54,179 nucleotides of DNA from Candidatus Aminicenantales bacterium (GTDB lineage: Bacteria; Acidobacteriota; Aminicenantia; Aminicenantales; UBA4085). Made by a program: the position numbers and the translations under genes. The notes beneath the pieces were generated by a model, which saw nothing but the letters and a program-made list of their open reading frames with translations, was not told where the DNA came from and did no database searches. Each line of letters starts with the position of its first letter. Position 1 is the first letter of the stretch. The DNA lies in contig JBEKTZ010000009.1 in assembly GCA_049515535.1 (NCBI GenBank), forward strand, positions 124,001 through 178,179. The letters run 5' to 3'. Below are positions 1 to 54,179 of the stretch, piece by piece.

Positions 1-1288
1 TCTTGCTCGTATATCCGATCCGGTTCATGTTGATGGTGACGACGCCGATCGAGCCGGTCGAATCGCCGGGGCCCCAGATGTTGCCGGGCCGGCGCATGAG
101 CTCGCGCTGGTCGAGGTTCAGCCGGCAGCACATGGCCCGGATGTCGCCGGGGTTCATGTCCGTGCCGATGTAGTTCTGGAAATAAGGGATGCCGTATTTG
201 GCCGTGGCCTCGAAGAGAAGCCGGGCGTTCGGCGAATCCCAATCAAAGTCTTTGGTCAGATTGTAGGTCGGGATGGGAAACGTGAAGACGCGGCCCTGGT
301 GGTCGCCTTCGACCATGAGCTCGAGAAAGGCTTTGTTGAACATGTCCACTTCGGCCTGGTAGTCGCCGTAGCAGGAATCGAGCTCCTTGCCGCCGACAAC
401 GGCCTTTTTGTTCTTCATGTCGTCGGGAATGGTCCAGTCGAACGTCAGGTTGGAGAAGGGCGTTTGCCAGCCCCAGCGGGAAGGCACGTTGAGCCCGAAA
501 ATGAGTTTTTGGACGTCCTGTTTCACATGGTCATAATCCAGCTTGTCGTGACGGATGAACGGCGCGAGCAGTGTGTCGACGCTCGAGAACGCTTGGGCTC
601 CGGCGAACTCGCCCTGCATCGTGCCGATGTAATTCACCATGTGGAGGGTGGCCGTTTCCAGATGCTTGGCCGGCGCGGAGTGGACCTGGTTGGGGACATG
701 ACCGAATCCCTTGCGGAGAAGATTTTCGAGCGACCAGCCGGCGCAATAGCCGACGATGGGATAGGACAGGTCATGAAGATGGAAGTCTCCTTCCAAATGG
801 GCCTGCTTGACGCGTTCCGAATAAATCTGGTTCAAGGCGAAATGGGACAGCACCTCGCCCGAAACGCGCGCGTTCAGCCCGGAAAAGCTCATCACGCCTT
901 CGTTGCTGTTCTCGCGGATCTTCCAGTCAACGTCGTTGATATAGTCATTGATCAGGCGTTCGAGGTTGACGCCCGTCTTTTTAGCTTCGCGGATCTCCTT
1001 GTGCCGCTCGCGGTAGAGGATATAGTTCTTGGCCACTTCGTGATAGCCGCGCCGCATGAGGACCATTTCGACGATGTCCTGGATCTGCTCGACCGAGGGA
1101 ATGGTGTATCCGCCGAATTTTTCTTCGAGCATATAGGTGACGATGTCCGAGATCGTCTTGGCATTGCCGTTTTCCGCGACGCCTTGGGCCCCCATGGCCT
1201 TGCTGATGGCGTTCGTGATCTTGTCCTGCGTGAAATCCGTGACCGTTCCATCGCGCTTTTTGATCCGAGCCACGATCTTTGAATTCAT
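1..1288 (-). CDS. nrdD: Anaerobic (class III) ribonucleoside-triphosphate reductase with N-terminal ATP cone; 3' end lies outside the window
   Basis: Manual translation from ATG at 1288 gives MNSKIVARIKKRDG (ATP cone)...HLEGDFHLHDL...YCAGWSL...GAQAFSSVD...FTFPIPTYN...AMCCRL...TGSIGVVTINMNR. Not in the ORF track because the stop is outside the window. Confidence 0.95.
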   Translation of the reverse strand, partial: MNSKIVARIKKRDGTVTDFTQDKITNAISKAMGAQGVAENGNAKTISDIVTYMLEEKFGGYTIPSVEQIQDIVEMVLMRRGYHEVAKNYILYRERHKEIREAKKTGVNLERLINDYINDVDWKIRENSNEGVMSFSGLNARVSGEVLSHFALNQIYSERVKQAHLEGDFHLHDLSYPIVGYCAGWSLENLLRKGFGHVPNQVHSAPAKHLETATLHMVNYIGTMQGEFAGAQAFSSVDTLLAPFIRHDKLDYDHVKQDVQKLIFGLNVPSRWGWQTPFSNLTFDWTIPDDMKNKKAVVGGKELDSCYGDYQAEVDMFNKAFLELMVEGDHQGRVFTFPIPTYNLTKDFDWDSPNARLLFEATAKYGIPYFQNYIGTDMNPGDIRAMCCRLNLDQRELMRRPGNIWGPGDSTGSIGVVTINMNRIGYTSK

Positions 1289-1354
1289 CTCTCTCTTCTC
1301 CTTCCCTTTCGAACGACGCCAACGAAGCTCAAAAGATCAAAAAACCGGTCGGCC

Positions 1355-1402
1355 TGCCTATATCTTGTGGAATGAAACGACTATAAATACAACATCTTGT
1401 AT
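1355..1402. promoter_or_regulatory. Tandem NrdR boxes
   Basis: TGCCTATATCTTGTGG (1355-1370) and ATACAACATCTTGTAT (1387-1402) match the consensus acaCwAtATaTwGtgt, start 32 bp apart, and lie directly upstream of nrdD. Confidence 0.88.
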
Positions 1403-1413
1403 TTACGAATAGG

Positions 1414-1442
1414 AATTTATACTCAAATTTCGGCCCTGTCAA
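1414..1442 (-). promoter_or_regulatory. Sigma70-type promoter of nrdD
   Basis: TTGACA-17 bp-TAAATT on the minus strand, just upstream of the NrdR boxes. Confidence 0.7.
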
Positions 1443-1490
1443 GCGTTTTTTAGAAAAAAAATCGCGGTGATAAATTCAGATGAACGGGGC

Positions 1491-2096
1491 TCAAGCCCCC
1501 AGGCCAAACTTCGCCAGCTCGGCTCCGAGGTCCGTTCCCGGAGCATAAAGAACGCCCTTGATTCCCAGCCGCTCCGCGCCCTCGACATTGGCCCGGATGT
1601 CGTCGATGAAAAGTGTGTTCTCGGGCCGCGAGCCGGTCAACCGCAACGCCTCCCAATAGATGCGCGGATCGGGTTTCATGACCCCCAATCGGAACGAAAG
1701 CACATAGGCGTCGAAGAAGCGCAGTTCCGGAAACCGGCGTTCGATATAGGAATAACGCATCACGTCGCAGTTCGAAAGCAGAGCGAGCTTGGCGCCCGGT
1801 TTCAGCCTCCGGACGGCGTCCAGGGCCGGCCCATTGATCGTGAAGACATCGTTGTACGCGGCGTAGAATTCGTCGAAGCCGATCCGGGCGTCGAGGGCCG
1901 CGGCGGCCCTTGCGTGGAATTCCTCCGGCGAAATCATTCCCTTGTCGAAAAGCCCGAGCAGTTCCGTGTTGTGGTGCGTCACCGCCCGGATGACCTCGAC
2001 CGGACGGGCCGTGTATGCCATCATCCTCCGCAAAAAGAGCGAGTTGTCGAAATGGAGGAGGACCTGGCCGAGATCGGAAATGACGGTATCGATCAT
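1491..2096 (-). CDS. HAD-superfamily phosphatase (YihX-like)
   Basis: MIDTVISDLGQV (motif I), LSN, KPDPRIY, FIDD. ATG at 2096 overlaps the MFS stop (ATGA); the ORF-track N-terminal extension is spurious. Confidence 0.88.
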   Translation of the reverse strand: MIDTVISDLGQVLLHFDNSLFLRRMMAYTARPVEVIRAVTHHNTELLGLFDKGMISPEEFHARAAAALDARIGFDEFYAAYNDVFTINGPALDAVRRLKPGAKLALLSNCDVMRYSYIERRFPELRFFDAYVLSFRLGVMKPDPRIYWEALRLTGSRPENTLFIDDIRANVEGAERLGIKGVLYAPGTDLGAELAKFGLGA

Positions 2097-3454
2097 GCCG
2101 GCTTTTTCTCCGCCCGCTCCAACCGGCCGCCCTCCCGCGCGTCGGCCTTTTTCAGGAGCACGGCAAAGACAAGCCCCGCGAGGCCGAGTCCGGCGAACAT
2201 GATCATGCTGCTCGTATAGGTTTTGGTGATATCGCGGAGGAGGCCGTTGACGAGCGGGAAAATGGCCATCCCGATGTTCTGGATGGCGGTCATCAGACCG
2301 AAGGCCGTCCCCACGCGTTCCTTGCGGACAATCAAAGGGACCGAAGGCCACAGCGCGGCCGGGACGAGCACGAACGCCGCTCCGAGGGCGATCATCGGAT
2401 AGACCGGGTAGAGGCGCGTCAAGCCCATGACCAGATGGCTCGGGATCAGGATCAAGGAGCCGACGATCATCAGCGTCGCCCTTTTCCCGATCTTGTCGAC
2501 AAGCCCGCCGGCGAACGGCGCCAGAATCATGGAGGCGAAGATGATGATCGACGAAATGCCGCCCGCCGTGCTGAAGATGTGAAGAAAATTGTTGAAGACC
2601 TGATGAAGGAATCCTCCGCTGGTTACGGCGACCCTCGCGATTTTCCATTTATCGAAGAAAAAGTCCGTGGACAGGTTGGTGAAGGGGAAGATCGCCGCGT
2701 AAAACGTCAGGCAGAGAAACGTCACATACCAGAACGAGGGCTTGAATTCCCGAATGTCTTTCAGGACGATCTTGTCGCCGCCGCTTTCGTCCCGCAATTT
2801 CAGGATTCGCTCAGCCCGGCGATCCATGACGATATAGACCAAGTTTCCCGCGAGCGAGATCAGGCAGGCGATCACGGCGACGAAGAGCGCCGCCCGATAC
2901 GTTTTGAAATAGCTCGTGAACAGCTCGCCCGTATTGAAGGCGAAGAGGGACCCCATCCGGCAGACCGTCAGGGTGATGCCGAACGAAAGGGCCAGTTCCT
3001 TGTTCTTGAACCAGCGGGCCAGGATCGCGCTCTGAGCGACGATCAGCGGTTCGGATCCGGCGCCGAAAATGAACCGCCCAAGAATAAGAACGGGAATGCT
3101 CCGGGCCTGCCAGACGATCGCGGCGCCGACAAAGACCAGCACTGAGAACAGGAGGCTGGATTTCCGCGTCCCGAGTTTGTCGATCAATACGCCGCCGATC
3201 AAAACGGCCAGGACCGCGGCAATGCTGTAGGCCGTGAAAAAGGAGCCGACCGTCCCGCGCGTCGCGCCGAGGTCCTTGATGAGCGTCGGCGCGATCGCCG
3301 AGACGATATCGTAGGCAAAATAGCAGCCGAAGGAAAGCAGGGCGACAAAAAAGAGGACGCTGAATCGGTAGAGGGCGCGCGCCGGGTGAAAGGTCCCGAA
3401 TGTTTCCGGGATGGCCGTCGTCATGGGAAGCGATCCTTGGGATTCCGGAGCCAT
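2093..3454 (-). CDS. MFS transporter (MFSD1-like)
   Basis: About 12 hydrophobic segments; motif A GVLIDKLGTR and GLVDKIGKR; GRFIFGAGSE; FGCYFAYD. Alternative start at 3424. Confidence 0.88.
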   Translation of the reverse strand: MAPESQGSLPMTTAIPETFGTFHPARALYRFSVLFFVALLSFGCYFAYDIVSAIAPTLIKDLGATRGTVGSFFTAYSIAAVLAVLIGGVLIDKLGTRKSSLLFSVLVFVGAAIVWQARSIPVLILGRFIFGAGSEPLIVAQSAILARWFKNKELALSFGITLTVCRMGSLFAFNTGELFTSYFKTYRAALFVAVIACLISLAGNLVYIVMDRRAERILKLRDESGGDKIVLKDIREFKPSFWYVTFLCLTFYAAIFPFTNLSTDFFFDKWKIARVAVTSGGFLHQVFNNFLHIFSTAGGISSIIIFASMILAPFAGGLVDKIGKRATLMIVGSLILIPSHLVMGLTRLYPVYPMIALGAAFVLVPAALWPSVPLIVRKERVGTAFGLMTAIQNIGMAIFPLVNGLLRDITKTYTSSMIMFAGLGLAGLVFAVLLKKADAREGGRLERAEKKPA

Positions 3455-3455
3455 T

Positions 3456-4094
3456 TCACATGAATGAATAACCGATTAGGATCGTGAAAACGCGGTTTTT
3501 CATCCCCGCTTCGGTTTTGGAAATCGTGGCGAAGCTGGTGCTGTACCGGATGTCGATCATGAACTTCCCGCCCTTGACGTCCAGATCGATCCCGCCGCCC
3601 ACCACCAGGCCGGTATCCATGCTTTTCAGGCCCGTCAGATCGTGGTTTTCTCCGACCGGCCCGTAATAGTCCTCGTAAGTGATATCGAGTTTCGATCGAA
3701 CTTTCCATCCGAGATAGGGGCCGGCAAAAAGCATCGGCCGGGTCCGGCTTTCTTCTCCCAAAGGCACATAGAACTTGGCCAGCAGAGGAAAGTCAAGATA
3801 GGCCAGGCCGATCGACGTGGTCAACACGTAGTCGGCCGTCTCCTCGCGGTACGATGATCCTTTCTTGGAATAGAGGATCTCGGGCTCAATGGCGAAAAAA
3901 TCAGCCAGGCTGAACGTTAAAAATGCGCCGCCCGCGAAGTCGAGCTTGGTCTTCCAGTCGATGCTCTGCTCGGTTCTGGTCAGGGAAGCCAGATTGGCGC
4001 CGATCATGACTCCGATCCTCGTGATCCCGACCGAAGCCTGGGCGAGGGAGGCCGCGAGAAAAAAGAACATTAAAATCGCCAGGAACTTTTTCAT
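3456..4094 (-). CDS. Outer-membrane beta-barrel protein (porin/PorT-like)
   Basis: Signal peptide MKKFLAILMFFFLAASLAQA, alternating beta strands (EPEILYSKKG, YLDFPLLAK, FAGPYLG), C-terminal IGYSFM. Confidence 0.8.
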   Translation of the reverse strand: MKKFLAILMFFFLAASLAQASVGITRIGVMIGANLASLTRTEQSIDWKTKLDFAGGAFLTFSLADFFAIEPEILYSKKGSSYREETADYVLTTSIGLAYLDFPLLAKFYVPLGEESRTRPMLFAGPYLGWKVRSKLDITYEDYYGPVGENHDLTGLKSMDTGLVVGGGIDLDVKGGKFMIDIRYSTSFATISKTEAGMKNRVFTILIGYSFM

Positions 4095-4206
4095 GACAAC
4101 GTCCTTTCGGGACTTGAGTCCCGCCGCATGCGGCCGGTCTTCCTGTGTTTTCCGGCGGGAAGGAACGACATCCGCCGCCATTCCGGAAGGGCGGCCGTCT
4201 CCGGCG

Positions 4207-4623
4207 CTATTTCTTCGTCCCGGTGAGTGGGGCGGACAGATTCATTTCCACGACGGTGATCATGCCCTCGAGCTTGCCGGCGATGAGTTTGACCTCGGTC
4301 TTGATCAGCCGCTCGGCGCCGTCCGGAGGCGTTAGCGTTTTCGCATCGAACTTCAAGGCCTCGCCGTCGAACTCGATATTCGACAGCGGGGCGTTCGTGA
4401 ACAGGCCGTTCTGCTCGCTCATTTGGCCTTCGAGCTTCCCGGCATTCAGCTTGAGTTCCAAGATAAGGAAATAAAATTCACCGCCCGCGTCGATTTGCAG
4501 GGTCCATATGCCGACGAGCGGGGTGTAATCCACTTTCGGCTTGGGCGGGTTTTGGATTGGCGCTCCGACGGCCAGAACGGCCGTCAGCATCATCATGAGG
4601 CCGATTTTCGCAGCGACTTTCAT
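4207..4623 (-). CDS. Hypothetical secreted beta-rich protein
   Basis: Signal peptide, SD GAGGAGG upstream, no recognised domain. Confidence 0.7.
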   Translation of the reverse strand: MKVAAKIGLMMMLTAVLAVGAPIQNPPKPKVDYTPLVGIWTLQIDAGGEFYFLILELKLNAGKLEGQMSEQNGLFTNAPLSNIEFDGEALKFDAKTLTPPDGAERLIKTEVKLIAGKLEGMITVVEMNLSAPLTGTKK

Positions 4624-4850
4624 TCCGGTTCCTCCTCATTCATCGATCACACTTTTTCTCGCGCGACCGAGGAAAAACGAATTTGCCGAGCGGACCGGCG
4701 AAATCGTCGACACCCGTCATCCGCTCTCTAGAGAGACGGGTCTCAGGCAAAGATGAATTCCGTCTCTATAAGAAAAAGGCCGACTCTATTCCGAGGGCCG
4801 GCCCATTCATATCATCTCCGCGGTGCGCTCGCGGCGCTCTCGCTTGATCG

Positions 4851-4918
4851 GTCAAGGGACGAGCCTTCGCGGCGGAAGTGGACCCCCGGGTAAAGCCCGG
4901 GGCCCCGGCCGCCGTGGA
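4851..4918 (+). repeat. Palindromic repeat family A, copy 1
   Basis: GTCAAGGGACGAGCCTTCGCGGCGGAAGTGGACCCCCGGGTAAAGCCCGGGGCCCCGGCCGCCGTGGA, 4 nt past the stop of the 4923 gene. Confidence 0.95.
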
Positions 4919-4922
4919 CGCG

Positions 4923-5696
4923 TCAATAAAGACCGGTGAAGACGACGTCCGCGTGGAAAATCTCCTTGTTCTTGGGACGGAGTTTCTTATCCACGCTCTC
5001 TTTGATGTTCAGATAGAACCAGAAGCGGTCAAACAGCCTCAGCTTTTTGATATAGTACTCGGCGAACTGAGTGCTGTTGTCGACGATGACTCTGAAGGAT
5101 TCGTTCCCTTTTTCGTCTAAGACCGAGATTCCAGTGACCTTGCCGTCGGCGGCGGCGATCGGCTTCCCGAAGAGTTTGCCCTTGCCTTTGCCTTCCCAGT
5201 CCTCGCTTTTATTAATGTTCGTGAGCTTGATTTCTCCATAATCGGCCCGCGCCTTCTGGGAGAAATAATCGGCGGGAACGGCGGCGTCCGTTTTATTGAA
5301 AACGTTCTTGAATTGCGTCGCGCTTTCCTTGATGTCGATGCTCTGGGCGACCATGACCGAGGGGGTTTCTCGATTGAAGAAGGCCTTGACCCTGACGTCT
5401 TTGCCCATAAGGATCGAAGCGTCGCCGTTGTCCACGGGGCCCGCGGCGACGATATCGAATCCCGGGATCTGGGAGATATAAAAATATTGACCGAAAGCGC
5501 TCTTGACGGTTCCGCTGAATTCGTTCACGCCTTCCTTGATGGTCAATCCTTCCTCGGCGGCGGAGCCTTGAGCAGCGGCTTCATTAGGGGTCGGGGCGTT
5601 TCCCGCTTTTTTACAGGCCACGCTTCCCGACATGATCCATAAGAATGCCAACGCGCATATCCCGAGAACCGCGGCAGTCTTGTTCTTTAGAGTCAT
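4923..5696 (-). CDS. Hypothetical lipoprotein
   Basis: MTLKNK...SVA-C lipobox; SD GGAGGT before ATG 5696. Confidence 0.75.
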   Translation of the reverse strand: MTLKNKTAAVLGICALAFLWIMSGSVACKKAGNAPTPNEAAAQGSAAEEGLTIKEGVNEFSGTVKSAFGQYFYISQIPGFDIVAAGPVDNGDASILMGKDVRVKAFFNRETPSVMVAQSIDIKESATQFKNVFNKTDAAVPADYFSQKARADYGEIKLTNINKSEDWEGKGKGKLFGKPIAAADGKVTGISVLDEKGNESFRVIVDNSTQFAEYYIKKLRLFDRFWFYLNIKESVDKKLRPKNKEIFHADVVFTGLY

Positions 5697-5803
5697 AGCC
5701 TGCACCTCCAATATCAGAGTCCGTTCTCAAGAGAAAAGAGAGTATTTTTATATCATTGAAAAACGCAAATGTAAAGAAGAAAATAGGGAGAACGCCGGGC
5801 TCC

Positions 5804-7792
5804 TCATTTTTTCCGGCCGCCGCCGGACCGGGAGGATGAGGAAGACGACGACCCTCTCGAAGAACCGCTGCTGGAGCCTGATGACGAGCGCGAAGGCGCG
5901 CTGAATGATCTCGACGGAGAGACGGAGCTTCTGGACGGAGCGCTATAGCTTCTGGATGGAGCGCTGACGTTTCTCGTCGGGGCTGAGTAGCTCCGGGAAG
6001 GCGTCTCCGTTCTTCTCTGGGGCACACTGGAATTCCTCGAAGAGAAACCTGAACTTCGCGAAGGCGCAGCATCGTTCCCAGAGACGCTGCGGTCCCTGAT
6101 GACTCTTTGGGGAGTCGTGTTGCGCGACGTCCGCGACTCCGAATTATTCGATGAGATATCCCGCGAGGGCCTAGCCGAGAGCGGCGCGCGATTCGTCGGT
6201 TCCGTGCTTTCATATTTGCGCACGATCGTCCGCCCGTTATTGCCGTTTCTCGCCGAAGACGGATTCGACGCCCTTTCCTCCGTGTTCCGGGAGAACGAAC
6301 GGATGGCGGACCGGTCCGCCGGATTGGAAGATCTGTTTTGGAACGTATTCCGGGAGGGAAAACTGCGGATCGATGAGCCGGATCTCAAATCCCGGCCGGC
6401 GCCCGCCGCGTCTTTCCCAGCGATTTTCTGTTCGGGCCGGACGGAAGACGGCTCCGCGGACTTCCTGACGGTGGACGGCCTCAATTCCCCGCGGGAAACG
6501 CCCTTTTCTCCCGCCGCGAAGCTCTTGCTGACGCTTCTTAAGTTCTCTCGGGAAAGGACGGTCCTGGCTTTCGCCGCGATCGCGCCGTCGCGAATGACCG
6601 TGGGTCGCAGATCAGGCTGCGAGGCTCTAAGCGAGATCCGATCGATCTTGGAGATCCTGGACTGGTCCAGGGCGACCTGGGAGATTCTCCGGTTCTGGAG
6701 CTGGTTCCGATGGACCATGACCAGGCTTCTGGAATTATTGGGAAAGTAACCGTTAGAGTAGCGGTCGTAGAACCTGTTGTTGAGGATGACCCCCGGATAG
6801 TTGTAATAGCTCAGCGGGCACCAGCCGATATAATCATTGTCCCAATACCAATGGACCCAGGCGGGACCCCAGGACCAGCGGCTATAGGGGATCCAGTACC
6901 AGCCGAGATTCAGTCCCCAGCCCCACCGGCCGTAATGGGATGTGCACCAGCCCCATGGCTCATAAGAGACCCAAGTCCAGCCGATGATCGGATACCAGGA
7001 CCAGCGTCCGTCCTGATACGGCTGCCAGCCTGAATAAGCTTGCCTCGGGACCCAAACATTTCCATACGAACCCTCATAGACCCAATTGCCGTTGTCGGCG
7101 AGCTCATTTTCGTAATCCGCGTAGTCCGCAGGGAGATAGGTCCGGCTCATGGTCCGGGCATAGACGGCGTCGCGGCTCTCGTTCCAGTCGCCGAAGTCGT
7201 CGCGCCGAGAAATCATGGACGAGGATTCCGAGGTAAAACGTCCGTCAACGGCGACGATCTGCTCGCCCTCTTTGACCAGGACCGAGCCCTCTTCGCCGGC
7301 CGCTTCGGCCGAGCCGCTATAGACGCGGAATTCGGTATCCTTGTTGTCACCGATATCCACCCGATACAATCCCGCTTCCATGACGTAAAAAGATGCGTCC
7401 GGAGTATGGATCTCGAAACTCTTTTCCCTGTCGAGGCTGTTGATTCTGACGAAGAGGCTTCCGGCAAGGAAATGGATTTTGGTCGGATCGGAATCGCTCT
7501 TGGGAAGGGCTATAATGTCCACCTGGGTGAAATCGTCCAGGCGGAGGTGGTTTCGCCGGCCGAGCTGAATCTCCAGGCGTCCGTTTTTCGTCCCGAGCTT
7601 GTCGCCCTCGACGATGACGAGGTTCACCTCGCCTTGCTCATAACCCTGGTCTTGGCCGCGCTGGACATAGACGTCGCCTTTGACGTAGCTCATGCGCGTA
7701 TAACTTCCGCTGTAATATCCCTCGTTCTGAGCGAAAGCGACAAAGGGAAGAACCGCCAATAAGGCCGTTGCGATTGTGATTATCTTTTTCAT
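5804..7792 (-). CDS. Secreted FecR-domain / DUF6600-like protein with a Ser/Arg-rich disordered tail
   Basis: Signal peptide; FecR-like region (RMSYVKGDV, GDKL, FEIHTP, GLYRVD); Trp-rich region (WQPYQDGRW, WGWCTSHYGRW, WGPAWV); low-complexity C-terminus. Confidence 0.8.
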   Translation of the reverse strand: MKKIITIATALLAVLPFVAFAQNEGYYSGSYTRMSYVKGDVYVQRGQDQGYEQGEVNLVIVEGDKLGTKNGRLEIQLGRRNHLRLDDFTQVDIIALPKSDSDPTKIHFLAGSLFVRINSLDREKSFEIHTPDASFYVMEAGLYRVDIGDNKDTEFRVYSGSAEAAGEEGSVLVKEGEQIVAVDGRFTSESSSMISRRDDFGDWNESRDAVYARTMSRTYLPADYADYENELADNGNWVYEGSYGNVWVPRQAYSGWQPYQDGRWSWYPIIGWTWVSYEPWGWCTSHYGRWGWGLNLGWYWIPYSRWSWGPAWVHWYWDNDYIGWCPLSYYNYPGVILNNRFYDRYSNGYFPNNSRSLVMVHRNQLQNRRISQVALDQSRISKIDRISLRASQPDLRPTVIRDGAIAAKARTVLSRENLRSVSKSFAAGEKGVSRGELRPSTVRKSAEPSSVRPEQKIAGKDAAGAGRDLRSGSSIRSFPSRNTFQNRSSNPADRSAIRSFSRNTEERASNPSSARNGNNGRTIVRKYESTEPTNRAPLSARPSRDISSNNSESRTSRNTTPQRVIRDRSVSGNDAAPSRSSGFSSRNSSVPQRRTETPSRSYSAPTRNVSAPSRSYSAPSRSSVSPSRSFSAPSRSSSGSSSGSSRGSSSSSSSRSGGGRKK

Positions 7793-7819
7793 CGCTTTTC
7801 TCCTTCCAATGCTCTTTAA

Positions 7820-7836
7820 AGCAAGACTCGTGCCAA
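7820..7836 (-). promoter_or_regulatory. Sigma54 (-24/-12) promoter
   Basis: TTGGCACGAGTCTTGCT is an exact TGGCACG-N4-TTGC match, 27 bp upstream of ATG 7792. Confidence 0.85.
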
Positions 7837-7939
7837 GAAATTACAGGGAAATCAGCGGAAAATTCAGGCGGGAGGATAAGTCGGCAATTTCCGGTCGTCC
7901 CCATTTAAGGACAACTGCGTGTTAAATAAATCAGTCAAC

Positions 7940-7986
7940 AAAAAAAATCCCCCGCTCTCAAGGAGGGTAGGTAGAGAAGCGGGGGG
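7940..7986 (-). terminator. Intrinsic terminator of the Spy/CpxP-like gene
   Basis: CCCCCGC-t-TCTC...GAGA-GCGGGGG stem followed by ATTTTTTTT. Confidence 0.75.
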
Positions 7987-8013
7987 AAAAGCAAAACTTA
8001 TAAGGAAGAGGCT

Positions 8014-8739
8014 TCAGATTCTTCCAAACCACCTGCGGATGCGCTTGATAATGGCTCTGGCCCAGGGGCGGCCCTGCATCGCTTGACCGCGCAGCCATTG
8101 GAGACCCATCAAGCCGCGGCCCATGCCCATTCCCGGGCGCATCATGCCCTGACCCATGCCAGGCCCCATGCCCATTCCTCGGCCGGGCCCCATGCCCTGA
8201 CCCATTCCGGGGAGCGTTCCGCCGCGCATTCCACGGCCCATTCCCGGTCCCATAAACCGGCCTTGACCCATGGGGCCCATGCCCCTACCCTGCATTCTCC
8301 TCATCAAGCCTTGAGGACCACCCGCTTGTTTCAGCTTGTCAAGCTGTTCCTGGGTCAGGATCTTCTGGAGAGGATTCCGATTGGCAAGGACCTTTTTGGT
8401 CCGCTCGGCACCGAGCTTGGCGATCTGGTCGACAAGTCCGTTGATCTTGTTTTGATCGGCCTTCGCGTCCTTGAGGAGAGGGATCAACTCGCCGCGAAGC
8501 TTTTTCATCTGTTCCTGGAATACTTTCTGCTCGTCCTGGCGGGCTTTTTGCATATCCTTGATTTTCGTTTCCTGTTCCGGCGTCAGATTCAGGAAATTCT
8601 TCAGTCTGTCCTGGGGAGTATTGGGACCTTGAGCGGGCTCAGCCTGCTTTTCCGGCTTCGCCGGGGGTTGCTGGGCAAATGCGCTCACGCTCAAAAAGAG
8701 AAACCCGATAATCGTGACAGCTGCCAAATATTTTTTCAT
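8014..8739 (-). CDS. Spy/CpxP-family periplasmic protein with a Gly/Met-rich tail
   Basis: Signal peptide, two LTxxQ motifs (LNLTPEQ, ILTQEQ), helical core, GMGPGMG repeats. Confidence 0.85.
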   Translation of the reverse strand: MKKYLAAVTIIGFLFLSVSAFAQQPPAKPEKQAEPAQGPNTPQDRLKNFLNLTPEQETKIKDMQKARQDEQKVFQEQMKKLRGELIPLLKDAKADQNKINGLVDQIAKLGAERTKKVLANRNPLQKILTQEQLDKLKQAGGPQGLMRRMQGRGMGPMGQGRFMGPGMGRGMRGGTLPGMGQGMGPGRGMGMGPGMGQGMMRPGMGMGRGLMGLQWLRGQAMQGRPWARAIIKRIRRWFGRI

Positions 8740-8886
8740 CTTAAAACCTCCATTTCTATCACCATGGAATTAGACAAAGGTCCCGTCTAATCCTTGGCAA
8801 AAATTTTACCGAAATTATTGCCCTTTTAATAGGAGGCGCGAAGCCGCTTCCCAGCGCACCGGGTTTCTGCGCGGCATGTTTTTGCC

Positions 8887-9948
8887 TCAATCCGTCCGAG
8901 CCGTCCAAGCCTGGAGGCCGGTCCGCGACAACGAAACCGGGATGATCCGGATGCCCCGCCCTAACGCATTGATTTTCTCGATCATGCGGCGGCGAAGGAC
9001 ATCATCGCCGCCGGCCAGGACGGTCATGGAACCTCCTTTTCCGCCCGCCCCATTGACCTTCCAACCCGCTGCTCCACAGCGCCGGGCCACGGCCGCCACG
9101 GCGTCCGCATCTCCGGATACGAGCCCGGCGAACAGCGCCCGCTGGTATTCGTTGTTTTCGATCATGGCCTCGCCATAAGCCGTGAAATCGCCGGCGGCCA
9201 GGGCGTCACCAGCCCGTTGGGCGACACTCGTCAGTTTCCGGATTAGCCGAAGCTGCGGCCCGCCCGCCTCGAGTCCGGCAATGACGTGTTCGTGCATGGC
9301 GGAGGAGCGGTGGGGCTTGCCCAGATAGACCAGACAGATCCTCCGATCGAGCTCGTTCCAAATTCCTTTTTCAAGACGAACCGGCCGGACCGTGGCCTGG
9401 GGATAGCGGCGCATGTGAATGAAAGAGATCCCGCCGTGGGCCGCGGCGATCTGGTCTTGGATGCCGCTCTGCTGCCCGAGCTTTTCCGTTTCCACCCGGT
9501 GCGCGAGCCGGGCGATTCCGGCCCGGGAGAATCCGCCCGAAGCCAATGATCGGAGGGCGCCGAGAAGGACGACACAAACGGACGCCGACGTCCCCGTCGA
9601 AATTCCGGCCGGCACGGGCGAATAAAGGCTGATCTCGAGCGCCGCGTCTCGCGGTACGGGAAGGCTGCCGATCGTAAACTGGAGAAGCGGATGTTTGTCT
9701 TTCCGGGGCTCGTCGGGGTCCATGGCGAATGTTTCCGCAAAATTCTCGGCATGGACCAAAACTCTTTTTTTCACCCGCGTCCGGTTCTCGAAGACCTTGA
9801 CCTGGACTTCAACGGCCGGCGAAACCGCGAGGTTCAAGACCTTGCCTTCGCCGGCAAACCAGGTGTCCGTCCATCCCCCGATGTCGTTGATCCGGATGGG
9901 AGCGCGGGCGTGGATGATTTTTAGGATTCGACCCTGATTTTTAGGCAT
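8887..9948 (-). CDS. GHMP-family sugar kinase (HddA/heptose-7-phosphate kinase-like)
   Basis: APIRINDIGGWTD, PVPAGISTGTSAS, GIQDQ...HGG, GWKVNGAGGKGG. Confidence 0.85.
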   Translation of the reverse strand: MPKNQGRILKIIHARAPIRINDIGGWTDTWFAGEGKVLNLAVSPAVEVQVKVFENRTRVKKRVLVHAENFAETFAMDPDEPRKDKHPLLQFTIGSLPVPRDAALEISLYSPVPAGISTGTSASVCVVLLGALRSLASGGFSRAGIARLAHRVETEKLGQQSGIQDQIAAAHGGISFIHMRRYPQATVRPVRLEKGIWNELDRRICLVYLGKPHRSSAMHEHVIAGLEAGGPQLRLIRKLTSVAQRAGDALAAGDFTAYGEAMIENNEYQRALFAGLVSGDADAVAAVARRCGAAGWKVNGAGGKGGSMTVLAGGDDVLRRRMIEKINALGRGIRIIPVSLSRTGLQAWTARTD

Positions 9949-9962
9949 CGGAATTTCTCACC

Positions 9963-10069
9963 TCCACGGCGGACGGGGTCCCGGGCTTTGCCCGGGGGTT
10001 CACTTCCGCCGTACTCGCCCTTGGATATAAGCCACGGGCGAGTGGCGAGCCGAAGGCTCGTCCCTTGAC
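9963..10069 (-). repeat. Repeat family A, copy 2, with a 39-nt hairpin insertion
   Basis: Family A sequence interrupted at 10012-10050; its 3' end runs into the GGAGGT SD of the GHMP kinase gene. Confidence 0.92.
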
Positions 10070-10116
10070 GCCCTTCCCTTCTCCCCGGTCTCCCCGGAAA
10101 AGAGATCGCGGGAAAA

Positions 10117-11085
10117 TCATGCCGCGCGTCTGTGGCGGATCTGGTCCAACGCCACCGCGGCGACGATGATGACGCCGATGATGATTTCCTGGATATAGTT
10201 CGGCCAGCCCATCATCGTGCAACCGTTCCGCAGGAAGGACATGATGAACACGCCGATCATCGAGCCAAGGATACTGCCCTCGCCTCCGCTCAGGCTCCCG
10301 CCGCCGATGACGACCGCGGCGATGATATCGAGCTCGAGCCCCACAGCGACCGTCGGATCGCCGACCGTCAGCCGGGAAAACTCCATGACGCCGGCCAAGC
10401 CGCAAAACAGGCCGGCGAGAGAATAGATGATGACTTTGGTCTTCTGCGTCCGGACGCCGCATAAGCGCGCGGTCGCTTCGTTCGAGCCGATGGCGAAGGC
10501 ATGCCGGCCGAAGACCGTATAGCGAAGGAGGACGACCATCGCGACCGCGAGCAAGATCATCAGCCAGACGCCCGGCGCGAGCAGGAGCCAGGACGGCCGC
10601 GGCGACTTGACCATGAGCTCGTTGACCCATGTGATCGGCGCGTCGATCTTCTGATTGTTGGCGATCCATTTGGCCAGTCCCCTGGCGATGCCCAACATGC
10701 CGAGCGTGATGATAAAAGGCACGAGCCGGAGCCTGGTGATCAAGACTCCGTTGACGAAACCGATCAGCCCGCCGGTGAGGACGCCCAAAAGAACGGCCAG
10801 GAGCGGCGGAATCCCGGCGTTGATGGCGTAGGCCGTGATGACGCTCGACAGGGCGATATTGGAGGCCGCCGAGAGATCGATGCCGCCGCTGATGATAATG
10901 AGGGTCATGCCCAAGGCGCCGAGGGCCACGATGACGGACTGGGTGGCCACGCTTTTAAGGTTGGCGATCCTTAAAAACCGGGATTGGACGTCCGGGATCG
11001 ACGAGAAAATGGCCAGGACCAGGATCAGCCCCAGGAACGGGGCCAGGAGGTTGATGAGCGTCTGCAGTTTCGTTTTTTCTTTCAT
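10117..11085 (-). CDS. Sugar ABC transporter permease (RbsC family)
   Basis: GGIDLS, FIITLG, AIGSNEATARLCGV, ELDIIAAVVIGG. Confidence 0.93.
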   Translation of the reverse strand: MKEKTKLQTLINLLAPFLGLILVLAIFSSIPDVQSRFLRIANLKSVATQSVIVALGALGMTLIIISGGIDLSAASNIALSSVITAYAINAGIPPLLAVLLGVLTGGLIGFVNGVLITRLRLVPFIITLGMLGIARGLAKWIANNQKIDAPITWVNELMVKSPRPSWLLLAPGVWLMILLAVAMVVLLRYTVFGRHAFAIGSNEATARLCGVRTQKTKVIIYSLAGLFCGLAGVMEFSRLTVGDPTVAVGLELDIIAAVVIGGGSLSGGEGSILGSMIGVFIMSFLRNGCTMMGWPNYIQEIIIGVIIVAAVALDQIRHRRAA

Positions 11086-11091
11086 GGTCGC

Positions 11092-12603
11092 TCACGCCTT
11101 TCCCGTCGTCGCGGCCGCCATCAGGCTTTCATCGTTCCATTCCCCGGCCGGGCGGATATCGACGATCCCCCCCCGGAAAAAAACGGCGATTCGGTCGCAG
11201 ACGCCGAGGAGTTCGGGAAAATAGGAACTGACGAACAAAAGGCCGGCTCCGCCCGCCGCGAGCCGACCCATCCATTCGTAGATCTGGGATTTGCTCATGA
11301 CATCGATGCCGCGCGTCGGCTCGTCGAGAAGAAGGATATCGGCGTCCTGATGGAGCAGGCGGGCCAACGCGACTTTTTGCTGATTGCCTCCGGAAAGGCC
11401 GGCCGCGCGCTGCTCCGGGCCCTGGGCCTTGATCTTCAATGCGCTCATCCATTGGGCGGCGGCCCGGGCCCGGCTCTGAACGCCGAGAAACCCGAATTTT
11501 TTATGCGGCGAAAACCGGCTGAGCGTGATGTTGTCGGCGAGCGAAAGAGAGAGGGCCAATCCCTCGCCCTGCCGGTCTTCGCTCAAAAGGCCGCAACCGT
11601 TGTCGATCATGAGGCCGGGCCTGGTTTTTAAGATCCGGAGGCCGCCGATATCGATCCATCCTTCCTCCGGAAGGTCCAGCCCGAAGATCGCGCGCAGCGT
11701 TTCGGTCCGGCCCGAGCCGATCAAGCCAGCGAGTCCCAGGATCTCGCCGCGATGGAGGTCGAGGCTGACGGGCCCGGGCATTCGAGCGCCCTTCAGGTTT
11801 TTCGCGGAGAGGATGGCATCTCCCCGTTCGTGATGGACGCGAGGGAAAAGGTCGGCCATTTTCTGTCCGACCATGCGCTGGATGATCTCGTTCAAGGATG
11901 TGCCCGCGATCGGACCCTCTCCGGCGTTCTTCCCGTCGCGGAGGACCGTATAGCCGTCCGCCAAATCCCTCACCTCTTCCAGAAAATGGCTGATGTAAAT
12001 GATGCTCACGCCTTCGGCTTTCAGCTTCCGAATCACCTGAAATAAAAGCTCGGTGTCTTCTTTCGTCAAGCTGCTTGTCGGCTCATCCATCACCAGGATG
12101 CGGGCCTCATCCATGATGGCCCTGGAGATCTCGACGATCTGGCGGGCACCGACCCCCAATTGCCGCACGGGAGCGTCGCAGTCGATCTCCGGATGGCGCA
12201 GGAATTCCAGGGTCGCCTTGATTTTCTTGCGGACATCTTTGCGCCGGAGAAACCCGCCCCAATGGATTTCCCGGCCGAGCATGATGTTCTCTTCGACCGT
12301 GAGATGGGGCGCCAGGTTCAATTCCTGGTAAATCATCGAGACTCCGTTCCGCCGCCCTTCGAGTGGATCGGACGGAAGGTAGGCCCGGCCGTCGAGACGC
12401 ATTCCGCCTTCATCGGGCCTGAGCGCCCCGCTGATGATTTTGACCAGGGTGCTTTTTCCGGCGCCGTTTTCGCCGAGCAAAGCCTGGACTTTCCCTCTTT
12501 TCAGGCTGAAATCGACATCGTCGAGGGCGCGCGTCGCCCCGAAATTTTTGGCGATCCCCCTCATCTCGAGAGCGAGAGGGCCGCTGTTTGAAGCTGACAT
12601 CAA
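11092..12603 (-). CDS. Sugar ABC transporter ATP-binding protein (RbsA/MglA family)
   Basis: GENGAGKST, MDEPTSSL, LSGGNQQK, LDEPTRGID; two ABC domains. Confidence 0.95.
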   Translation of the reverse strand: MMSASNSGPLALEMRGIAKNFGATRALDDVDFSLKRGKVQALLGENGAGKSTLVKIISGALRPDEGGMRLDGRAYLPSDPLEGRRNGVSMIYQELNLAPHLTVEENIMLGREIHWGGFLRRKDVRKKIKATLEFLRHPEIDCDAPVRQLGVGARQIVEISRAIMDEARILVMDEPTSSLTKEDTELLFQVIRKLKAEGVSIIYISHFLEEVRDLADGYTVLRDGKNAGEGPIAGTSLNEIIQRMVGQKMADLFPRVHHERGDAILSAKNLKGARMPGPVSLDLHRGEILGLAGLIGSGRTETLRAIFGLDLPEEGWIDIGGLRILKTRPGLMIDNGCGLLSEDRQGEGLALSLSLADNITLSRFSPHKKFGFLGVQSRARAAAQWMSALKIKAQGPEQRAAGLSGGNQQKVALARLLHQDADILLLDEPTRGIDVMSKSQIYEWMGRLAAGGAGLLFVSSYFPELLGVCDRIAVFFRGGIVDIRPAGEWNDESLMAAATTGKA

Positions 12604-13598
12604 TCTAAAATCGACAGGTCGGGAGAAAGGAGCGCTTTGATTTCCGGATTCTCCATGTTCTCCCTGGTCACCAGATATACGCCCGTGTCGATGCGGTCCA
12701 GGATTTTTTGGCCTCGGAGATGCTTGACCATCTCGGAGACCCCGAGATATCCCATCTTGACCGGGTTCTGCAGGATCAAGCCGTGGACATGGCCGTCTTT
12801 CAGGCCCTGGACGAGCTTCGGCGAGCTGTCGAAGCCGACGAATTTGACCTTTCCCGCGAGCCGCGATTCCTGGAGAGCGCGCAGGGTTCCGAACGTGCTC
12901 GATTCGTTGGGGCAGAAAATGCCCTCGACGTCAGGGAACCGGCCGATGAGATTTTCGGCCGCCTGGCAGGCCGTTTCCGTGGTCGGGCCGGCGTACTGGT
13001 CTTTCGCAAGGAACCGGATATCCGGAAAATCCCTGGAGAGGGTTTCCAAGAATCCGCGCTCGCGCTCCGCGGTCGAATTGGACCCTTCCAGGTAGCGGAT
13101 CATGAAGATCTTTCCTTTCCCATGGAGAAGCTCGCCCATGCGCTTGGCCGCGAGCGCTCCGCCCTGGAAATTGTCCGTCGCGACGAAACTGAGATAGTCC
13201 TTGCCCTGCAGTCCGGAATCGATGATCACGACCGGAATGTTCTCGCGCATCGCGTCCTGGACGGGCCGGACCATGGCCCGGTCGTCGAGCGGGGCAAGAA
13301 CGATCCCAGACACGCCGCGGTTGATCACGTCTTCGATGACCGTGATCTGCTGGGCCCGGTCGTCCTCTTTCTGCGGTCCCTTCCAGATGATTTCCACGCC
13401 CAGCTCCTTGGCCGCCTGGGCCGCGCCGGCATGGATGGACTTCCAGAACTCATGGCTCGTGCCCTTCGGGATGACCGCGATCCTGAGGACCGGGCCCCCG
13501 CCCGCGGCTTGGGTCTTGTCTTTGCGGCCGCCGCAGCCCGCGAAAACGAGCCCGATGGCCGCGGCCGACAAGATAAAAACTTTGATTCTCGCGTTCAT
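12600..13598 (-). CDS. Sugar ABC transporter substrate-binding lipoprotein
   Basis: FAG-C lipobox; IAVIPKGTSHEFW, ATDNFQGG, VGFD, QNPVKMG. Confidence 0.92.
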   Translation of the reverse strand: MNARIKVFILSAAAIGLVFAGCGGRKDKTQAAGGGPVLRIAVIPKGTSHEFWKSIHAGAAQAAKELGVEIIWKGPQKEDDRAQQITVIEDVINRGVSGIVLAPLDDRAMVRPVQDAMRENIPVVIIDSGLQGKDYLSFVATDNFQGGALAAKRMGELLHGKGKIFMIRYLEGSNSTAERERGFLETLSRDFPDIRFLAKDQYAGPTTETACQAAENLIGRFPDVEGIFCPNESSTFGTLRALQESRLAGKVKFVGFDSSPKLVQGLKDGHVHGLILQNPVKMGYLGVSEMVKHLRGQKILDRIDTGVYLVTRENMENPEIKALLSPDLSILD

Positions 13599-13604
13599 AT
13601 CGGC

Positions 13605-14606
13605 TCAAACCTCCTCGGCCCGGGGAAGGAACAGGCTCGCCGCTCCGTAAACGCCCACGTTGCTCTGGAGTTTCGCGGGAAGGATGGGGAGCGCGGCGAC
13701 GAAGGCGCGGTTGATGGTGTATTGCGGAACCGTCGCCCGGATCCTGTCGAAGAGGGGTTTCCCGATTTGCGAAACTCCTCCGCCGATGATGATCGCCTCG
13801 GGATCCAGGAGGGAGACGATGCCCCCCAGCCACGCGCCCAAAAAAAAGCCCGTTTCGTCGAGGATCGCGCGGGCGACATCGTCGCCGGAACGCGCCGCGT
13901 CGGAGATCATCTTCGGCGTGATTTGGCGCAAATCCCCGTGGGTCAAGGTCCGGAGAGCGCTGGGGACCCCGTGTTCCTGCTCGAGGAGAACGCGGGCGCG
14001 CCGGGCTATGCTGGGACCGGAGGCCAGGGCTTCGATGCAGCCGCGCGAGCCGCAGCCGCAGAGATACGGGCTGCGATAATCGATCGTCACATGCCCGCCC
14101 TCGCCGGCGACGCCGTTTTTTCCATGGTAGATTTTCTTATCGATGATGATGCCCGTCCCGATGCCGGTGCTGACCGTCACGTAGAAGATGTCCCGAAAAC
14201 GGACGGCGGCGCCGAAAAGCGTCTCGGCCAAGCCGGCGGCGTTGGCGTCGTTCTCGACGACGGCCGGCAAGCCAAACCGCCCTTTGATCAACCGGGCGAG
14301 GGGAACATTGCGCCATCCCGGCAGATTAGGCGGGTTGAGCACGATGCCGGTCTTGGGATTCAGCGGGCCCGGGCAGCAAATGCCGATGCCCCGGATGTTC
14401 GCCGGCCCTCCCGCCAGTCGAATCAGACGTTCGATCAGCCGATAAACCTGGGCCAGGCTGACGTCCCGGCCTTTTTCGGCCTGCGTCGGCACCACCAGGT
14501 GCTTCGTCAGACGTCCTTTTCCGGTCACCAGGCCACCGGCGATCTTCGTGCCTCCGATATCGATGCCGAGAATCATCTGCGGTGCGATTGTCGTTTTCAT
14601 GCGCAT
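13605..14606 (-). CDS. ROK-family sugar kinase
   Basis: GIDIGGTK, ENDANAA, GEGGH, CGCGSRGCIE zinc motif; no HTH. Start may be 14600. Confidence 0.92.
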   Translation of the reverse strand: MRMKTTIAPQMILGIDIGGTKIAGGLVTGKGRLTKHLVVPTQAEKGRDVSLAQVYRLIERLIRLAGGPANIRGIGICCPGPLNPKTGIVLNPPNLPGWRNVPLARLIKGRFGLPAVVENDANAAGLAETLFGAAVRFRDIFYVTVSTGIGTGIIIDKKIYHGKNGVAGEGGHVTIDYRSPYLCGCGSRGCIEALASGPSIARRARVLLEQEHGVPSALRTLTHGDLRQITPKMISDAARSGDDVARAILDETGFFLGAWLGGIVSLLDPEAIIIGGGVSQIGKPLFDRIRATVPQYTINRAFVAALPILPAKLQSNVGVYGAASLFLPRAEEV

Positions 14607-14609
14607 CCC

Positions 14610-15809
14610 TCACTCGTACTTTGCCCGGCCGAACACCGCCAGGAGAAAGACATAAGCAAAGGCCAGGGTCGGCAGGATCATCGCCGCGTGCATGCCGAAT
14701 TTGTCCGCCGCCCATCCCACGATAGGCGGGATCACGCCTCCGCCCATGATCGCCGTGCAGAGAAGGCCGGATATCGTGCCGTGGTTTTCGGCGAAGCTGT
14801 TGATCGACCCGCTCATGACCAGCGTGATGAGGACGGAGGTGAAAAACCCGCAGGCGACGAATCCCACGGCGGTCACGGTCCGGGGGCCGAAGTTGGCTGC
14901 CAGCAGGCAGACCACGGTCATGAACGAATAGATCTGCAGCATCTTCCGGCCTCCCAGCCGGTTGAGAATCGCGCCGCTGGCGAGGCGCCCGACGCCCTGG
15001 AACCCCCAGAAGAGGGCCAGGATCAGGGCCGGAAGAGTGGGAAGCACCTTGCGGAAGAACCCGGCAGCCGCGACGTTCGCGACATCCGCGGACAGACCGT
15101 GGACGCGCTCGAAAAATTTGACGATCCAGGACGCCGTTCCGACTTCCGCGCCGACATAGAAAAAGACGCCGAGCGTATAAAACAGAACGAGAGGGTTTTT
15201 CAAGAGCTTGCCTAATTGGTCCACGCGGAACCGGTCCCCGGCCGCCGCGGCCGTGGACGGAAAAATGGAAAAGAGGAGCGGGACCAGCAGCACGAAACAG
15301 AGCAGCGCGAATAAGATATAAAGGAACTGCCAGTTCCGGCCCGAGCCGCGGACCAGAGCCAGCAGAAAGGGCCCGAGAAAAGCGCCGATGCCGCAGAAGC
15401 CGATCGTGAGCGTCAGGTTGCGATGATAATTCTCCGGACGGTCCAGATGCTGGACCAGCGGGTTGCCCGCCGTCTGCAGGATGGTGACGCCCACCCCGAC
15501 GGCAAAAATCATGATCAGGACCACGAGGTAGCTCTGGGCGATGGCCACGACCAGACATCCCAGGCCCATCAGGATCACCCCGGTGAGGACCAACGGCTTG
15601 GCCCCGAAGCGGTCCATGAGCAGGCCGGTCGGAATGGAAAAGAGGCCGTAGGCGATGAAGAAGCCGAAGGCCAGGAAGCCGGCGGCGAACATGCTCAGGT
15701 TATACTGTTTGATGACTTCGGGGATGATCGCGCCCAGGATGTTCGTGATCATCCCGAACGTGAAATAGGCCAGGAAGAAAACCCAAAGCAAGCTTGAACG
15801 TTTCGGCAT
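14610..15809 (-). CDS. MFS sugar transporter (FucP/GluP-like)
   Basis: TILQTAGNP, FFYVGAEVG, AIMGGGVIP; about 12 TM segments. Confidence 0.88.
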   Translation of the reverse strand: MPKRSSLLWVFFLAYFTFGMITNILGAIIPEVIKQYNLSMFAAGFLAFGFFIAYGLFSIPTGLLMDRFGAKPLVLTGVILMGLGCLVVAIAQSYLVVLIMIFAVGVGVTILQTAGNPLVQHLDRPENYHRNLTLTIGFCGIGAFLGPFLLALVRGSGRNWQFLYILFALLCFVLLVPLLFSIFPSTAAAAGDRFRVDQLGKLLKNPLVLFYTLGVFFYVGAEVGTASWIVKFFERVHGLSADVANVAAAGFFRKVLPTLPALILALFWGFQGVGRLASGAILNRLGGRKMLQIYSFMTVVCLLAANFGPRTVTAVGFVACGFFTSVLITLVMSGSINSFAENHGTISGLLCTAIMGGGVIPPIVGWAADKFGMHAAMILPTLAFAYVFLLAVFGRAKYE

Positions 15810-15829
15810 TCTGAAACCTCCTAAGGGGA

Positions 15830-15897
15830 GTCAAGGGACGAGCCTTCGCGGCGGAAGTGGACCCCCGGGTAAAGCCCGGGGCCCCGGCCGCCGTCGG
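15830..15897 (+). repeat. Repeat family A, copy 3 (in the leader of the sugar operon)
   Basis: Near-identical to copy 1; lies between the promoter at 15927-15955 and the AGGAGG SD. Confidence 0.95.
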
Positions 15898-15926
15898 CGG
15901 GCGCTGAATTTTTCAAAGCGCCGCCC

Positions 15927-15955
15927 ATGTTACTTCAGGGCAAATCGAGAGTCAA
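15927..15955 (-). promoter_or_regulatory. Sigma70-type promoter of the sugar operon
   Basis: TTGACT-17 bp-TAACAT. Confidence 0.65.
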
Positions 15956-15971
15956 ATCTTCCCCCGGCTCG

Positions 15972-16042
15972 GTCAAGGGACGAGCCTTCGCGGCGGAAGT
16001 GAACCCCCGGGCAAAGCCGGGGCCCCCCCCAGCCGCCGTGGA
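15972..16042 (+). repeat. Repeat family A, copy 4 (+3 nt)
   Basis: GTCAAGGGACGAGCCTTCGCGGCGGAAGTGAACCCCCGGGCAAAGCCGGGGCCCCCCCCAGCCGCCGTGGA. Confidence 0.93.
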
Positions 16043-16103
16043 CGCCGGCGCGAAAAACCGCCGGGCGGCTTCGCCGTTGGGAATGATGGGGAAAGGGAGG
16101 GGT

Positions 16104-16220
16104 AAAAAAAAGGCCAGGTCGGCGCGTCCGTGAAGACACATCGCTTCCGCGGTTCCTCTCACTTTTCGGCGGGGACCGCGACCCGAATTTCCGCGCTCTC
16201 CCGGAGGCACCGGCCTGACC
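16104..16220 (-). ncRNA. Candidate rod-shaped structured RNA or large terminator in the 3' UTR of the 65-aa gene
   Basis: GGUCAGGCCGGUGC pairs with GCGCCGACCUGGCC (13/14, two G-U pairs), with inner stems and a following U8. Confidence 0.45.
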
Positions 16221-16241
16221 CAGGCGTGGTATTCCGAGTGG

Positions 16242-16439
16242 TTATTTTTTTTTGAGGATGGGCATCCCGGTCTTGGTGGTCTCGATGACCTTGTATCCTT
16301 CGGGAACTCCGTCCAGGGCTTCCGGCCGGATATCGCGGGCGAAGAAGAAGATCCTCTGCTTGCGGCCGCCCTTGAGCGTCACTTCCTTGGAATGCAGATA
16401 ATAATTGACCCCTTTGGAATTCTTGAATTCGAAAGCCAT
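16242..16439 (-). CDS. Small basic hypothetical protein (65 aa)
   Basis: SD GGAGGT; NSKGVNYYLHSKEVTL-GG...IFFFA...VPEGY-V-E...TGMPILKK pattern recalled from an uncharacterised family. Confidence 0.85.
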   Translation of the reverse strand: MAFEFKNSKGVNYYLHSKEVTLKGGRKQRIFFFARDIRPEALDGVPEGYKVIETTKTGMPILKKK

Positions 16440-16606
16440 TTTATAATACCTCCATTTTTAAATTACGTTCTTCGTTTATCCCACCTCGAACTTCATCATG
16501 AATCCCATTCATCATCTTGTCTTACCTCATTCATATAAAAAAATCCCGATAAAGTCAAGGAAGAGTTTGCGGGATTTTCCCGAAAAAAATAATTTGAAAA
16601 TATTTC

Positions 16607-16634
16607 TTGTGTTTTATATTTATTGCGCTATAAT
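16607..16634 (+). promoter_or_regulatory. Sigma70-type promoter with no nearby downstream CDS
   Basis: TTGTGT-16 bp-TATAAT with an AT-rich upstream tract. Confidence 0.55.
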
Positions 16635-16778
16635 GATTTCGGCTTTCTTTCGCGGGCTGGAGAAAGCCCCCACCTTTTTGGTTCCCATCATCAACCCCCC
16701 TTTTGCTGACAACAGCCCGCATCAAACCCCCCGAGGGGTTCGGCGTCATCCATCCAGCCAACACCTCCCGAAAGTTTC

Positions 16779-16975
16779 ACGAGCGGTTCCCCGTGGCTTG
16801 CCACGGGGAACCGCTCGTAGAGGGATCCAAGGGGGAGCCGCCCCCTTGGTCGCAGTCCTATGCGGAGCATAGGGCGAGAAAGGGAGGCAGGGCAACACCG
16901 TTTTATACTCTTGGGTATAAAACGGCGTGCCCGTTGGAAGGGGGAAACGCGAAGCGGGTTCCCCCTCCAAATTGA
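16779..16975. repeat. Cluster of five tandem hairpins (REP/BIME-like mosaic)
   Basis: 16779-16818 (18-bp perfect stem, CTTG loop), 16827-16849 (9 bp), 16857-16873 (7 bp), 16898-16925 (11 bp), 16934-16970. Confidence 0.8.
16927..16975 (+). repeat. Repeat family B, copy 1
   Basis: 48/49 identical to the reverse complement of 35598-35646. Confidence 0.92.
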
Positions 16976-17391
16976 TTTCTGAACCCGGAAATCGAAGCGG
17001 CCGGGCGATTTTGGGGTCAGGGATAAAGTACTCCCTCGACTCATATTTGAATCAAGGGAGATTTGAAAGGAGGGTGGGAAGAGGCTCCTTAGCGATCCTC
17101 TTCTTTTTCACAACCTCGGCGTCGCTGCGGATGAGTTTCATCAGCGCCGTAGGGCTGCGAACTCGTCCCCATTGTCTCCCGGGACGAAAAGAGCGGCAAT
17201 CCCCTTTCCTGATGGAACCATGGGTGATTTTTCGCTCATGAAAATCACCCTCGACGTCGGCCGGGGGCTAGCCGTCTTTTCTTTTTCGGGCGGAGCGGAT
17301 ATACTTTCCACTTCATCCGGCATGGAGATCGATCCGTGCCTAAAAAACAAAGGGGACCGGGTGCCGCGTCCCCGCTCAAAAGGAGGTCGCG

Positions 17392-19767
17392 ATGCGCCGT
17401 CGAACAGACAACCGAGCCCTGTTCATTTTCGTTTTTTTCATCCTCGTCACGTCGTTAAGCCCGGCCCAGACTCCGGCCGAGAAATCCGTTCCGCCGTTCA
17501 AAATGACCATCGACAACATCATGCGCGGCGCGGATCTCGTCGGCACCGAGCCGTCGGGAACGGCCTGGTCCGCAGACGGATCAAAGCTCTATTTCCGCTG
17601 GAAAAAGCCCGGCGAAAAACAGGCGGAATGGTACGTCATCACGAAATCGAGCGCGACGCCGCTGAAAACGACGGCCGAGGAGATGCAAAAACTCCCGGCC
17701 CTCCCGGGCGGGGGCCCGCGCATGGGCGGGTTCGGCGGCTTCGGCGGCGGCTTCGTCTTTTCCAAAGACAGGAAGAAAGCGCTGACCGGCCAGGGCGTCG
17801 ACATCGGCCTCCTGGATCTCGCGACCGGGAAGACCGTCTCCCTGATCTCGACCGACGCGCGCAAATCCAACATCAATTTCGCGTTCGGCGAAAAAAAGAT
17901 CTATTTCACGAGCGAGGACAATCTTTATCTCTTCTCGCTCGAGGACCGCGGCCTGAGACAGATGACGTCGTTCGCGCGCCGGACGCCTCCCGCGTCCGTG
18001 AGCCGGCCCGACGAGTTGGCCAAGTGGTACGGCGACCAGCAGCTCGATCTCTTTCAGCAATTCAAGCAGAACCTGGACCGGACGGGCGGGGGCCAGAGAG
18101 GGATGGGCGAGTTCGGGGCCGCGGCCGGCCCGTCGCGAAGGCGGCCGTATCTTTTAAAGGACAATCAGACCGTGTCCCAACTCGAACTTTCGCCCGACGA
18201 GAAATACGCGCTGTTCGTTCTCTCGGAGCCCAACCCCGAGGAAAAATCGACCGTCGTTCCTAACTACGTGACGCGCTCGGGCTTCACCGAGGACATCAAC
18301 GGCCGGGCCAAGGCCGGCTACCCGTCGAGGATTTCCAAAGCGGGGATCGTCGAGACGGCGAGCGGCGAGGTGAAATGGGTGGACTACGGCCAGGGCGGCC
18401 GGACCGTCCTTCCCGGCGGCACGTTCTGGTCCCCGGACGGGAAAGTCTGTCTAATGACGGCGCGCGCCGACGACCGCAAGGATCACTGGCTGCTCAAGCT
18501 GGACCTCGCCGCCGGAAAGGCCGCGGTCCTCGACGAGATCCATGATGACGCCTGGGTCGGAGATCTCGGCCTAACCAATATCTTCTGGTGGCCGGACAGC
18601 ATGAACGTTTCCTATATCTCGGAAAAAGACGGCTTCGCTCATCTCTATAAAGCGTCCATCGACGGCAAGGACAAGATCCAACTGACCAAGGGAAAATTCG
18701 AGGTCAAGTCCGCCCAGCTGTCCCGCGACGGCAAGATCATCTATCTCACCTCGAGCGAGGAGCATCCCGGCGAAACGCATTTCTACGCGATGTCGGCCGC
18801 GGGCGGACCGCGGACGAAGATCACGGGCCTCGTCGGCCAAAACCAGGTCTTCCTCTCTCCGGACGAAACGACGCTGGCGATCATGTCTTCGGCGGCCACG
18901 AAACCGCCCGAGCTTTACGTTCAGCCCAACAAGCCCGGTGCGCCGGCCAAGCCGGTCACGATTTCGACCACCGCCGAGTTCCGCTCCTATCCCTGGGTCG
19001 AGCCCGAGGTCATCAGCTTCAAGGCCCGGGACGGGGCCGACGTCTACGCCAGACTGTTCAAACCCAAGAATCCGCATCCTTCGCGGCCGGCCGTCATTTT
19101 CATTCACGGCGCGGGATATCTCCAGAACGCCCACAAGGGCTGGAGCACGTACTTCCACGAGTATATGTTTCACAACTTCCTGTTGGACAACGGCTATCTC
19201 GTGTTCGACGTCGATTACCGGGGCAGCTCGGGCTACGGCCGCGACTGCCGGACCGGCATCTATCGGAACATGGGCGGGAAAGACCTCGACGATATCGTCG
19301 ATGCCGCCCAGTATCTCGTCAAGAGCCGCGGCGTCGATCCCAACCGCATCGGGACGTACGGAGGAAGTTACGGCGGGTTCCTGACGCTGATGGCGATGTT
19401 CAAAACGCCCGGCGTTTTCAAAGCGGGCGCGGCGCTGCGGCCGGTGACGGACTGGGCGGCCTACAGTGCCGGCTACACGGTGGACATCCTGAATCTGCCG
19501 CAGAAAGACACGGAAGCCTACAAGCGAAGCTCGCCGATCTATTACGCCGAAGGATTGAAAGGCGCCCTGCTCATCTGCCACGGCGTGGTCGATACCAACG
19601 TCCATTTCCAGGACACCGTCCGCCTCGTCCAGCGGCTGATCGAGCTCGGCAAGGAGAACTGGGATGTCGCCTTCTATCCCGTCGAGAACCATTCGTTCGT
19701 CAACGCGACGTCATGGACCGACGAATACAAGAGGATTTTCAAGCTCTTCGAGCAGAACCTGAAATAA
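17392..19767 (+). CDS. S9-family serine peptidase (dipeptidyl/acylaminoacyl peptidase-like), secreted
   Basis: Signal peptide, beta-propeller region, IHGAGY, GGSYGG nucleophile, HGVVDTNV Asp, ENHSF His; SD AGGAGG. Confidence 0.93.
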   Translation: MRRRTDNRALFIFVFFILVTSLSPAQTPAEKSVPPFKMTIDNIMRGADLVGTEPSGTAWSADGSKLYFRWKKPGEKQAEWYVITKSSATPLKTTAEEMQKLPALPGGGPRMGGFGGFGGGFVFSKDRKKALTGQGVDIGLLDLATGKTVSLISTDARKSNINFAFGEKKIYFTSEDNLYLFSLEDRGLRQMTSFARRTPPASVSRPDELAKWYGDQQLDLFQQFKQNLDRTGGGQRGMGEFGAAAGPSRRRPYLLKDNQTVSQLELSPDEKYALFVLSEPNPEEKSTVVPNYVTRSGFTEDINGRAKAGYPSRISKAGIVETASGEVKWVDYGQGGRTVLPGGTFWSPDGKVCLMTARADDRKDHWLLKLDLAAGKAAVLDEIHDDAWVGDLGLTNIFWWPDSMNVSYISEKDGFAHLYKASIDGKDKIQLTKGKFEVKSAQLSRDGKIIYLTSSEEHPGETHFYAMSAAGGPRTKITGLVGQNQVFLSPDETTLAIMSSAATKPPELYVQPNKPGAPAKPVTISTTAEFRSYPWVEPEVISFKARDGADVYARLFKPKNPHPSRPAVIFIHGAGYLQNAHKGWSTYFHEYMFHNFLLDNGYLVFDVDYRGSSGYGRDCRTGIYRNMGGKDLDDIVDAAQYLVKSRGVDPNRIGTYGGSYGGFLTLMAMFKTPGVFKAGAALRPVTDWAAYSAGYTVDILNLPQKDTEAYKRSSPIYYAEGLKGALLICHGVVDTNVHFQDTVRLVQRLIELGKENWDVAFYPVENHSFVNATSWTDEYKRIFKLFEQNLK

Positions 19768-19799
19768 GGCGGGTTCGCGGGAGGCAGGAATACGGGGAA

Positions 19800-19828
19800 T
19801 TGCATTCCCGCGAGGGCCTCATTATAAT
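19800..19828 (+). promoter_or_regulatory. Sigma70 promoter, probably giving a leaderless mRNA
   Basis: TTGCAT-17 bp-TATAAT, 5-8 nt before the GTG/ATG start, no SD. Confidence 0.7.
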
Positions 19829-19833
19829 AAGCG

Positions 19834-20754
19834 GTGATGAACGCGGTCATCGCTATCGACAATGTGCGCAAGTCGTTTTCGACCGGCTTCATCCCCAAGA
19901 AAAAAGAGATCCTCAAGGGCATCTCGCTTTCGGTCGCGGCGGGTGAAATCTTCGGCTATCTCGGCCCCAACGGCGCCGGCAAGACGACGACGATCAAATG
20001 CGTTCTCGGCCTGATCTTTCCCGACGAAGGCCGGATCGAGCTCTGCGGCCGGCCGCACCTGGACCCGCGGGCCAAGGAACGCGTCGGCTTTTTGCCGGAA
20101 AATCCCTATTTTTACGATTATCTGACGGCCCGGGAATTTCTCGATTTCTACGGTCAGCTCTTCGAAATCGAAAAGGGCGAGCGCAATCGCCGGATCACCT
20201 CGCTCCTCAATCTCGTCGGCATGGAAAAAGCGGCCGGCCTCCAGCTTCGCAAGTTCTCCCGCGGCATGCTCCAGCGCATCGGGCTGGCCCAGGCCTTGAT
20301 CAACGAGCCCGAGCTCGTCATCCTCGATGAGCCGCTCGGCGGGCTCGATCCGCTCGGCCGCAAGGAGATCCGCGACATCATCCTCCGGCTCCGTGAAGAA
20401 GGAAAGACGGTCTTTCTTTGCTCCCATATCCTGCAGGACATCGAGATGCTCTGCGACCATGTGGCCATCATCGTCGCCGGCCGGATCATGAGTCAGGGCC
20501 GGCTCAGCGACCTGATTTCGGAAAAGGTCCTTTTCACGGAAGTCACGGTCTCCGGGGTCGAGAAAAGAGATCTCGCGCCGTTCGGCGAAAACCTGACCGC
20601 GCAGGGGGACAGGACCCTGCTCAAGGTTTTCGAAGAGGCGAAGGTCCAGGACGTCATGGATCTCGTCCGCAAGAACGGCGGCAAAATCCATTCGCTCATC
20701 CCCCGGACCCAGACCCTGGAAGACATCTTCGTGGACATGGTGAAGCCGCAATGA
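19834..20754 (+). CDS. ABC transporter ATPase (Myxococcus PilH-like)
   Basis: GPNGAGKTT, LPENPYFYDYLT, FSRGMLQR, LDEPLGGLD. Confidence 0.92.
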   Translation: MMNAVIAIDNVRKSFSTGFIPKKKEILKGISLSVAAGEIFGYLGPNGAGKTTTIKCVLGLIFPDEGRIELCGRPHLDPRAKERVGFLPENPYFYDYLTAREFLDFYGQLFEIEKGERNRRITSLLNLVGMEKAAGLQLRKFSRGMLQRIGLAQALINEPELVILDEPLGGLDPLGRKEIRDIILRLREEGKTVFLCSHILQDIEMLCDHVAIIVAGRIMSQGRLSDLISEKVLFTEVTVSGVEKRDLAPFGENLTAQGDRTLLKVFEEAKVQDVMDLVRKNGGKIHSLIPRTQTLEDIFVDMVKPQ

Positions 20755-21524
20755 AGGCCCGGACCGTCCAAGTGATCGCGCTCAATACCTTCAAGGAAGC
20801 GATCCGCGACCGGATTCTCTATCTCCTCCTGTTCTTCGCGGCCGTGGCCATTCTTTTTTCGAGGGTCCTCGCCCTCCTCACGGTCGGCGACCGGACCAAG
20901 ATCATCAAAGACGTCGGGCTCGCCTCGATCTCGCTGTTCGGCGCCCTCATGGCCATCCTCATCGGGACCGGCCTCGTCTACAAGGAAATCGAAAAGCGGA
21001 CGATCTTCACGCTCATCTCCAAGCCCATCCGCCGCCACGAATTCCTGCTCGGGAAATACTTCGGCCTTGTCCTGACGCTCTTCGTCATGCTCCTCTGCAT
21101 GAGCGTCATTTTCCTGGTCCTGATCTTCTTTCAGACATGGACGGTCGAGTGGAAGCTCCTCGTCGCCATCTTCTCCATCTTCATCGAGCTCATCCTGATC
21201 ACGGCCGTCGCGGTCCTCTTCTCCTGCTTCTCAACGCCCATCCTCAGCTCGCTCTTCGCCCTCTGCTTCTACCTCATCGGCCATTTTTCCTGGAGTCTGG
21301 AGACCCTGATCAAAAAAGCCCGCCCCGGCGCGGGCCGGACCCTGCTCCGGGTCCTCGACGCCGTTCTGCCCGACCTCGAGAATTTCAACTTGAAGACCGA
21401 GGTCGTCCACGGGCTCCCCATTTCCGCCGCGCACGTCTTATATGCCACGGCCTACGGCGTCGTTTATGCGGCCTTCGTTCTCACGCTCGCCGTCCTCATT
21501 TTCCGCCGGCGGGATTTCATTTAA
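20751..21524 (+). CDS. ABC transporter permease (PilI-like)
   Basis: ATGA overlap with the ATPase; IALNTFKEAIRDR, EIEKRTIFTLISKP, C-terminal FRRRDF. Confidence 0.88.
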   Translation: MKARTVQVIALNTFKEAIRDRILYLLLFFAAVAILFSRVLALLTVGDRTKIIKDVGLASISLFGALMAILIGTGLVYKEIEKRTIFTLISKPIRRHEFLLGKYFGLVLTLFVMLLCMSVIFLVLIFFQTWTVEWKLLVAIFSIFIELILITAVAVLFSCFSTPILSSLFALCFYLIGHFSWSLETLIKKARPGAGRTLLRVLDAVLPDLENFNLKTEVVHGLPISAAHVLYATAYGVVYAAFVLTLAVLIFRRRDFI

Positions 21525-21527
21525 TCG

Positions 21528-22367
21528 ATGAAAAAGAACATCTCCCTGGCCCTGATTCTGCTCCTGCTCGCCCTGACGTTCGCGGGACTCAAGCTCAAGA
21601 TCGAGGCGATTCCGCGCAAAAAAGTTCCCGGCTCGAGCATCATTTATATCCCATCCGGAAAATATCTCAAAATGGCCGCGTTCGGGTACGCCTCGCTCTT
21701 CGCCGACATCATTTACATCTGGGCCATCCAATACTACGGCAATGACGCCATCCAGGACCGGTTCGCCTATTTTACCCATATTTTCTCGATCATTTCCGAG
21801 CTGGATCCCCGCTATGTCGACCCCTACGAAGTCGGCGCCATGATCGCCATCTACGATAAGCAGGATATCCCCCTCGCCTTGAAGATCCTGGACATGGGTC
21901 TGGCCAAGAATCCCGACATGTGGATCTTTCCGCTCGAGGCGGGGCATTACGCGCAGTTGTACAAAAAAGACTACGAGCTGGCCCGGGAGTATTATAAAAA
22001 AGCGATGGACATCAAGGGCGCGCCGGACATCGCCAAGCGGCTCTATGCCGCGGCGTCTTTCAAGACCTCGGATCTGAGGACCGCCTGGGAAACCTGGCTC
22101 GACGTTTTCAAAACGGCCGCCGACGATCAGGTCAAAAAGATCGCCTCGAATCATCTCTATGAGGTGAAAGCCGCCGTCGACGCGGCCGTTCTAAAAAACG
22201 CCCTGGAAAAATACAGGGAAAGATTCCGGCGGAATCCCGCCGAGCTGGAGGAACTTGTCCGGGCCAGTCTCCTCGCGACACTGCCGAAGGATTTCGACGA
22301 CAAGGACTATCTCTACGACCCGCGGACCGGCGAGATCAAAACACAGGTCATCCCGTGGAAACGATGA
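21528..22367 (+). CDS. Membrane-anchored TPR-like protein (PilG-like)
   Basis: N-terminal TM, ADIIYIWAIQYYG, ELDPRY, helical repeats; lies between the ABC genes and pilD. Confidence 0.65.
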   Translation: MKKNISLALILLLLALTFAGLKLKIEAIPRKKVPGSSIIYIPSGKYLKMAAFGYASLFADIIYIWAIQYYGNDAIQDRFAYFTHIFSIISELDPRYVDPYEVGAMIAIYDKQDIPLALKILDMGLAKNPDMWIFPLEAGHYAQLYKKDYELAREYYKKAMDIKGAPDIAKRLYAAASFKTSDLRTAWETWLDVFKTAADDQVKKIASNHLYEVKAAVDAAVLKNALEKYRERFRRNPAELEELVRASLLATLPKDFDDKDYLYDPRTGEIKTQVIPWKR

Positions 22368-23122
22368 TTCTTGTCGTCTTGGCCGGACTCGTCTGGGGGA
22401 GCTTCCTCAACGTCGTGATTTACAGGCTCCCCGTAGGGATGAGCCTCGTCCGGCCTCCGTCGGCCTGCCCCGCCTGCAAAAAGCGGATCAAGCCCTACGA
22501 CAACGTCCCGATCTTGTCCTATCTCATTCTCCGGGGAAAATGCCGCCACTGCGGAAACCGAATCCCGGTTTCTTATGTCCTCGTGGAGATCATGACGCCG
22601 GCCGCTTTCGTGATTCTCTATCTTCACGACTCGCTGAGTCTGTTCTTTTTCGCCTCATGTCTTTTCGCAAGCGCCCTCATCGTTCTCGGGTTCATCGATT
22701 ATCGGCACAAGATCCTGCCGGACAGGATCACGTTTCCCGGGATCGCCCTCGGCCTCATTTATGCGTTTTTCCGGAGCGACCTGACGTTCCTCCAGGCGCT
22801 TCTGGGCGCCGCCGTCGGAGCCGGATTTCTGTTGATCATCTACGCCGGGTATTATCTCGTCCGGAAAAAAGAAGGCTTGGGGCTCGGCGACGTCACGATG
22901 ATGCTCATGGTCGGCGCCTATCTCGGCTGGCTTAAAACCCTGTTGACGCTGATCCTGGCCTCCTTCGCCGGCGCCTTGGTGGGAATCATCATCATCACGG
23001 CCAAGAAAAAAGACCTCCAATACATACTCCCCTACGGCACGTTTCTCGCCCCGGCCGCCTTCATCGCCCTCGTCTGGGGCGATCGGATCATTCAGGCCTA
23101 CCTGTCTCTTTTTTCAAGGTAG
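22364..23122 (+). CDS. pilD: Prepilin peptidase (A24)
   Basis: GSFLNVVIYRLP, CPAC...CRHC, FIDY, GLGDV, PYGTFL. Confidence 0.95.
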   Translation: MILVVLAGLVWGSFLNVVIYRLPVGMSLVRPPSACPACKKRIKPYDNVPILSYLILRGKCRHCGNRIPVSYVLVEIMTPAAFVILYLHDSLSLFFFASCLFASALIVLGFIDYRHKILPDRITFPGIALGLIYAFFRSDLTFLQALLGAAVGAGFLLIIYAGYYLVRKKEGLGLGDVTMMLMVGAYLGWLKTLLTLILASFAGALVGIIIITAKKKDLQYILPYGTFLAPAAFIALVWGDRIIQAYLSLFSR

Positions 23123-23168
23123 ATACTCGGGTTCAAGGGATCCGGCTTCCGCGTCCGCCGGTCCGGAC

Positions 23169-24437
23169 CTATTTTTCCTGCCAGGATTTGACGACGTAGG
23201 CGCCCGAGCTGCCGAAGCCGGTGGACAGGCTCCCCAGCGCCTCGTCGTAATGGATGGCGGCGTTGTTGCTTTGGACGATTTTGTTCGCGACGACCGAGCC
23301 GAAGATTCCGCCGTTATTGGATAGCGTCACGTCCGCCTTGGGGAAATATAGCGCGCCGTAGGTGGCCGTATTGTTGCAGAATGTTTTCGACCCGCTGAAC
23401 GAATCGGTCCCGAACATGAGGAGTTTCGTCGGGTCCTGGGTTAGGTTGTTGATCAGGGCGTTGTTGGAGATGTTCCAGGTCCCGCCGAAATACATCGTCA
23501 CGCCGCAGCCGCTGTTGATCCTGAACTGGGCGTTGTTCGAGAGGGTGAACGTTCCCGTGATATAAAGAGTGACGTTCGAGACGATCGTCACGACGGCGTT
23601 GTTGCTGAGCGTGAAATTCGTATATTGACTGCTTTGGCTGAGGCTCCCCGTGCCGTTATCGCCCAGGGAATAGTCGCCTTGATACGTCAGTCCCGTGGGC
23701 TCCGGGACCGAAGGCATAGCCTTGGGCGCGCTCAGGGCGGCTTTTTGTCCGGTGATGACGGAATTGTTCCCCTGGTGGATGACGGAATTCGGGTTCGACT
23801 GGTATCCCGTCATTGCGTCGCCGTCGATATAAGCGTTATTGTCAAACGTGAGCCCGACGTTGAGGCTGGCGTAGGTCGTGGCGTTGGTCCCGACGTCGCC
23901 GTTGTGATGAATGTTCGAGCCGCCGTAAGCGCCCAAGCGCGAGTCGTAGCTGTCGATATAGGCGTTATTGTCGACCGTCGCGCCCTTGTCGCCGAAGACG
24001 CCGAAATCGAAGGTCGGCGGCGCGCCGCCGGCCTGGAGAACGACGCAGACCGTTCGCGACAGATTCGCCGAGGCGACGAAAGGCACGGATCCCGTGGATT
24101 CGATCACGGGATTGTTGCCGGCGGGATCGCCGACCGTGATCGCGATATCGCCGATGACGTCGCCGTTGGAAGCCGTGAAATTCGGGATCGTCAAGGTCCG
24201 CGATGCGCTCGACCCGCTCCATGACGAGATATTTCCATAATTCAGCTCCCAGATGGCCCGCTCCACGCCGGCCTCGGCCAGGTTCAGCGCCGCCAGGGAC
24301 TTATAGGATTTTTCGGTGATATGATAGCGGCCGGTCATCTTGAACAAAAAGGGCAGGGCCATGCCCAGCAGGACAACGCCGACCAACAAGGAAAGGAACA
24401 GGGCAGCTCCTTTCTCCCGGGGTTTGGAACGGTGCAT
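23169..24437 (-). CDS. PilX-like minor pilin with a beta-helix-like C-terminal domain (paralog 2)
   Basis: REKG|AALF cleavage site without Glu5, ALNLAEAGVERA, repeated LSNNA/NN turns, HYDEAL, KSWQE. Confidence 0.82.
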   Translation of the reverse strand: MHRSKPREKGAALFLSLLVGVVLLGMALPFLFKMTGRYHITEKSYKSLAALNLAEAGVERAIWELNYGNISSWSGSSASRTLTIPNFTASNGDVIGDIAITVGDPAGNNPVIESTGSVPFVASANLSRTVCVVLQAGGAPPTFDFGVFGDKGATVDNNAYIDSYDSRLGAYGGSNIHHNGDVGTNATTYASLNVGLTFDNNAYIDGDAMTGYQSNPNSVIHQGNNSVITGQKAALSAPKAMPSVPEPTGLTYQGDYSLGDNGTGSLSQSSQYTNFTLSNNAVVTIVSNVTLYITGTFTLSNNAQFRINSGCGVTMYFGGTWNISNNALINNLTQDPTKLLMFGTDSFSGSKTFCNNTATYGALYFPKADVTLSNNGGIFGSVVANKIVQSNNAAIHYDEALGSLSTGFGSSGAYVVKSWQEK

Positions 24438-24612
24438 ATTTCTCTTCCGGGATGGAGCTTAAGCCTCGGAATGCGACTTGTCCATGCCCCTCGGGTGGGA
24501 ATCGGAGAGGATTTATTTCACCCCGGAATTCATTGACCGGGAGGGGGCGAGGATTAACCTCCGGGAGGATTAGCCCCTCAGCTGATCTTCTGGGATCACG
24601 GCGGGAGGGGGA

Positions 24613-26040
24613 TTATTGGACGGTGGCCATCAAATAATCGGTGACCTGGAGGTTGTATTTTTCCGGATCGAGGGTCTTGACGATCGTCCGTTTGAACTTC
24701 TTCGTCTGCGGGTCCTGTTCGGTCACGTCGATGACCGGTCCGTCAATTTTGCGCCCCATCTGGTCGGTGATCAGCTTGACCATCGGCCGGTAGGCGAAGG
24801 CCGCTAAGGGATTGTTCTCGACGACAATGCCGACCTCGCCGGAGTTCATGGCCGCCAGCGTCCCGATCGGGTAGACGCCCATCATCTGGACGAAGGCCTT
24901 GAACAGGAGGGGCTCGAACTCCTCGGCGCAGTTCTTCTGCATCAGCTTGAGGGCTTCCTCGGGGGTAAAGGTCTTGGGCCGGTAGACCCGCTTGGTCGTG
25001 ATCGCGTCGTAATAATCGATGACCTTGACGATCTGGCTGAACAGGTTCACTTTCTTCCGCCGGGCGTATTTCGGATACCCGGCCATCCCCGGTTTGATAT
25101 GGTGTTCCATGGCCACCTGGACCGCCGCGTCGGGGATCTCTTCCGTGGCCTTGCGCCGGGCGAGCTTTCCCGCGCCGATTTGGGAGTGCTTTTCCATGAC
25201 CGCCCGTTCCTCCGGCTCGAGCTTGCCCGGCTTGTCTAGGATCTCATTGGGGATATCGAACTTCCCGACGTCATGGAGGCAGGCGCTGATGCCCAGCTGG
25301 ATCAGCTCGGGCCGGGTCAGCCCCAGCCGCCGGCCGAGGGCCAGGGACAGGATGCAGACGTTCACCGAGTGGTTGAGCGTGTATTCCTGGAAGTTCTTGA
25401 TGTTGGTCAGCGCGATCAAAAAGGCCTCGTGCGACATGAGATGGTTGATCAGCGATTGGATCCAGCGCCGGGTCAAGTGGATGTTCATGGATCGCTGCTG
25501 GCTTTCGAAGAGGTCCTTGAGATGATAGATGCCCAGGGTGTAGATCGGGATGGCGCTCTTCTCGCTGATGTCGATGCGCTCCTCGTCCGGGAGCTTCTTC
25601 AGCTGGATGTTGGGAAAGGATCCGGCGTGCAGCTCCTCATCGGTCCGTTCGAACGAAAAGCCCTTGGCCAGGTTCCGGCGGGACAGAAAGACGACGAACC
25701 GGACGATCTCGTCCTCGGTCAGGTCGGGGAAGAGGGTCAGGGTCCCGATCTGCCGGGCGAGGAACTCCTCGATGACGGACTTGTAGACGATGTAGTTGGC
25801 GATGTTGAATTTCAGCCGGATCTTGTTGACGAAGAAGGTGTCATGGCGGAGCTGGATCTGGATCTTGTCCTCGGTCTTGAAGGCCTCGTTGAGCGCGGCC
25901 CGGAAGTCCCGTAGGCGTTCCATGAAGCCGAGGTTGTTGGCCTCGTAGACCTTGATCAGCTTCAGGACGATGTGGAAATGGGTCAGGATGTCCAGGGCCG
26001 TCTTGAAGCTCATCTCGGAGGGCCGGTTGTCGTCGGTCAC
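24613..26040 (-). CDS. HD-GYP domain protein (putative cyclic-di-GMP phosphodiesterase)
   Basis: YTLNHSVNV, LHDVGK, HH...GYP, DYYDAITTKRVYR, GVYPIGT; GTGA overlap with the HEAT gene. Confidence 0.88.
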   Translation of the reverse strand: MTDDNRPSEMSFKTALDILTHFHIVLKLIKVYEANNLGFMERLRDFRAALNEAFKTEDKIQIQLRHDTFFVNKIRLKFNIANYIVYKSVIEEFLARQIGTLTLFPDLTEDEIVRFVVFLSRRNLAKGFSFERTDEELHAGSFPNIQLKKLPDEERIDISEKSAIPIYTLGIYHLKDLFESQQRSMNIHLTRRWIQSLINHLMSHEAFLIALTNIKNFQEYTLNHSVNVCILSLALGRRLGLTRPELIQLGISACLHDVGKFDIPNEILDKPGKLEPEERAVMEKHSQIGAGKLARRKATEEIPDAAVQVAMEHHIKPGMAGYPKYARRKKVNLFSQIVKVIDYYDAITTKRVYRPKTFTPEEALKLMQKNCAEEFEPLLFKAFVQMMGVYPIGTLAAMNSGEVGIVVENNPLAAFAYRPMVKLITDQMGRKIDGPVIDVTEQDPQTKKFKRTIVKTLDPEKYNLQVTDYLMATVQ

Positions 26041-27767
26041 GCAGGTCTCCTCATTTCATATCCCTGGACGAGGGCCAGCTGTTTCAGGGCGGCCCGGATC
26101 TCCATGCGGATGATGTTCGGCCTGCGGCGCGCCTGGCCTTTCAGGGCCGCGACGGCGGCCGGTGTGGCCATCGTCGCCAGGGCCTGGATGGCGCAGAGGC
26201 GGGTTTCCAGCGTCTTCGCCCTGCCGAACAGGCTCGTCCGCTTGATCAGGCCGACGAGAACGGCGCAGGCCTCGTCCGTCCGGCTCCTGGCCAGCGCTTT
26301 CAGCGCGGCTTCCTTCTCCCATGACGTCTTGCGCCGAGAAGTCTTGGCCGAGACGATCCCGATCAGCCGACGGGCCAGCTCGCCGCCGGGTGCCACCGTG
26401 ACGGCCTTCAGGACCTCGATCCGCAGCTCTTCATCCGGGTCGTCGAGAAGGGCCGACAAGCTCTCTTGGGCCGCACCGTCCTGGAACTTGCCAAGGGCCC
26501 GGACCGCCTCGATCTTCACGTCCTTCCGGCCCGTGGCGATGAATTTCAAGAGATGCGGGATCGTCGCGGCATCCGGTTTCTGCCCGAGAACGGCGATGAC
26601 CGTTTTGGCGAATTCCGGCCTGTCCTGCCCGGCCAGGTCGACGAGAGACTGAGGGACCTTCCGGGCCATGTCCTCTAAATACGATTGGGCGTCGGTCCGG
26701 AACTCGGTCTCCCGGACGCGCTCGAAGAGGTCCGCGGCCAGGGACAGGGAGTCGGGGCCCACGAATTTCAAATATTCGAAAAAGGTCCGGGAGTTGGGCA
26801 CGCGCTGTTCAAGCGCCTTCTCCCGGATCTTGTCCAGGGGAAAGCGGGCTCTGACCGCGCCGTAGAATTTTTCGAGCTCCCGGCCTTTCCAGGGCGTTGC
26901 GGGCGCGCTCAGGCGGGCCACTTCGTCCATCCGGTTCAAGAAGCGGACGGCCTGGGTGAAATCCATTTTCAGGGCGAGATGGTAAAGATAATTCTCCAGG
27001 GACGACAGGATCTGGGCGAAGTCCTCGGGCCGGTCCTCGAGGTTGAGGACTTCGAACATCATCTCGGGGAATTCTTTTTCGACGGATTCGCGGCGCTCGG
27101 CGCCGAGCCTGTCTTCCAGGGCCTGCACGTCGCTTTCGGTGAGGGGGGCGAAGAGACTTCCGGCCTCGCCGGACTCCTGGGAGCCCTTCCGGCACAGTTC
27201 CATGCTCCGGCGGAAGATGTCCTCGGCGTCTTCGGCCGTGAACTCGATGGAGCCCTCGTAGAGGGCCTCGCGTTTGATGTCGAACTCGCGGGGCAGGTCC
27301 TGGTTGCCGGAGAGTTTGGCCTCGATGAACTCGTCGGGCGAGAGATAGCGGATGTGCTCGAAATCCCGCTGCCAGAGGGCGTCGACGATGTCGCCCACGT
27401 CGACGGGAAGGAAGGAGACATTCCGGACGACATCCAGGAAGTCGGAGAACTCTTCGCTCGTCAGCCCTTTCATGAAAGCCAGTTTCTGCATCCCGTCCTT
27501 GTGGAAAAAGTAGGGCAGGCTGCGGAGGACATTGTCTTCCTGGTAGACGGTCTCGTCCAGATAAAGGAAGGACCCCTGTTTGATGTCGAGCTCGAGCTCG
27601 CCGTGGTCGTCGAGGAATTTCCGGAGCCGGCAGAAAACGCCGTTCCGGAGCTGGATGATCGATTCATGGCCGGGGGGGAAGATCTTCGTCGCGGAGACGG
27701 CCCGGACCAGGGCGGAGCAGAGGTCCTTGACGAGCTCGAACAGCTTCTTATCGGCGCCCTCGGTCAA
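26037..27767 (-). CDS. HEAT-repeat protein
   Basis: C-terminal HEAT repeats (VKIEAVRALG, LLDDPDEELRIE); N-terminal IFPPGH domain; TTGA overlap with the PilX-like gene. Confidence 0.82.
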   Translation of the reverse strand: MTEGADKKLFELVKDLCSALVRAVSATKIFPPGHESIIQLRNGVFCRLRKFLDDHGELELDIKQGSFLYLDETVYQEDNVLRSLPYFFHKDGMQKLAFMKGLTSEEFSDFLDVVRNVSFLPVDVGDIVDALWQRDFEHIRYLSPDEFIEAKLSGNQDLPREFDIKREALYEGSIEFTAEDAEDIFRRSMELCRKGSQESGEAGSLFAPLTESDVQALEDRLGAERRESVEKEFPEMMFEVLNLEDRPEDFAQILSSLENYLYHLALKMDFTQAVRFLNRMDEVARLSAPATPWKGRELEKFYGAVRARFPLDKIREKALEQRVPNSRTFFEYLKFVGPDSLSLAADLFERVRETEFRTDAQSYLEDMARKVPQSLVDLAGQDRPEFAKTVIAVLGQKPDAATIPHLLKFIATGRKDVKIEAVRALGKFQDGAAQESLSALLDDPDEELRIEVLKAVTVAPGGELARRLIGIVSAKTSRRKTSWEKEAALKALARSRTDEACAVLVGLIKRTSLFGRAKTLETRLCAIQALATMATPAAVAALKGQARRRPNIIRMEIRAALKQLALVQGYEMRRPA

Positions 27768-29074
27768 ATGATCTTCTCCTGCCAGGACTTCACCGAATAA
27801 GTGCTCGACGCGCCGCCACCAAAAGGCGGCGTGACGCTGCCGAGCGCCTCGTCGTAATGGATGGCCGCGTAATTCGCCCCCATGATCGTGTTGGCCGTGA
27901 CGGCACCGTAAATCGTGCTGCCATTGGCCAGCGTCAGGTTGGCTTTTGGCGTGTAAATACAGGCATACGTATCCGCGCTATTGGCAAAGGTCTGGGCCCC
28001 GGTGAAGGCGTCGGTCCCGAAAATCATCAGCTTGGTCGGATCCTTCGAGAGATTGTTGATCTGGGAGCCATTATTGATGTTCAACCCTCCCCCGAAATAG
28101 AGGGTGACGGAGCAGCCGCTGTTGATTTTGAACTGGGAAGTATTGCTCAAAGTGAACGTGCCCGTGATGTAGAGCGTCACGTCCGCCGTGACCGTGACGA
28201 CGGCGCTATTGACGAGGCTAAAATTCCCGTATTGGCCGCTGGCGTTGATCGTAGTGCTTGTTCCAACCTTTGAATAATCTCCCCTGGACGTCAATCCGAC
28301 CGGGGGCGTCACCGAGGGGAGCGTTTTTGTGCTCGTGAGCGCCGTTTTTTGTCCGGTGACGCTCGAACTGTTGACAACCTGAATGGCTTGATTGGGGTCG
28401 GACTGATAGCCCGACGTGGCATCGCCGTCGACCACGGAGGAGTTGATCAAGGAAATGGCCCCATAGCCGGTCGCGTTCGTTCCCACGTCGCCGTTGTGAT
28501 GGACATTCGTTCCGCCGTAGAGCCCCAGCCGGGAATCGTAGCTGTCGATCCGGGAGTTATTCATCATCGACACGCTCGTGTTGCCGAAGATCCCGTAGTT
28601 GAAGAGCGGCGGAGAGCCGCTGCCCTGGAGAACCACCCGGAGGGTCTTCGTGACTTTGTTCGTCCCGATATGCACGACGGATCCCGTGGCTTCGATCACG
28701 GGATTGACCGTTCCGGGATTGTAAACCGTGATGGCGATATCGCCGACAACGGTCCCGTTGGAGGCCGCGAAATTCGCGATCGCCATCGTCCGCTGGGTCG
28801 ACGTGCCGCTCCACGTGCCGATATTGCCGTAGTTGATTTCCCAGATCGCCCGCTCGATGCCGGCCTCGGCCAAATATTGCGCGGCCAGGGAATTATACGA
28901 CTTCTCGGCCGTCCGGTACCGGTTGGCGAATTTGGTCACGAACGGAACGGCGATGATCAGCATGAAGACGGACACGAGAAGGGCGATGGCCAGGACCGAG
29001 CCGCGTTCGCGTCCGGTTCGGCGGCGGCCAAAGGCTCGAGGCAAATTCATGGTTGATCTCCCGAATCGTTTCAT
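27764..29074 (-). CDS. PilX-like minor pilin with a beta-helix-like C-terminal domain (paralog 1)
   Basis: RERG|SVLA, YLAEAGIERA, IDSYDSRLG, HYDEALG, VKSWQEK; clearly paralogous to 23169..24437. Confidence 0.82.
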   Translation of the reverse strand: MKRFGRSTMNLPRAFGRRRTGRERGSVLAIALLVSVFMLIIAVPFVTKFANRYRTAEKSYNSLAAQYLAEAGIERAIWEINYGNIGTWSGTSTQRTMAIANFAASNGTVVGDIAITVYNPGTVNPVIEATGSVVHIGTNKVTKTLRVVLQGSGSPPLFNYGIFGNTSVSMMNNSRIDSYDSRLGLYGGTNVHHNGDVGTNATGYGAISLINSSVVDGDATSGYQSDPNQAIQVVNSSSVTGQKTALTSTKTLPSVTPPVGLTSRGDYSKVGTSTTINASGQYGNFSLVNSAVVTVTADVTLYITGTFTLSNTSQFKINSGCSVTLYFGGGLNINNGSQINNLSKDPTKLMIFGTDAFTGAQTFANSADTYACIYTPKANLTLANGSTIYGAVTANTIMGANYAAIHYDEALGSVTPPFGGGASSTYSVKSWQEKII

Positions 29075-29676
29075 TTGTTGCGCAGCTTGAATTTCGAATT
29101 CAGGGTTCCCTGAAAAGATCTCTGGAATCCCTTGTGATTCGCGGTCAAGGTCGCCCTGACGCTGGCGGCCGTATTGAAGTTGGAGCTCAGCGTGGCGTCC
29201 GAGGCGTCATAAAAGGCAAGGACCAGTCCGGTCACGTCCGTGGCCAAATACCGGCTGCCGTCCACTCTCGCGCTCCCCGTGCCCGCGTCGACGATCCTCT
29301 GGAGCTTGAGGCTCGACAGTTGATAAATCACGTAATCGAACTTGGACGCTACGTCGATGATCAAGCCGTTGGCGTCGACGGAAGGAATTTGGAGGACCAG
29401 CGTGCTCGCGGATGTCGTATAGGTCAGCCAGCTGGTGGCCACTTGGGTGGCGGACTTGACGTCGCGGGCGAGCCAGGCCATGGGATAGCGGCTGGATTCC
29501 AGGATATCGGCCTGGATATTTTCGTTCATGAACTGCGTCTGCCCCTTCGAATAGAGCGAAAGGAGGCCCATGACCATGATGGACATGATCAACAGGCCGA
29601 TCAGCATTTCGAGCAGGGTAAAGCCGCGGGATCTTGTCGGTCCTATCTTCCACGGCCGCTCGGATCTATTCATCAT
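29071..29676 (-). CDS. Minor pilin (PilW-like)
   Basis: RG|FTLLEMLI N-methylation motif, LARDVK, C-terminal KLRN. Confidence 0.85.
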   Translation of the reverse strand: MMNRSERPWKIGPTRSRGFTLLEMLIGLLIMSIMVMGLLSLYSKGQTQFMNENIQADILESSRYPMAWLARDVKSATQVATSWLTYTTSASTLVLQIPSVDANGLIIDVASKFDYVIYQLSSLKLQRIVDAGTGSARVDGSRYLATDVTGLVLAFYDASDATLSSNFNTAASVRATLTANHKGFQRSFQGTLNSKFKLRNK

Positions 29677-29685
29677 CGCTATCCT

Positions 29686-30093
29686 TTATTTTTTATCGAC
29701 GCCCAGTCTCGTAATCATGGTCACGACGTCTTTCCGCTGGCTCTGTCCCCGGTAGGTCCAGGTGACGCTGACGGTGAGCTTCTTGATGTCGGTTCCCGCG
29801 CTCGTTTCGACCGCCTGAAGACCTTGCCCGGAAACGAGGCTCGCCAGCTTGTCGTTGGTGAACGTGGTTCCCAGGGTTAGGATAGTGGCGAAGGTCATGT
29901 TGCGGATCACCTCCACCTGTTCCTGGCAGATCTGTGTCGCCAGGGCGATCTGTCTCGTGCGGGAGAGGACGTTGTAGCCATAGATGAAAACGCTGATCAG
30001 CGTCATGAGCATGATCCCCAGGATCGCCATGGCCACGAGGACCTCGATCAGGGAAAATCCGCCTTCCTTTTTTCTTTTACGGCTCATGTCCAT
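29686..30093 (-). CDS. Minor pilin (PilV-like)
   Basis: GG|FSLIEVLVAM, VSVTW. Confidence 0.85.
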   Translation of the reverse strand: MDMSRKRKKEGGFSLIEVLVAMAILGIMLMTLISVFIYGYNVLSRTRQIALATQICQEQVEVIRNMTFATILTLGTTFTNDKLASLVSGQGLQAVETSAGTDIKKLTVSVTWTYRGQSQRKDVVTMITRLGVDKK

Positions 30094-30263
30094 CTCTATC
30101 CTTGCGTGGTTGACGATATTGGTCCCGCGCGTATCTCAATGTAGACCCCAAGGAGAGACCCGTCAATCACCCCTTAAGGTGAATCGGCAGGTGATTTTAG
30201 GAGTTTTCCGGTCAGCTTTCCCCCCATTGAATTTGCCTCTCGAATATGGTACTGATTTAACTT

Positions 30264-32081
30264 ATGTTACAGGAAAGAAAGAACGCCTGGGCGGCGCTTT
30301 CCCTCATTTCGCTCGTTTTCCTCGGTTTTTCCCTCTTCGTCAACCTGCCCGTCCTGCACCAGGGCTTCCTCTTCGCCGACCAGGCCGTTTATTACGCCAT
30401 GGCCCAAAGCATCGCCTTCGACCATGACCTGGAATGGTCCAAGAAGGATCTCATCCGCTACAAAGAGGATTTCAACGCGGGACCGATGGGAATCTTCCTG
30501 ACGAAGGTCAAAACCGGCGACGGCGAGAAGATTTATTACGCCAAGAGTTTCGCTTATCCGCTATTCGCCGCCCCCTTTGTCCGCGTCTTCGGGCCCAACG
30601 GGCCGCTCGTCCTCCATGCCGTCCTTCTCTTTTTGCTCCTGCTTATGGGATTCTCGTATTTCTCTCTGGCCAACAGCCCGGGCCTATCGCTCGTCCGCGT
30701 CGCCACGTTCCTCTTCGCCTCCGTGGCCGGCGTCTATTTCCTCTGGATCTCGCCCGAATTCTTCAATCTTTTTCTCGTGTTCGCGGCGCTTTTCCTATGG
30801 CTCTATAAGGTCCGATACAACGAACAAGGAGCGGCGGCGCCCGCCGTCAAGAGCAGGCTGCAGCGGTTCCTCCTATCCGGATGGTCGGATTACCTGGCCG
30901 CTTTCGTCGTCGGTATCGCCGCTTATTCCAAGCCGCCGAACGTGGCCGTCCTCGGACCGATCCTTCTCTGGACCCTGCTCAAGAAGAAATACCGGCGGTC
31001 CGCCGGAATCGTCCTCGGCTTCGCCCTGAGCTTCGGATTGCTGTTCGGAGCGACCTATCTCCTGACCACGAACTGGAACTATCAGGGAGGCGAGCGCAAG
31101 AGCTTCTATTACAATTATCCCTATGAAAAAGCGAATGTCACCTTCGAATCCGCTCCCGGCCAGGCGATGACCGCGGACGGATATGTCGAGCGTTCCCTGC
31201 GTCCCCTGAAGTTCGTCTTCACCAATATTTTCTATTATTTCTTCGGCCGCTTCACCGGCATCACCTGGTATTTTTTTCCGGCCATTCTGCTTCTCGTCCT
31301 TTTCTTCATCGGCCATAAAAGTCTCGACCGCTGGCTCATCCTGGCCGCTCTGGCCGGCGAGATCCTGATCTACATCGTCATGATGCCGGTCAATTACGGA
31401 GGAGGAGGCGGGTCGCTGGCCAATCGCTATTTTCTCAATATCTACCCTCTCTTTCTCTTCCTCCCGGGCTTGAAGATCAAGAACAAGGAGATTCTGGCGG
31501 CCTGGGCCGTGGCCGCGATTTTCATAGGCCAGATCCTGATCTCGCCCTTTCAGGCTTCGGCTCACCCCTCGACGCACGCCAAAAGGCTGCCCTTCACGCT
31601 CCTGCCCGTCGAAATGACGCTCATTACCGAGCTTCCGACGAATACGAATCCCTGGGCGTTTCGCCAGCCATGGGGACAGCCCCCCTATGAAGACCGTTTC
31701 CTTTATTTTTTGAACGACAATTTCAACGAAAAGCATTCGACGGAAAACGGCTGGTGGACGCTCGGCGACCGGAAGACGGATTTCGTCCTCCGGACTTTTT
31801 TCCCGGTCAAGGAAGTCGTCATCCATCTTCTCAGCAATCCCCGGCGCTCGAACACGATCACGGCGACCGTCGAGGGGAAAACCAAAAAAGCGACGCTCGG
31901 CGCCAATGAAAAAGCCGATCTTCATTTTCCGGTCGGCAACGGCTTCCAGGACGTGCGGGTCCATTGTTACCGGCTAAAGATCAAAGCGGAGAAAGGCTCC
32001 ACCCCCTTCTATGAGAGCGAGGCCGCCAAGGAAACGCGCTGGCTCGGCGTCTTCTTCGAGCTCGAGGTCATCGCCAAGTAG
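30264..32081 (+). CDS. Polytopic membrane protein, possible GT-C-fold glycosyltransferase
   Basis: About 11 TM segments, ADQAVYY in the first loop, SKPPN, GGGSLANRYF, soluble C-terminal domain. Confidence 0.6.
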   Translation: MLQERKNAWAALSLISLVFLGFSLFVNLPVLHQGFLFADQAVYYAMAQSIAFDHDLEWSKKDLIRYKEDFNAGPMGIFLTKVKTGDGEKIYYAKSFAYPLFAAPFVRVFGPNGPLVLHAVLLFLLLLMGFSYFSLANSPGLSLVRVATFLFASVAGVYFLWISPEFFNLFLVFAALFLWLYKVRYNEQGAAAPAVKSRLQRFLLSGWSDYLAAFVVGIAAYSKPPNVAVLGPILLWTLLKKKYRRSAGIVLGFALSFGLLFGATYLLTTNWNYQGGERKSFYYNYPYEKANVTFESAPGQAMTADGYVERSLRPLKFVFTNIFYYFFGRFTGITWYFFPAILLLVLFFIGHKSLDRWLILAALAGEILIYIVMMPVNYGGGGGSLANRYFLNIYPLFLFLPGLKIKNKEILAAWAVAAIFIGQILISPFQASAHPSTHAKRLPFTLLPVEMTLITELPTNTNPWAFRQPWGQPPYEDRFLYFLNDNFNEKHSTENGWWTLGDRKTDFVLRTFFPVKEVVIHLLSNPRRSNTITATVEGKTKKATLGANEKADLHFPVGNGFQDVRVHCYRLKIKAEKGSTPFYESEAAKETRWLGVFFELEVIAK

Positions 32082-32084
32082 CCC

Positions 32085-33986
32085 ATGTGCGGCATCTGCG
32101 GAATCGCCGTGACCTCGGACGGTCCCCGCATTTCCTCCGAAATCCTGACGGGGATGTGCCGCCAGCTCGTCCACCGCGGGCCGGACGACGAAGGTTTCTA
32201 CGTCGATGACGCTGTCGGCCTCGGGAACCGCCGGCTCAGCATCATCGACGTCGAGGGCGGGCACCAGCCTCTCTCCAACGAGGACGGCTTGATTTGGATC
32301 GCTTACAACGGCGAAGCCTATAATTTTTCCGAAATCCGGGACGAGCTCATCGGCCGCGGCCACGCCTTCAAAACGCGATCCGACACCGAGACGATGGTCC
32401 ACGCCTATGAAGAATGGGGTCCGGCGTTCGTCCAGCGATTCCGGGGGATGTTCGCCTTCGCCCTCTGGGACAAAAAGAAGCGGCGACTTCTCCTTGTCCG
32501 GGACCGGGTCGGCATCAAGCCTCTCTACTACACACGGCTCGCGGACGGCACCCTTGTCTTCGGGTCCGAGCTCAAGGCCATCCTGGCCTATCCGGCCGTG
32601 AAACGGGACATCGACCCGAACGCCCTCGATCTGTTTTTGACCCTGGAGTATGTTCCCGCTCCCTATTCGATCTTTAAAAATATCTTCAAGCTGCCGGCCG
32701 GCTGCTTCCTGACCTATGACGACGGCCGGATCGCCGTCGAAAAGTACTGGGATATCGAGCCGGGCCGGCCTGAGGACGAATCGGCGCGGAAAAGATCCCT
32801 TCCGTCCCTCATGGACGAGCTCTACGCGCTTCTCAAAGAATCCGTGAAGCTCCGCCTGATCAGCGATGTGCCGTTGGGCGCCTTCCTGAGCGGCGGCATC
32901 GATTCTTCGACCGTCGTCGGTCTGATGCGGGAACTCGGCGCCTCCCCGCTCCGGACGTTTTCGATCGGCTTCAAGGACGCGTCCTACGACGAGCTCGCCC
33001 ACGCCCGCCGGATCGCCAAACTGTTCGACACCGCCCACGAGGAACTCATCATCGAACCCCGGGCCCTCGAGCTCACGGAAAAACTCGTCCGTCATCTCGA
33101 CGAGCCGCTGGGCGATTTTTCGATCTTCCCGACCTTTCTCGTTTCCCAAATGGCCAGGGCCCACGTCAAGGTCGCCTTGTCCGGGGACGGCGGGGACGAG
33201 ATCTTCGCCGGCTACGAGCATTATCAAGCGCAGCGGATCTCCCGATTTCCCCTGGTCGGGGCCGGGGCTAGAGCCGCCGGTCACGTGACGAGCCGGCTCC
33301 GTCCGGGCGAGCGCAAAAAGGGACCCTGGAACAAGCTCCGGCGGTTCACGCAAGCCTTTGATAATGAAAAAGATCTCCGGCACATGCGCTGGATGATGTT
33401 CTTGTCCGAACGGGCCAAGGACGGTCTTTACACGGAGGCCTTGAAACGGCAATTGGGAGGAATCGAGAGCCTCCGGGAGCGCGCGCCGTTCGATCGGATT
33501 TTCGACCGGCTCGATGGCTTCGACCGGACGACGGGAGAGCTTTATCTCGACCTCAAGACCTATCTCGTCGACGACATCATGGTCAAAGTGGACCGGATGA
33601 GCATGGCCACGTCGCTCGAGGCCCGCGAGCCGCTCCTGGATCACAAACTCATCGAATTCGCCTTCCGGCTGCCGGGAAAACTCAAGCTCCACGGCCTGAC
33701 GACGAAGTGGATCTTCAAAAAGACCGTGGAACGCCTCCTCCCGAAAGAAAACATCTACCGCCGCAAGGAAGGCTTCAGCATCCCCATCAAGCACTGGCTG
33801 CGGGTGGAGCTCAGGGATCTCATGGAGAATTATCTGAGCGAAAAGCGGATCGCCGAAGGAGGGCTGTTCCAATACGCCCCCATCCGCGAAATGATGGACG
33901 GCCACATCCGCGGCCGGGAGAACTACAGCCATCAACTCTGGGCGCTCATGATTTTCGAAATCTGGCGGGAAAAGTATCTGAAATAA
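32085..33986 (+). CDS. asnB: Asparagine synthase (glutamine-hydrolysing) family amidotransferase
   Basis: MCGICG, HRGPDD, RRLSIID, NGE, LSGGIDSS, SGDGGDE, KVDRMSMA. Confidence 0.95.
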   Translation: MCGICGIAVTSDGPRISSEILTGMCRQLVHRGPDDEGFYVDDAVGLGNRRLSIIDVEGGHQPLSNEDGLIWIAYNGEAYNFSEIRDELIGRGHAFKTRSDTETMVHAYEEWGPAFVQRFRGMFAFALWDKKKRRLLLVRDRVGIKPLYYTRLADGTLVFGSELKAILAYPAVKRDIDPNALDLFLTLEYVPAPYSIFKNIFKLPAGCFLTYDDGRIAVEKYWDIEPGRPEDESARKRSLPSLMDELYALLKESVKLRLISDVPLGAFLSGGIDSSTVVGLMRELGASPLRTFSIGFKDASYDELAHARRIAKLFDTAHEELIIEPRALELTEKLVRHLDEPLGDFSIFPTFLVSQMARAHVKVALSGDGGDEIFAGYEHYQAQRISRFPLVGAGARAAGHVTSRLRPGERKKGPWNKLRRFTQAFDNEKDLRHMRWMMFLSERAKDGLYTEALKRQLGGIESLRERAPFDRIFDRLDGFDRTTGELYLDLKTYLVDDIMVKVDRMSMATSLEAREPLLDHKLIEFAFRLPGKLKLHGLTTKWIFKKTVERLLPKENIYRRKEGFSIPIKHWLRVELRDLMENYLSEKRIAEGGLFQYAPIREMMDGHIRGRENYSHQLWALMIFEIWREKYLK

Positions 33987-33996
33987 AGCGGGAGGA

Positions 33997-34024
33997 GATC
34001 GCTTTCCCCCGGAAAAAAGCGATC
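33997..34024. terminator. Hairpin between the convergent asnB and tilS genes
   Basis: GATCGCTTT...AAAGCGATC; no clear U-tract. Confidence 0.4.
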
Positions 34025-35408
34025 ACTCTTCGATTTTCTTCAGGCGAAAAATTTTTCTCGTCAGCGCCGTGACCTTGAAATCCTCGGCCACCGGCAACCC
34101 GGGGGCCCAGACGATCTTTCCGCGCGAGCAAAAAACCGGAAGCCGGTTCCGTTCGGCAAGAGGGATTCTTTTCGCCCGCAGAATTTCCTTCAGCTTTTTC
34201 CGGCCCGGCGCTCCCAAAGGCCGATAGCGGTCCCCTTCCTTGCGCGAGCGCACGAGAAGAGGAAAGCGGAGTTTTTCGGCATCGCAGTGGCAGCTCTTTT
34301 CATCGTCAAAAGCGATCCTCGCCCCGGACGTTTTCTTCATCCTCTCGCCCGCAAAGGCCATTCCCGCTCCCGGAATGCGAAGAGGATGCCGGCCGTTCCA
34401 AGATAACGCATAAGCGTTTTTCGCAGCCGTCCCGGCTGTCCTGGAGATGAATTCCTTCTCCCGGCGCAGGCGGAGCTTGCCCGGCAGCGTCAATTCCCGC
34501 CCTTCGACGAGACGCAAAACCGATTCGATATCCTCGAAGGAGATCCGCCTCAAGTCGCCTTTCATTTCTTCGATGAAGGCTCGGACGGCGCGCCGGCTCA
34601 AGCCCTTGGGGAGATGGGCGAGCCGGCGGGCGTCCAGGGAGACGCGCCGGCCGTTCCGGTCGATCAGACGGGCATATTCTCTCCGCGTCATCTCGTCGAA
34701 GACGGCCTCCTCTTCCTGGAGAATCCCGGCCAGGCGGCCGAGCCTCGGGACGACGCGCGGCTCATAATTTCTCTCCAGATAGGGGATCAATTCCAGGCGG
34801 ATCTTGTTCCGGAGGAAGCGTTTGTCGGCGTTGCTTTCGTCCGTCTGGAAGACCAGCCTCTTCCGCCGGCAATAGGATTCGATGTCTTTTCTGGGGATTT
34901 CCAGGAGCGGCCTTATGATTTTCGGGCCGACAACGGGAAAGATCCCGGACAGCCCGCGGGGCCCGCTGCCCCGCAGCAGCCGGATGAGGAACGTCTCCGC
35001 CTGGTCGTTGAGATTGTGGCCGGTCGCGATCTTCGTCGCCCCGGCCCGGGCCGCCGCCTTTTCGAGAAAATCATATCGGAGGATCCTCGCGGCCTCTTCG
35101 AGATTGAGCTTATGGGAGCGAGCGTAAGCTTTGACGTATCGCTTCTTGACGATCAGGGTCAGGCCCGAGCGGCGGGCCGTCGCGCGGACGCAGCGCTCAT
35201 CTTCGTCCGCCGCCGGGCGAAGCCGATGATTGAAATGGGCCAGGACGAGATCGAACGGGGTCTCGCTCCGCAGTTCGATGAGCAGGTGGAGAAGGGCCGT
35301 CGAGTCGGCCCCCCCCGAATATGCCACGAGCACGCGGTCGCCGGGAACGATCATCCGGAAACGGGCGACCGATTTTTGGAATTGGGTGAAAATTTCCCCG
35401 GCCATCAT
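34023..35408 (-). CDS. tilS: tRNA(Ile)-lysidine synthetase
   Basis: AYSGGADS, HFNHRLR, EEAARILRY, GHNLNDQAET, RPLL, RNKIR, C-terminal TilS domain. Confidence 0.96.
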   Translation of the reverse strand: MMAGEIFTQFQKSVARFRMIVPGDRVLVAYSGGADSTALLHLLIELRSETPFDLVLAHFNHRLRPAADEDERCVRATARRSGLTLIVKKRYVKAYARSHKLNLEEAARILRYDFLEKAAARAGATKIATGHNLNDQAETFLIRLLRGSGPRGLSGIFPVVGPKIIRPLLEIPRKDIESYCRRKRLVFQTDESNADKRFLRNKIRLELIPYLERNYEPRVVPRLGRLAGILQEEEAVFDEMTRREYARLIDRNGRRVSLDARRLAHLPKGLSRRAVRAFIEEMKGDLRRISFEDIESVLRLVEGRELTLPGKLRLRREKEFISRTAGTAAKNAYALSWNGRHPLRIPGAGMAFAGERMKKTSGARIAFDDEKSCHCDAEKLRFPLLVRSRKEGDRYRPLGAPGRKKLKEILRAKRIPLAERNRLPVFCSRGKIVWAPGLPVAEDFKVTALTRKIFRLKKIEE

Positions 35409-35487
35409 GAACTCTTACGATCGTTATTCTATCACAGGTCCGGAAGGGAATGCCCGGAACCGTCGCTTTCCGAAAGAGTGGAAATAA

Positions 35488-35561
35488 TGGCGGCGCAGGG
35501 ATTTGAACCCCGGACTCTACGGATATGAGCCGTATGCTCTGACCAACTGAGCTACGCCGCC
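35488..35561 (-). tRNA. tRNA-Met (CAT), elongator type; CCA not encoded
   Basis: GGCGGCGTAGCTCAGTTGGTCAGAGCATACGG-CTCATAT-CCGTAGAGTCCGGGGTTCAAATCCCTGCGCCGCCA folds as a cloverleaf with G1-C72 paired. Confidence 0.93.
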
Positions 35562-35572
35562 AAGGTGCTAAG

Positions 35573-35601
35573 ATTTTAGAAGAATCGCTCCGCCAAGTCA
35601 A
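35573..35601 (-). promoter_or_regulatory. Sigma70 promoter of the tRNA
   Basis: TTGACT-17 bp-TAAAAT, 11 nt before the tRNA 5' end. Confidence 0.78.
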
Positions 35602-35646
35602 TTTTGAGGGGGAACCCGCTTCGCGTTTCCCCCTTCCAACGGGCAC
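35598..35646 (-). repeat. Repeat family B, copy 2
   Basis: TCAATTTTGAGGGGGAACCCGCTTCGCGTTTCCCCCTTCCAACGGGCAC on the plus strand; 6 nt from family A copy 5. Confidence 0.92.
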
Positions 35647-35652
35647 CGGGAA

Positions 35653-35720
35653 GTCAAGGGACGAGCCTTCGCGGCGGAAGTGGACCCCCGGGCAAAGCCC
35701 GGGGCCCCGGCCGCTATGGA
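35653..35720 (+). repeat. Repeat family A, copy 5
   Basis: GTCAAGGGACGAGCC...CCCCGGGCAAAGCCCGGGGCCCCGGCCGCTATGGA. Confidence 0.95.
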
Positions 35721-35761
35721 GCCAGCTCTTCGATTTTGATAGAATGCGATTGGGTTCTCTT

Positions 35762-36856
35762 ATGACCAGCCGCGAAGTTCTCACCGCCATCATCCGGGAC
35801 AAGGACTGTCCCGGGCGGATGGGCGTCCACGAATGGTTCTGGCAGGACACGCAGCGCGCCTGGGAAGATCAGGGGCTGCCGCGCGGCGTCGACATCTTCG
35901 ACCACTTCGATCTCGACGTCCGCGAGATCCAGGGCTCGTTTTTCAGGACGGCGGGCATCCCCGTGGACGACCAAATCATCGAAGAGGACGGAGAGACCGT
36001 CATCAAGCTCAACGGCTGGGGAGCCCGGCACCGGGAATGGAAAGACAAGCCGGGCGCGCCGGGCCATATTTCCTTCGATCTCGTGAGCGAGGACGTGTGG
36101 AAAGCGAAATACCGGGACAACCTTCTCGGCCTCGATCCGAGGCGCTTTCCCGACTGGGCTGGGCTCAAAAAAAGCTACGCGGAGCTTATGGCTTCAAACC
36201 GGTTCTGCGTCTATCACCAAATGCTTCTTTTCGAGATCATGCGCCGGGCCATGGGCGATGTCGTCTTTCTCGAGGCCATGGTTTTGAATCCGGGCTGGAT
36301 CCATGATTTCTGCGACGTCATGACGGACGCCGTCATCCGTCATTGGGATTACATGATCCGCGAAGTGGGAAAACCCGACGGCGTCTGGACCTACGACGAC
36401 ATGGGCTACACGCAGGCGCCGTTCGTCTCGCCGGCGCACTACCGGGAGTTCCTCCTGCCCTATCACAAGCGGATTACGGGTTTCCTTCACGACCACGGAC
36501 TTCCCGTGGTGCTCCATTCCTGCGGCAGGATCCGGCCGCTCCTGCCCCATATCGCGGAGGCGGGCTTCGACGCCCTCCACTCCATGGAAGCCAAGGCGGG
36601 CCAGCACGTCGTGGAGATGGCCGAAGCGGCGGGAAACGCAGGGAAAAAAATGGCCTTCATCGGCAATCTGGACATCCGCGCCTTTGAATCGAACGATCCA
36701 AAAATCCTGGGCGAGGAGATCGTCCCGAAACTCGAGGCGGTCAGGACCAAACACATTCCGTATGTTTTCTTCTCCGACCACTCGATCCCGAAATCGGTGA
36801 ATCTGCGGACGTATGAATACGCTCTTGACCTGTTTCGAAAATACGGCCGATACTGA
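35762..36856 (+). CDS. Uroporphyrinogen decarboxylase (URO-D/MtaA-like) family protein
   Basis: MTSRE start, YDDMG, SPAHYREFLLPYHK, LHSCG, GNLD, SDHSIP. Confidence 0.85.
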   Translation: MTSREVLTAIIRDKDCPGRMGVHEWFWQDTQRAWEDQGLPRGVDIFDHFDLDVREIQGSFFRTAGIPVDDQIIEEDGETVIKLNGWGARHREWKDKPGAPGHISFDLVSEDVWKAKYRDNLLGLDPRRFPDWAGLKKSYAELMASNRFCVYHQMLLFEIMRRAMGDVVFLEAMVLNPGWIHDFCDVMTDAVIRHWDYMIREVGKPDGVWTYDDMGYTQAPFVSPAHYREFLLPYHKRITGFLHDHGLPVVLHSCGRIRPLLPHIAEAGFDALHSMEAKAGQHVVEMAEAAGNAGKKMAFIGNLDIRAFESNDPKILGEEIVPKLEAVRTKHIPYVFFSDHSIPKSVNLRTYEYALDLFRKYGRY

Positions 36857-36905
36857 CGTAATCGAGACGAGCGACTTTCCCTTCGCTCGCAAAAAAACTC
36901 TTGCT

Positions 36906-37745
36906 TTATTGCTTGACCAGCTCGACCCGGCGGTTCTTGGCCCGGCCCTCCTCGGTGTCGTTGGACGCAACGGGCGCGAACTGGCCGCAGCCATAGGATC
37001 TCAGACGGTCAGGGGCTATGCCGTGGTCGCGGACGAGCGCCTGGAGGACGGCTTCGGCCCTGTCCTGGGAGAGCTTGATGTTGCCGTCCACGCCGCCCAC
37101 GTTGTCCGTGTGGCCCACCACATGAATCTTGAGGCCCGGGTCGGCTTGCAGGAGCTTGGCGATCTCCCCGATGGCCTGCGCCGACTCGGATTTGATGGCG
37201 GACTTCCCGGTGTCGAAATTGATGCCGTAAACCGCCGCGTGGCCCGTAGCCTTGAGGTCGGTGGAGAAGGCCGCCGCGTCCGTCACAATGGCTTGCTCCA
37301 TCTCTTTCTTCTCGATGATGTACAGCCAGATCTTGCTGTTCCCCTTATAGACCTCAAACCACGTTTCCCGGCCGTCCTGGACGATCTTCCCGTTGCCCCT
37401 ACCCTTCTGCGGATCGCTCATCAGGATCGTGCCCCCCACCTTCTTGATGGCGTTCTCGTAGTTGCGGACGACGGCGAGGCCGCTCGGTTCGCTGGCCTGT
37501 TGCCCGGTGAAAGAGTAGGTGAGAAAGGTGAATTTGCCTTCGACCGGGGTCTTTGGGCCCTTAGTGGACAAGAATTCGTAGACGCCGTAATCCTCGACTT
37601 TGCAGGCATCGAGGCGGTATCCCGGCATGCGCGTGGGGAACAGTGGGTGGTCCTTGCATCCGGGGTTGTCCGCCTGCTGGGCGGTGACGTCCATCGCTAG
37701 AAAAAGAATCCCAATGCTCATCAGAACAATCGATACTTTTTTCAT
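36906..37745 (-). CDS. OmpA-family peptidoglycan-binding protein
   Basis: Signal peptide, KDHPLFPTRMPG N-domain, INFDTGK, VGHTDN, LSQDRA, NRRVE. Confidence 0.92.
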   Translation of the reverse strand: MKKVSIVLMSIGILFLAMDVTAQQADNPGCKDHPLFPTRMPGYRLDACKVEDYGVYEFLSTKGPKTPVEGKFTFLTYSFTGQQASEPSGLAVVRNYENAIKKVGGTILMSDPQKGRGNGKIVQDGRETWFEVYKGNSKIWLYIIEKKEMEQAIVTDAAAFSTDLKATGHAAVYGINFDTGKSAIKSESAQAIGEIAKLLQADPGLKIHVVGHTDNVGGVDGNIKLSQDRAEAVLQALVRDHGIAPDRLRSYGCGQFAPVASNDTEEGRAKNRRVELVKQ

Positions 37746-37795
37746 GGTCTGTCTTTTCTCCCTTTCTTTCTTTGGTTTGGCGGGCCGTCCCGATC

Positions 37796-38752
37796 CTATC
37801 TTCTGATCCGCTCGAATCCGCCGACGCCGACGAAGACGAACTTCTCGTCCTTTTCGATCTCGTCCAGCAGCAGGTTCAGGCCGAGGACGTCGCTCGAGAT
37901 GTGGCCGGCGATGACGACATTGAGGTTGGCCTTCTTGGCGTTGGCCAGGTGATCCTCGCTGAAATGCATGCCGACGAGCGTGCTCACGCCGCCCGCCGCG
38001 ATTTTATCGAAGATGTCTTTCGAGCCTTCCGTCCCTCCCGTCATGTCCACGCAGATTTTCCCGCAGGAATTATGATCGGACCCGGCGACGATCTTGGCCG
38101 GCACCTGTTGCTTTGCCGCCCGCTCATACTCGGGGATGGCCTTGAGGAGTTTCATCAAATCCTTCAACTTTTCCGGCTTTTCGCGCTCGAACAGGCTCGT
38201 CAGATAACGCGTGACGCAGTTGTCCGCCGGAGTGTGAAGACACATCAGCGGAAGGCCCAAAAGCCTGGCGACATCGACCTCGCGGGCGTGGTTCATCGGC
38301 AGGAGGCGGCGCTCGACCTCCCCTATGCGTTTTTCCATGAGCTGTTCGGCGACGCTGATCGTGACGCCGAACTTGGCCAGGAGCTTGGACTGGAGCTTCA
38401 TCACGTCATAAAGCTGAGCCGCGGCGTGGCCCATCGGGTGATGGGACAGGATCAGATCCACGTTGGCGCCCTTTTCCTTGTTCAGGAGATGGGCCAGGAG
38501 GATCTCGCCGACATCGATATCGATGCCGACCATGAGATCCCTGATGTTCGCGCTCAAATCGCCGGAGAGAACGCGGCTGTCGGCGAACGGGTTGAACAAC
38601 CTGTCGGCGTCGTAGAACCTCTTGTCCTCGTCTTTCAGGTCTTTGAATGTCTCGTTTTCCTCGTCCAGGAGCTTCCTGACCTCGGCCTTCCCCCGCAGGT
38701 CGTTTTCGATTCCGACCTCGATGGCCTTTTTATAGAAGCGTTCGAGTTTCAT
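37796..38752 (-). CDS. NIF3-like (NGG1p-interacting factor) metal-binding protein
   Basis: NPFADSR, GIDID, SHHP, HTPADN, GMH, AGHISSD. Confidence 0.85.
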   Translation of the reverse strand: MKLERFYKKAIEVGIENDLRGKAEVRKLLDEENETFKDLKDEDKRFYDADRLFNPFADSRVLSGDLSANIRDLMVGIDIDVGEILLAHLLNKEKGANVDLILSHHPMGHAAAQLYDVMKLQSKLLAKFGVTISVAEQLMEKRIGEVERRLLPMNHAREVDVARLLGLPLMCLHTPADNCVTRYLTSLFEREKPEKLKDLMKLLKAIPEYERAAKQQVPAKIVAGSDHNSCGKICVDMTGGTEGSKDIFDKIAAGGVSTLVGMHFSEDHLANAKKANLNVVIAGHISSDVLGLNLLLDEIEKDEKFVFVGVGGFERIRR

Positions 38753-40680
38753 GATGTTCCTCCTTCAACCGGGCTTTTCGCCCAGAGACGGTTCACGACC
38801 CGCAGCAGGATCGAGCCACTGACGAGAAAGACGGCCAGAAGCGCAAACGCGTTATTCAAGCGTCCGTAAAGAAAATTCCCGACCGTGAAAAGCGCCGACC
38901 AGATCATCGCGACGCCGGTCGTCCATCCGACCAAGGCCAGGGGGATATTCTCGTGGCGCGTCCTGGTATCCGCGATGGAAACACCCGCTTCCCGGCGGAC
39001 CCAACCCCAGCCGGGTCCGAACGGCCGGACCTTCTTGTAGAACTCGACCAGCGTCCGGCGGTCCGTTTTCGGGGCGAGAAAAGCCGCCGTTATCCAGCAG
39101 ACCGTGGTTATGGCAATCGTCATGAGAAGAGCCACATGGGTCGCGATGTACGGCGGGAGCGCCGGCAATTTCACCAGCGCCCCTTTGAGCATGATCTTCA
39201 CCTGATCGGGTTGATTGTCGTGGAGGGTCTGGAGAGCCGCCAAAAGGAGAGGCTTGATGGCCGCCGCGTGGAGCCTGTTGATGACCAGGATTCCGGCCGA
39301 GACGACGAACGAGCCGCACATGGCGATCACTTCGCACCAGGCGTTGACCCGCCACCAGAACCATCGGACGAGATAAAGCAATCCCGTCCCGGCCCCGACC
39401 TGGAGGATGATATCGAAAGAGTCCTTGGCCGTGTCCAGGACGAAGACCAGACCCGAAGCGCAGACGAACAAGCCGACCGTGGCGATGCGCCCGGCCGCGA
39501 CATAATGCTTTTCGGTCGCGTCCCTTTTGATGAACCGGCGGTAGAAATCGTGCACGAGATAGGACGCTCCCCAATTGAGATGGGTCAGGATGGTCGAGGA
39601 ATTGGCGGCGATCAGGCCGCCGACCATGAGGCCGATGAATCCTACCGGCAGGAACTTGAGCATGGCCGGATAGGCGATATCGTGCCCCAGCATCGTCGGG
39701 TCGAGGTGAGGGAAAGCCGCTTGGATGTCGGACAGCTGAGGATAGACGATCAGCGAGCACAGGCCGACGAGGATCCAAGGCCAGGGCCGCAGGACGTAAT
39801 GAGCGACGTTGAAGAAAAGCACCGATCCGAGTGCATCCTTCTCGGATTTCGAGGCCAGCATCCGCTGGGCGATGTAGCTTCCGCCGCCGGGCTCGGCCCC
39901 CGGATACCAGACCGCCCACCACTGGACCGCGATGGGCATGATGAAAACCGCCAGGGCGATATCCCAGTTGTTCTTGAAGTCGGGCAGGATGTTAAGATAA
40001 TGGAGCCCGTTCGGTCCGGTCTTGGCGCTGAGCGTCGAAACCATCGTCCCCAATCCCCCGACGTATTTGACGGCGAAATAGGCCGCGGCGATCACGGCCG
40101 TCATTTTGATGAAGAACTGGATCATATCGATCACCAGCACGCCCCATAAGCCGGTGACCGCGGCGAAGGCCACGTTGAGGACGAAGATGATGAGCAGCGT
40201 CTGCCAGCGCGGCAGTCCGAACAGGACATTGGCGATCTTGCAGGCGGCCAGGTTTACCGTGGCCATGATGATGCAGTTGAAGAAGAAACCGAGATAGACC
40301 GAGCGGAAGCCGCGCACGACGCCGGCGGCCTTGCCGGAATAGCGGATCTCGTAGAACTCGAGGTCCGTCATGACGCTCGAACGCCGCCACAGCCGCGCGT
40401 AGAAGAAGACCGTCGCCACGCCGGTCAGGGTGAACGCCCACCAGACCCAGTTGCCCGCCACCCCGTTCCGGCGGACGATGTCCGTCACCAGATTGGGGGT
40501 ATCGCTGCTGAACGTCGTGGCGACCATGGACAGGCCGGCCAGCCACCAGGGCACGGCGCGGCCGGAAGCGAAGAATTCCGTGGTGCTCTGACCGGCCCGG
40601 CGGCCGAAAAACAAGGCCGGAATGAAACAGACGGACAGGGAGGCGAGCACGATGACCCAATCGATGGCGTGCAGATGCAT
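38749..40680 (-). CDS. Sodium:solute symporter family protein
   Basis: FFASGRAVPWW, SMVATTFSSDTP, YIAQRML; many TM segments. Confidence 0.92.
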   Translation of the reverse strand: MHLHAIDWVIVLASLSVCFIPALFFGRRAGQSTTEFFASGRAVPWWLAGLSMVATTFSSDTPNLVTDIVRRNGVAGNWVWWAFTLTGVATVFFYARLWRRSSVMTDLEFYEIRYSGKAAGVVRGFRSVYLGFFFNCIIMATVNLAACKIANVLFGLPRWQTLLIIFVLNVAFAAVTGLWGVLVIDMIQFFIKMTAVIAAAYFAVKYVGGLGTMVSTLSAKTGPNGLHYLNILPDFKNNWDIALAVFIMPIAVQWWAVWYPGAEPGGGSYIAQRMLASKSEKDALGSVLFFNVAHYVLRPWPWILVGLCSLIVYPQLSDIQAAFPHLDPTMLGHDIAYPAMLKFLPVGFIGLMVGGLIAANSSTILTHLNWGASYLVHDFYRRFIKRDATEKHYVAAGRIATVGLFVCASGLVFVLDTAKDSFDIILQVGAGTGLLYLVRWFWWRVNAWCEVIAMCGSFVVSAGILVINRLHAAAIKPLLLAALQTLHDNQPDQVKIMLKGALVKLPALPPYIATHVALLMTIAITTVCWITAAFLAPKTDRRTLVEFYKKVRPFGPGWGWVRREAGVSIADTRTRHENIPLALVGWTTGVAMIWSALFTVGNFLYGRLNNAFALLAVFLVSGSILLRVVNRLWAKSPVEGGTS

Positions 40681-40705
40681 TACGGCTGTCCTTTCATCGC
40701 CGGTC

Positions 40706-43700
40706 TCAGCTGCCGAGGGTTCTTAGCGTATCTAAAATATCCTTGGAAGGCAACGCCGCGCTCTTCAAAATCTCGGCGGCCTTCGAAATCTCGCCCTTTC
40801 GCCGCAGGGCCAGGCCGCCGAAATAAGCTCCGGCGCCGCGGCTGTCCGCGTGCTTGAGGGTGTAATCGATGACGGCTCGAAGCGCGGCCTCGGCTTTGTC
40901 CTTCTGGCCGGTTTTTTGAAAGCCGAGGAATTCGAGATAATCCTGCAAGCGGCAGTCCGGATCGAAGGGCTTGCCCGTTCCCAGACTTTCCGGATACTCC
41001 TTGGATTTTTCCAAATGCCCGATGGCGGCGGTCCAATTCCCCGCTCTCAGGCCCTCGAGTCCGAGCTGCACGTGCGTCTGCGCGAACAGGCCGTGGATCT
41101 CGCTCGCGCCTTCGAAGGGCAGGGCTGTGATCGCGTCCAAAACCGTCGCCGCGTCCTCATATTTTTTTGCGCTTATAAAGGATTTGACCAGGTCGACTTG
41201 GACAGGGACGGTTTTGGCAAAAAGCCGGGCGGCCTTCTGCGCCGCTTCCAGGGCTTTCCCGGTTTCTCCGCTCTTTGTCCGGAAATCGATGAGGGCGTGC
41301 CAGTTGCGCCAGGCCTTTTCGTCGAGGCTCACGGCGCGCTCGTAATCGGCCGCCGCTTTCTCCGGACTCCGCTGCCGGAAAAGCTCCGCCCGGGCGAGGA
41401 AGAACGGCGCGAAATCGGCCGCGTCGCACTGCTCGAACAATTCCATCGCCTCCTCGAGCCGTCCCTTGCCCCAGAAGATCAAGCCCAGATAGTATTTGGG
41501 TTTCCAGTCCGTCGGCCGGGCCGCCATGGCCCACTCGAAAAGGGGGATTTCCTCCTCCCGGAAAGGAAAAACGAGAAGCGGCGAGAGGGCGGACGCTTTC
41601 CCCAGATAGGTCTTGCTTTCGTCCGGAAATTCCTTCAGGAGAAGGCGCGACAGCATATAATAAACGGTCGGATATTCCGGCGCGTTCCTGAGGACCGCCG
41701 CGGCGTCGCTGTCGCAGCGCCAGCGCATGTACGTGATCGCCATTTCAAGATAGGTCTCCTGCGGAAGCTCGTTGCGGATCATAGACTTGAATGCGTCCAG
41801 ATTCTTCGGGGTCGGATCGAGGAGATAGAGCTCGAAACGGGCCATATGATCGAGGGGATCGAAGTCGAGGAGCCGGGCCAGAACGTCCTTCGCGGCCTCG
41901 ACTTTTCCCATTTTCCGATAAGCCGCGGCCAGGATCTCATACGCGCCGCTCTCGTACGCGTTGAAATCGATCGAACGTTGGGCGTACTGCGCGGCCAACT
42001 CCGTTTTGTTCTCGACGAAAGCGATTTCCGCGAGCTGGAGGTAGGCCGCCGGCCGGAATTCCAGGGAGCGCGACGCCCAGCCCAAAGTCTCTTTCGCGTC
42101 GATGAGATCTCCCAGGCGGCGCGAGATCACGCCGTAAATATAATTCGCTTCCGGATCGTACATGCTGTTTTCGAGCGCTTTCCGCGCATAGCTGAGGGCT
42201 TTCGGGTATTCGCCCCGGCGCGCATAGAGCTCGGCCACGCGGGAAAGCGCCCGGAGATGCGCCGGCTCTTTGGCCAGACAGGCCAGATATTTCTGAAGGG
42301 CCATGTCGAAATAGCGGGCTTTTTCCTGCTGAGCGCCGCTCAAATAAAGTCCTTCCGCCGTGGATTCGTCGGCGGCTTTGAATCGGAGTGGCCGCTGCAG
42401 GTCATCGGCCGCCGGATCGCTTCGATAAATCAGCTTCTCTCCGACTTTGACGACGAACGCCGCGCCGCCGAGCTCGAGCGTCAGATCTTTTTTATAGATA
42501 TTTTCAGGCTTCAATTTCACGGGCTCGCGGAAGAGCTCTTTGCCGGACGACGACACGGTGATATCCTCATCCAGTTTCTGCAGCACGAACAGCCCGATTT
42601 GGATCGAATTTCCGGAAGCCTTGACGTTCAAAACGCCGTAGGGCGAAGCCTCGGCCATGGGGCCGATGCCTTTGTAGGGAAACCAGAGTTCCTGCCAGCG
42701 GTCGGACCGGCCCGGCTTGAAGAATTCATGGTCGGACTGGTTGAGCAGGCGGCCCGCCTGCGGCTCGGTGTATTGTCCGTCCGTGTCGGTCAAGAGGTCC
42801 ACCCAGATCTCGCCCGCCCGCGATTGATCCCAGATCCAGACTTTGCGGCCGGGCATGTCGTCATAGAGGGCCCAGTGCCCGAACCCGTCGTCGGAATTCT
42901 TGTACCAGGCCCCGTAGAAATCATCGTACTCTCCGACCGTGAAATAGCTTTTGGAGCCGCCGAAGTCGTTGTTCCGGTACCAGGAGAGATCGCGGCCCTG
43001 CGCGTCCGCCGGCCAGGGCGCCGGCGGCACGGCATAGTCATGCCCGATTTGGAACCGGCCCGGAAAGACGTATTTGAGGTCGTCGGCCGTTTTGATGGCC
43101 GCGCATGACCAGAAATAATACGACTGGCTGAACGGAGAGGGATTGTGCCAGGCGCCGTTGGTTTCAAAGTAGGCTTTATCTTTCGGCATCGTGATCGCCA
43201 CGCTCCACCGCGTCCGCGAAGGAAGATCCATCGCCCCGACGATACAGCTGGCGCTGCCGTCGGCATTCGTGCGCAGGGCATAGTCCACGGGCGTGGCCGT
43301 CGAAGGCGCATGACCGACGATGCCGAAGTTGAATTCGATGCCGCCCGATGTCCAGGGCCCGCGCAAGGCGATCTCGCGGAATTTCAGGACGTGATTCGTA
43401 TAGAGGAATTCGCGATTCGTGGATTTTTCTCTGGCGCCCCAGACCTTTCCGCCGACCTGAGGAAGGACGGCAACGGAGAGGTAGGGGTTCTCCAGGCGGA
43501 CGACCGTCCATTCCTTGTCGACACCGACACCGCTGAATTGGTTATAGAAATAATAGGGATAGAGCCGGGCTCCCTGGCCGCCCATGTTCGAACGGGCGAA
43601 AATCGGGACCGGGTCCGGGTCGGAAAATGGATAGGTTTTGATGATTTCCTTGTTTTCGGAAACGCTCGCCTTCCCGCTCGATGCCGCGCCTTTGCAGGAG

Positions 43701-43783
43701 GCAAACAGAGCGGCCGCGGCGAAGGTTAAAAGGATCACGCTCGCCATCCCCGTCTTCTTCATATCGATCGTCCTCTGCGCCAT
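40706..43783 (-). CDS. DUF5107-like and TPR-repeat lipoprotein
   Basis: FAS-C lipobox; LENPYL..VLPQVGGK, GPWTSGGIEFNF, GRKVWIW, YTEPQAG; TPR-rich C-terminal half; SD GGAGG. Confidence 0.8.
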   Translation of the reverse strand: MAQRTIDMKKTGMASVILLTFAAAALFASCKGAASSGKASVSENKEIIKTYPFSDPDPVPIFARSNMGGQGARLYPYYFYNQFSGVGVDKEWTVVRLENPYLSVAVLPQVGGKVWGAREKSTNREFLYTNHVLKFREIALRGPWTSGGIEFNFGIVGHAPSTATPVDYALRTNADGSASCIVGAMDLPSRTRWSVAITMPKDKAYFETNGAWHNPSPFSQSYYFWSCAAIKTADDLKYVFPGRFQIGHDYAVPPAPWPADAQGRDLSWYRNNDFGGSKSYFTVGEYDDFYGAWYKNSDDGFGHWALYDDMPGRKVWIWDQSRAGEIWVDLLTDTDGQYTEPQAGRLLNQSDHEFFKPGRSDRWQELWFPYKGIGPMAEASPYGVLNVKASGNSIQIGLFVLQKLDEDITVSSSGKELFREPVKLKPENIYKKDLTLELGGAAFVVKVGEKLIYRSDPAADDLQRPLRFKAADESTAEGLYLSGAQQEKARYFDMALQKYLACLAKEPAHLRALSRVAELYARRGEYPKALSYARKALENSMYDPEANYIYGVISRRLGDLIDAKETLGWASRSLEFRPAAYLQLAEIAFVENKTELAAQYAQRSIDFNAYESGAYEILAAAYRKMGKVEAAKDVLARLLDFDPLDHMARFELYLLDPTPKNLDAFKSMIRNELPQETYLEMAITYMRWRCDSDAAAVLRNAPEYPTVYYMLSRLLLKEFPDESKTYLGKASALSPLLVFPFREEEIPLFEWAMAARPTDWKPKYYLGLIFWGKGRLEEAMELFEQCDAADFAPFFLARAELFRQRSPEKAAADYERAVSLDEKAWRNWHALIDFRTKSGETGKALEAAQKAARLFAKTVPVQVDLVKSFISAKKYEDAATVLDAITALPFEGASEIHGLFAQTHVQLGLEGLRAGNWTAAIGHLEKSKEYPESLGTGKPFDPDCRLQDYLEFLGFQKTGQKDKAEAALRAVIDYTLKHADSRGAGAYFGGLALRRKGEISKAAEILKSAALPSKDILDTLRTLGS

Positions 43784-43822
43784 TTTTCCTCCATCTTATT
43801 TAAATTAATTGGGAGATAGAGG

Positions 43823-45946
<2,124 letters not shown>

Positions 45947-45959
45947 GGGGGACCTCCTT

Positions 45960-46027
45960 GTCAAGGGACGAGCCTTCGCGGCGGAAGTAGACCCCCGGGC
46001 AAAGCCCGGGGCCCCGTCCGCCGTCGA
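45960..46027 (+). repeat. Repeat family A, copy 6
   Basis: Directly abuts the AAGGAGG SD of the prolyl oligopeptidase gene. Confidence 0.95.
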
Positions 46028-46088
46028 AATGGGCGATGAGTTCTTTTTCTATCATAGGCCGAAATGGCGGTCAACGGGATTGGTCCCG

Positions 46089-48179
46089 TCAGCCGTCACC
46101 GATAGCCTGATCGAGAAGCTCGGCCGTGTGGACGGCGCGGACGCCCATCCCCCGGCGCCGGCAGCCGCCCCGGATCTGCAGCAGGCAGCCCGGACAGTCC
46201 ATGGCGACGATATCGGCGCCGGTCTTCTCCACGGCCGCGAGCTTGTCCGCGAGGAGCGCCGCCGAGATCTCGGGATTCTCGACGCTGAAGCTTCCGGCGA
46301 ACCCGCAGCATCGATCCGGCTCCTCCATCTCGAGAATATCGGACCGCAGGGCCGTTTCGACGAGCTTCCGCGAAGCGTGTTCGGCGTTCGACAAATGTTT
46401 GTGATGACAGGAATCGTGATAAGTGGCTTTTTGAACCGGCCGCCCTTTCCTCATCAGCTTTTCCAGGGATTCCATTTCGCGGTCGAGGAGGAACCGGCTG
46501 AAGGGAATCGTCTTCGCCGCCAGTTCTCTCGCTCTTTCGGAATCCGCGATCTCCGGTCCCCGCTTCGTCAGCATCGTCGCGCACGTCGGGCAGAGGGTGA
46601 CGACCTTCCCTTCGATCTCCATTCGATCCACTAAGGAGACGAAGGCTTTCCGGGAGGCCTTCTCGAATCCCGCGTTCGAGGGCGGGAATCCGCAGCAGAG
46701 GGCGGGCGCGACCTTCACCCGATATCCGAGCTTCGCCAGCACGCGCGCCGCGGCCAGCCCGATCTCGGGGTAGAAATGCTCGACCAGACAGCCGCCGAAG
46801 ATCGTCACGGTCCCTTTGTCCGGTTTTTCGAGCGCCCCGGCGGAAACGAAATCCTTCCGGAACACGCTCGAAAAAGGCCGGGGCGCCGGCGCCGGAAGAG
46901 CGCGGAACCGGTCGTATTTCTTCATCCAGGCCGGGAGCCTGCGCGAGAAGCCGTCCTTCCCGGCGATGATTTTTCGCGCCTTCCGCGCCGTCTCGAACGC
47001 GGCCCGCTGGATCCCCGGATGCCCCATGACGCCGTCGAACGCGGCGCGCTTCCAGGCCCGAGCCCCCGTTTCATTCTTGAGGCGCCCGGCCAGCGCCGTG
47101 ATCAGGTCGGCGATTTTGATTTTCGCGGCGCAGGAGCCTTCGCAGCGATGGCAGCGCAGGCAAAGCCCGGCCAGCCCCTTCGCCTTCCGGAGTCCGTGGA
47201 TCCAAGCCGTTAAGAGCGTCCCGATCCCGCCCATGTAAATATGCGAATAGGCCTCGCCGCCGATGACTTGATAGACGGGACAGACGTTGAGGCAGGCCGA
47301 GCATTTGACGCAGCGCAGGATTTCGCGGAACGGCGGGTCGGCGAGCAACTCCGAGCGGTGATTGTCGAGGAGGATGACGTACTGCGGCCCGCGGTGAGGC
47401 CCGGCCATGAACGAGACATAGCTCGTGATGCTCTGGCCCGTGGCGTTTCGCGGTAGAAGCCTGAGCAGCGTGATCGCATCGCCGATCGTCGGCAGGACCT
47501 TTTCGATGCTGGCCAACACGATATGGATGGGGGGCACGGTCGTGACCAGCCGGCCGTTGCCCTCGTTCGTGACGAGCATGATCGCGCCGATATCAGCGAT
47601 GAGCGCGTTCGCGCCGGTCAGCCCGGCCTGAGCGGCGAAAATCTCCCGCCGCATTTCGCCGCGGGCGGCGCGGACGAGCGAGGGAATGTCGTCCGGGATG
47701 GGCCTCCCGAGCTTCGCGGAAAAGAGCGCGGCCACGTCGCTCCGGGTGAGATGAATGGCCGGCATGACCATGTGCGTCGGCCGTTCGGCGCCGAGCTGGA
47801 CGATCCACTCGCCGAGGTCGGTTTCCCGGACGTCGACGCCCCGGCGAATCATGAAATCGTTCAGCCCGATTTCTTCGCTGACCATGGACTTGCTTTTGAC
47901 CATGCGGCGAATGCCGTGGTCGCGGCAGATCTTGAGGATGAGACCGTCGGCCTCGGCCCCGTCCCGGGCCCGCAACACGACGCTGCCGTGGGCCCTCGCC
48001 TTTTCTTCGAATTGAGCGAGAAGCTCCGAGTTCCGATCGAGCGCCCTGTCCTTCAGGTCCGCCAGGGCCGCGCGCAGATCCTCGAAATCGTACCCTTGAA
48101 GAGCTTGCGCCCGTTTGACCCGATAGCTGTTCGCGAAGTCCCGCAGGACGGCCTGGAGCTGAGGGTCGATTTTTTTCAT
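46089..48179 (-). CDS. lutB: LutB-type lactate utilisation protein (LUD and 4Fe-4S) fused to two CCG domains (LutA-like)
   Basis: KSKSMVSEEI, ETDLGEWIVQ, MPAIH, TNEGNG, CVKCSACLNVCP, CLRCHRC, CCGFP, HDSCH, CCGFAG, CPGC. Confidence 0.88.
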   Translation of the reverse strand: MKKIDPQLQAVLRDFANSYRVKRAQALQGYDFEDLRAALADLKDRALDRNSELLAQFEEKARAHGSVVLRARDGAEADGLILKICRDHGIRRMVKSKSMVSEEIGLNDFMIRRGVDVRETDLGEWIVQLGAERPTHMVMPAIHLTRSDVAALFSAKLGRPIPDDIPSLVRAARGEMRREIFAAQAGLTGANALIADIGAIMLVTNEGNGRLVTTVPPIHIVLASIEKVLPTIGDAITLLRLLPRNATGQSITSYVSFMAGPHRGPQYVILLDNHRSELLADPPFREILRCVKCSACLNVCPVYQVIGGEAYSHIYMGGIGTLLTAWIHGLRKAKGLAGLCLRCHRCEGSCAAKIKIADLITALAGRLKNETGARAWKRAAFDGVMGHPGIQRAAFETARKARKIIAGKDGFSRRLPAWMKKYDRFRALPAPAPRPFSSVFRKDFVSAGALEKPDKGTVTIFGGCLVEHFYPEIGLAAARVLAKLGYRVKVAPALCCGFPPSNAGFEKASRKAFVSLVDRMEIEGKVVTLCPTCATMLTKRGPEIADSERARELAAKTIPFSRFLLDREMESLEKLMRKGRPVQKATYHDSCHHKHLSNAEHASRKLVETALRSDILEMEEPDRCCGFAGSFSVENPEISAALLADKLAAVEKTGADIVAMDCPGCLLQIRGGCRRRGMGVRAVHTAELLDQAIGDG

Positions 48180-48721
48180 ATGATTAAAATGATGAGACGC
48201 GCCGGTCCATGGACGCCGATCGTCAGCTCGTTTTCGATGTCCGCCGTCCGGCTCGGGCCGGTGACGAGCGAGACCTGCGGTGACGGGAGATCGGTCCGGG
48301 CGAGATGTTTTGACAATTCCGGCGCGATCGCCTCGAGATTCTGGACGATCTTCCCGTTTTCCAGCAGGCAGAAGCAAATCTCCGGGAGCGTCCAGACGTT
48401 CTTTTCCTCGTCGCCCCGGTCGAAATGGACGAGCGTCCCGGTTTCGGCGACGCCGAAATCCGCGGCGACGATGCCCGCCTCGACCCAGAGGCCATCCGGC
48501 TCCAACCTTGATTCAAGATGGGGAAACGCTTCGGCGAACGGCCCGCTTTCTTTCAGGTCCGGCGCGATCAGCGCCTTCCCGATCTTGTGTTCCCGAAAGA
48601 ATTGATTCAGGAAGTCCATGACGTCTTGGATATTCGAAAAGCGCTCGATTTCAGCGCCGCCGAATCGAGCTCTGTCGATGAATTTTTCGATGAGTGAGTT
48701 CACAGGATCCGCGGCGGTCAC
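48176..48721 (-). CDS. lutC: LutC/YkgG LUD-domain protein
   Basis: GVAETGTLV, TGPSRTADIENELTIGVHGP; GTGA overlap with the aldolase gene. Confidence 0.9.
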   Translation of the reverse strand: MTAADPVNSLIEKFIDRARFGGAEIERFSNIQDVMDFLNQFFREHKIGKALIAPDLKESGPFAEAFPHLESRLEPDGLWVEAGIVAADFGVAETGTLVHFDRGDEEKNVWTLPEICFCLLENGKIVQNLEAIAPELSKHLARTDLPSPQVSLVTGPSRTADIENELTIGVHGPARLIILII

Positions 48722-50040
48722 CACTTCCCCGCCTTCTTCGGCTCCATCTTCCGCAAATCCAGCCCCTGTTCGAAAGCGCCGATCCTGTAGAGACAGATCT
48801 CGCGGAGCGAGGACGGATGATGGAGGACCTCGGACAGCGATTGCTGCCCGACCGCCCAAACGCCGCCGCCCCTCACGACGACGACCTTATACTCATGGAG
48901 CAGCCGGATGAGAGTCTCCGGATCCGGCTTCGGCGGGACAACCGGAATGACCAGATACAGGAAGCTCCCTTCGGCATCGATCGGCACGATCCGGTCGCTC
49001 GGCCCGTCCTCGCCCGGATACCGGAAATGCGCCTGCGCCTCGGCGTCCGGCAGGTAACAATGCATCACGGTCTGGAAATCGGTCGCGGCGTAAATGGTCT
49101 TGTGCCAGCCGAGCTCCGCCGAATCCGACGCCTCCGCCCGCAGGGGGATCTTGAGCAGCGGCCCGCCGATGTCGCGCGGCATGGACGCTTTCGGAGCGTA
49201 GAGAAGATCGTTCACGCCGCGGACGGACATCGACCCCGTGTGGAACGGCGACAGCCGCGATTCGAAGATGCGCGTGCCCGCCTTGCGAAATTCCCTGAGG
49301 ATCTCGGTTTCCTCCGCGAACGCATTGACCTCGTCGCCTTCGATTTCGAACCGGTCGGGTGGATACGAAAAAAACGCGGCAGGATCGGCCCGCAGGCGCG
49401 TCCTCAGCGCCTCGATATCCACGCCCAATTTTTTTGCGGCCCTCACGACGGCGCCCGCATTGTTCGCGACGCACTGGAGGAAAAACGCCTCTTTGAGCGT
49501 CCGGCCCCTGGCGAAGGTCCCGTGCGCCTGGATGACCGTCGCCGGATGATCGGCCAGGCGCTTCGGGATGATCTCGGCCATTTCGGGAGAACCGCTCGGC
49601 ACGGCCACCCAGTCCACGTGGACGTGGTCGCCCAGGTGATGGAAGCCGAGCGGATCGATCGGCACGAAATCCGCCGGCCGGCCGGGCTTCTCGGCGTCAT
49701 CGAGCGTGGCGATAGCCAGATCTTTCGTGTGGGCGTGGATCGAAGCCCGCGCCCCTTCGATCGACAGGATCCGTTGATGGATATCGGTTTCCGAAGAGGC
49801 CTTGTAATATCCGTAATCCGTCTCGGTCGCGGATAGAAAACAGATCTGGTCCGGCTCGAGATCGCCCTTCTGCGACCCCGTGGCCGTGATGATGATCTGG
49901 TCTTCGCCGGCGTCGCCTTTGATCCGGACGGCCATGTTGCCGCTATGGCTGTCCTGGATATCGTAAATGAGCGAGGCGCGGCCGACGGACGTGAAGAGAC
50001 GCAGGATCTCGTCACTGACGTTCCATCCATGGCGATTCAT
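48718..50040 (-). CDS. Class II aldolase/adducin family protein with two tandem domains
   Basis: Domain 1: SGNMAVR, ASSETDIH, IHAH, QAHG. Domain 2: TGSMSVR, SAELGWH, MHCY, VRGGG. Confidence 0.82.
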   Translation of the reverse strand: MNRHGWNVSDEILRLFTSVGRASLIYDIQDSHSGNMAVRIKGDAGEDQIIITATGSQKGDLEPDQICFLSATETDYGYYKASSETDIHQRILSIEGARASIHAHTKDLAIATLDDAEKPGRPADFVPIDPLGFHHLGDHVHVDWVAVPSGSPEMAEIIPKRLADHPATVIQAHGTFARGRTLKEAFFLQCVANNAGAVVRAAKKLGVDIEALRTRLRADPAAFFSYPPDRFEIEGDEVNAFAEETEILREFRKAGTRIFESRLSPFHTGSMSVRGVNDLLYAPKASMPRDIGGPLLKIPLRAEASDSAELGWHKTIYAATDFQTVMHCYLPDAEAQAHFRYPGEDGPSDRIVPIDAEGSFLYLVIPVVPPKPDPETLIRLLHEYKVVVVRGGGVWAVGQQSLSEVLHHPSSLREICLYRIGAFEQGLDLRKMEPKKAGKW

Positions 50041-51971
50041 CTTGGTCGTCCTTCGATTCTCAGGGATCTCATGAGAGCGCCGCTGGGACGGCCGGTTTCG
50101 TCCCAGCCCCGCACCTCATAATAATCCCGCCGCATCCTTTCCTGGGCTTCGCGCGAGACGGTTTTCTTTTCCCCGGCGACGATGATCGGGACTTCGCTGA
50201 AGCGCGGCGGGAGGATGTCGTCCTCCGCGGTCGCCCCCGCCTCGTAATTGATCAGCCTTTCGAGGGTGGCGATCCGGTTGGCGATATCTTCCAAACGCGC
50301 TTCGGAAAAATCCATGCCCGTGACGCCCGTCATCATCCGCGCCCAGGGACCGGTGTCGAAAGCGAACCCCGTGAAACGGCATATGCCCAAACTGTCCTGG
50401 AGGATGCCCTTGTTTTGCATGTTCCGGACGGCTATGGGCGACTGAAGCAGACTGAAGCGCGGGATTTCCTTGGTCCCGCCGAAGAAGGCGAGCGAGACCG
50501 CGTACCCTCCGCGCAGATGGCAGGCGCCGGTGGGCGACGTCATGTATCCGAGCGCCTGGGTGAATGAGGCGCGCGGGTCGTAGCCGGGGATTTCGAGCCG
50601 CTTCACGGACATCGACAGCTCGGGACGGCCGAAACGGCCGGCCAGGCGGAACGATCCTTCGGCCAGGAGATCACCGATTCCGCGGCGGTAGGCCGTGGCG
50701 CGGGCGAGCGGTTCCAAAACCGCGGCGTTTCCGAAACGGAGATCGAAACCACCGGCGGCCTCGGACGGCAGATGGCCGCCCTCGAAGAGTTCCATAGCGC
50801 AGGCCACCGTGCCTCCGAAGCTCATGGTGTCCAGGCCGAGTTCGTTGCACCGGTAATTGGCTCGCGCGATCGCCTCGAGATCATAGACGTCGCAGACGGG
50901 GCCCATCATGACGATCGTTTCGTATTCGGGACCTTCGCCCCTTTCAATCCCGCCGGCGCCGGATTCCACGGCGGACGGGGCCCCGGGTTTTGCCCGGGGG
51001 TCCACTTCCGCCGCGAAGGTTCGTCCCTTGACCCGCGTGTGGCGCTGACAGCCGATCGGGCAGAGATAACATCCTCCCGCGCGCTCTAGCAGCGTCCTGG
51101 CGAGCGTCGCGCCGGAGATCTTTTCCAGATTCTCCTCGATATGCCGGCTGTCCTGGAAGTTCCTGTGCGGCAGCATGCTGATGACATTGATCAATTCGAT
51201 GAGCCCCGCGGTCCCGAGCTCGCGGAGGAGACGCTTGGTGACGGGCGCCTGTTTCATGAGGTAGAGCGCCTGCTCGTAGCCGGACTGGTAGCGTTCTTTG
51301 TCCTTGATCTGGATCTTCGCCTTGCCCGAGACGCGGATGGCCTTGAGATGCTTGGCCCCCCAGATCGCCCCGGGCCCGCAGCGGCCGTAAACCCGGTTTT
51401 TATCGTTCACGACGGCCGCGATCCGGACGAGGTTTTCGCCGGCCGGACCGATGCAGAGAATCTTCGGGCGGCTGCCAGGCTCTCCGTCCGCAATCAAGGC
51501 GTCGGTGGTCTGATGCGCGTCGAGACCCCAAAGACGGCCCGCCGGCGCGATCGACGTTTTTTCCGGGGTGATATCGATGACGACGGGTTCAGCGGCGCGC
51601 CCTTTGACGACGACGGCGTCATAGCCCGTGGCCTTGAACGCGGCGCCCCACGTTCCGCCCGAATTCGAGGTTCCGATAAGCCCGGTCAGCGGCGATTTGA
51701 AGACCATGTGCCCGCGGCCGGCGGTCGGCGCGTTCGTCCCGATAAGAGGGGACGCGGCGATGACGACGACGTTGTCCGGGCCGAGGGGATCGCAGCGCGG
51801 GTCCGCGACGTCATAAAACAGGCGCGTGGCCAATCCGCGTCCGCCGAGATAGTCGGCCACGAGCTCGGCGGCCAGCGGTTTGATCAGGATATCGCCCGTG
51901 GTCAGGTCAATCTCGAGATATCGGCCGTGAAAGCCATAGCGCGCATCGCTCATTTTTGTTTTGAAATCCAA
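50037..51971 (-). CDS. aor: Aldehyde:ferredoxin oxidoreductase family (W/Mo-pterin)
   Basis: LGGRGLA, KSPLTG, IGPAGENLV, GAKHLKAI, CYLCPIGC, EGPEYET, GLDTMS, GACH, YYEVRGWD. Start may be 51953. Confidence 0.93.
   Translation of the reverse strand: MDFKTKMSDARYGFHGRYLEIDLTTGDILIKPLAAELVADYLGGRGLATRLFYDVADPRCDPLGPDNVVVIAASPLIGTNAPTAGRGHMVFKSPLTGLIGTSNSGGTWGAAFKATGYDAVVVKGRAAEPVVIDITPEKTSIAPAGRLWGLDAHQTTDALIADGEPGSRPKILCIGPAGENLVRIAAVVNDKNRVYGRCGPGAIWGAKHLKAIRVSGKAKIQIKDKERYQSGYEQALYLMKQAPVTKRLLRELGTAGLIELINVISMLPHRNFQDSRHIEENLEKISGATLARTLLERAGGCYLCPIGCQRHTRVKGRTFAAEVDPRAKPGAPSAVESGAGGIERGEGPEYETIVMMGPVCDVYDLEAIARANYRCNELGLDTMSFGGTVACAMELFEGGHLPSEAAGGFDLRFGNAAVLEPLARATAYRRGIGDLLAEGSFRLAGRFGRPELSMSVKRLEIPGYDPRASFTQALGYMTSPTGACHLRGGYAVSLAFFGGTKEIPRFSLLQSPIAVRNMQNKGILQDSLGICRFTGFAFDTGPWARMMTGVTGMDFSEARLEDIANRIATLERLINYEAGATAEDDILPPRFSEVPIIVAGEKKTVSREAQERMRRDYYEVRGWDETGRPSGALMRSLRIEGRPR
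50964..51032 (-). repeat. Repeat family A, copy 7, in frame within aor
   Basis: Encodes VKGRTFAAEVDPRAKPGAPSAVE (residues 314-336 of the listed ORF). Confidence 0.95.
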
Positions 51972-51987
51972 TGAAAATCTAAAAATT

Positions 51988-52016
51988 AGGATACTAAATC
52001 ATACCGTGGAAGACAA
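51988..52016 (-). promoter_or_regulatory. Sigma70-type promoter of the aor operon
   Basis: TTGTCT-17 bp-TATCCT. Confidence 0.55.
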
Positions 52017-52045
52017 GGACAAATCTCTCTTTGCGGCCGGCGGCC

Positions 52046-52321
52046 TCAGCCACCGCCCATTAAAGGAAACACGGAGACGACGACGCCGTCCACGAGCGTC
52101 GTATCCAGGCCGGTCGCCGCCGGAAGCGCGGTCCCGTCGATCATGACGACGATATGCGCTTTAAGCCTCTCCCCGTCAAAGAGCTCGGCCCGGCGGGCGG
52201 GCGTATCGCAGATCCGCTCGAGGAGATCCCGGACAGGGGCCGGAGGCGAAAGCGAGATATCGCGCTCTTTCATTCCGAACAGTTCGCGGAAGTAAGCGAA
52301 ATATTTGACTTTGATGTTCAT
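52046..52321 (-). CDS. moaD: MoaD/ThiS-family sulfur carrier
   Basis: IKVKYFAYFRE, C-terminal FPLMGGG; ATGA overlap with the NTPase. Confidence 0.9.
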   Translation of the reverse strand: MNIKVKYFAYFRELFGMKERDISLSPPAPVRDLLERICDTPARRAELFDGERLKAHIVVMIDGTALPAATGLDTTLVDGVVVSVFPLMGGG

Positions 52322-52830
52322 GGTTTCTGTATCGCGGCCATCAGGGCCGGAAGGGCGTTCTCGCCGCATTCCATGATCTCGATCTCATGTCCCGGGAAAA
52401 GCCCGCGAGCGTCATCGACAAGCCCCTCTCTGACGACGACGCAAAATCTTCGCCGGACGTTCTTCATCGCCTCCCGAAGAGCGGGCCACAGCCCTTGGCC
52501 GGCGAGCTCGAGCGGCCCGATTTCATCGATGATTAAAAGGTCGGCCGCCCGGCTCCGGTTGATGATGCGCTCCGCGAGAGCAAGTCCTTGGGGAAGAACG
52601 GAGTAGGGCCCCACGCGTTGCCCTTCGGGTTTTCCGTTGACGCGCAGAAAAGGCTCGCTCTGGCCGCTTTTAAGGTCGAGAAGATCATAGCCGACCCGGC
52701 TCTCGTTTTCCATGACGCGAAGGCTCAAGAATCCGTCGAAGGCGATCGCCACTCCGCGAAGGGAAGAGGTCAAGGCCTTGAGGATCGCGGTCTTTCCCGA
52801 ACCGACCGCGCCCGTGAGGATAAAGATCAC
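52318..52830 (-). CDS. P-loop nucleoside triphosphatase (THEP1/NTPase_1-like)
   Basis: TGAVGSGKT, GYDLLDL, LIIDEIGPLE. Confidence 0.85.
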   Translation of the reverse strand: MIFILTGAVGSGKTAILKALTSSLRGVAIAFDGFLSLRVMENESRVGYDLLDLKSGQSEPFLRVNGKPEGQRVGPYSVLPQGLALAERIINRSRAADLLIIDEIGPLELAGQGLWPALREAMKNVRRRFCVVVREGLVDDARGLFPGHEIEIMECGENALPALMAAIQKP

Positions 52831-52906
52831 GGCTTGAGGATAAAACAGCCGCAGCCAGAATGTTGCGGACCCCTTGCAACAGTCGATAATAATGGAATAG
52901 GATTGC

Positions 52907-53083
52907 CTACTTGGTTCTACGCAGCAGGGCTATTCCACTGGCCAGAGAAGCACCAAAGGCTACGCCACCAAAAAAAATGCTGAGGAATTTCGCCACAGAT
53001 AGATCACTTGTTATGAAATACACGATGGCAAAACACAAAAAAATAATACTCACAATAAAAAGCATGATGGAACGCTTTTTCAT
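52907..53083 (-). CDS. Small 58-aa two-TM membrane protein (below the ORF-track cutoff)
   Basis: MKKRSIMLFIVSIIFLCFAIVYFITSDLSVAKFLSIFFGGVAFGASLASGIALLRRTK*; SD GGAGGA; own promoter. Confidence 0.7.
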   Translation of the reverse strand: MKKRSIMLFIVSIIFLCFAIVYFITSDLSVAKFLSIFFGGVAFGASLASGIALLRRTK

Positions 53084-53133
53084 TTCTTAAATCCTCCAGA
53101 TCTTTAATTTCAATGATAGAAAAAGACTCTTGT

Positions 53134-53162
53134 ATAATAACAAAGCGGAATTTTTATAGCAA
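53134..53162 (-). promoter_or_regulatory. Sigma70 promoter with extended -10 for the small membrane protein gene
   Basis: TTGCTA-17 bp-TATTAT with TG at the extended -10 position. Confidence 0.6.
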
Positions 53163-53288
53163 AGGGTCAGGATCTCCTGTTAAGGCAATTTTAAAAAATA
53201 TCATGTGCAAGCGACATTGTCTGTCAGGTTTAGAATAAGAGCTTTCATGGATGCGATCCTTTGATTGTATGGAACGCTGCTGGCGTTT

Positions 53289-54055
53289 TCATGGTATGCC
53301 CTCTACGAGTTTGATTTCGTCCTGCGTCAGGCCGTAAAGCTCATAGACGAGCGCGTTGATTTGCTGGTCGGTAGCGGTAACGGCATTCTGCAACGTCTGC
53401 CGCTCCGCGTCGGCCTTGGCCGCGCGCAGCTTCGGCGTCAGGGCCAGCATCTTGTCCACCAACCCCACCAGCCGGTCGTGGCGGGCTTTGGAGACCGGGT
53501 TTGAGTCTCCATAGACCGGAATCGGAAGAGCATCAAGGTCCACTTTCTTCACCTGTGCGATGCTGTCCTTGTTCGTCAGGCAGTTTGCCCTGAAAAAGGC
53601 ATTCAGCAATTTGGAATTCAGCACACCGAGAATAAACTTGAAACTCAAGTCGCTCCGGTTATTGAAAAGGAAGTAGAGAGACTGTTCTGGAAAGATGCCC
53701 GACTCATCGTAGGTCGCAATGATGGAATCGCCTGTCTTGCGGAGGAGAATCTTGGGGATTGATCCAAGCTTGGTTCGGTCGGTTGTGCGGCCGGTTATGT
53801 TCTCTCGACAGAAATCAAACCAATAAGTCTTCCGGATCTCAAATCGCCCGATGTTATCCCCTTTCATGGTTCTGATTTGGCGTTTGTTCTTGCGTTCTTC
53901 CGTTATGAGCGTGGACTTGCCTCCAAAGCCCGATGTCGTCTGGCAGAGATCGGCAAGCCGCCTGACTTGCGGCAGTCCTTCGAGCTTCTTCACCAGCTTC
54001 ATTACGCCGGCGTCCTCGAAATACACAAAGGCGTGCGATGGCGCTTCGATAAGGA
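53289..54055 (-). pseudogene. C-terminal fragment of a type IIG / TaqI-like restriction-modification enzyme (specificity domain); 5' boundary approximate
   Basis: PKILLRKT, FILGVLNSKL, LPIP and LVYELYGLTQDEIKLVE are typical. No methyltransferase motifs; the upstream part of the ORF runs into IS-like sequence. Confidence 0.72.
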
Positions 54056-54179
54056 TAAGATAACATGATGATGTGATGCACCTCCTCGGGGAGTCTGGTA
54101 GACTTCCCGTTGGAAACATTTTATTAGGAGGTGCACAGATGAATTATCTTGGAATTGATCATCATCGTCAATACTCTCA
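54055..54179 (+). mobile_element. Left end of a probable IS110-family element; boundary approximate
   Basis: Short structured leader followed by a transposase-like start, located where the R-M gene similarity appears to end. Confidence 0.62.
54139..54179 (+). CDS. Probable IS110-family transposase/recombinase, first 13 codons
   Basis: SD AGGAGG, then MNYLGIDHHRQYS, matching the YxGIDxH start of the DEDD RuvC-like domain. Only 13 residues are visible. Confidence 0.68.
   Translation, partial: MNYLGIDHHRQYS

Follow-up and report, generated by a model that had tools for sequence, protein, structure and literature searches.

The analysed window (54,179 nt from Candidatus Aminicenantales bacterium) contains seven copies of a dispersed hairpin-forming element, family A, all of which were recovered at the positions and on the strands given in an earlier note on this DNA; each begins with GTCAAGGGACGA. 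The 63-nt form is present at 4851–4913 (plus strand; intergenic, with the target GTGGA at 4914–4918 and the minus strand as the inferred transferred strand), at 15830–15892 (plus; target GTCGG), just 5' of the ribosome-binding site (RBS) of an MFS gene (14610–15809, minus), at 35653–35715 (plus), followed by ATGGA, where it adjoins an incomplete member of hairpin family B not far from a tRNA gene, and at 45960–46022 (plus; target GTCGA), immediately 5' of the RBS of a prolyl oligopeptidase gene (minus). Another 63-nt copy at 50970–51032 (minus; target at 50965–50969) is inserted in frame within an aldehyde:ferredoxin oxidoreductase (AOR) gene. The copy at 9968–10069 (minus; target at 9963–9967), which has an ABC permease gene on one side and a GHMP kinase gene on the other, is a 102-nt form that carries an extra 39-nt hairpin module. 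The copy at 15972–16037 (plus) is a degenerate 66-nt copy with slippage in a C-run, followed by the target GTGGA.

The unit had been described as 68 nt in length. It is 63 nt (102 nt in the long form), because the last pentamer (GTCGA/GTGGA) remains as the host target, as indicated by the flank consensus and by empty alleles. We confirmed that the element lacks terminal inverted repeats, the ends TCAA... and ...GCCG being unrelated. The inner hairpin pattern, reported as common to all copies, is exact in four of the seven and contains one or two mismatches in the other three. The 63-nt consensus is stop-free in five of six frames, as stated, but base-shuffled versions of one window copy have a mean of 4.5 stop-free frames; this feature is therefore at chance level, and the argument built on it is unsupported. 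The rule that lengths are multiples of three holds for 106 of 116 copies in the same genome. In other genomes it holds for only 30 of 42 measured copies, and a 101-nt form is frequent there.

Genome-wide copies, flanking sequences and structure

The genome-wide BLASTN search proposed in the earlier note yielded 130 loci, whereas shuffled queries (n = 10) gave zero or one match each. Full-length copies, of 63 or 102 nt, number approximately 116 in the genome. Among 98 copies, the pentamer directly 3' of the element is most often GTCGA (37), GTGGA (21) or GTTGA (6); the 5' flank in the plus-strand reading is random, and the base C directly precedes the head in only 35%. On the other strand, family A reads target–element–TTGAC, which is the polarity of HUH single-strand transposons. 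On this strand, which would be the transferred one, the target is a degenerate pentamer, usually TCGAC or TCCAC and more rarely TCAAC, which is kept in the host 5' of the element. Family A is also able to insert into its own internal target.

The 102-nt form folds into three hairpins (z about −6) and the 63-nt form into one strong hairpin only (z −1.7/−2.4). Changes are less frequent in stems than at unpaired positions (0.04 versus 0.09 per site), and 13 compensatory pairs were observed against 3 expected, a count uncorrected for kinship. Together with the TTGAC end, which often points towards a nearby gene start, these features are what a functional RNA or DNA motif (a terminator, a promoter −35 donor or an mRNA stabiliser) kept by selection and spread by recombination without any transposase might display. 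However, family A has no orientation preference relative to genes (61/115; tandem sense 30 versus antisense 27), and −10 boxes are not in excess behind TTGAC (2/85 versus 26/680), so promoter creation is unsupported. Rfam searches detected only the tRNA over the window and nothing at E ≤ 1 over a long copy of family A, and no RNA holder of the element was among those listed. The strain-level presence/absence and insertions into coding sequence described below also argue against such a role; with the empty sites largely refuting it, we regard this explanation as very improbable. No match to family A was found in viral contigs, plasmids or phages.

Empty sites and insertions within genes

Comparison of orthologous sites, another check suggested earlier, identified exact empty sites. 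Contigs from three other studies (three of four runs) skip exactly 63 nt in the AOR gene, at 50968–51030 among the joints listed, with an ambiguity of two bases; the empty allele keeps the target at 50965–50969, confirming that insertion produces no target duplication. Additional zero-gap empty sites were found between metagenome loci and the genome, and presence or absence of the element varies between close strains. Family A is a very small, hairpin-forming DNA parasite that has moved recently and enters a short target cleanly. Since close strains carry either a filled or an empty allele, the target and both ends can be placed with an uncertainty of one or two bases, and short oligonucleotides allow a candidate mobiliser to be tested in vitro.

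Approximately 10 copies lie in frame inside genes, and only about a tenth of all copies are intragenic. Insertions in genes survive when they are in frame. The hosts include the AOR gene of the window (50037–51971, minus; AFOR_N and AFOR_C domains), whose reading frame stays open through the insertion, and the only full-length GluRS gene of the assembly. Both products carry 21 additional residues relative to their orthologues (at about 313–333 in AOR). The AOR insertion region is shared with no other protein in the database, and the AlphaFold model of AOR is of low confidence (mean pLDDT 59.8).

Strand bias and the probable mobilising enzyme

At 78 of 108 independent sites, the inferred transferred strand coincides with the G-rich strand (p = 4e-6), even though potential targets are commoner on the opposite strand (856 on the G-rich strand versus 1083). 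Replication in four relatives was partial (G024, 19/25; G027, 13/21; G008, 5/6; G014, 9/26; pooled 46/78, p = 0.14), and the bias was not significant in short local windows (43/76 and 21/37). Two further hairpin families ending in TTGA(C/T) show the same bias (23/32 and 14/18). The lagging-strand template is equated with the G-rich strand. According to the available part of PMC5027513, this template is favoured by members of the IS200/IS605 family.

The main hairpin of family A resembles the right-end hairpins of local IS200 elements (24/28 nt, with an E of 0.004 over the loci tested). An IS200 element with TTGAC at both ends is present in the same genome, and a 95% identical one occurs in the genome with the most copies of family A. 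In view of this resemblance, the most likely explanation, to which we assign a probability of roughly 0.6, is that family A is a non-autonomous palindrome-associated transposable element (PATE) that an IS200/IS605-type Y1 HUH transposase (TnpA) moves in trans through single-strand 'peel and paste' transposition. The strand reading target–element–TTGAC would fold on the lagging-strand template once it is exposed there; both ends would be cut by a TnpA dimer, at one side or the other of the pentamer's last base, and the resulting single-strand circle would be pasted at a new target. Most hits within genes would subsequently be purged. One hairpin at each end is the norm for IS200/IS605 elements, which counts against this explanation for the 63-nt form with its single strong hairpin.

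Also against this explanation, the only IS200 tnpA gene of the assembly has an internal stop, and IS200-type TnpA is found in only 3 of 14 high-copy genomes versus 38 of 246 overall. No transposase flanked by family A ends was detected among the two Y1 and five examined Y2 loci of the same genome, the nine Y1 loci of five high-copy genomes, or the best 30 Y1 loci of 246 genomes of the order. Likewise, no transposase was found between close pairs of copies, no TnpA near the loci in the metagenome collection, and no member of the TnpB zinc-finger family in the same genome.

The earlier note had proposed a duplication-free, non-autonomous element moved by a RAYT or TnpA enzyme encoded elsewhere, and named copies flanking such a gene as a check. 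Such flanking copies were absent from the Y1 and Y2 loci examined. The non-autonomous, mobile and duplication-free character, and probable movement by a HUH enzyme encoded elsewhere, are upheld by the empty sites, polarity, strand bias and hairpin resemblance, but RAYT is the weaker option, because the RAYT-like gene of the same genome has a different repeat of its own. Movement of family A as a REP-like unit by a RAYT (TnpA-REP) could account for the GTGG tetramer located one base from the foot of the main hairpin on the plus strand, and RAYT-like Y1 genes are present in all five high-copy genomes searched. In the part of PMC6006769 available, canonical REPs are defined by GT[AG]G near the hairpin foot, and in-frame REPs are described in genes, even in a transposase gene. 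However, few parts of family A vary as much as this tetramer (10–20% per position), copies are single rather than inverted doublets, and the RAYT-like genes are flanked by unrelated repeats of their own, never by family A. A RAYT is thus an improbable mobiliser.

Comparison with known elements

Family A is a new family of a kind of element that is already known. PATEs have been described in Haloquadratum (PMC3119063), Geobacillus (PMC10055086) and Halanaerobium (PMC7290912). Family A shares with them the absence of terminal inverted repeats and target duplication, which also separates it from classical MITEs, as well as a length too short to code (63/102 nt). Further common features are a target of 4–6 nt located 5' of the left end and outside the element, comparable to the pentamer kept in empty alleles, high copy numbers, strain-specific insertions and nesting in other mobile elements. 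The palindromes of PATEs lie near both termini; the 102-nt form, with its three hairpins, shows this arrangement, and the 63-nt form has one strong hairpin only. PATE ends are homologous to IS200/IS605 ends; the corresponding likeness of family A is at the level of the hairpin (24/28 nt) and the common TTGAC end only. Family A also differs in having no parent IS with its ends among the loci examined, in its very short 63-nt form with one strong hairpin, in its degenerate target, in its survival in frame in genes and in being carried within IS91-like genes. The available text of PMC3119063 mentions a terminal-only PATE of 52 bp, so small size alone is not new.

Like the IS200/IS605 elements IS608, ISDra2 and ISGst, family A has a host-kept target 5' of the left end, an end motif resembling the target, no duplication, a bias to the lagging-strand template and similar hairpins. 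Unlike them, it has no tnpA, tnpB or iscB, and covariation between tail variant (the guide) and target is not significant (p = 0.15 and 0.36). REPs and REPINs with RAYTs, as presented in the accessible portion of PMC6006769, are likewise short hairpins with many intergenic copies and occasional in-frame insertions, but family A does not form inverted doublets, flanks no RAYT-like gene and does not conserve the tetramer.

Rickettsia palindromic elements (RPEs) and intragenic GTAG/CGTC REPs, as far as the consulted parts of PMC10969869 and PMC3733652 describe them, are in-frame palindromic repeats that add 20–34 residues to unrelated enzymes, and a dedicated transposase beside the CGTC repeats is absent, as for family A. 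Family A lacks the conserved terminal CGTC tag, and no sequence likeness to these repeats was noted. Only about a tenth of its copies are intragenic versus nearly half of the RPEs in those accounts, and for family A a mechanism is suggested by the target, the empty alleles and the strand bias. Family A joins single-strand mobility of the PATE type with RPE-type peptide insertion into working enzymes, which are usually described apart.

Passenger copies in IS91-like elements and distribution

Copies of family A were found at six distinct sites inside IS91-like (Y2) transposase genes. A candidate seventh site was discarded as native Y2 sequence, and what looked like three copies within a single Y2 gene proved to be a chimera of two, joined head to head. 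One of the insertions is common to three families, which suggests hitchhiking in another transposon. Nineteen of the 116 metagenome loci lie within or beside Y2 fragments, and in two genomes without the dispersed family the inspected copies that have the head motif are in Y2 remnants (G012, one locus; G040, two of three loci).

This association could also mean that the IS91-like Y2 HUH transposase is itself the mobiliser, the insertions in its own gene reflecting action near the site of synthesis. Rolling-circle type chemistry has the same target–element–end polarity without duplication, and IS91 members with no duplication and a tetranucleotide target are described in the available part of 10.1101/2025.01.24.634351. 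However, the right ends of local IS91-like elements (oriIS-like) share nothing with the ends of family A and are followed by different sequence, so family A does not qualify as IS91-derived. Of 246 genomes, 92 have Y2 genes; 35 of these belong to a family of 96 genomes, none of which (0 of 96) yielded family A. In the window's own genome, only about 2 of 116 copies lie inside the Y2 remnants, which total approximately 5 kb, near the neutral expectation, and IS91-like ends show no strand bias (8/16). We therefore consider a Y2 mobiliser unlikely. A tree of the Y2 flanks contained no supported branch, so the commonest site may go back to one insertion or to several.

Under the preferred reading of movement by an IS200-type TnpA, the passenger copies in IS91-like genes represent a concrete route for a non-coding element across family borders, by which IS91-like elements would ferry family A between genera and families. 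More tentatively, three layers may be combined: family A, as a 63-nt unit with one hairpin, would be about as small as a HUH-mobilised element can be, its length in threes would allow survival in essential enzymes, and IS91-like transposons would carry it, or even move it themselves, into new genera and families. If this rather speculative combination is true, it would provide a testable mechanism for the entry of RPE-like protein-coding palindromes into genes, and scarless reversal of a 21-residue protein insert would be possible.

Apparent cross-phylum transfer was rejected: loci labelled Eubacteriales have match coordinates coinciding with genomes of the window's own order, and the element body is absent from four single matches in other phyla. 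In a 401-genome sample of the phylum, only single 14-mer matches occurred outside the order, as they did with a control pattern. One full copy labelled Spirochaetes has a flank in common with loci of the order and may be misbinned.

Copy number and structure of family A

All seven copies of the hairpin element (family A) reported in the earlier note were found in the window, and many more exist elsewhere in G000, an assembly of 3.45 Mb in 32 contigs with 94% completeness. A whole-assembly scan identified 96 exact 12-nt heads (the TCAA end), and a BLAST search identified 130 loci (0–1 matches for each of ten shuffled queries). A head-and-tail scan, which counts nested copies twice and misses the degenerate window copy at 15972, yielded 116 full copies of 63 nt (n = 53), 102 nt (n = 45), 129 nt (n = 8) or other lengths (n = 10). 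The copies are on average 96% identical to their own consensus; 48 of the 53 63-nt copies and 42 of the 45 102-nt copies are distinct sequences.

The records bearing family A are mostly titled Candidatus Aminicenantes. The head is present in 21 of the 246 genomes of the order, and at least four copies are present in 14, namely seven genomes of the same family as G000 (5–165 copies) and seven of one genus in another family. The long copies in other high-copy genomes are 85–95% identical. No match was detected in viral, plasmid and phage collections or in Rfam, the last having been proposed for searching in the earlier note.

The fold of the long form has three hairpins side by side (z = −5.8 on one strand and −6.3 on the other), and that of the short form has one strong hairpin inside an outer stem (z = −1.7 and −2.4). 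Among 145 distinct long copies, the change rate is 0.04 at paired versus 0.09 at unpaired positions, and 13 compensatory pairs were seen versus 3 expected, uncorrected for kinship. Relatives contain additional modular variants, and inner modules form a tandem array with 78-nt spacing at locus L356 (G027:C21) and arrays with 42- and 36-nt duplications at locus L119.

Ends, target and empty sites

Sequence upstream of the head shows no base preference. The other end (...GCC) is followed by a degenerate pentamer, GTCGA in 37, GTGGA in 21 and GTTGA in 6 of 98 G000 copies. Empty sites of three kinds place this pentamer in the host sequence, outside the element. First, in three of four runs, which come from different studies, the Logan contigs skip exactly 63 nt at 50968–51030 and keep TCCAC, and the fourth run shows this gap too, with a single letter changed; long pieces of these contigs are mostly 95–99% identical to the window. 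Second, this copy lies in frame in the aldehyde:ferredoxin oxidoreductase (AOR) gene (50037–51971, minus strand), where 16 of 19 orthologous loci have 30 residues versus 51 in the window; of the remainder, one has 29, one has 32 and one falls outside the pattern. Third, metagenome copies aligned with G000 leave zero gap at their sites. In addition, six copies are nested in another copy at an internal GTGGA, and the outer copy continues intact in three. Because of these empty sites and nested copies, the unit is defined as 63 or 102 nt. It leaves no target duplication, as observed in the earlier note, which had called for comparison of orthologous empty sites. Family A is a real, mobile element.

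The first G of the head is A in 10 of 98 copies, whereas the background G-to-A rate is 2% (p = 7e-5); this excess suggests that the position is host-derived. The guide rule of IS608-type elements, which fits the left ends of the examined IS200 loci by eye, would put the cut after this base; the cut point is ambiguous by one base. Applied post hoc to the foot of the hairpin (GGGG or CGGG), the rule predicts the two commonest targets. Covariation of tail variants with targets was not found for family A.

Polarity and strand bias

Read as target-element-TTGAC, family A is arranged like IS200/IS605 elements: these insert with their left end 3' of a short target and prefer the lagging-strand template (PMC5027513, PMC7290912). 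In G000, this strand is the G-rich strand for 83 of 115 copies; among the 108 independent sites the count is 78 (p = 4e-6), or 80 when plain skew is used. The targets are commoner on the opposite strand, and gene direction explains none of the bias in G000. Two other hairpin families of G000 with TTGA(C/T) ends, B and C, lean the same way (23/32 and 14/18), and no bias was seen there for IS91-like ends (8/16) or a RAYT repeat (5/11). However, the pooled value for four relatives counts against the bias (46/78, p = 0.14; G024 19/25, G027 13/21, G008 5/6, G014 9/26), the 20-kb windows used being placed around listed copies rather than around all copies. The same method gives 81/116 in G000.

Insertions in genes

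Coding sequence flanks both sides of only 9 of 116 copies in a strict test, versus 430 of 600 random target sites; a looser gene caller places 19 of 115 copies in genes. The nine strict cases are all of the 63-nt form, in three different frames. Pfam matches were obtained for 11 of 13 candidate interrupted ORFs, including GluRS, an aconitase-family subunit, an LptD-type protein, an M28 peptidase, a histidine kinase and a glycosyltransferase; in some of these ORFs, the insert is beyond the domain matched and possibly ahead of the true start. The GluRS bearing family A is the only full-length GluRS in G000, and 5 of 13 orthologous loci fit the pattern, each being 21 residues shorter. The AOR insert separates the Cys cluster from the GPEYE motif, at the point where alignment to solved structures is interrupted. 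The long form occurs in frame in metagenome proteins of the PhzF (PF02567) and EPSP-synthase (PF00275) families. The scarcity of in-gene copies relative to random targets and the surviving in-frame cases indicate that gene insertions are mostly purged and sometimes tolerated; the extended proteins are presumably functional.

The stop-free frames pointed out in the earlier note are at chance level. Since, in addition, a 101-nt form is frequent in other genomes (9 of 42 copies), selection on length in threes is possible at most. Palindromes inserted in frame have been described for Rickettsia RPEs (PMC10969869) and intragenic REPs (PMC3733652, PMC6006769).

Passengers in IS91-like genes

At least 19 of the 116 metagenome loci listed, 14 of them at one site, lie in or beside sequences of the IS91-like HUH transposase (Y2), as does 1 of the 113 loci listed from the genome collection. 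Many listed metagenome loci are redundant, and counting distinct flanks gives 11 of 101. Six distinct sites are distributed along the Y2 gene in both orientations. Four genomes from three families (G196, G164, G008 and G040) share one insertion, which has a diagnostic head variant; 2 of 3 inspected loci of G040 and the sole copy of G012 lie in Y2 remnants. Identical inserts occur in Y2 flanks that are only 83–90% alike, a pattern suggestive of recombination or repeated insertion. Each translated insert-bearing Y2 gene is either disrupted or truncated by the end of the locus, and the insert is apparently absent from full-length 422-residue Y2 proteins (by identity; 7 of 120 read). In G000, Y2 remnants total some 5 kb and contain about 2 of the 116 copies, close to the neutral expectation. 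The IS91-like family is present in 92 of the 246 genomes, and the simplest reading is that family A hitchhikes on a common, mobile and selectively neutral target. Isolated right ends of IS91-like elements and fragmentary Y2 genes occur at about 20 sites in G000 (e.g. C9:12163, C12:48156 and C10:140313).

Candidate enzyme and relationship to known elements

The HUH genes of G000 comprise a single IS200 tnpA, interrupted by a stop codon, a single RAYT-like gene, which has a repeat of its own, and six Y2 fragments. The IS200 carries TTGAC at either end; an intact copy in G014, the genome richest in family A, is 95% identical to it, and one in G012, which has one family A copy, is 93% identical. 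The right-end hairpin of a second IS200 clade is almost the same as the main hairpin of family A, but this clade was seen only in genomes that lack family A. The earlier note had suggested looking for copies flanking a transposase gene; this search was negative, no gene bounded by family A ends being present among the loci examined, and the mobilizing enzyme is therefore proposed by likeness, an IS200-type TnpA being the candidate.

Family A has the features of PATEs as given in PMC3119063 (including its Table 4), except that no parent IS was found and that the short form carries a single hairpin. PATEs are also described in Geobacillus (PMC10055086), and IS91 members leave no target duplication and use a tetranucleotide target (10.1101/2025.01.24.634351); the comparison also drew on PMC4853749. 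No published description of family A was found among the papers listed in literature searches. What the analysis adds is an empty allele at strain level, a target and polarity, a strand bias and the passenger copies in IS91-like genes.

Several transposase loci have features of their own. The G000 IS200 (L001, G000:C9:107890-108510; stop in tnpA) is cleanly inserted at TTGAC into a transposase-like gene, presumably of IS1 type, whose two halves are in register. In an IS200 clade (L011, L045, L053, L056-L065 and L070), the left-end guide tetramer appears by eye to covary with the target (TGAC, TTAC, TTAG, TTAT, TAAC, TAAG, GCAC and CTAA), providing a natural panel of retargeted ends. The RAYT-like gene (L002, G000:C13:96186-97260; about 310–355 aa) is flanked by its own inverted repeat, which is also dispersed in about five other doublets in G000.

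Other hairpin families and features of the window

Family B (window 16781–16976, plus strand, and 35595–35652, minus strand) comprises about 45 regions genome-wide of about 165–195 nt with the end TTGAC. It carries the same hairpin as the G000 IS200 and is likely a PATE of that clade. Family C (G000:C1:294752-294866 and about 18 other sites; 105–108 nt) has TTGAT/TTTAT as both target and end, with apparent covariation of the two; its hairpin resembles that of the second IS200 clade, and its strand bias is as in family A.

A tilS gene (34023–35408, minus strand) lies directly downstream of a tRNA gene (35488–35561, minus strand) whose anticodon reads CAT by eye; TilS is the enzyme that modifies tRNA-Ile(CAT). 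At 52830–54179, the window switches to AT-rich DNA, and related runs lose depth there, suggesting a strain-specific island. A TaqI-type specificity-domain gene is located at 53289–54119; the TaqI site, TCGA, is the core of the commonest family A target, probably by coincidence. Finally, two paralogous DUF7305 genes (23169–24437 and 27764–29074), about 70% alike in DNA, lie in a type IV pilin-related cluster.

Follow-up and report, generated by a model that had tools for sequence, protein, structure and literature searches.

The window, a stretch of 54,179 nucleotides from a Candidatus Aminicenantales bacterium, carries a gene for a predicted protein of the aldehyde:ferredoxin oxidoreductase (AOR) family (Table 1), for which a second possible start codon, TTG, lies at position 51971. 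Membership in this family is supported by the presence of both AFOR domains, the AOR fold, and the cluster and pterin-site motifs. The protein matches the solved structures 9mqx and 1aor, and its alignments to solved AORs consist of two blocks that are split at an inserted segment. The three cysteines of the CxxCxxxC motif, which we take to be the 4Fe-4S ligands, lie on one side of the segment, and the GPEYE motif lies on the other. The neighboring genes encode a ThiS-family protein, an NTPase, a class II aldolase, and LUD-domain proteins; further AOR-family genes are present in the same genome.

A sequence-only reading of this DNA had interpreted the segment as a palindromic repeat translated in frame. 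Indeed, the minus strand of positions 50964-51032 translates to the 23-residue peptide quoted there, within the open 638-aa AFOR_N/AFOR_C frame; the peptide starts five residues past C302, GPEYE follows intact at residues 341-345, and the repeat is the seventh of seven copies in the window.

Table 1. Positions of the AOR-family gene, its motifs, the inserted element, and the other repeat copies, numbered along the window
Feature	Position	Strand	Remarks
AOR-family host gene	50037..51953	-	638 aa; Pfam AFOR_N and AFOR_C
CxxCxxxC motif, C295-x2-C298-x3-C302	51048..51071	-	intact; five codons before the insert
GPEYE motif, residues 341-345	50919..50933	-	intact; 3' of the insert; invariant across 114 aligned proteins
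Inserted element, 63 nt	50969..51031	+	contig joints in X2 and X3; empty alleles P0003 and P0004; end conservation over 109 copies
Main imperfect hairpin of the element	50969..51013	+	from the fold; starts with the element's first base
Host side of the target	50964..50968	+	TCCA at 50965-50968 (consensus TCSA); 51032 is Y past the cut; degenerate across copies; empty allele
Repeat copy, 63-nt type	4851..4919	+	coordinates include target bases; no in-frame gene position
Repeat copy, 102-nt type	9962..10069	-	extra 39-nt hairpin module
Repeat copy, 63-nt type	15830..15898	+	
Repeat copy, 66-nt variant	15972..16043	+	
Repeat copy, 63-nt type	35653..35721	+	
Repeat copy, 63-nt type	45960..46028	+	immediately upstream of a prolyl oligopeptidase gene

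The insertion and its host protein

The size of the insertion was derived from three types of comparison: (i) the distance from the first motif cysteine to GPEYE is 51 aa in the window's protein versus 29-32 aa in each of the 23 further ortholog loci that could be read (25 were examined, one being the window's own and one lacking a readable motif), and over 114 aligned proteins the CxxCxxxC-to-GPEYE length equals 51 aa in two and falls within 25-36 aa in the other 112; (ii) the 90% cluster of the protein comprises, besides one filled allele (P0002), two empty alleles, P0003 (95% identical) and P0004 (97%), that are exactly 21 residues shorter; and (iii) among four DNA runs compared with the gene (X1, X2, X3, and X7, the last without coverage of the site), contigs of X2 and X3, which come from two other studies and are ~97% identical, skip exactly 63 nt. 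This joint has a two-base ambiguity, fitting positions 50968-51030 or 50970-51032 as well as 50969-51031. Because the shorter orthologs, the empty alleles, and the DNA joint agree, the net insertion is 63 nt, or 21 aa, with 50969-51031 as its preferred placement. Thus, the gap in orthologs anticipated by the sequence-only reading exists, with a length of 21 aa instead of 23-26 aa; the V and E of the quoted peptide belong to the host. The proposed extension by three codons fails, since the CCGGCGC flank (encoding SGAG) is present in the empty allele P0004 and is therefore host sequence.

The filled allele P0002 (97% identical, 11 contigs) carries the insert at the same site with three differences. 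Filled and empty alleles are found among very close relatives; the insertion in the AOR gene is recent and polymorphic. Informative sites conflict as to whether the empty state of P0004 reflects precise loss or recombination. That the assembler merely threaded a repeat into the gene is barely credible: in X1, the possible source run, the gene is split in two contigs with the break inside the repeat, as such an artefact might leave it, but both contigs carry their junctions without mismatch, and the separately assembled P0002 shows a variant insert of its own at this site.

A structure model built from 114 sequences (pLDDT 79.9; TM 0.88 to 1aor) replaced an unusable earlier one from 17 sequences (pLDDT 54.6), and in this prediction the AOR fold appears to be retained with the insert in place. 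Residues 303-330, the insert region, have pLDDT below 50, as would suit the surface loop that had been expected there; however, other cofactor-site segments of this cofactor-free model are also below 50, and since the cluster region is among them, low pLDDT alone is no proof of a surface loop. The alignments indicate that the insertion site is a loop that already varies in length, with 25-36 aa in orthologs.

We consider it improbable that the insertion impairs or kills the enzyme and that the open frame marks a recent casualty before decay. The position of the insert five residues past the cluster-binding motif and the other AOR-family genes in the genome would be compatible with such a loss, and in Rickettsia, one filled enzyme was active but its affinity for the substrate was altered (Abergel 2006, as reported in the available text of PMC2229807). 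Against impairment, the variable loop length is joined by three observations. The two filled alleles differ at 17 other residues, yet both frames are intact. Changes on the window's branch are mostly synonymous, 10 versus 4 conservative nonsynonymous ones (p 0.0004 against neutrality), as counted at the 14 sites where X2 equals X3 against the window among 40 differences listed (115 more exist), these changes being not datable relative to the insertion. Finally, the sole gltX found in the genome carries the same repeat. Judging from these comparisons, the filled AOR probably still works.

The repeat family and its copies in genes

A genome-wide BLAST search with the repeat gave 133 matches that merge to 123 elements; under a stricter definition, there are 119 left ends and 109 copies with both ends. 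The complete copies are 63 nt (51 copies), 102 nt (38), 129 nt (6), 141 nt (2), or of other lengths (12), and 100 of the 109 have a length divisible by three. Longer forms contain additional hairpin modules, and in the 129-nt form a copy of 102 nt has inserted into a 63-nt copy at a target-like site. With a range of 62-141 nt in the window's genome and up to 215 nt in relatives, the element is too short for a transposase. The copy in the AOR gene folds better than its shuffles (z -3.25; 1 of 200 as good).

Within the class, 17 of 339 genomes, from three families, contain an exact 18-mer of one element end, with 1 to 147 copies each. A 32-mer of the repeat was located at 75 loci among 185,579 species genomes, 68 of them titled Aminicenantes or Aminicenantia, 7 titled otherwise, and none titled Rickettsia; one viral-contig match (L285) also turned up. 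Rfam contains no family matching at its cut-off, the four weak matches scoring 15-21 bits versus cut-offs of 42-79. A description of the family was not found in the literature searched, which largely excluded subscription papers, and a search on cyanobacterial small dispersed repeats returned nothing relevant. The repeat family thus seems to be undescribed so far.

According to gene calls by our own simple caller, 17 of the 109 copies in the window's genome lie in frame within genes, using three different reading frames. Besides AOR, the hosts are GluRS, a LeuC-like enzyme, an M28 peptidase, an LptA/C fusion, a GNAT protein, an HD protein, a methyltransferase, a GT2 glycosyltransferase, a histidine kinase, a NUDIX enzyme, a PIN protein, iPGM-like, BamA-like, and AlkP-family proteins, and two proteins without a Pfam match. 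In 14 of the 17 cases, at least one homolog is shorter by the expected 21, 34, 47, or 55 residues. No full-length gltX other than the repeat-bearing GluRS gene was found in the genome, which is 94% complete, and all five orthologs lack the insert. For the PIN-domain protein the evidence is weak, as 1 of 4 homologs has 21 residues less; the LptA/C comparison relies on the 3 of 5 orthologs that were readable, and the BamA-like and AlkP cases have no empty homolog among cluster members. Several candidates were left out of the 17 in-frame copies, namely a partial 5' match within a GH38 gene (C1:154891), copies at extreme ORF ends (ispG, an epimerase, and a 103-nt copy at C10:87708), and an upstream copy (C3:203407).

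In related genomes, 13 of the 86 copies examined lie inside genes with a homolog in the window's genome. Twelve of these are in frame, and the other, a 178-nt copy with a length not divisible by three (L103), shifts the frame of its gene. At individual sites, the inserted length varies stepwise among alleles: 0, 33, or 55 residues (NUDIX), 21 or 34 (LeuC-like), and 21 or 74 (AlkP-family). Removal of the segment from the RNA as a mini-intron, or its skipping in translation, is highly improbable. A stable hairpin that is tolerated in an essential-type gene might suggest such a process; however, all retained coding copies keep the frame open on either strand, the L103 copy does break its gene, and Rfam offers no family at its cut-off. 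Moreover, a self-splicing intron would need more than 63 nt.

The genome contains 42,655 target motifs, 88% of which are coding according to the same gene calls. With 17 of 109 copies in frame, the survival of coding insertions is ~2% relative to intergenic ones, provided that targeting is neutral in other respects. Short copies are more frequent in genes, 14 of 51 for the 63-nt form versus 1 of 38 for the 102-nt form (p 0.002). The sequence-only reading had credited the stop-poor sequence of the repeat; five of its six frames are open, a result that 54% of 5000 base shuffles also reach. Stop-poor sequence is ordinary for 73% GC, and it is the length divisible by three that matters. The inserts differ at 18 of 226 residues versus 145 of 4817 in their hosts, and thus diverge about 2.6 times faster, as measured in ten genes, each represented by its most divergent filled allele; one of the genes contributes 7 of the 18. 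On these alignments, the faster divergence fits a tolerated, drifting cargo. Together with the variable loop length in orthologs, it makes the claim that the repeat creates new protein loops overstated.

The best reading is that in-frame insertions are tolerated rather than favored. Selection of the inserted peptides or hairpins for a function, such as new loops or mRNA control, a view to which the sequence-only reading inclined, is very unlikely: the methyltransferase insertion is unchanged in 5 of 5 alleles and most copies are multiples of three, which could speak for it, but the repeat is read in three different frames in unrelated proteins, the inserts outpace their hosts in divergence, coding copies are strongly depleted, and filled and empty alleles coexist while loops both lengthen and shorten. 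A related proposal, doubtful but with some real chance of being correct, is that the element itself is selected for frame neutrality, with protein loops growing and shrinking stepwise via nested insertion and module loss. All abundant forms of the window's family are multiples of three (63, 102, 129, and 141 nt; up to 147 copies), whereas a second repeat family is mostly not (101, 62, 56, and 67 nt) and reaches at most 16 copies per genome; among the modules, 8 of 11 are multiples of three (p 0.009), in a tally made post hoc. Speaking against this proposal, the 178-nt form accounts for 7 of 75 copies in one high-copy genome, the related genomes are non-independent, and only ~16% of copies lie in genes. 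If true, it would make a peel-and-paste element act as a reversible generator of loops.

Ends, target, and mobilizing enzyme

On the AOR-coding strand the element runs from TCAAGG to CCGCCG, contributing the 21 extra codons; on the other strand, it follows TCSA and ends with TTGA. The plus strand of the window's element (CGGCGG...CCCTTGA) is, by inference, the transposing strand. Several features of the ends were observed: (i) terminal inverted repeats are absent, TCAAGG and CCGCCG being not complementary; (ii) the last element base on the AOR-coding strand is G in 108 of 109 copies; (iii) the four bases after it are T in 90 copies, C in 57 or G in 41, G in 102, and A in 92, and the element is preceded by G in 97 copies and by A in 11; and (iv) the end logos contain neither a GTAG nor a CGTC tag. 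The target is a degenerate TCSA/Y (the slash marks the cut) beside near-invariant element bases, and in the AOR gene TCCA together with Y at 51032 rebuilds the host codons V-E. No target duplication was detected, as the flank test stayed at background (3-mers at most 4 of 114) and the joint is exactly 63 nt. Three cut positions fit the joint; variation favors R/TSGA, the 92%-identical empty allele P0134 speaks against RT/SGA, and a cut at TCSAC/ may be an alternative.

The strand carrying the target and then the element is the G-rich one for 80 of 107 copies (p 3e-7), with similar results at three window sizes; this orientation is the majority in 15 of 16 contigs, the remaining one being a tie, and the copy in the AOR gene belongs to the 27 exceptions. 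The G-rich strand is taken to be the lagging-strand template, a general rule that is applied here to a weak skew in a 32-contig assembly. As controls, the bare target motif is unbiased between strands (52:48), copy orientation is unbiased relative to flanking genes (31:27), and a second repeat family, which has its left-end hairpin in common with the IS200-type element of the genome, is biased in the same direction (11 of 13). Such a bias is as expected for single-strand transposition by IS200/IS605 (Y1) enzymes, which the accessible part of PMC5027513 ties to the lagging-strand template; IS608 inserts 3' of a tetranucleotide with no DNA gained or lost, according to passages of PMC3201880, and the element and its TCSA target have this same geometry.

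Comparison with Y1 loci gave a mixed picture. The inner stem-loop of the element is ~1 base from the right-end hairpins of IS200-type elements in related genomes (L193, L197), and the IS200-type elements with the most similar hairpin reside in two genomes without any detected copy of the repeat (G009, G022). None of the 41 Y1-transposase loci inspected, a non-exhaustive sample from 41 genomes, has the element ends within ~1.5 kb, apart from one weak match with two mismatches (L201). Forty regions around copies in low-copy genomes, inspected over 260 nt, contain just short elements or truncated ends. The IS200-type tnpA of the window's genome is interrupted by a stop codon. PF07282 (Cas12f1-like/TnpB zinc-ribbon) is absent from the genome, the transposase search having covered Y1 loci and PF07282. 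No guide sequence was identified, and 585 and 795 tests for covariation between variants and target yielded none that was convincing.

We conclude, with a probability of roughly two thirds (0.68), that the segment in the AOR gene entered recently as a non-autonomous PATE-like element, mobilized in trans by an IS200/IS605-type Y1 (HUH) transposase. The enzyme would bind the hairpin and cut one strand out as a circle, and this single-strand circle would be pasted 3' of TCSA on the lagging-strand template. As the majority of target motifs are within genes, most insertions are presumably purged. Survivors would be those with a length divisible by three and an open frame, placed within loops or linkers that tolerate indels. 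In AOR, the outcome would be a flexible extension of 21 residues in the loop past CxxCxxxC, carried as neutral or slightly costly cargo.

The same tolerated in-frame repeat could have been mobilized by another enzyme, such as a RAYT/TIRYT-type Y1 transposase, an IS91-type rolling-circle transposase, or something else; we regard this as unlikely. RAYT/TIRYT and IS91-type enzymes also use hairpins without target duplication, RAYT-like Y1 genes are present in the window's genome and most relatives, and the cognate IS200/IS605 parent was not found at the 41 Y1 loci. However, the inverted repeats flanking the RAYT-like gene of the window's genome are unrelated to the element, the element lies beside none of these 41 loci, its ends lack the GTAG/CGTC tag, and its strand bias has the direction of the IS200-linked control family.

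Significance and comparison with known systems

In-frame palindromes are already known from Rickettsia and other bacteria; therefore, nothing is overturned by the present case. Its value is that of a clean, recent test case for in-frame repeats. In the consulted sections of two RPE reviews (PMC10969869, PMC2229807), target duplication is left open and the effects on proteins are largely unexplored, and here the ends, target, and replication-strand bias indicate a specific enzyme class. Since natural filled and empty alleles exist at 94-98% identity for several genes, the cost of a random 21-residue loop is directly measurable. The repeat also puts spurious shared peptides into unrelated Aminicenantes proteins and can thereby mislead clustering and annotation.

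The sequence-only reading had called the repeat RPE-like, and the likeness holds for a dispersed palindrome read in frame, here in AOR and 16 other genes. RPEs, as portrayed in the same sections, are fused in frame in conserved genes and are probably neutral or slightly detrimental. However, RPEs are 105-146 bp long, have terminal inverted repeats, and are Rickettsia-specific, whereas our element has a 63-nt core, neither of the latter two properties, and a defined target; nearly half of RPEs are in ORFs (PMC10969869, in part), compared with 17 of 109 copies here. Thus, the element resembles RPEs in its effect on genes and does not belong to them. The view that coding insertions are confined to Rickettsia and few other lineages was too narrow: intragenic GTAG/CGTC REPs, as outlined in portions of PMC3733652, are palindromes in ORFs of many species, tRNA synthetases included, that add 20-30 residues, and GTAG REPs are linked there to Y1 transposases. 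REPs differ by their length of 20-40 bp and their GTAG or CGTC tag; our element is longer and untagged, has asymmetric ends, and flanks no RAYT gene (0 of 41 Y1 loci). In-frame insertion of other repeats in genes has also been described (PMC3184786, in the text available).

DDE-mobilized MITEs differ from the element by terminal inverted repeats and target duplication, both of which it lacks. The non-autonomous ISC/IS605B elements of PMC4810608, insofar as the extracts of that paper describe them, likewise use a specific short target without duplication, and the ISC targets GT/GG and GT/RA resemble the R/TSGA of the element; unlike ISC/IS605B, the element has no IscB, TnpB, or TnpA cargo. A tie to the lagging-strand template, as the strand bias suggests, would be shared with IS608 (PMC3201880 and PMC5027513, both in part).

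A close parallel is provided by the PATEs of Haloquadratum. By the definition in the available portion of PMC3119063, five of seven PATE features are present in the element, and likeness to a parent IS is limited to the inner hairpin (at L193 and L197). Like PATEs, the element is non-coding, has near-terminal palindromes but no terminal inverted repeats, causes no target duplication, uses a targeting sequence of 4-5 nt, is present in many copies, and is targeted by other small repeats. Three differences separate the two: a parent IS with both ends is absent here among the 41 Y1 loci, in-frame coding insertions are not described in that portion of PMC3119063, and copies of the Aminicenantes element nest inside each other and gain hairpin modules.

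Repeat copies in and around coding regions

In the iPGM-like protein, a 102-nt copy of the 63-nt repeat family lies in the linker. The metalloenzyme part of this protein comes before iPGM_N and the motif that is usually N-terminal; the protein is thus apparently circularly permuted, and the same domain order is found in six relatives. Two other proteins, IspG and the product of a gene on contig C5, are extended at their C-termini by 102-nt copies, and these extensions were left out of the count of internal insertions. The window copy at 45960-46028 overlaps TTG (45964), the first possible start of the prolyl oligopeptidase gene; ATG at 45946 is the likelier start. In another genome (locus L103, around 1500), a 178-nt copy, whose length is not a multiple of three, causes a frameshift in a conserved gene, likely a recent knock-out.

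Features listed by coordinates (C, contigs of this genome, G000; L, examined loci)
Feature	Coordinates	Remarks
102-nt repeat copies extending the C-terminus, two proteins	C2:344872-346194 (ispG); C5:224382-225869	
iPGM-like phosphoglycerate mutase (L233)	C2:209885-211621	relatives' loci L277-L282
IS200-type element, 613 bp (L046)	C9:107983-108345	TAA stop in tnpA
RAYT/TIRYT-like Y1 transposase gene (L047)	C13:96330-96653	
Palindromic repeat pair, 52 nt	window 16927-16978; 35595-35646	96% complementary
Long diverged direct repeats	window 23734-24378; 28338-28970	70-74%, ~4.6 kb apart

Possible tandem copies, other carriers and other repeats

Contigs from two other studies (X2 and X3) contain a joint from 51033 to 50969, running past the end of the 63-nt element and then back to its first base. 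This joint suggests head-to-tail tandem copies elsewhere; it does not match a circle junction exactly. Four repeat-bearing loci (L096, L098, L107 and L132) are titled 'uncultured Eubacteriales bacterium' and may represent either mislabelled bins or transfer across phyla.

Within the window, the second member of the 52-nt palindromic pair adjoins the 63-nt family copy at 35653. The direct repeats are probably paralogous genes or domains.

Y1 transposase loci and a second repeat family

An open-frame copy of the IS200-type element, 95% identical, is present in the related genome G014 (L147). The genome also contains a second multi-hairpin repeat family (14 copies listed, e.g. C1:75554 and C13:83540), which served as the control in the strand-bias test of the 63-nt family. 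Its copies start after TTGAC-like motifs and have a hairpin in common with the IS200-type element. The RAYT/TIRYT-like gene is bounded by inverted repeats of its own, unrelated to the 63-nt family.
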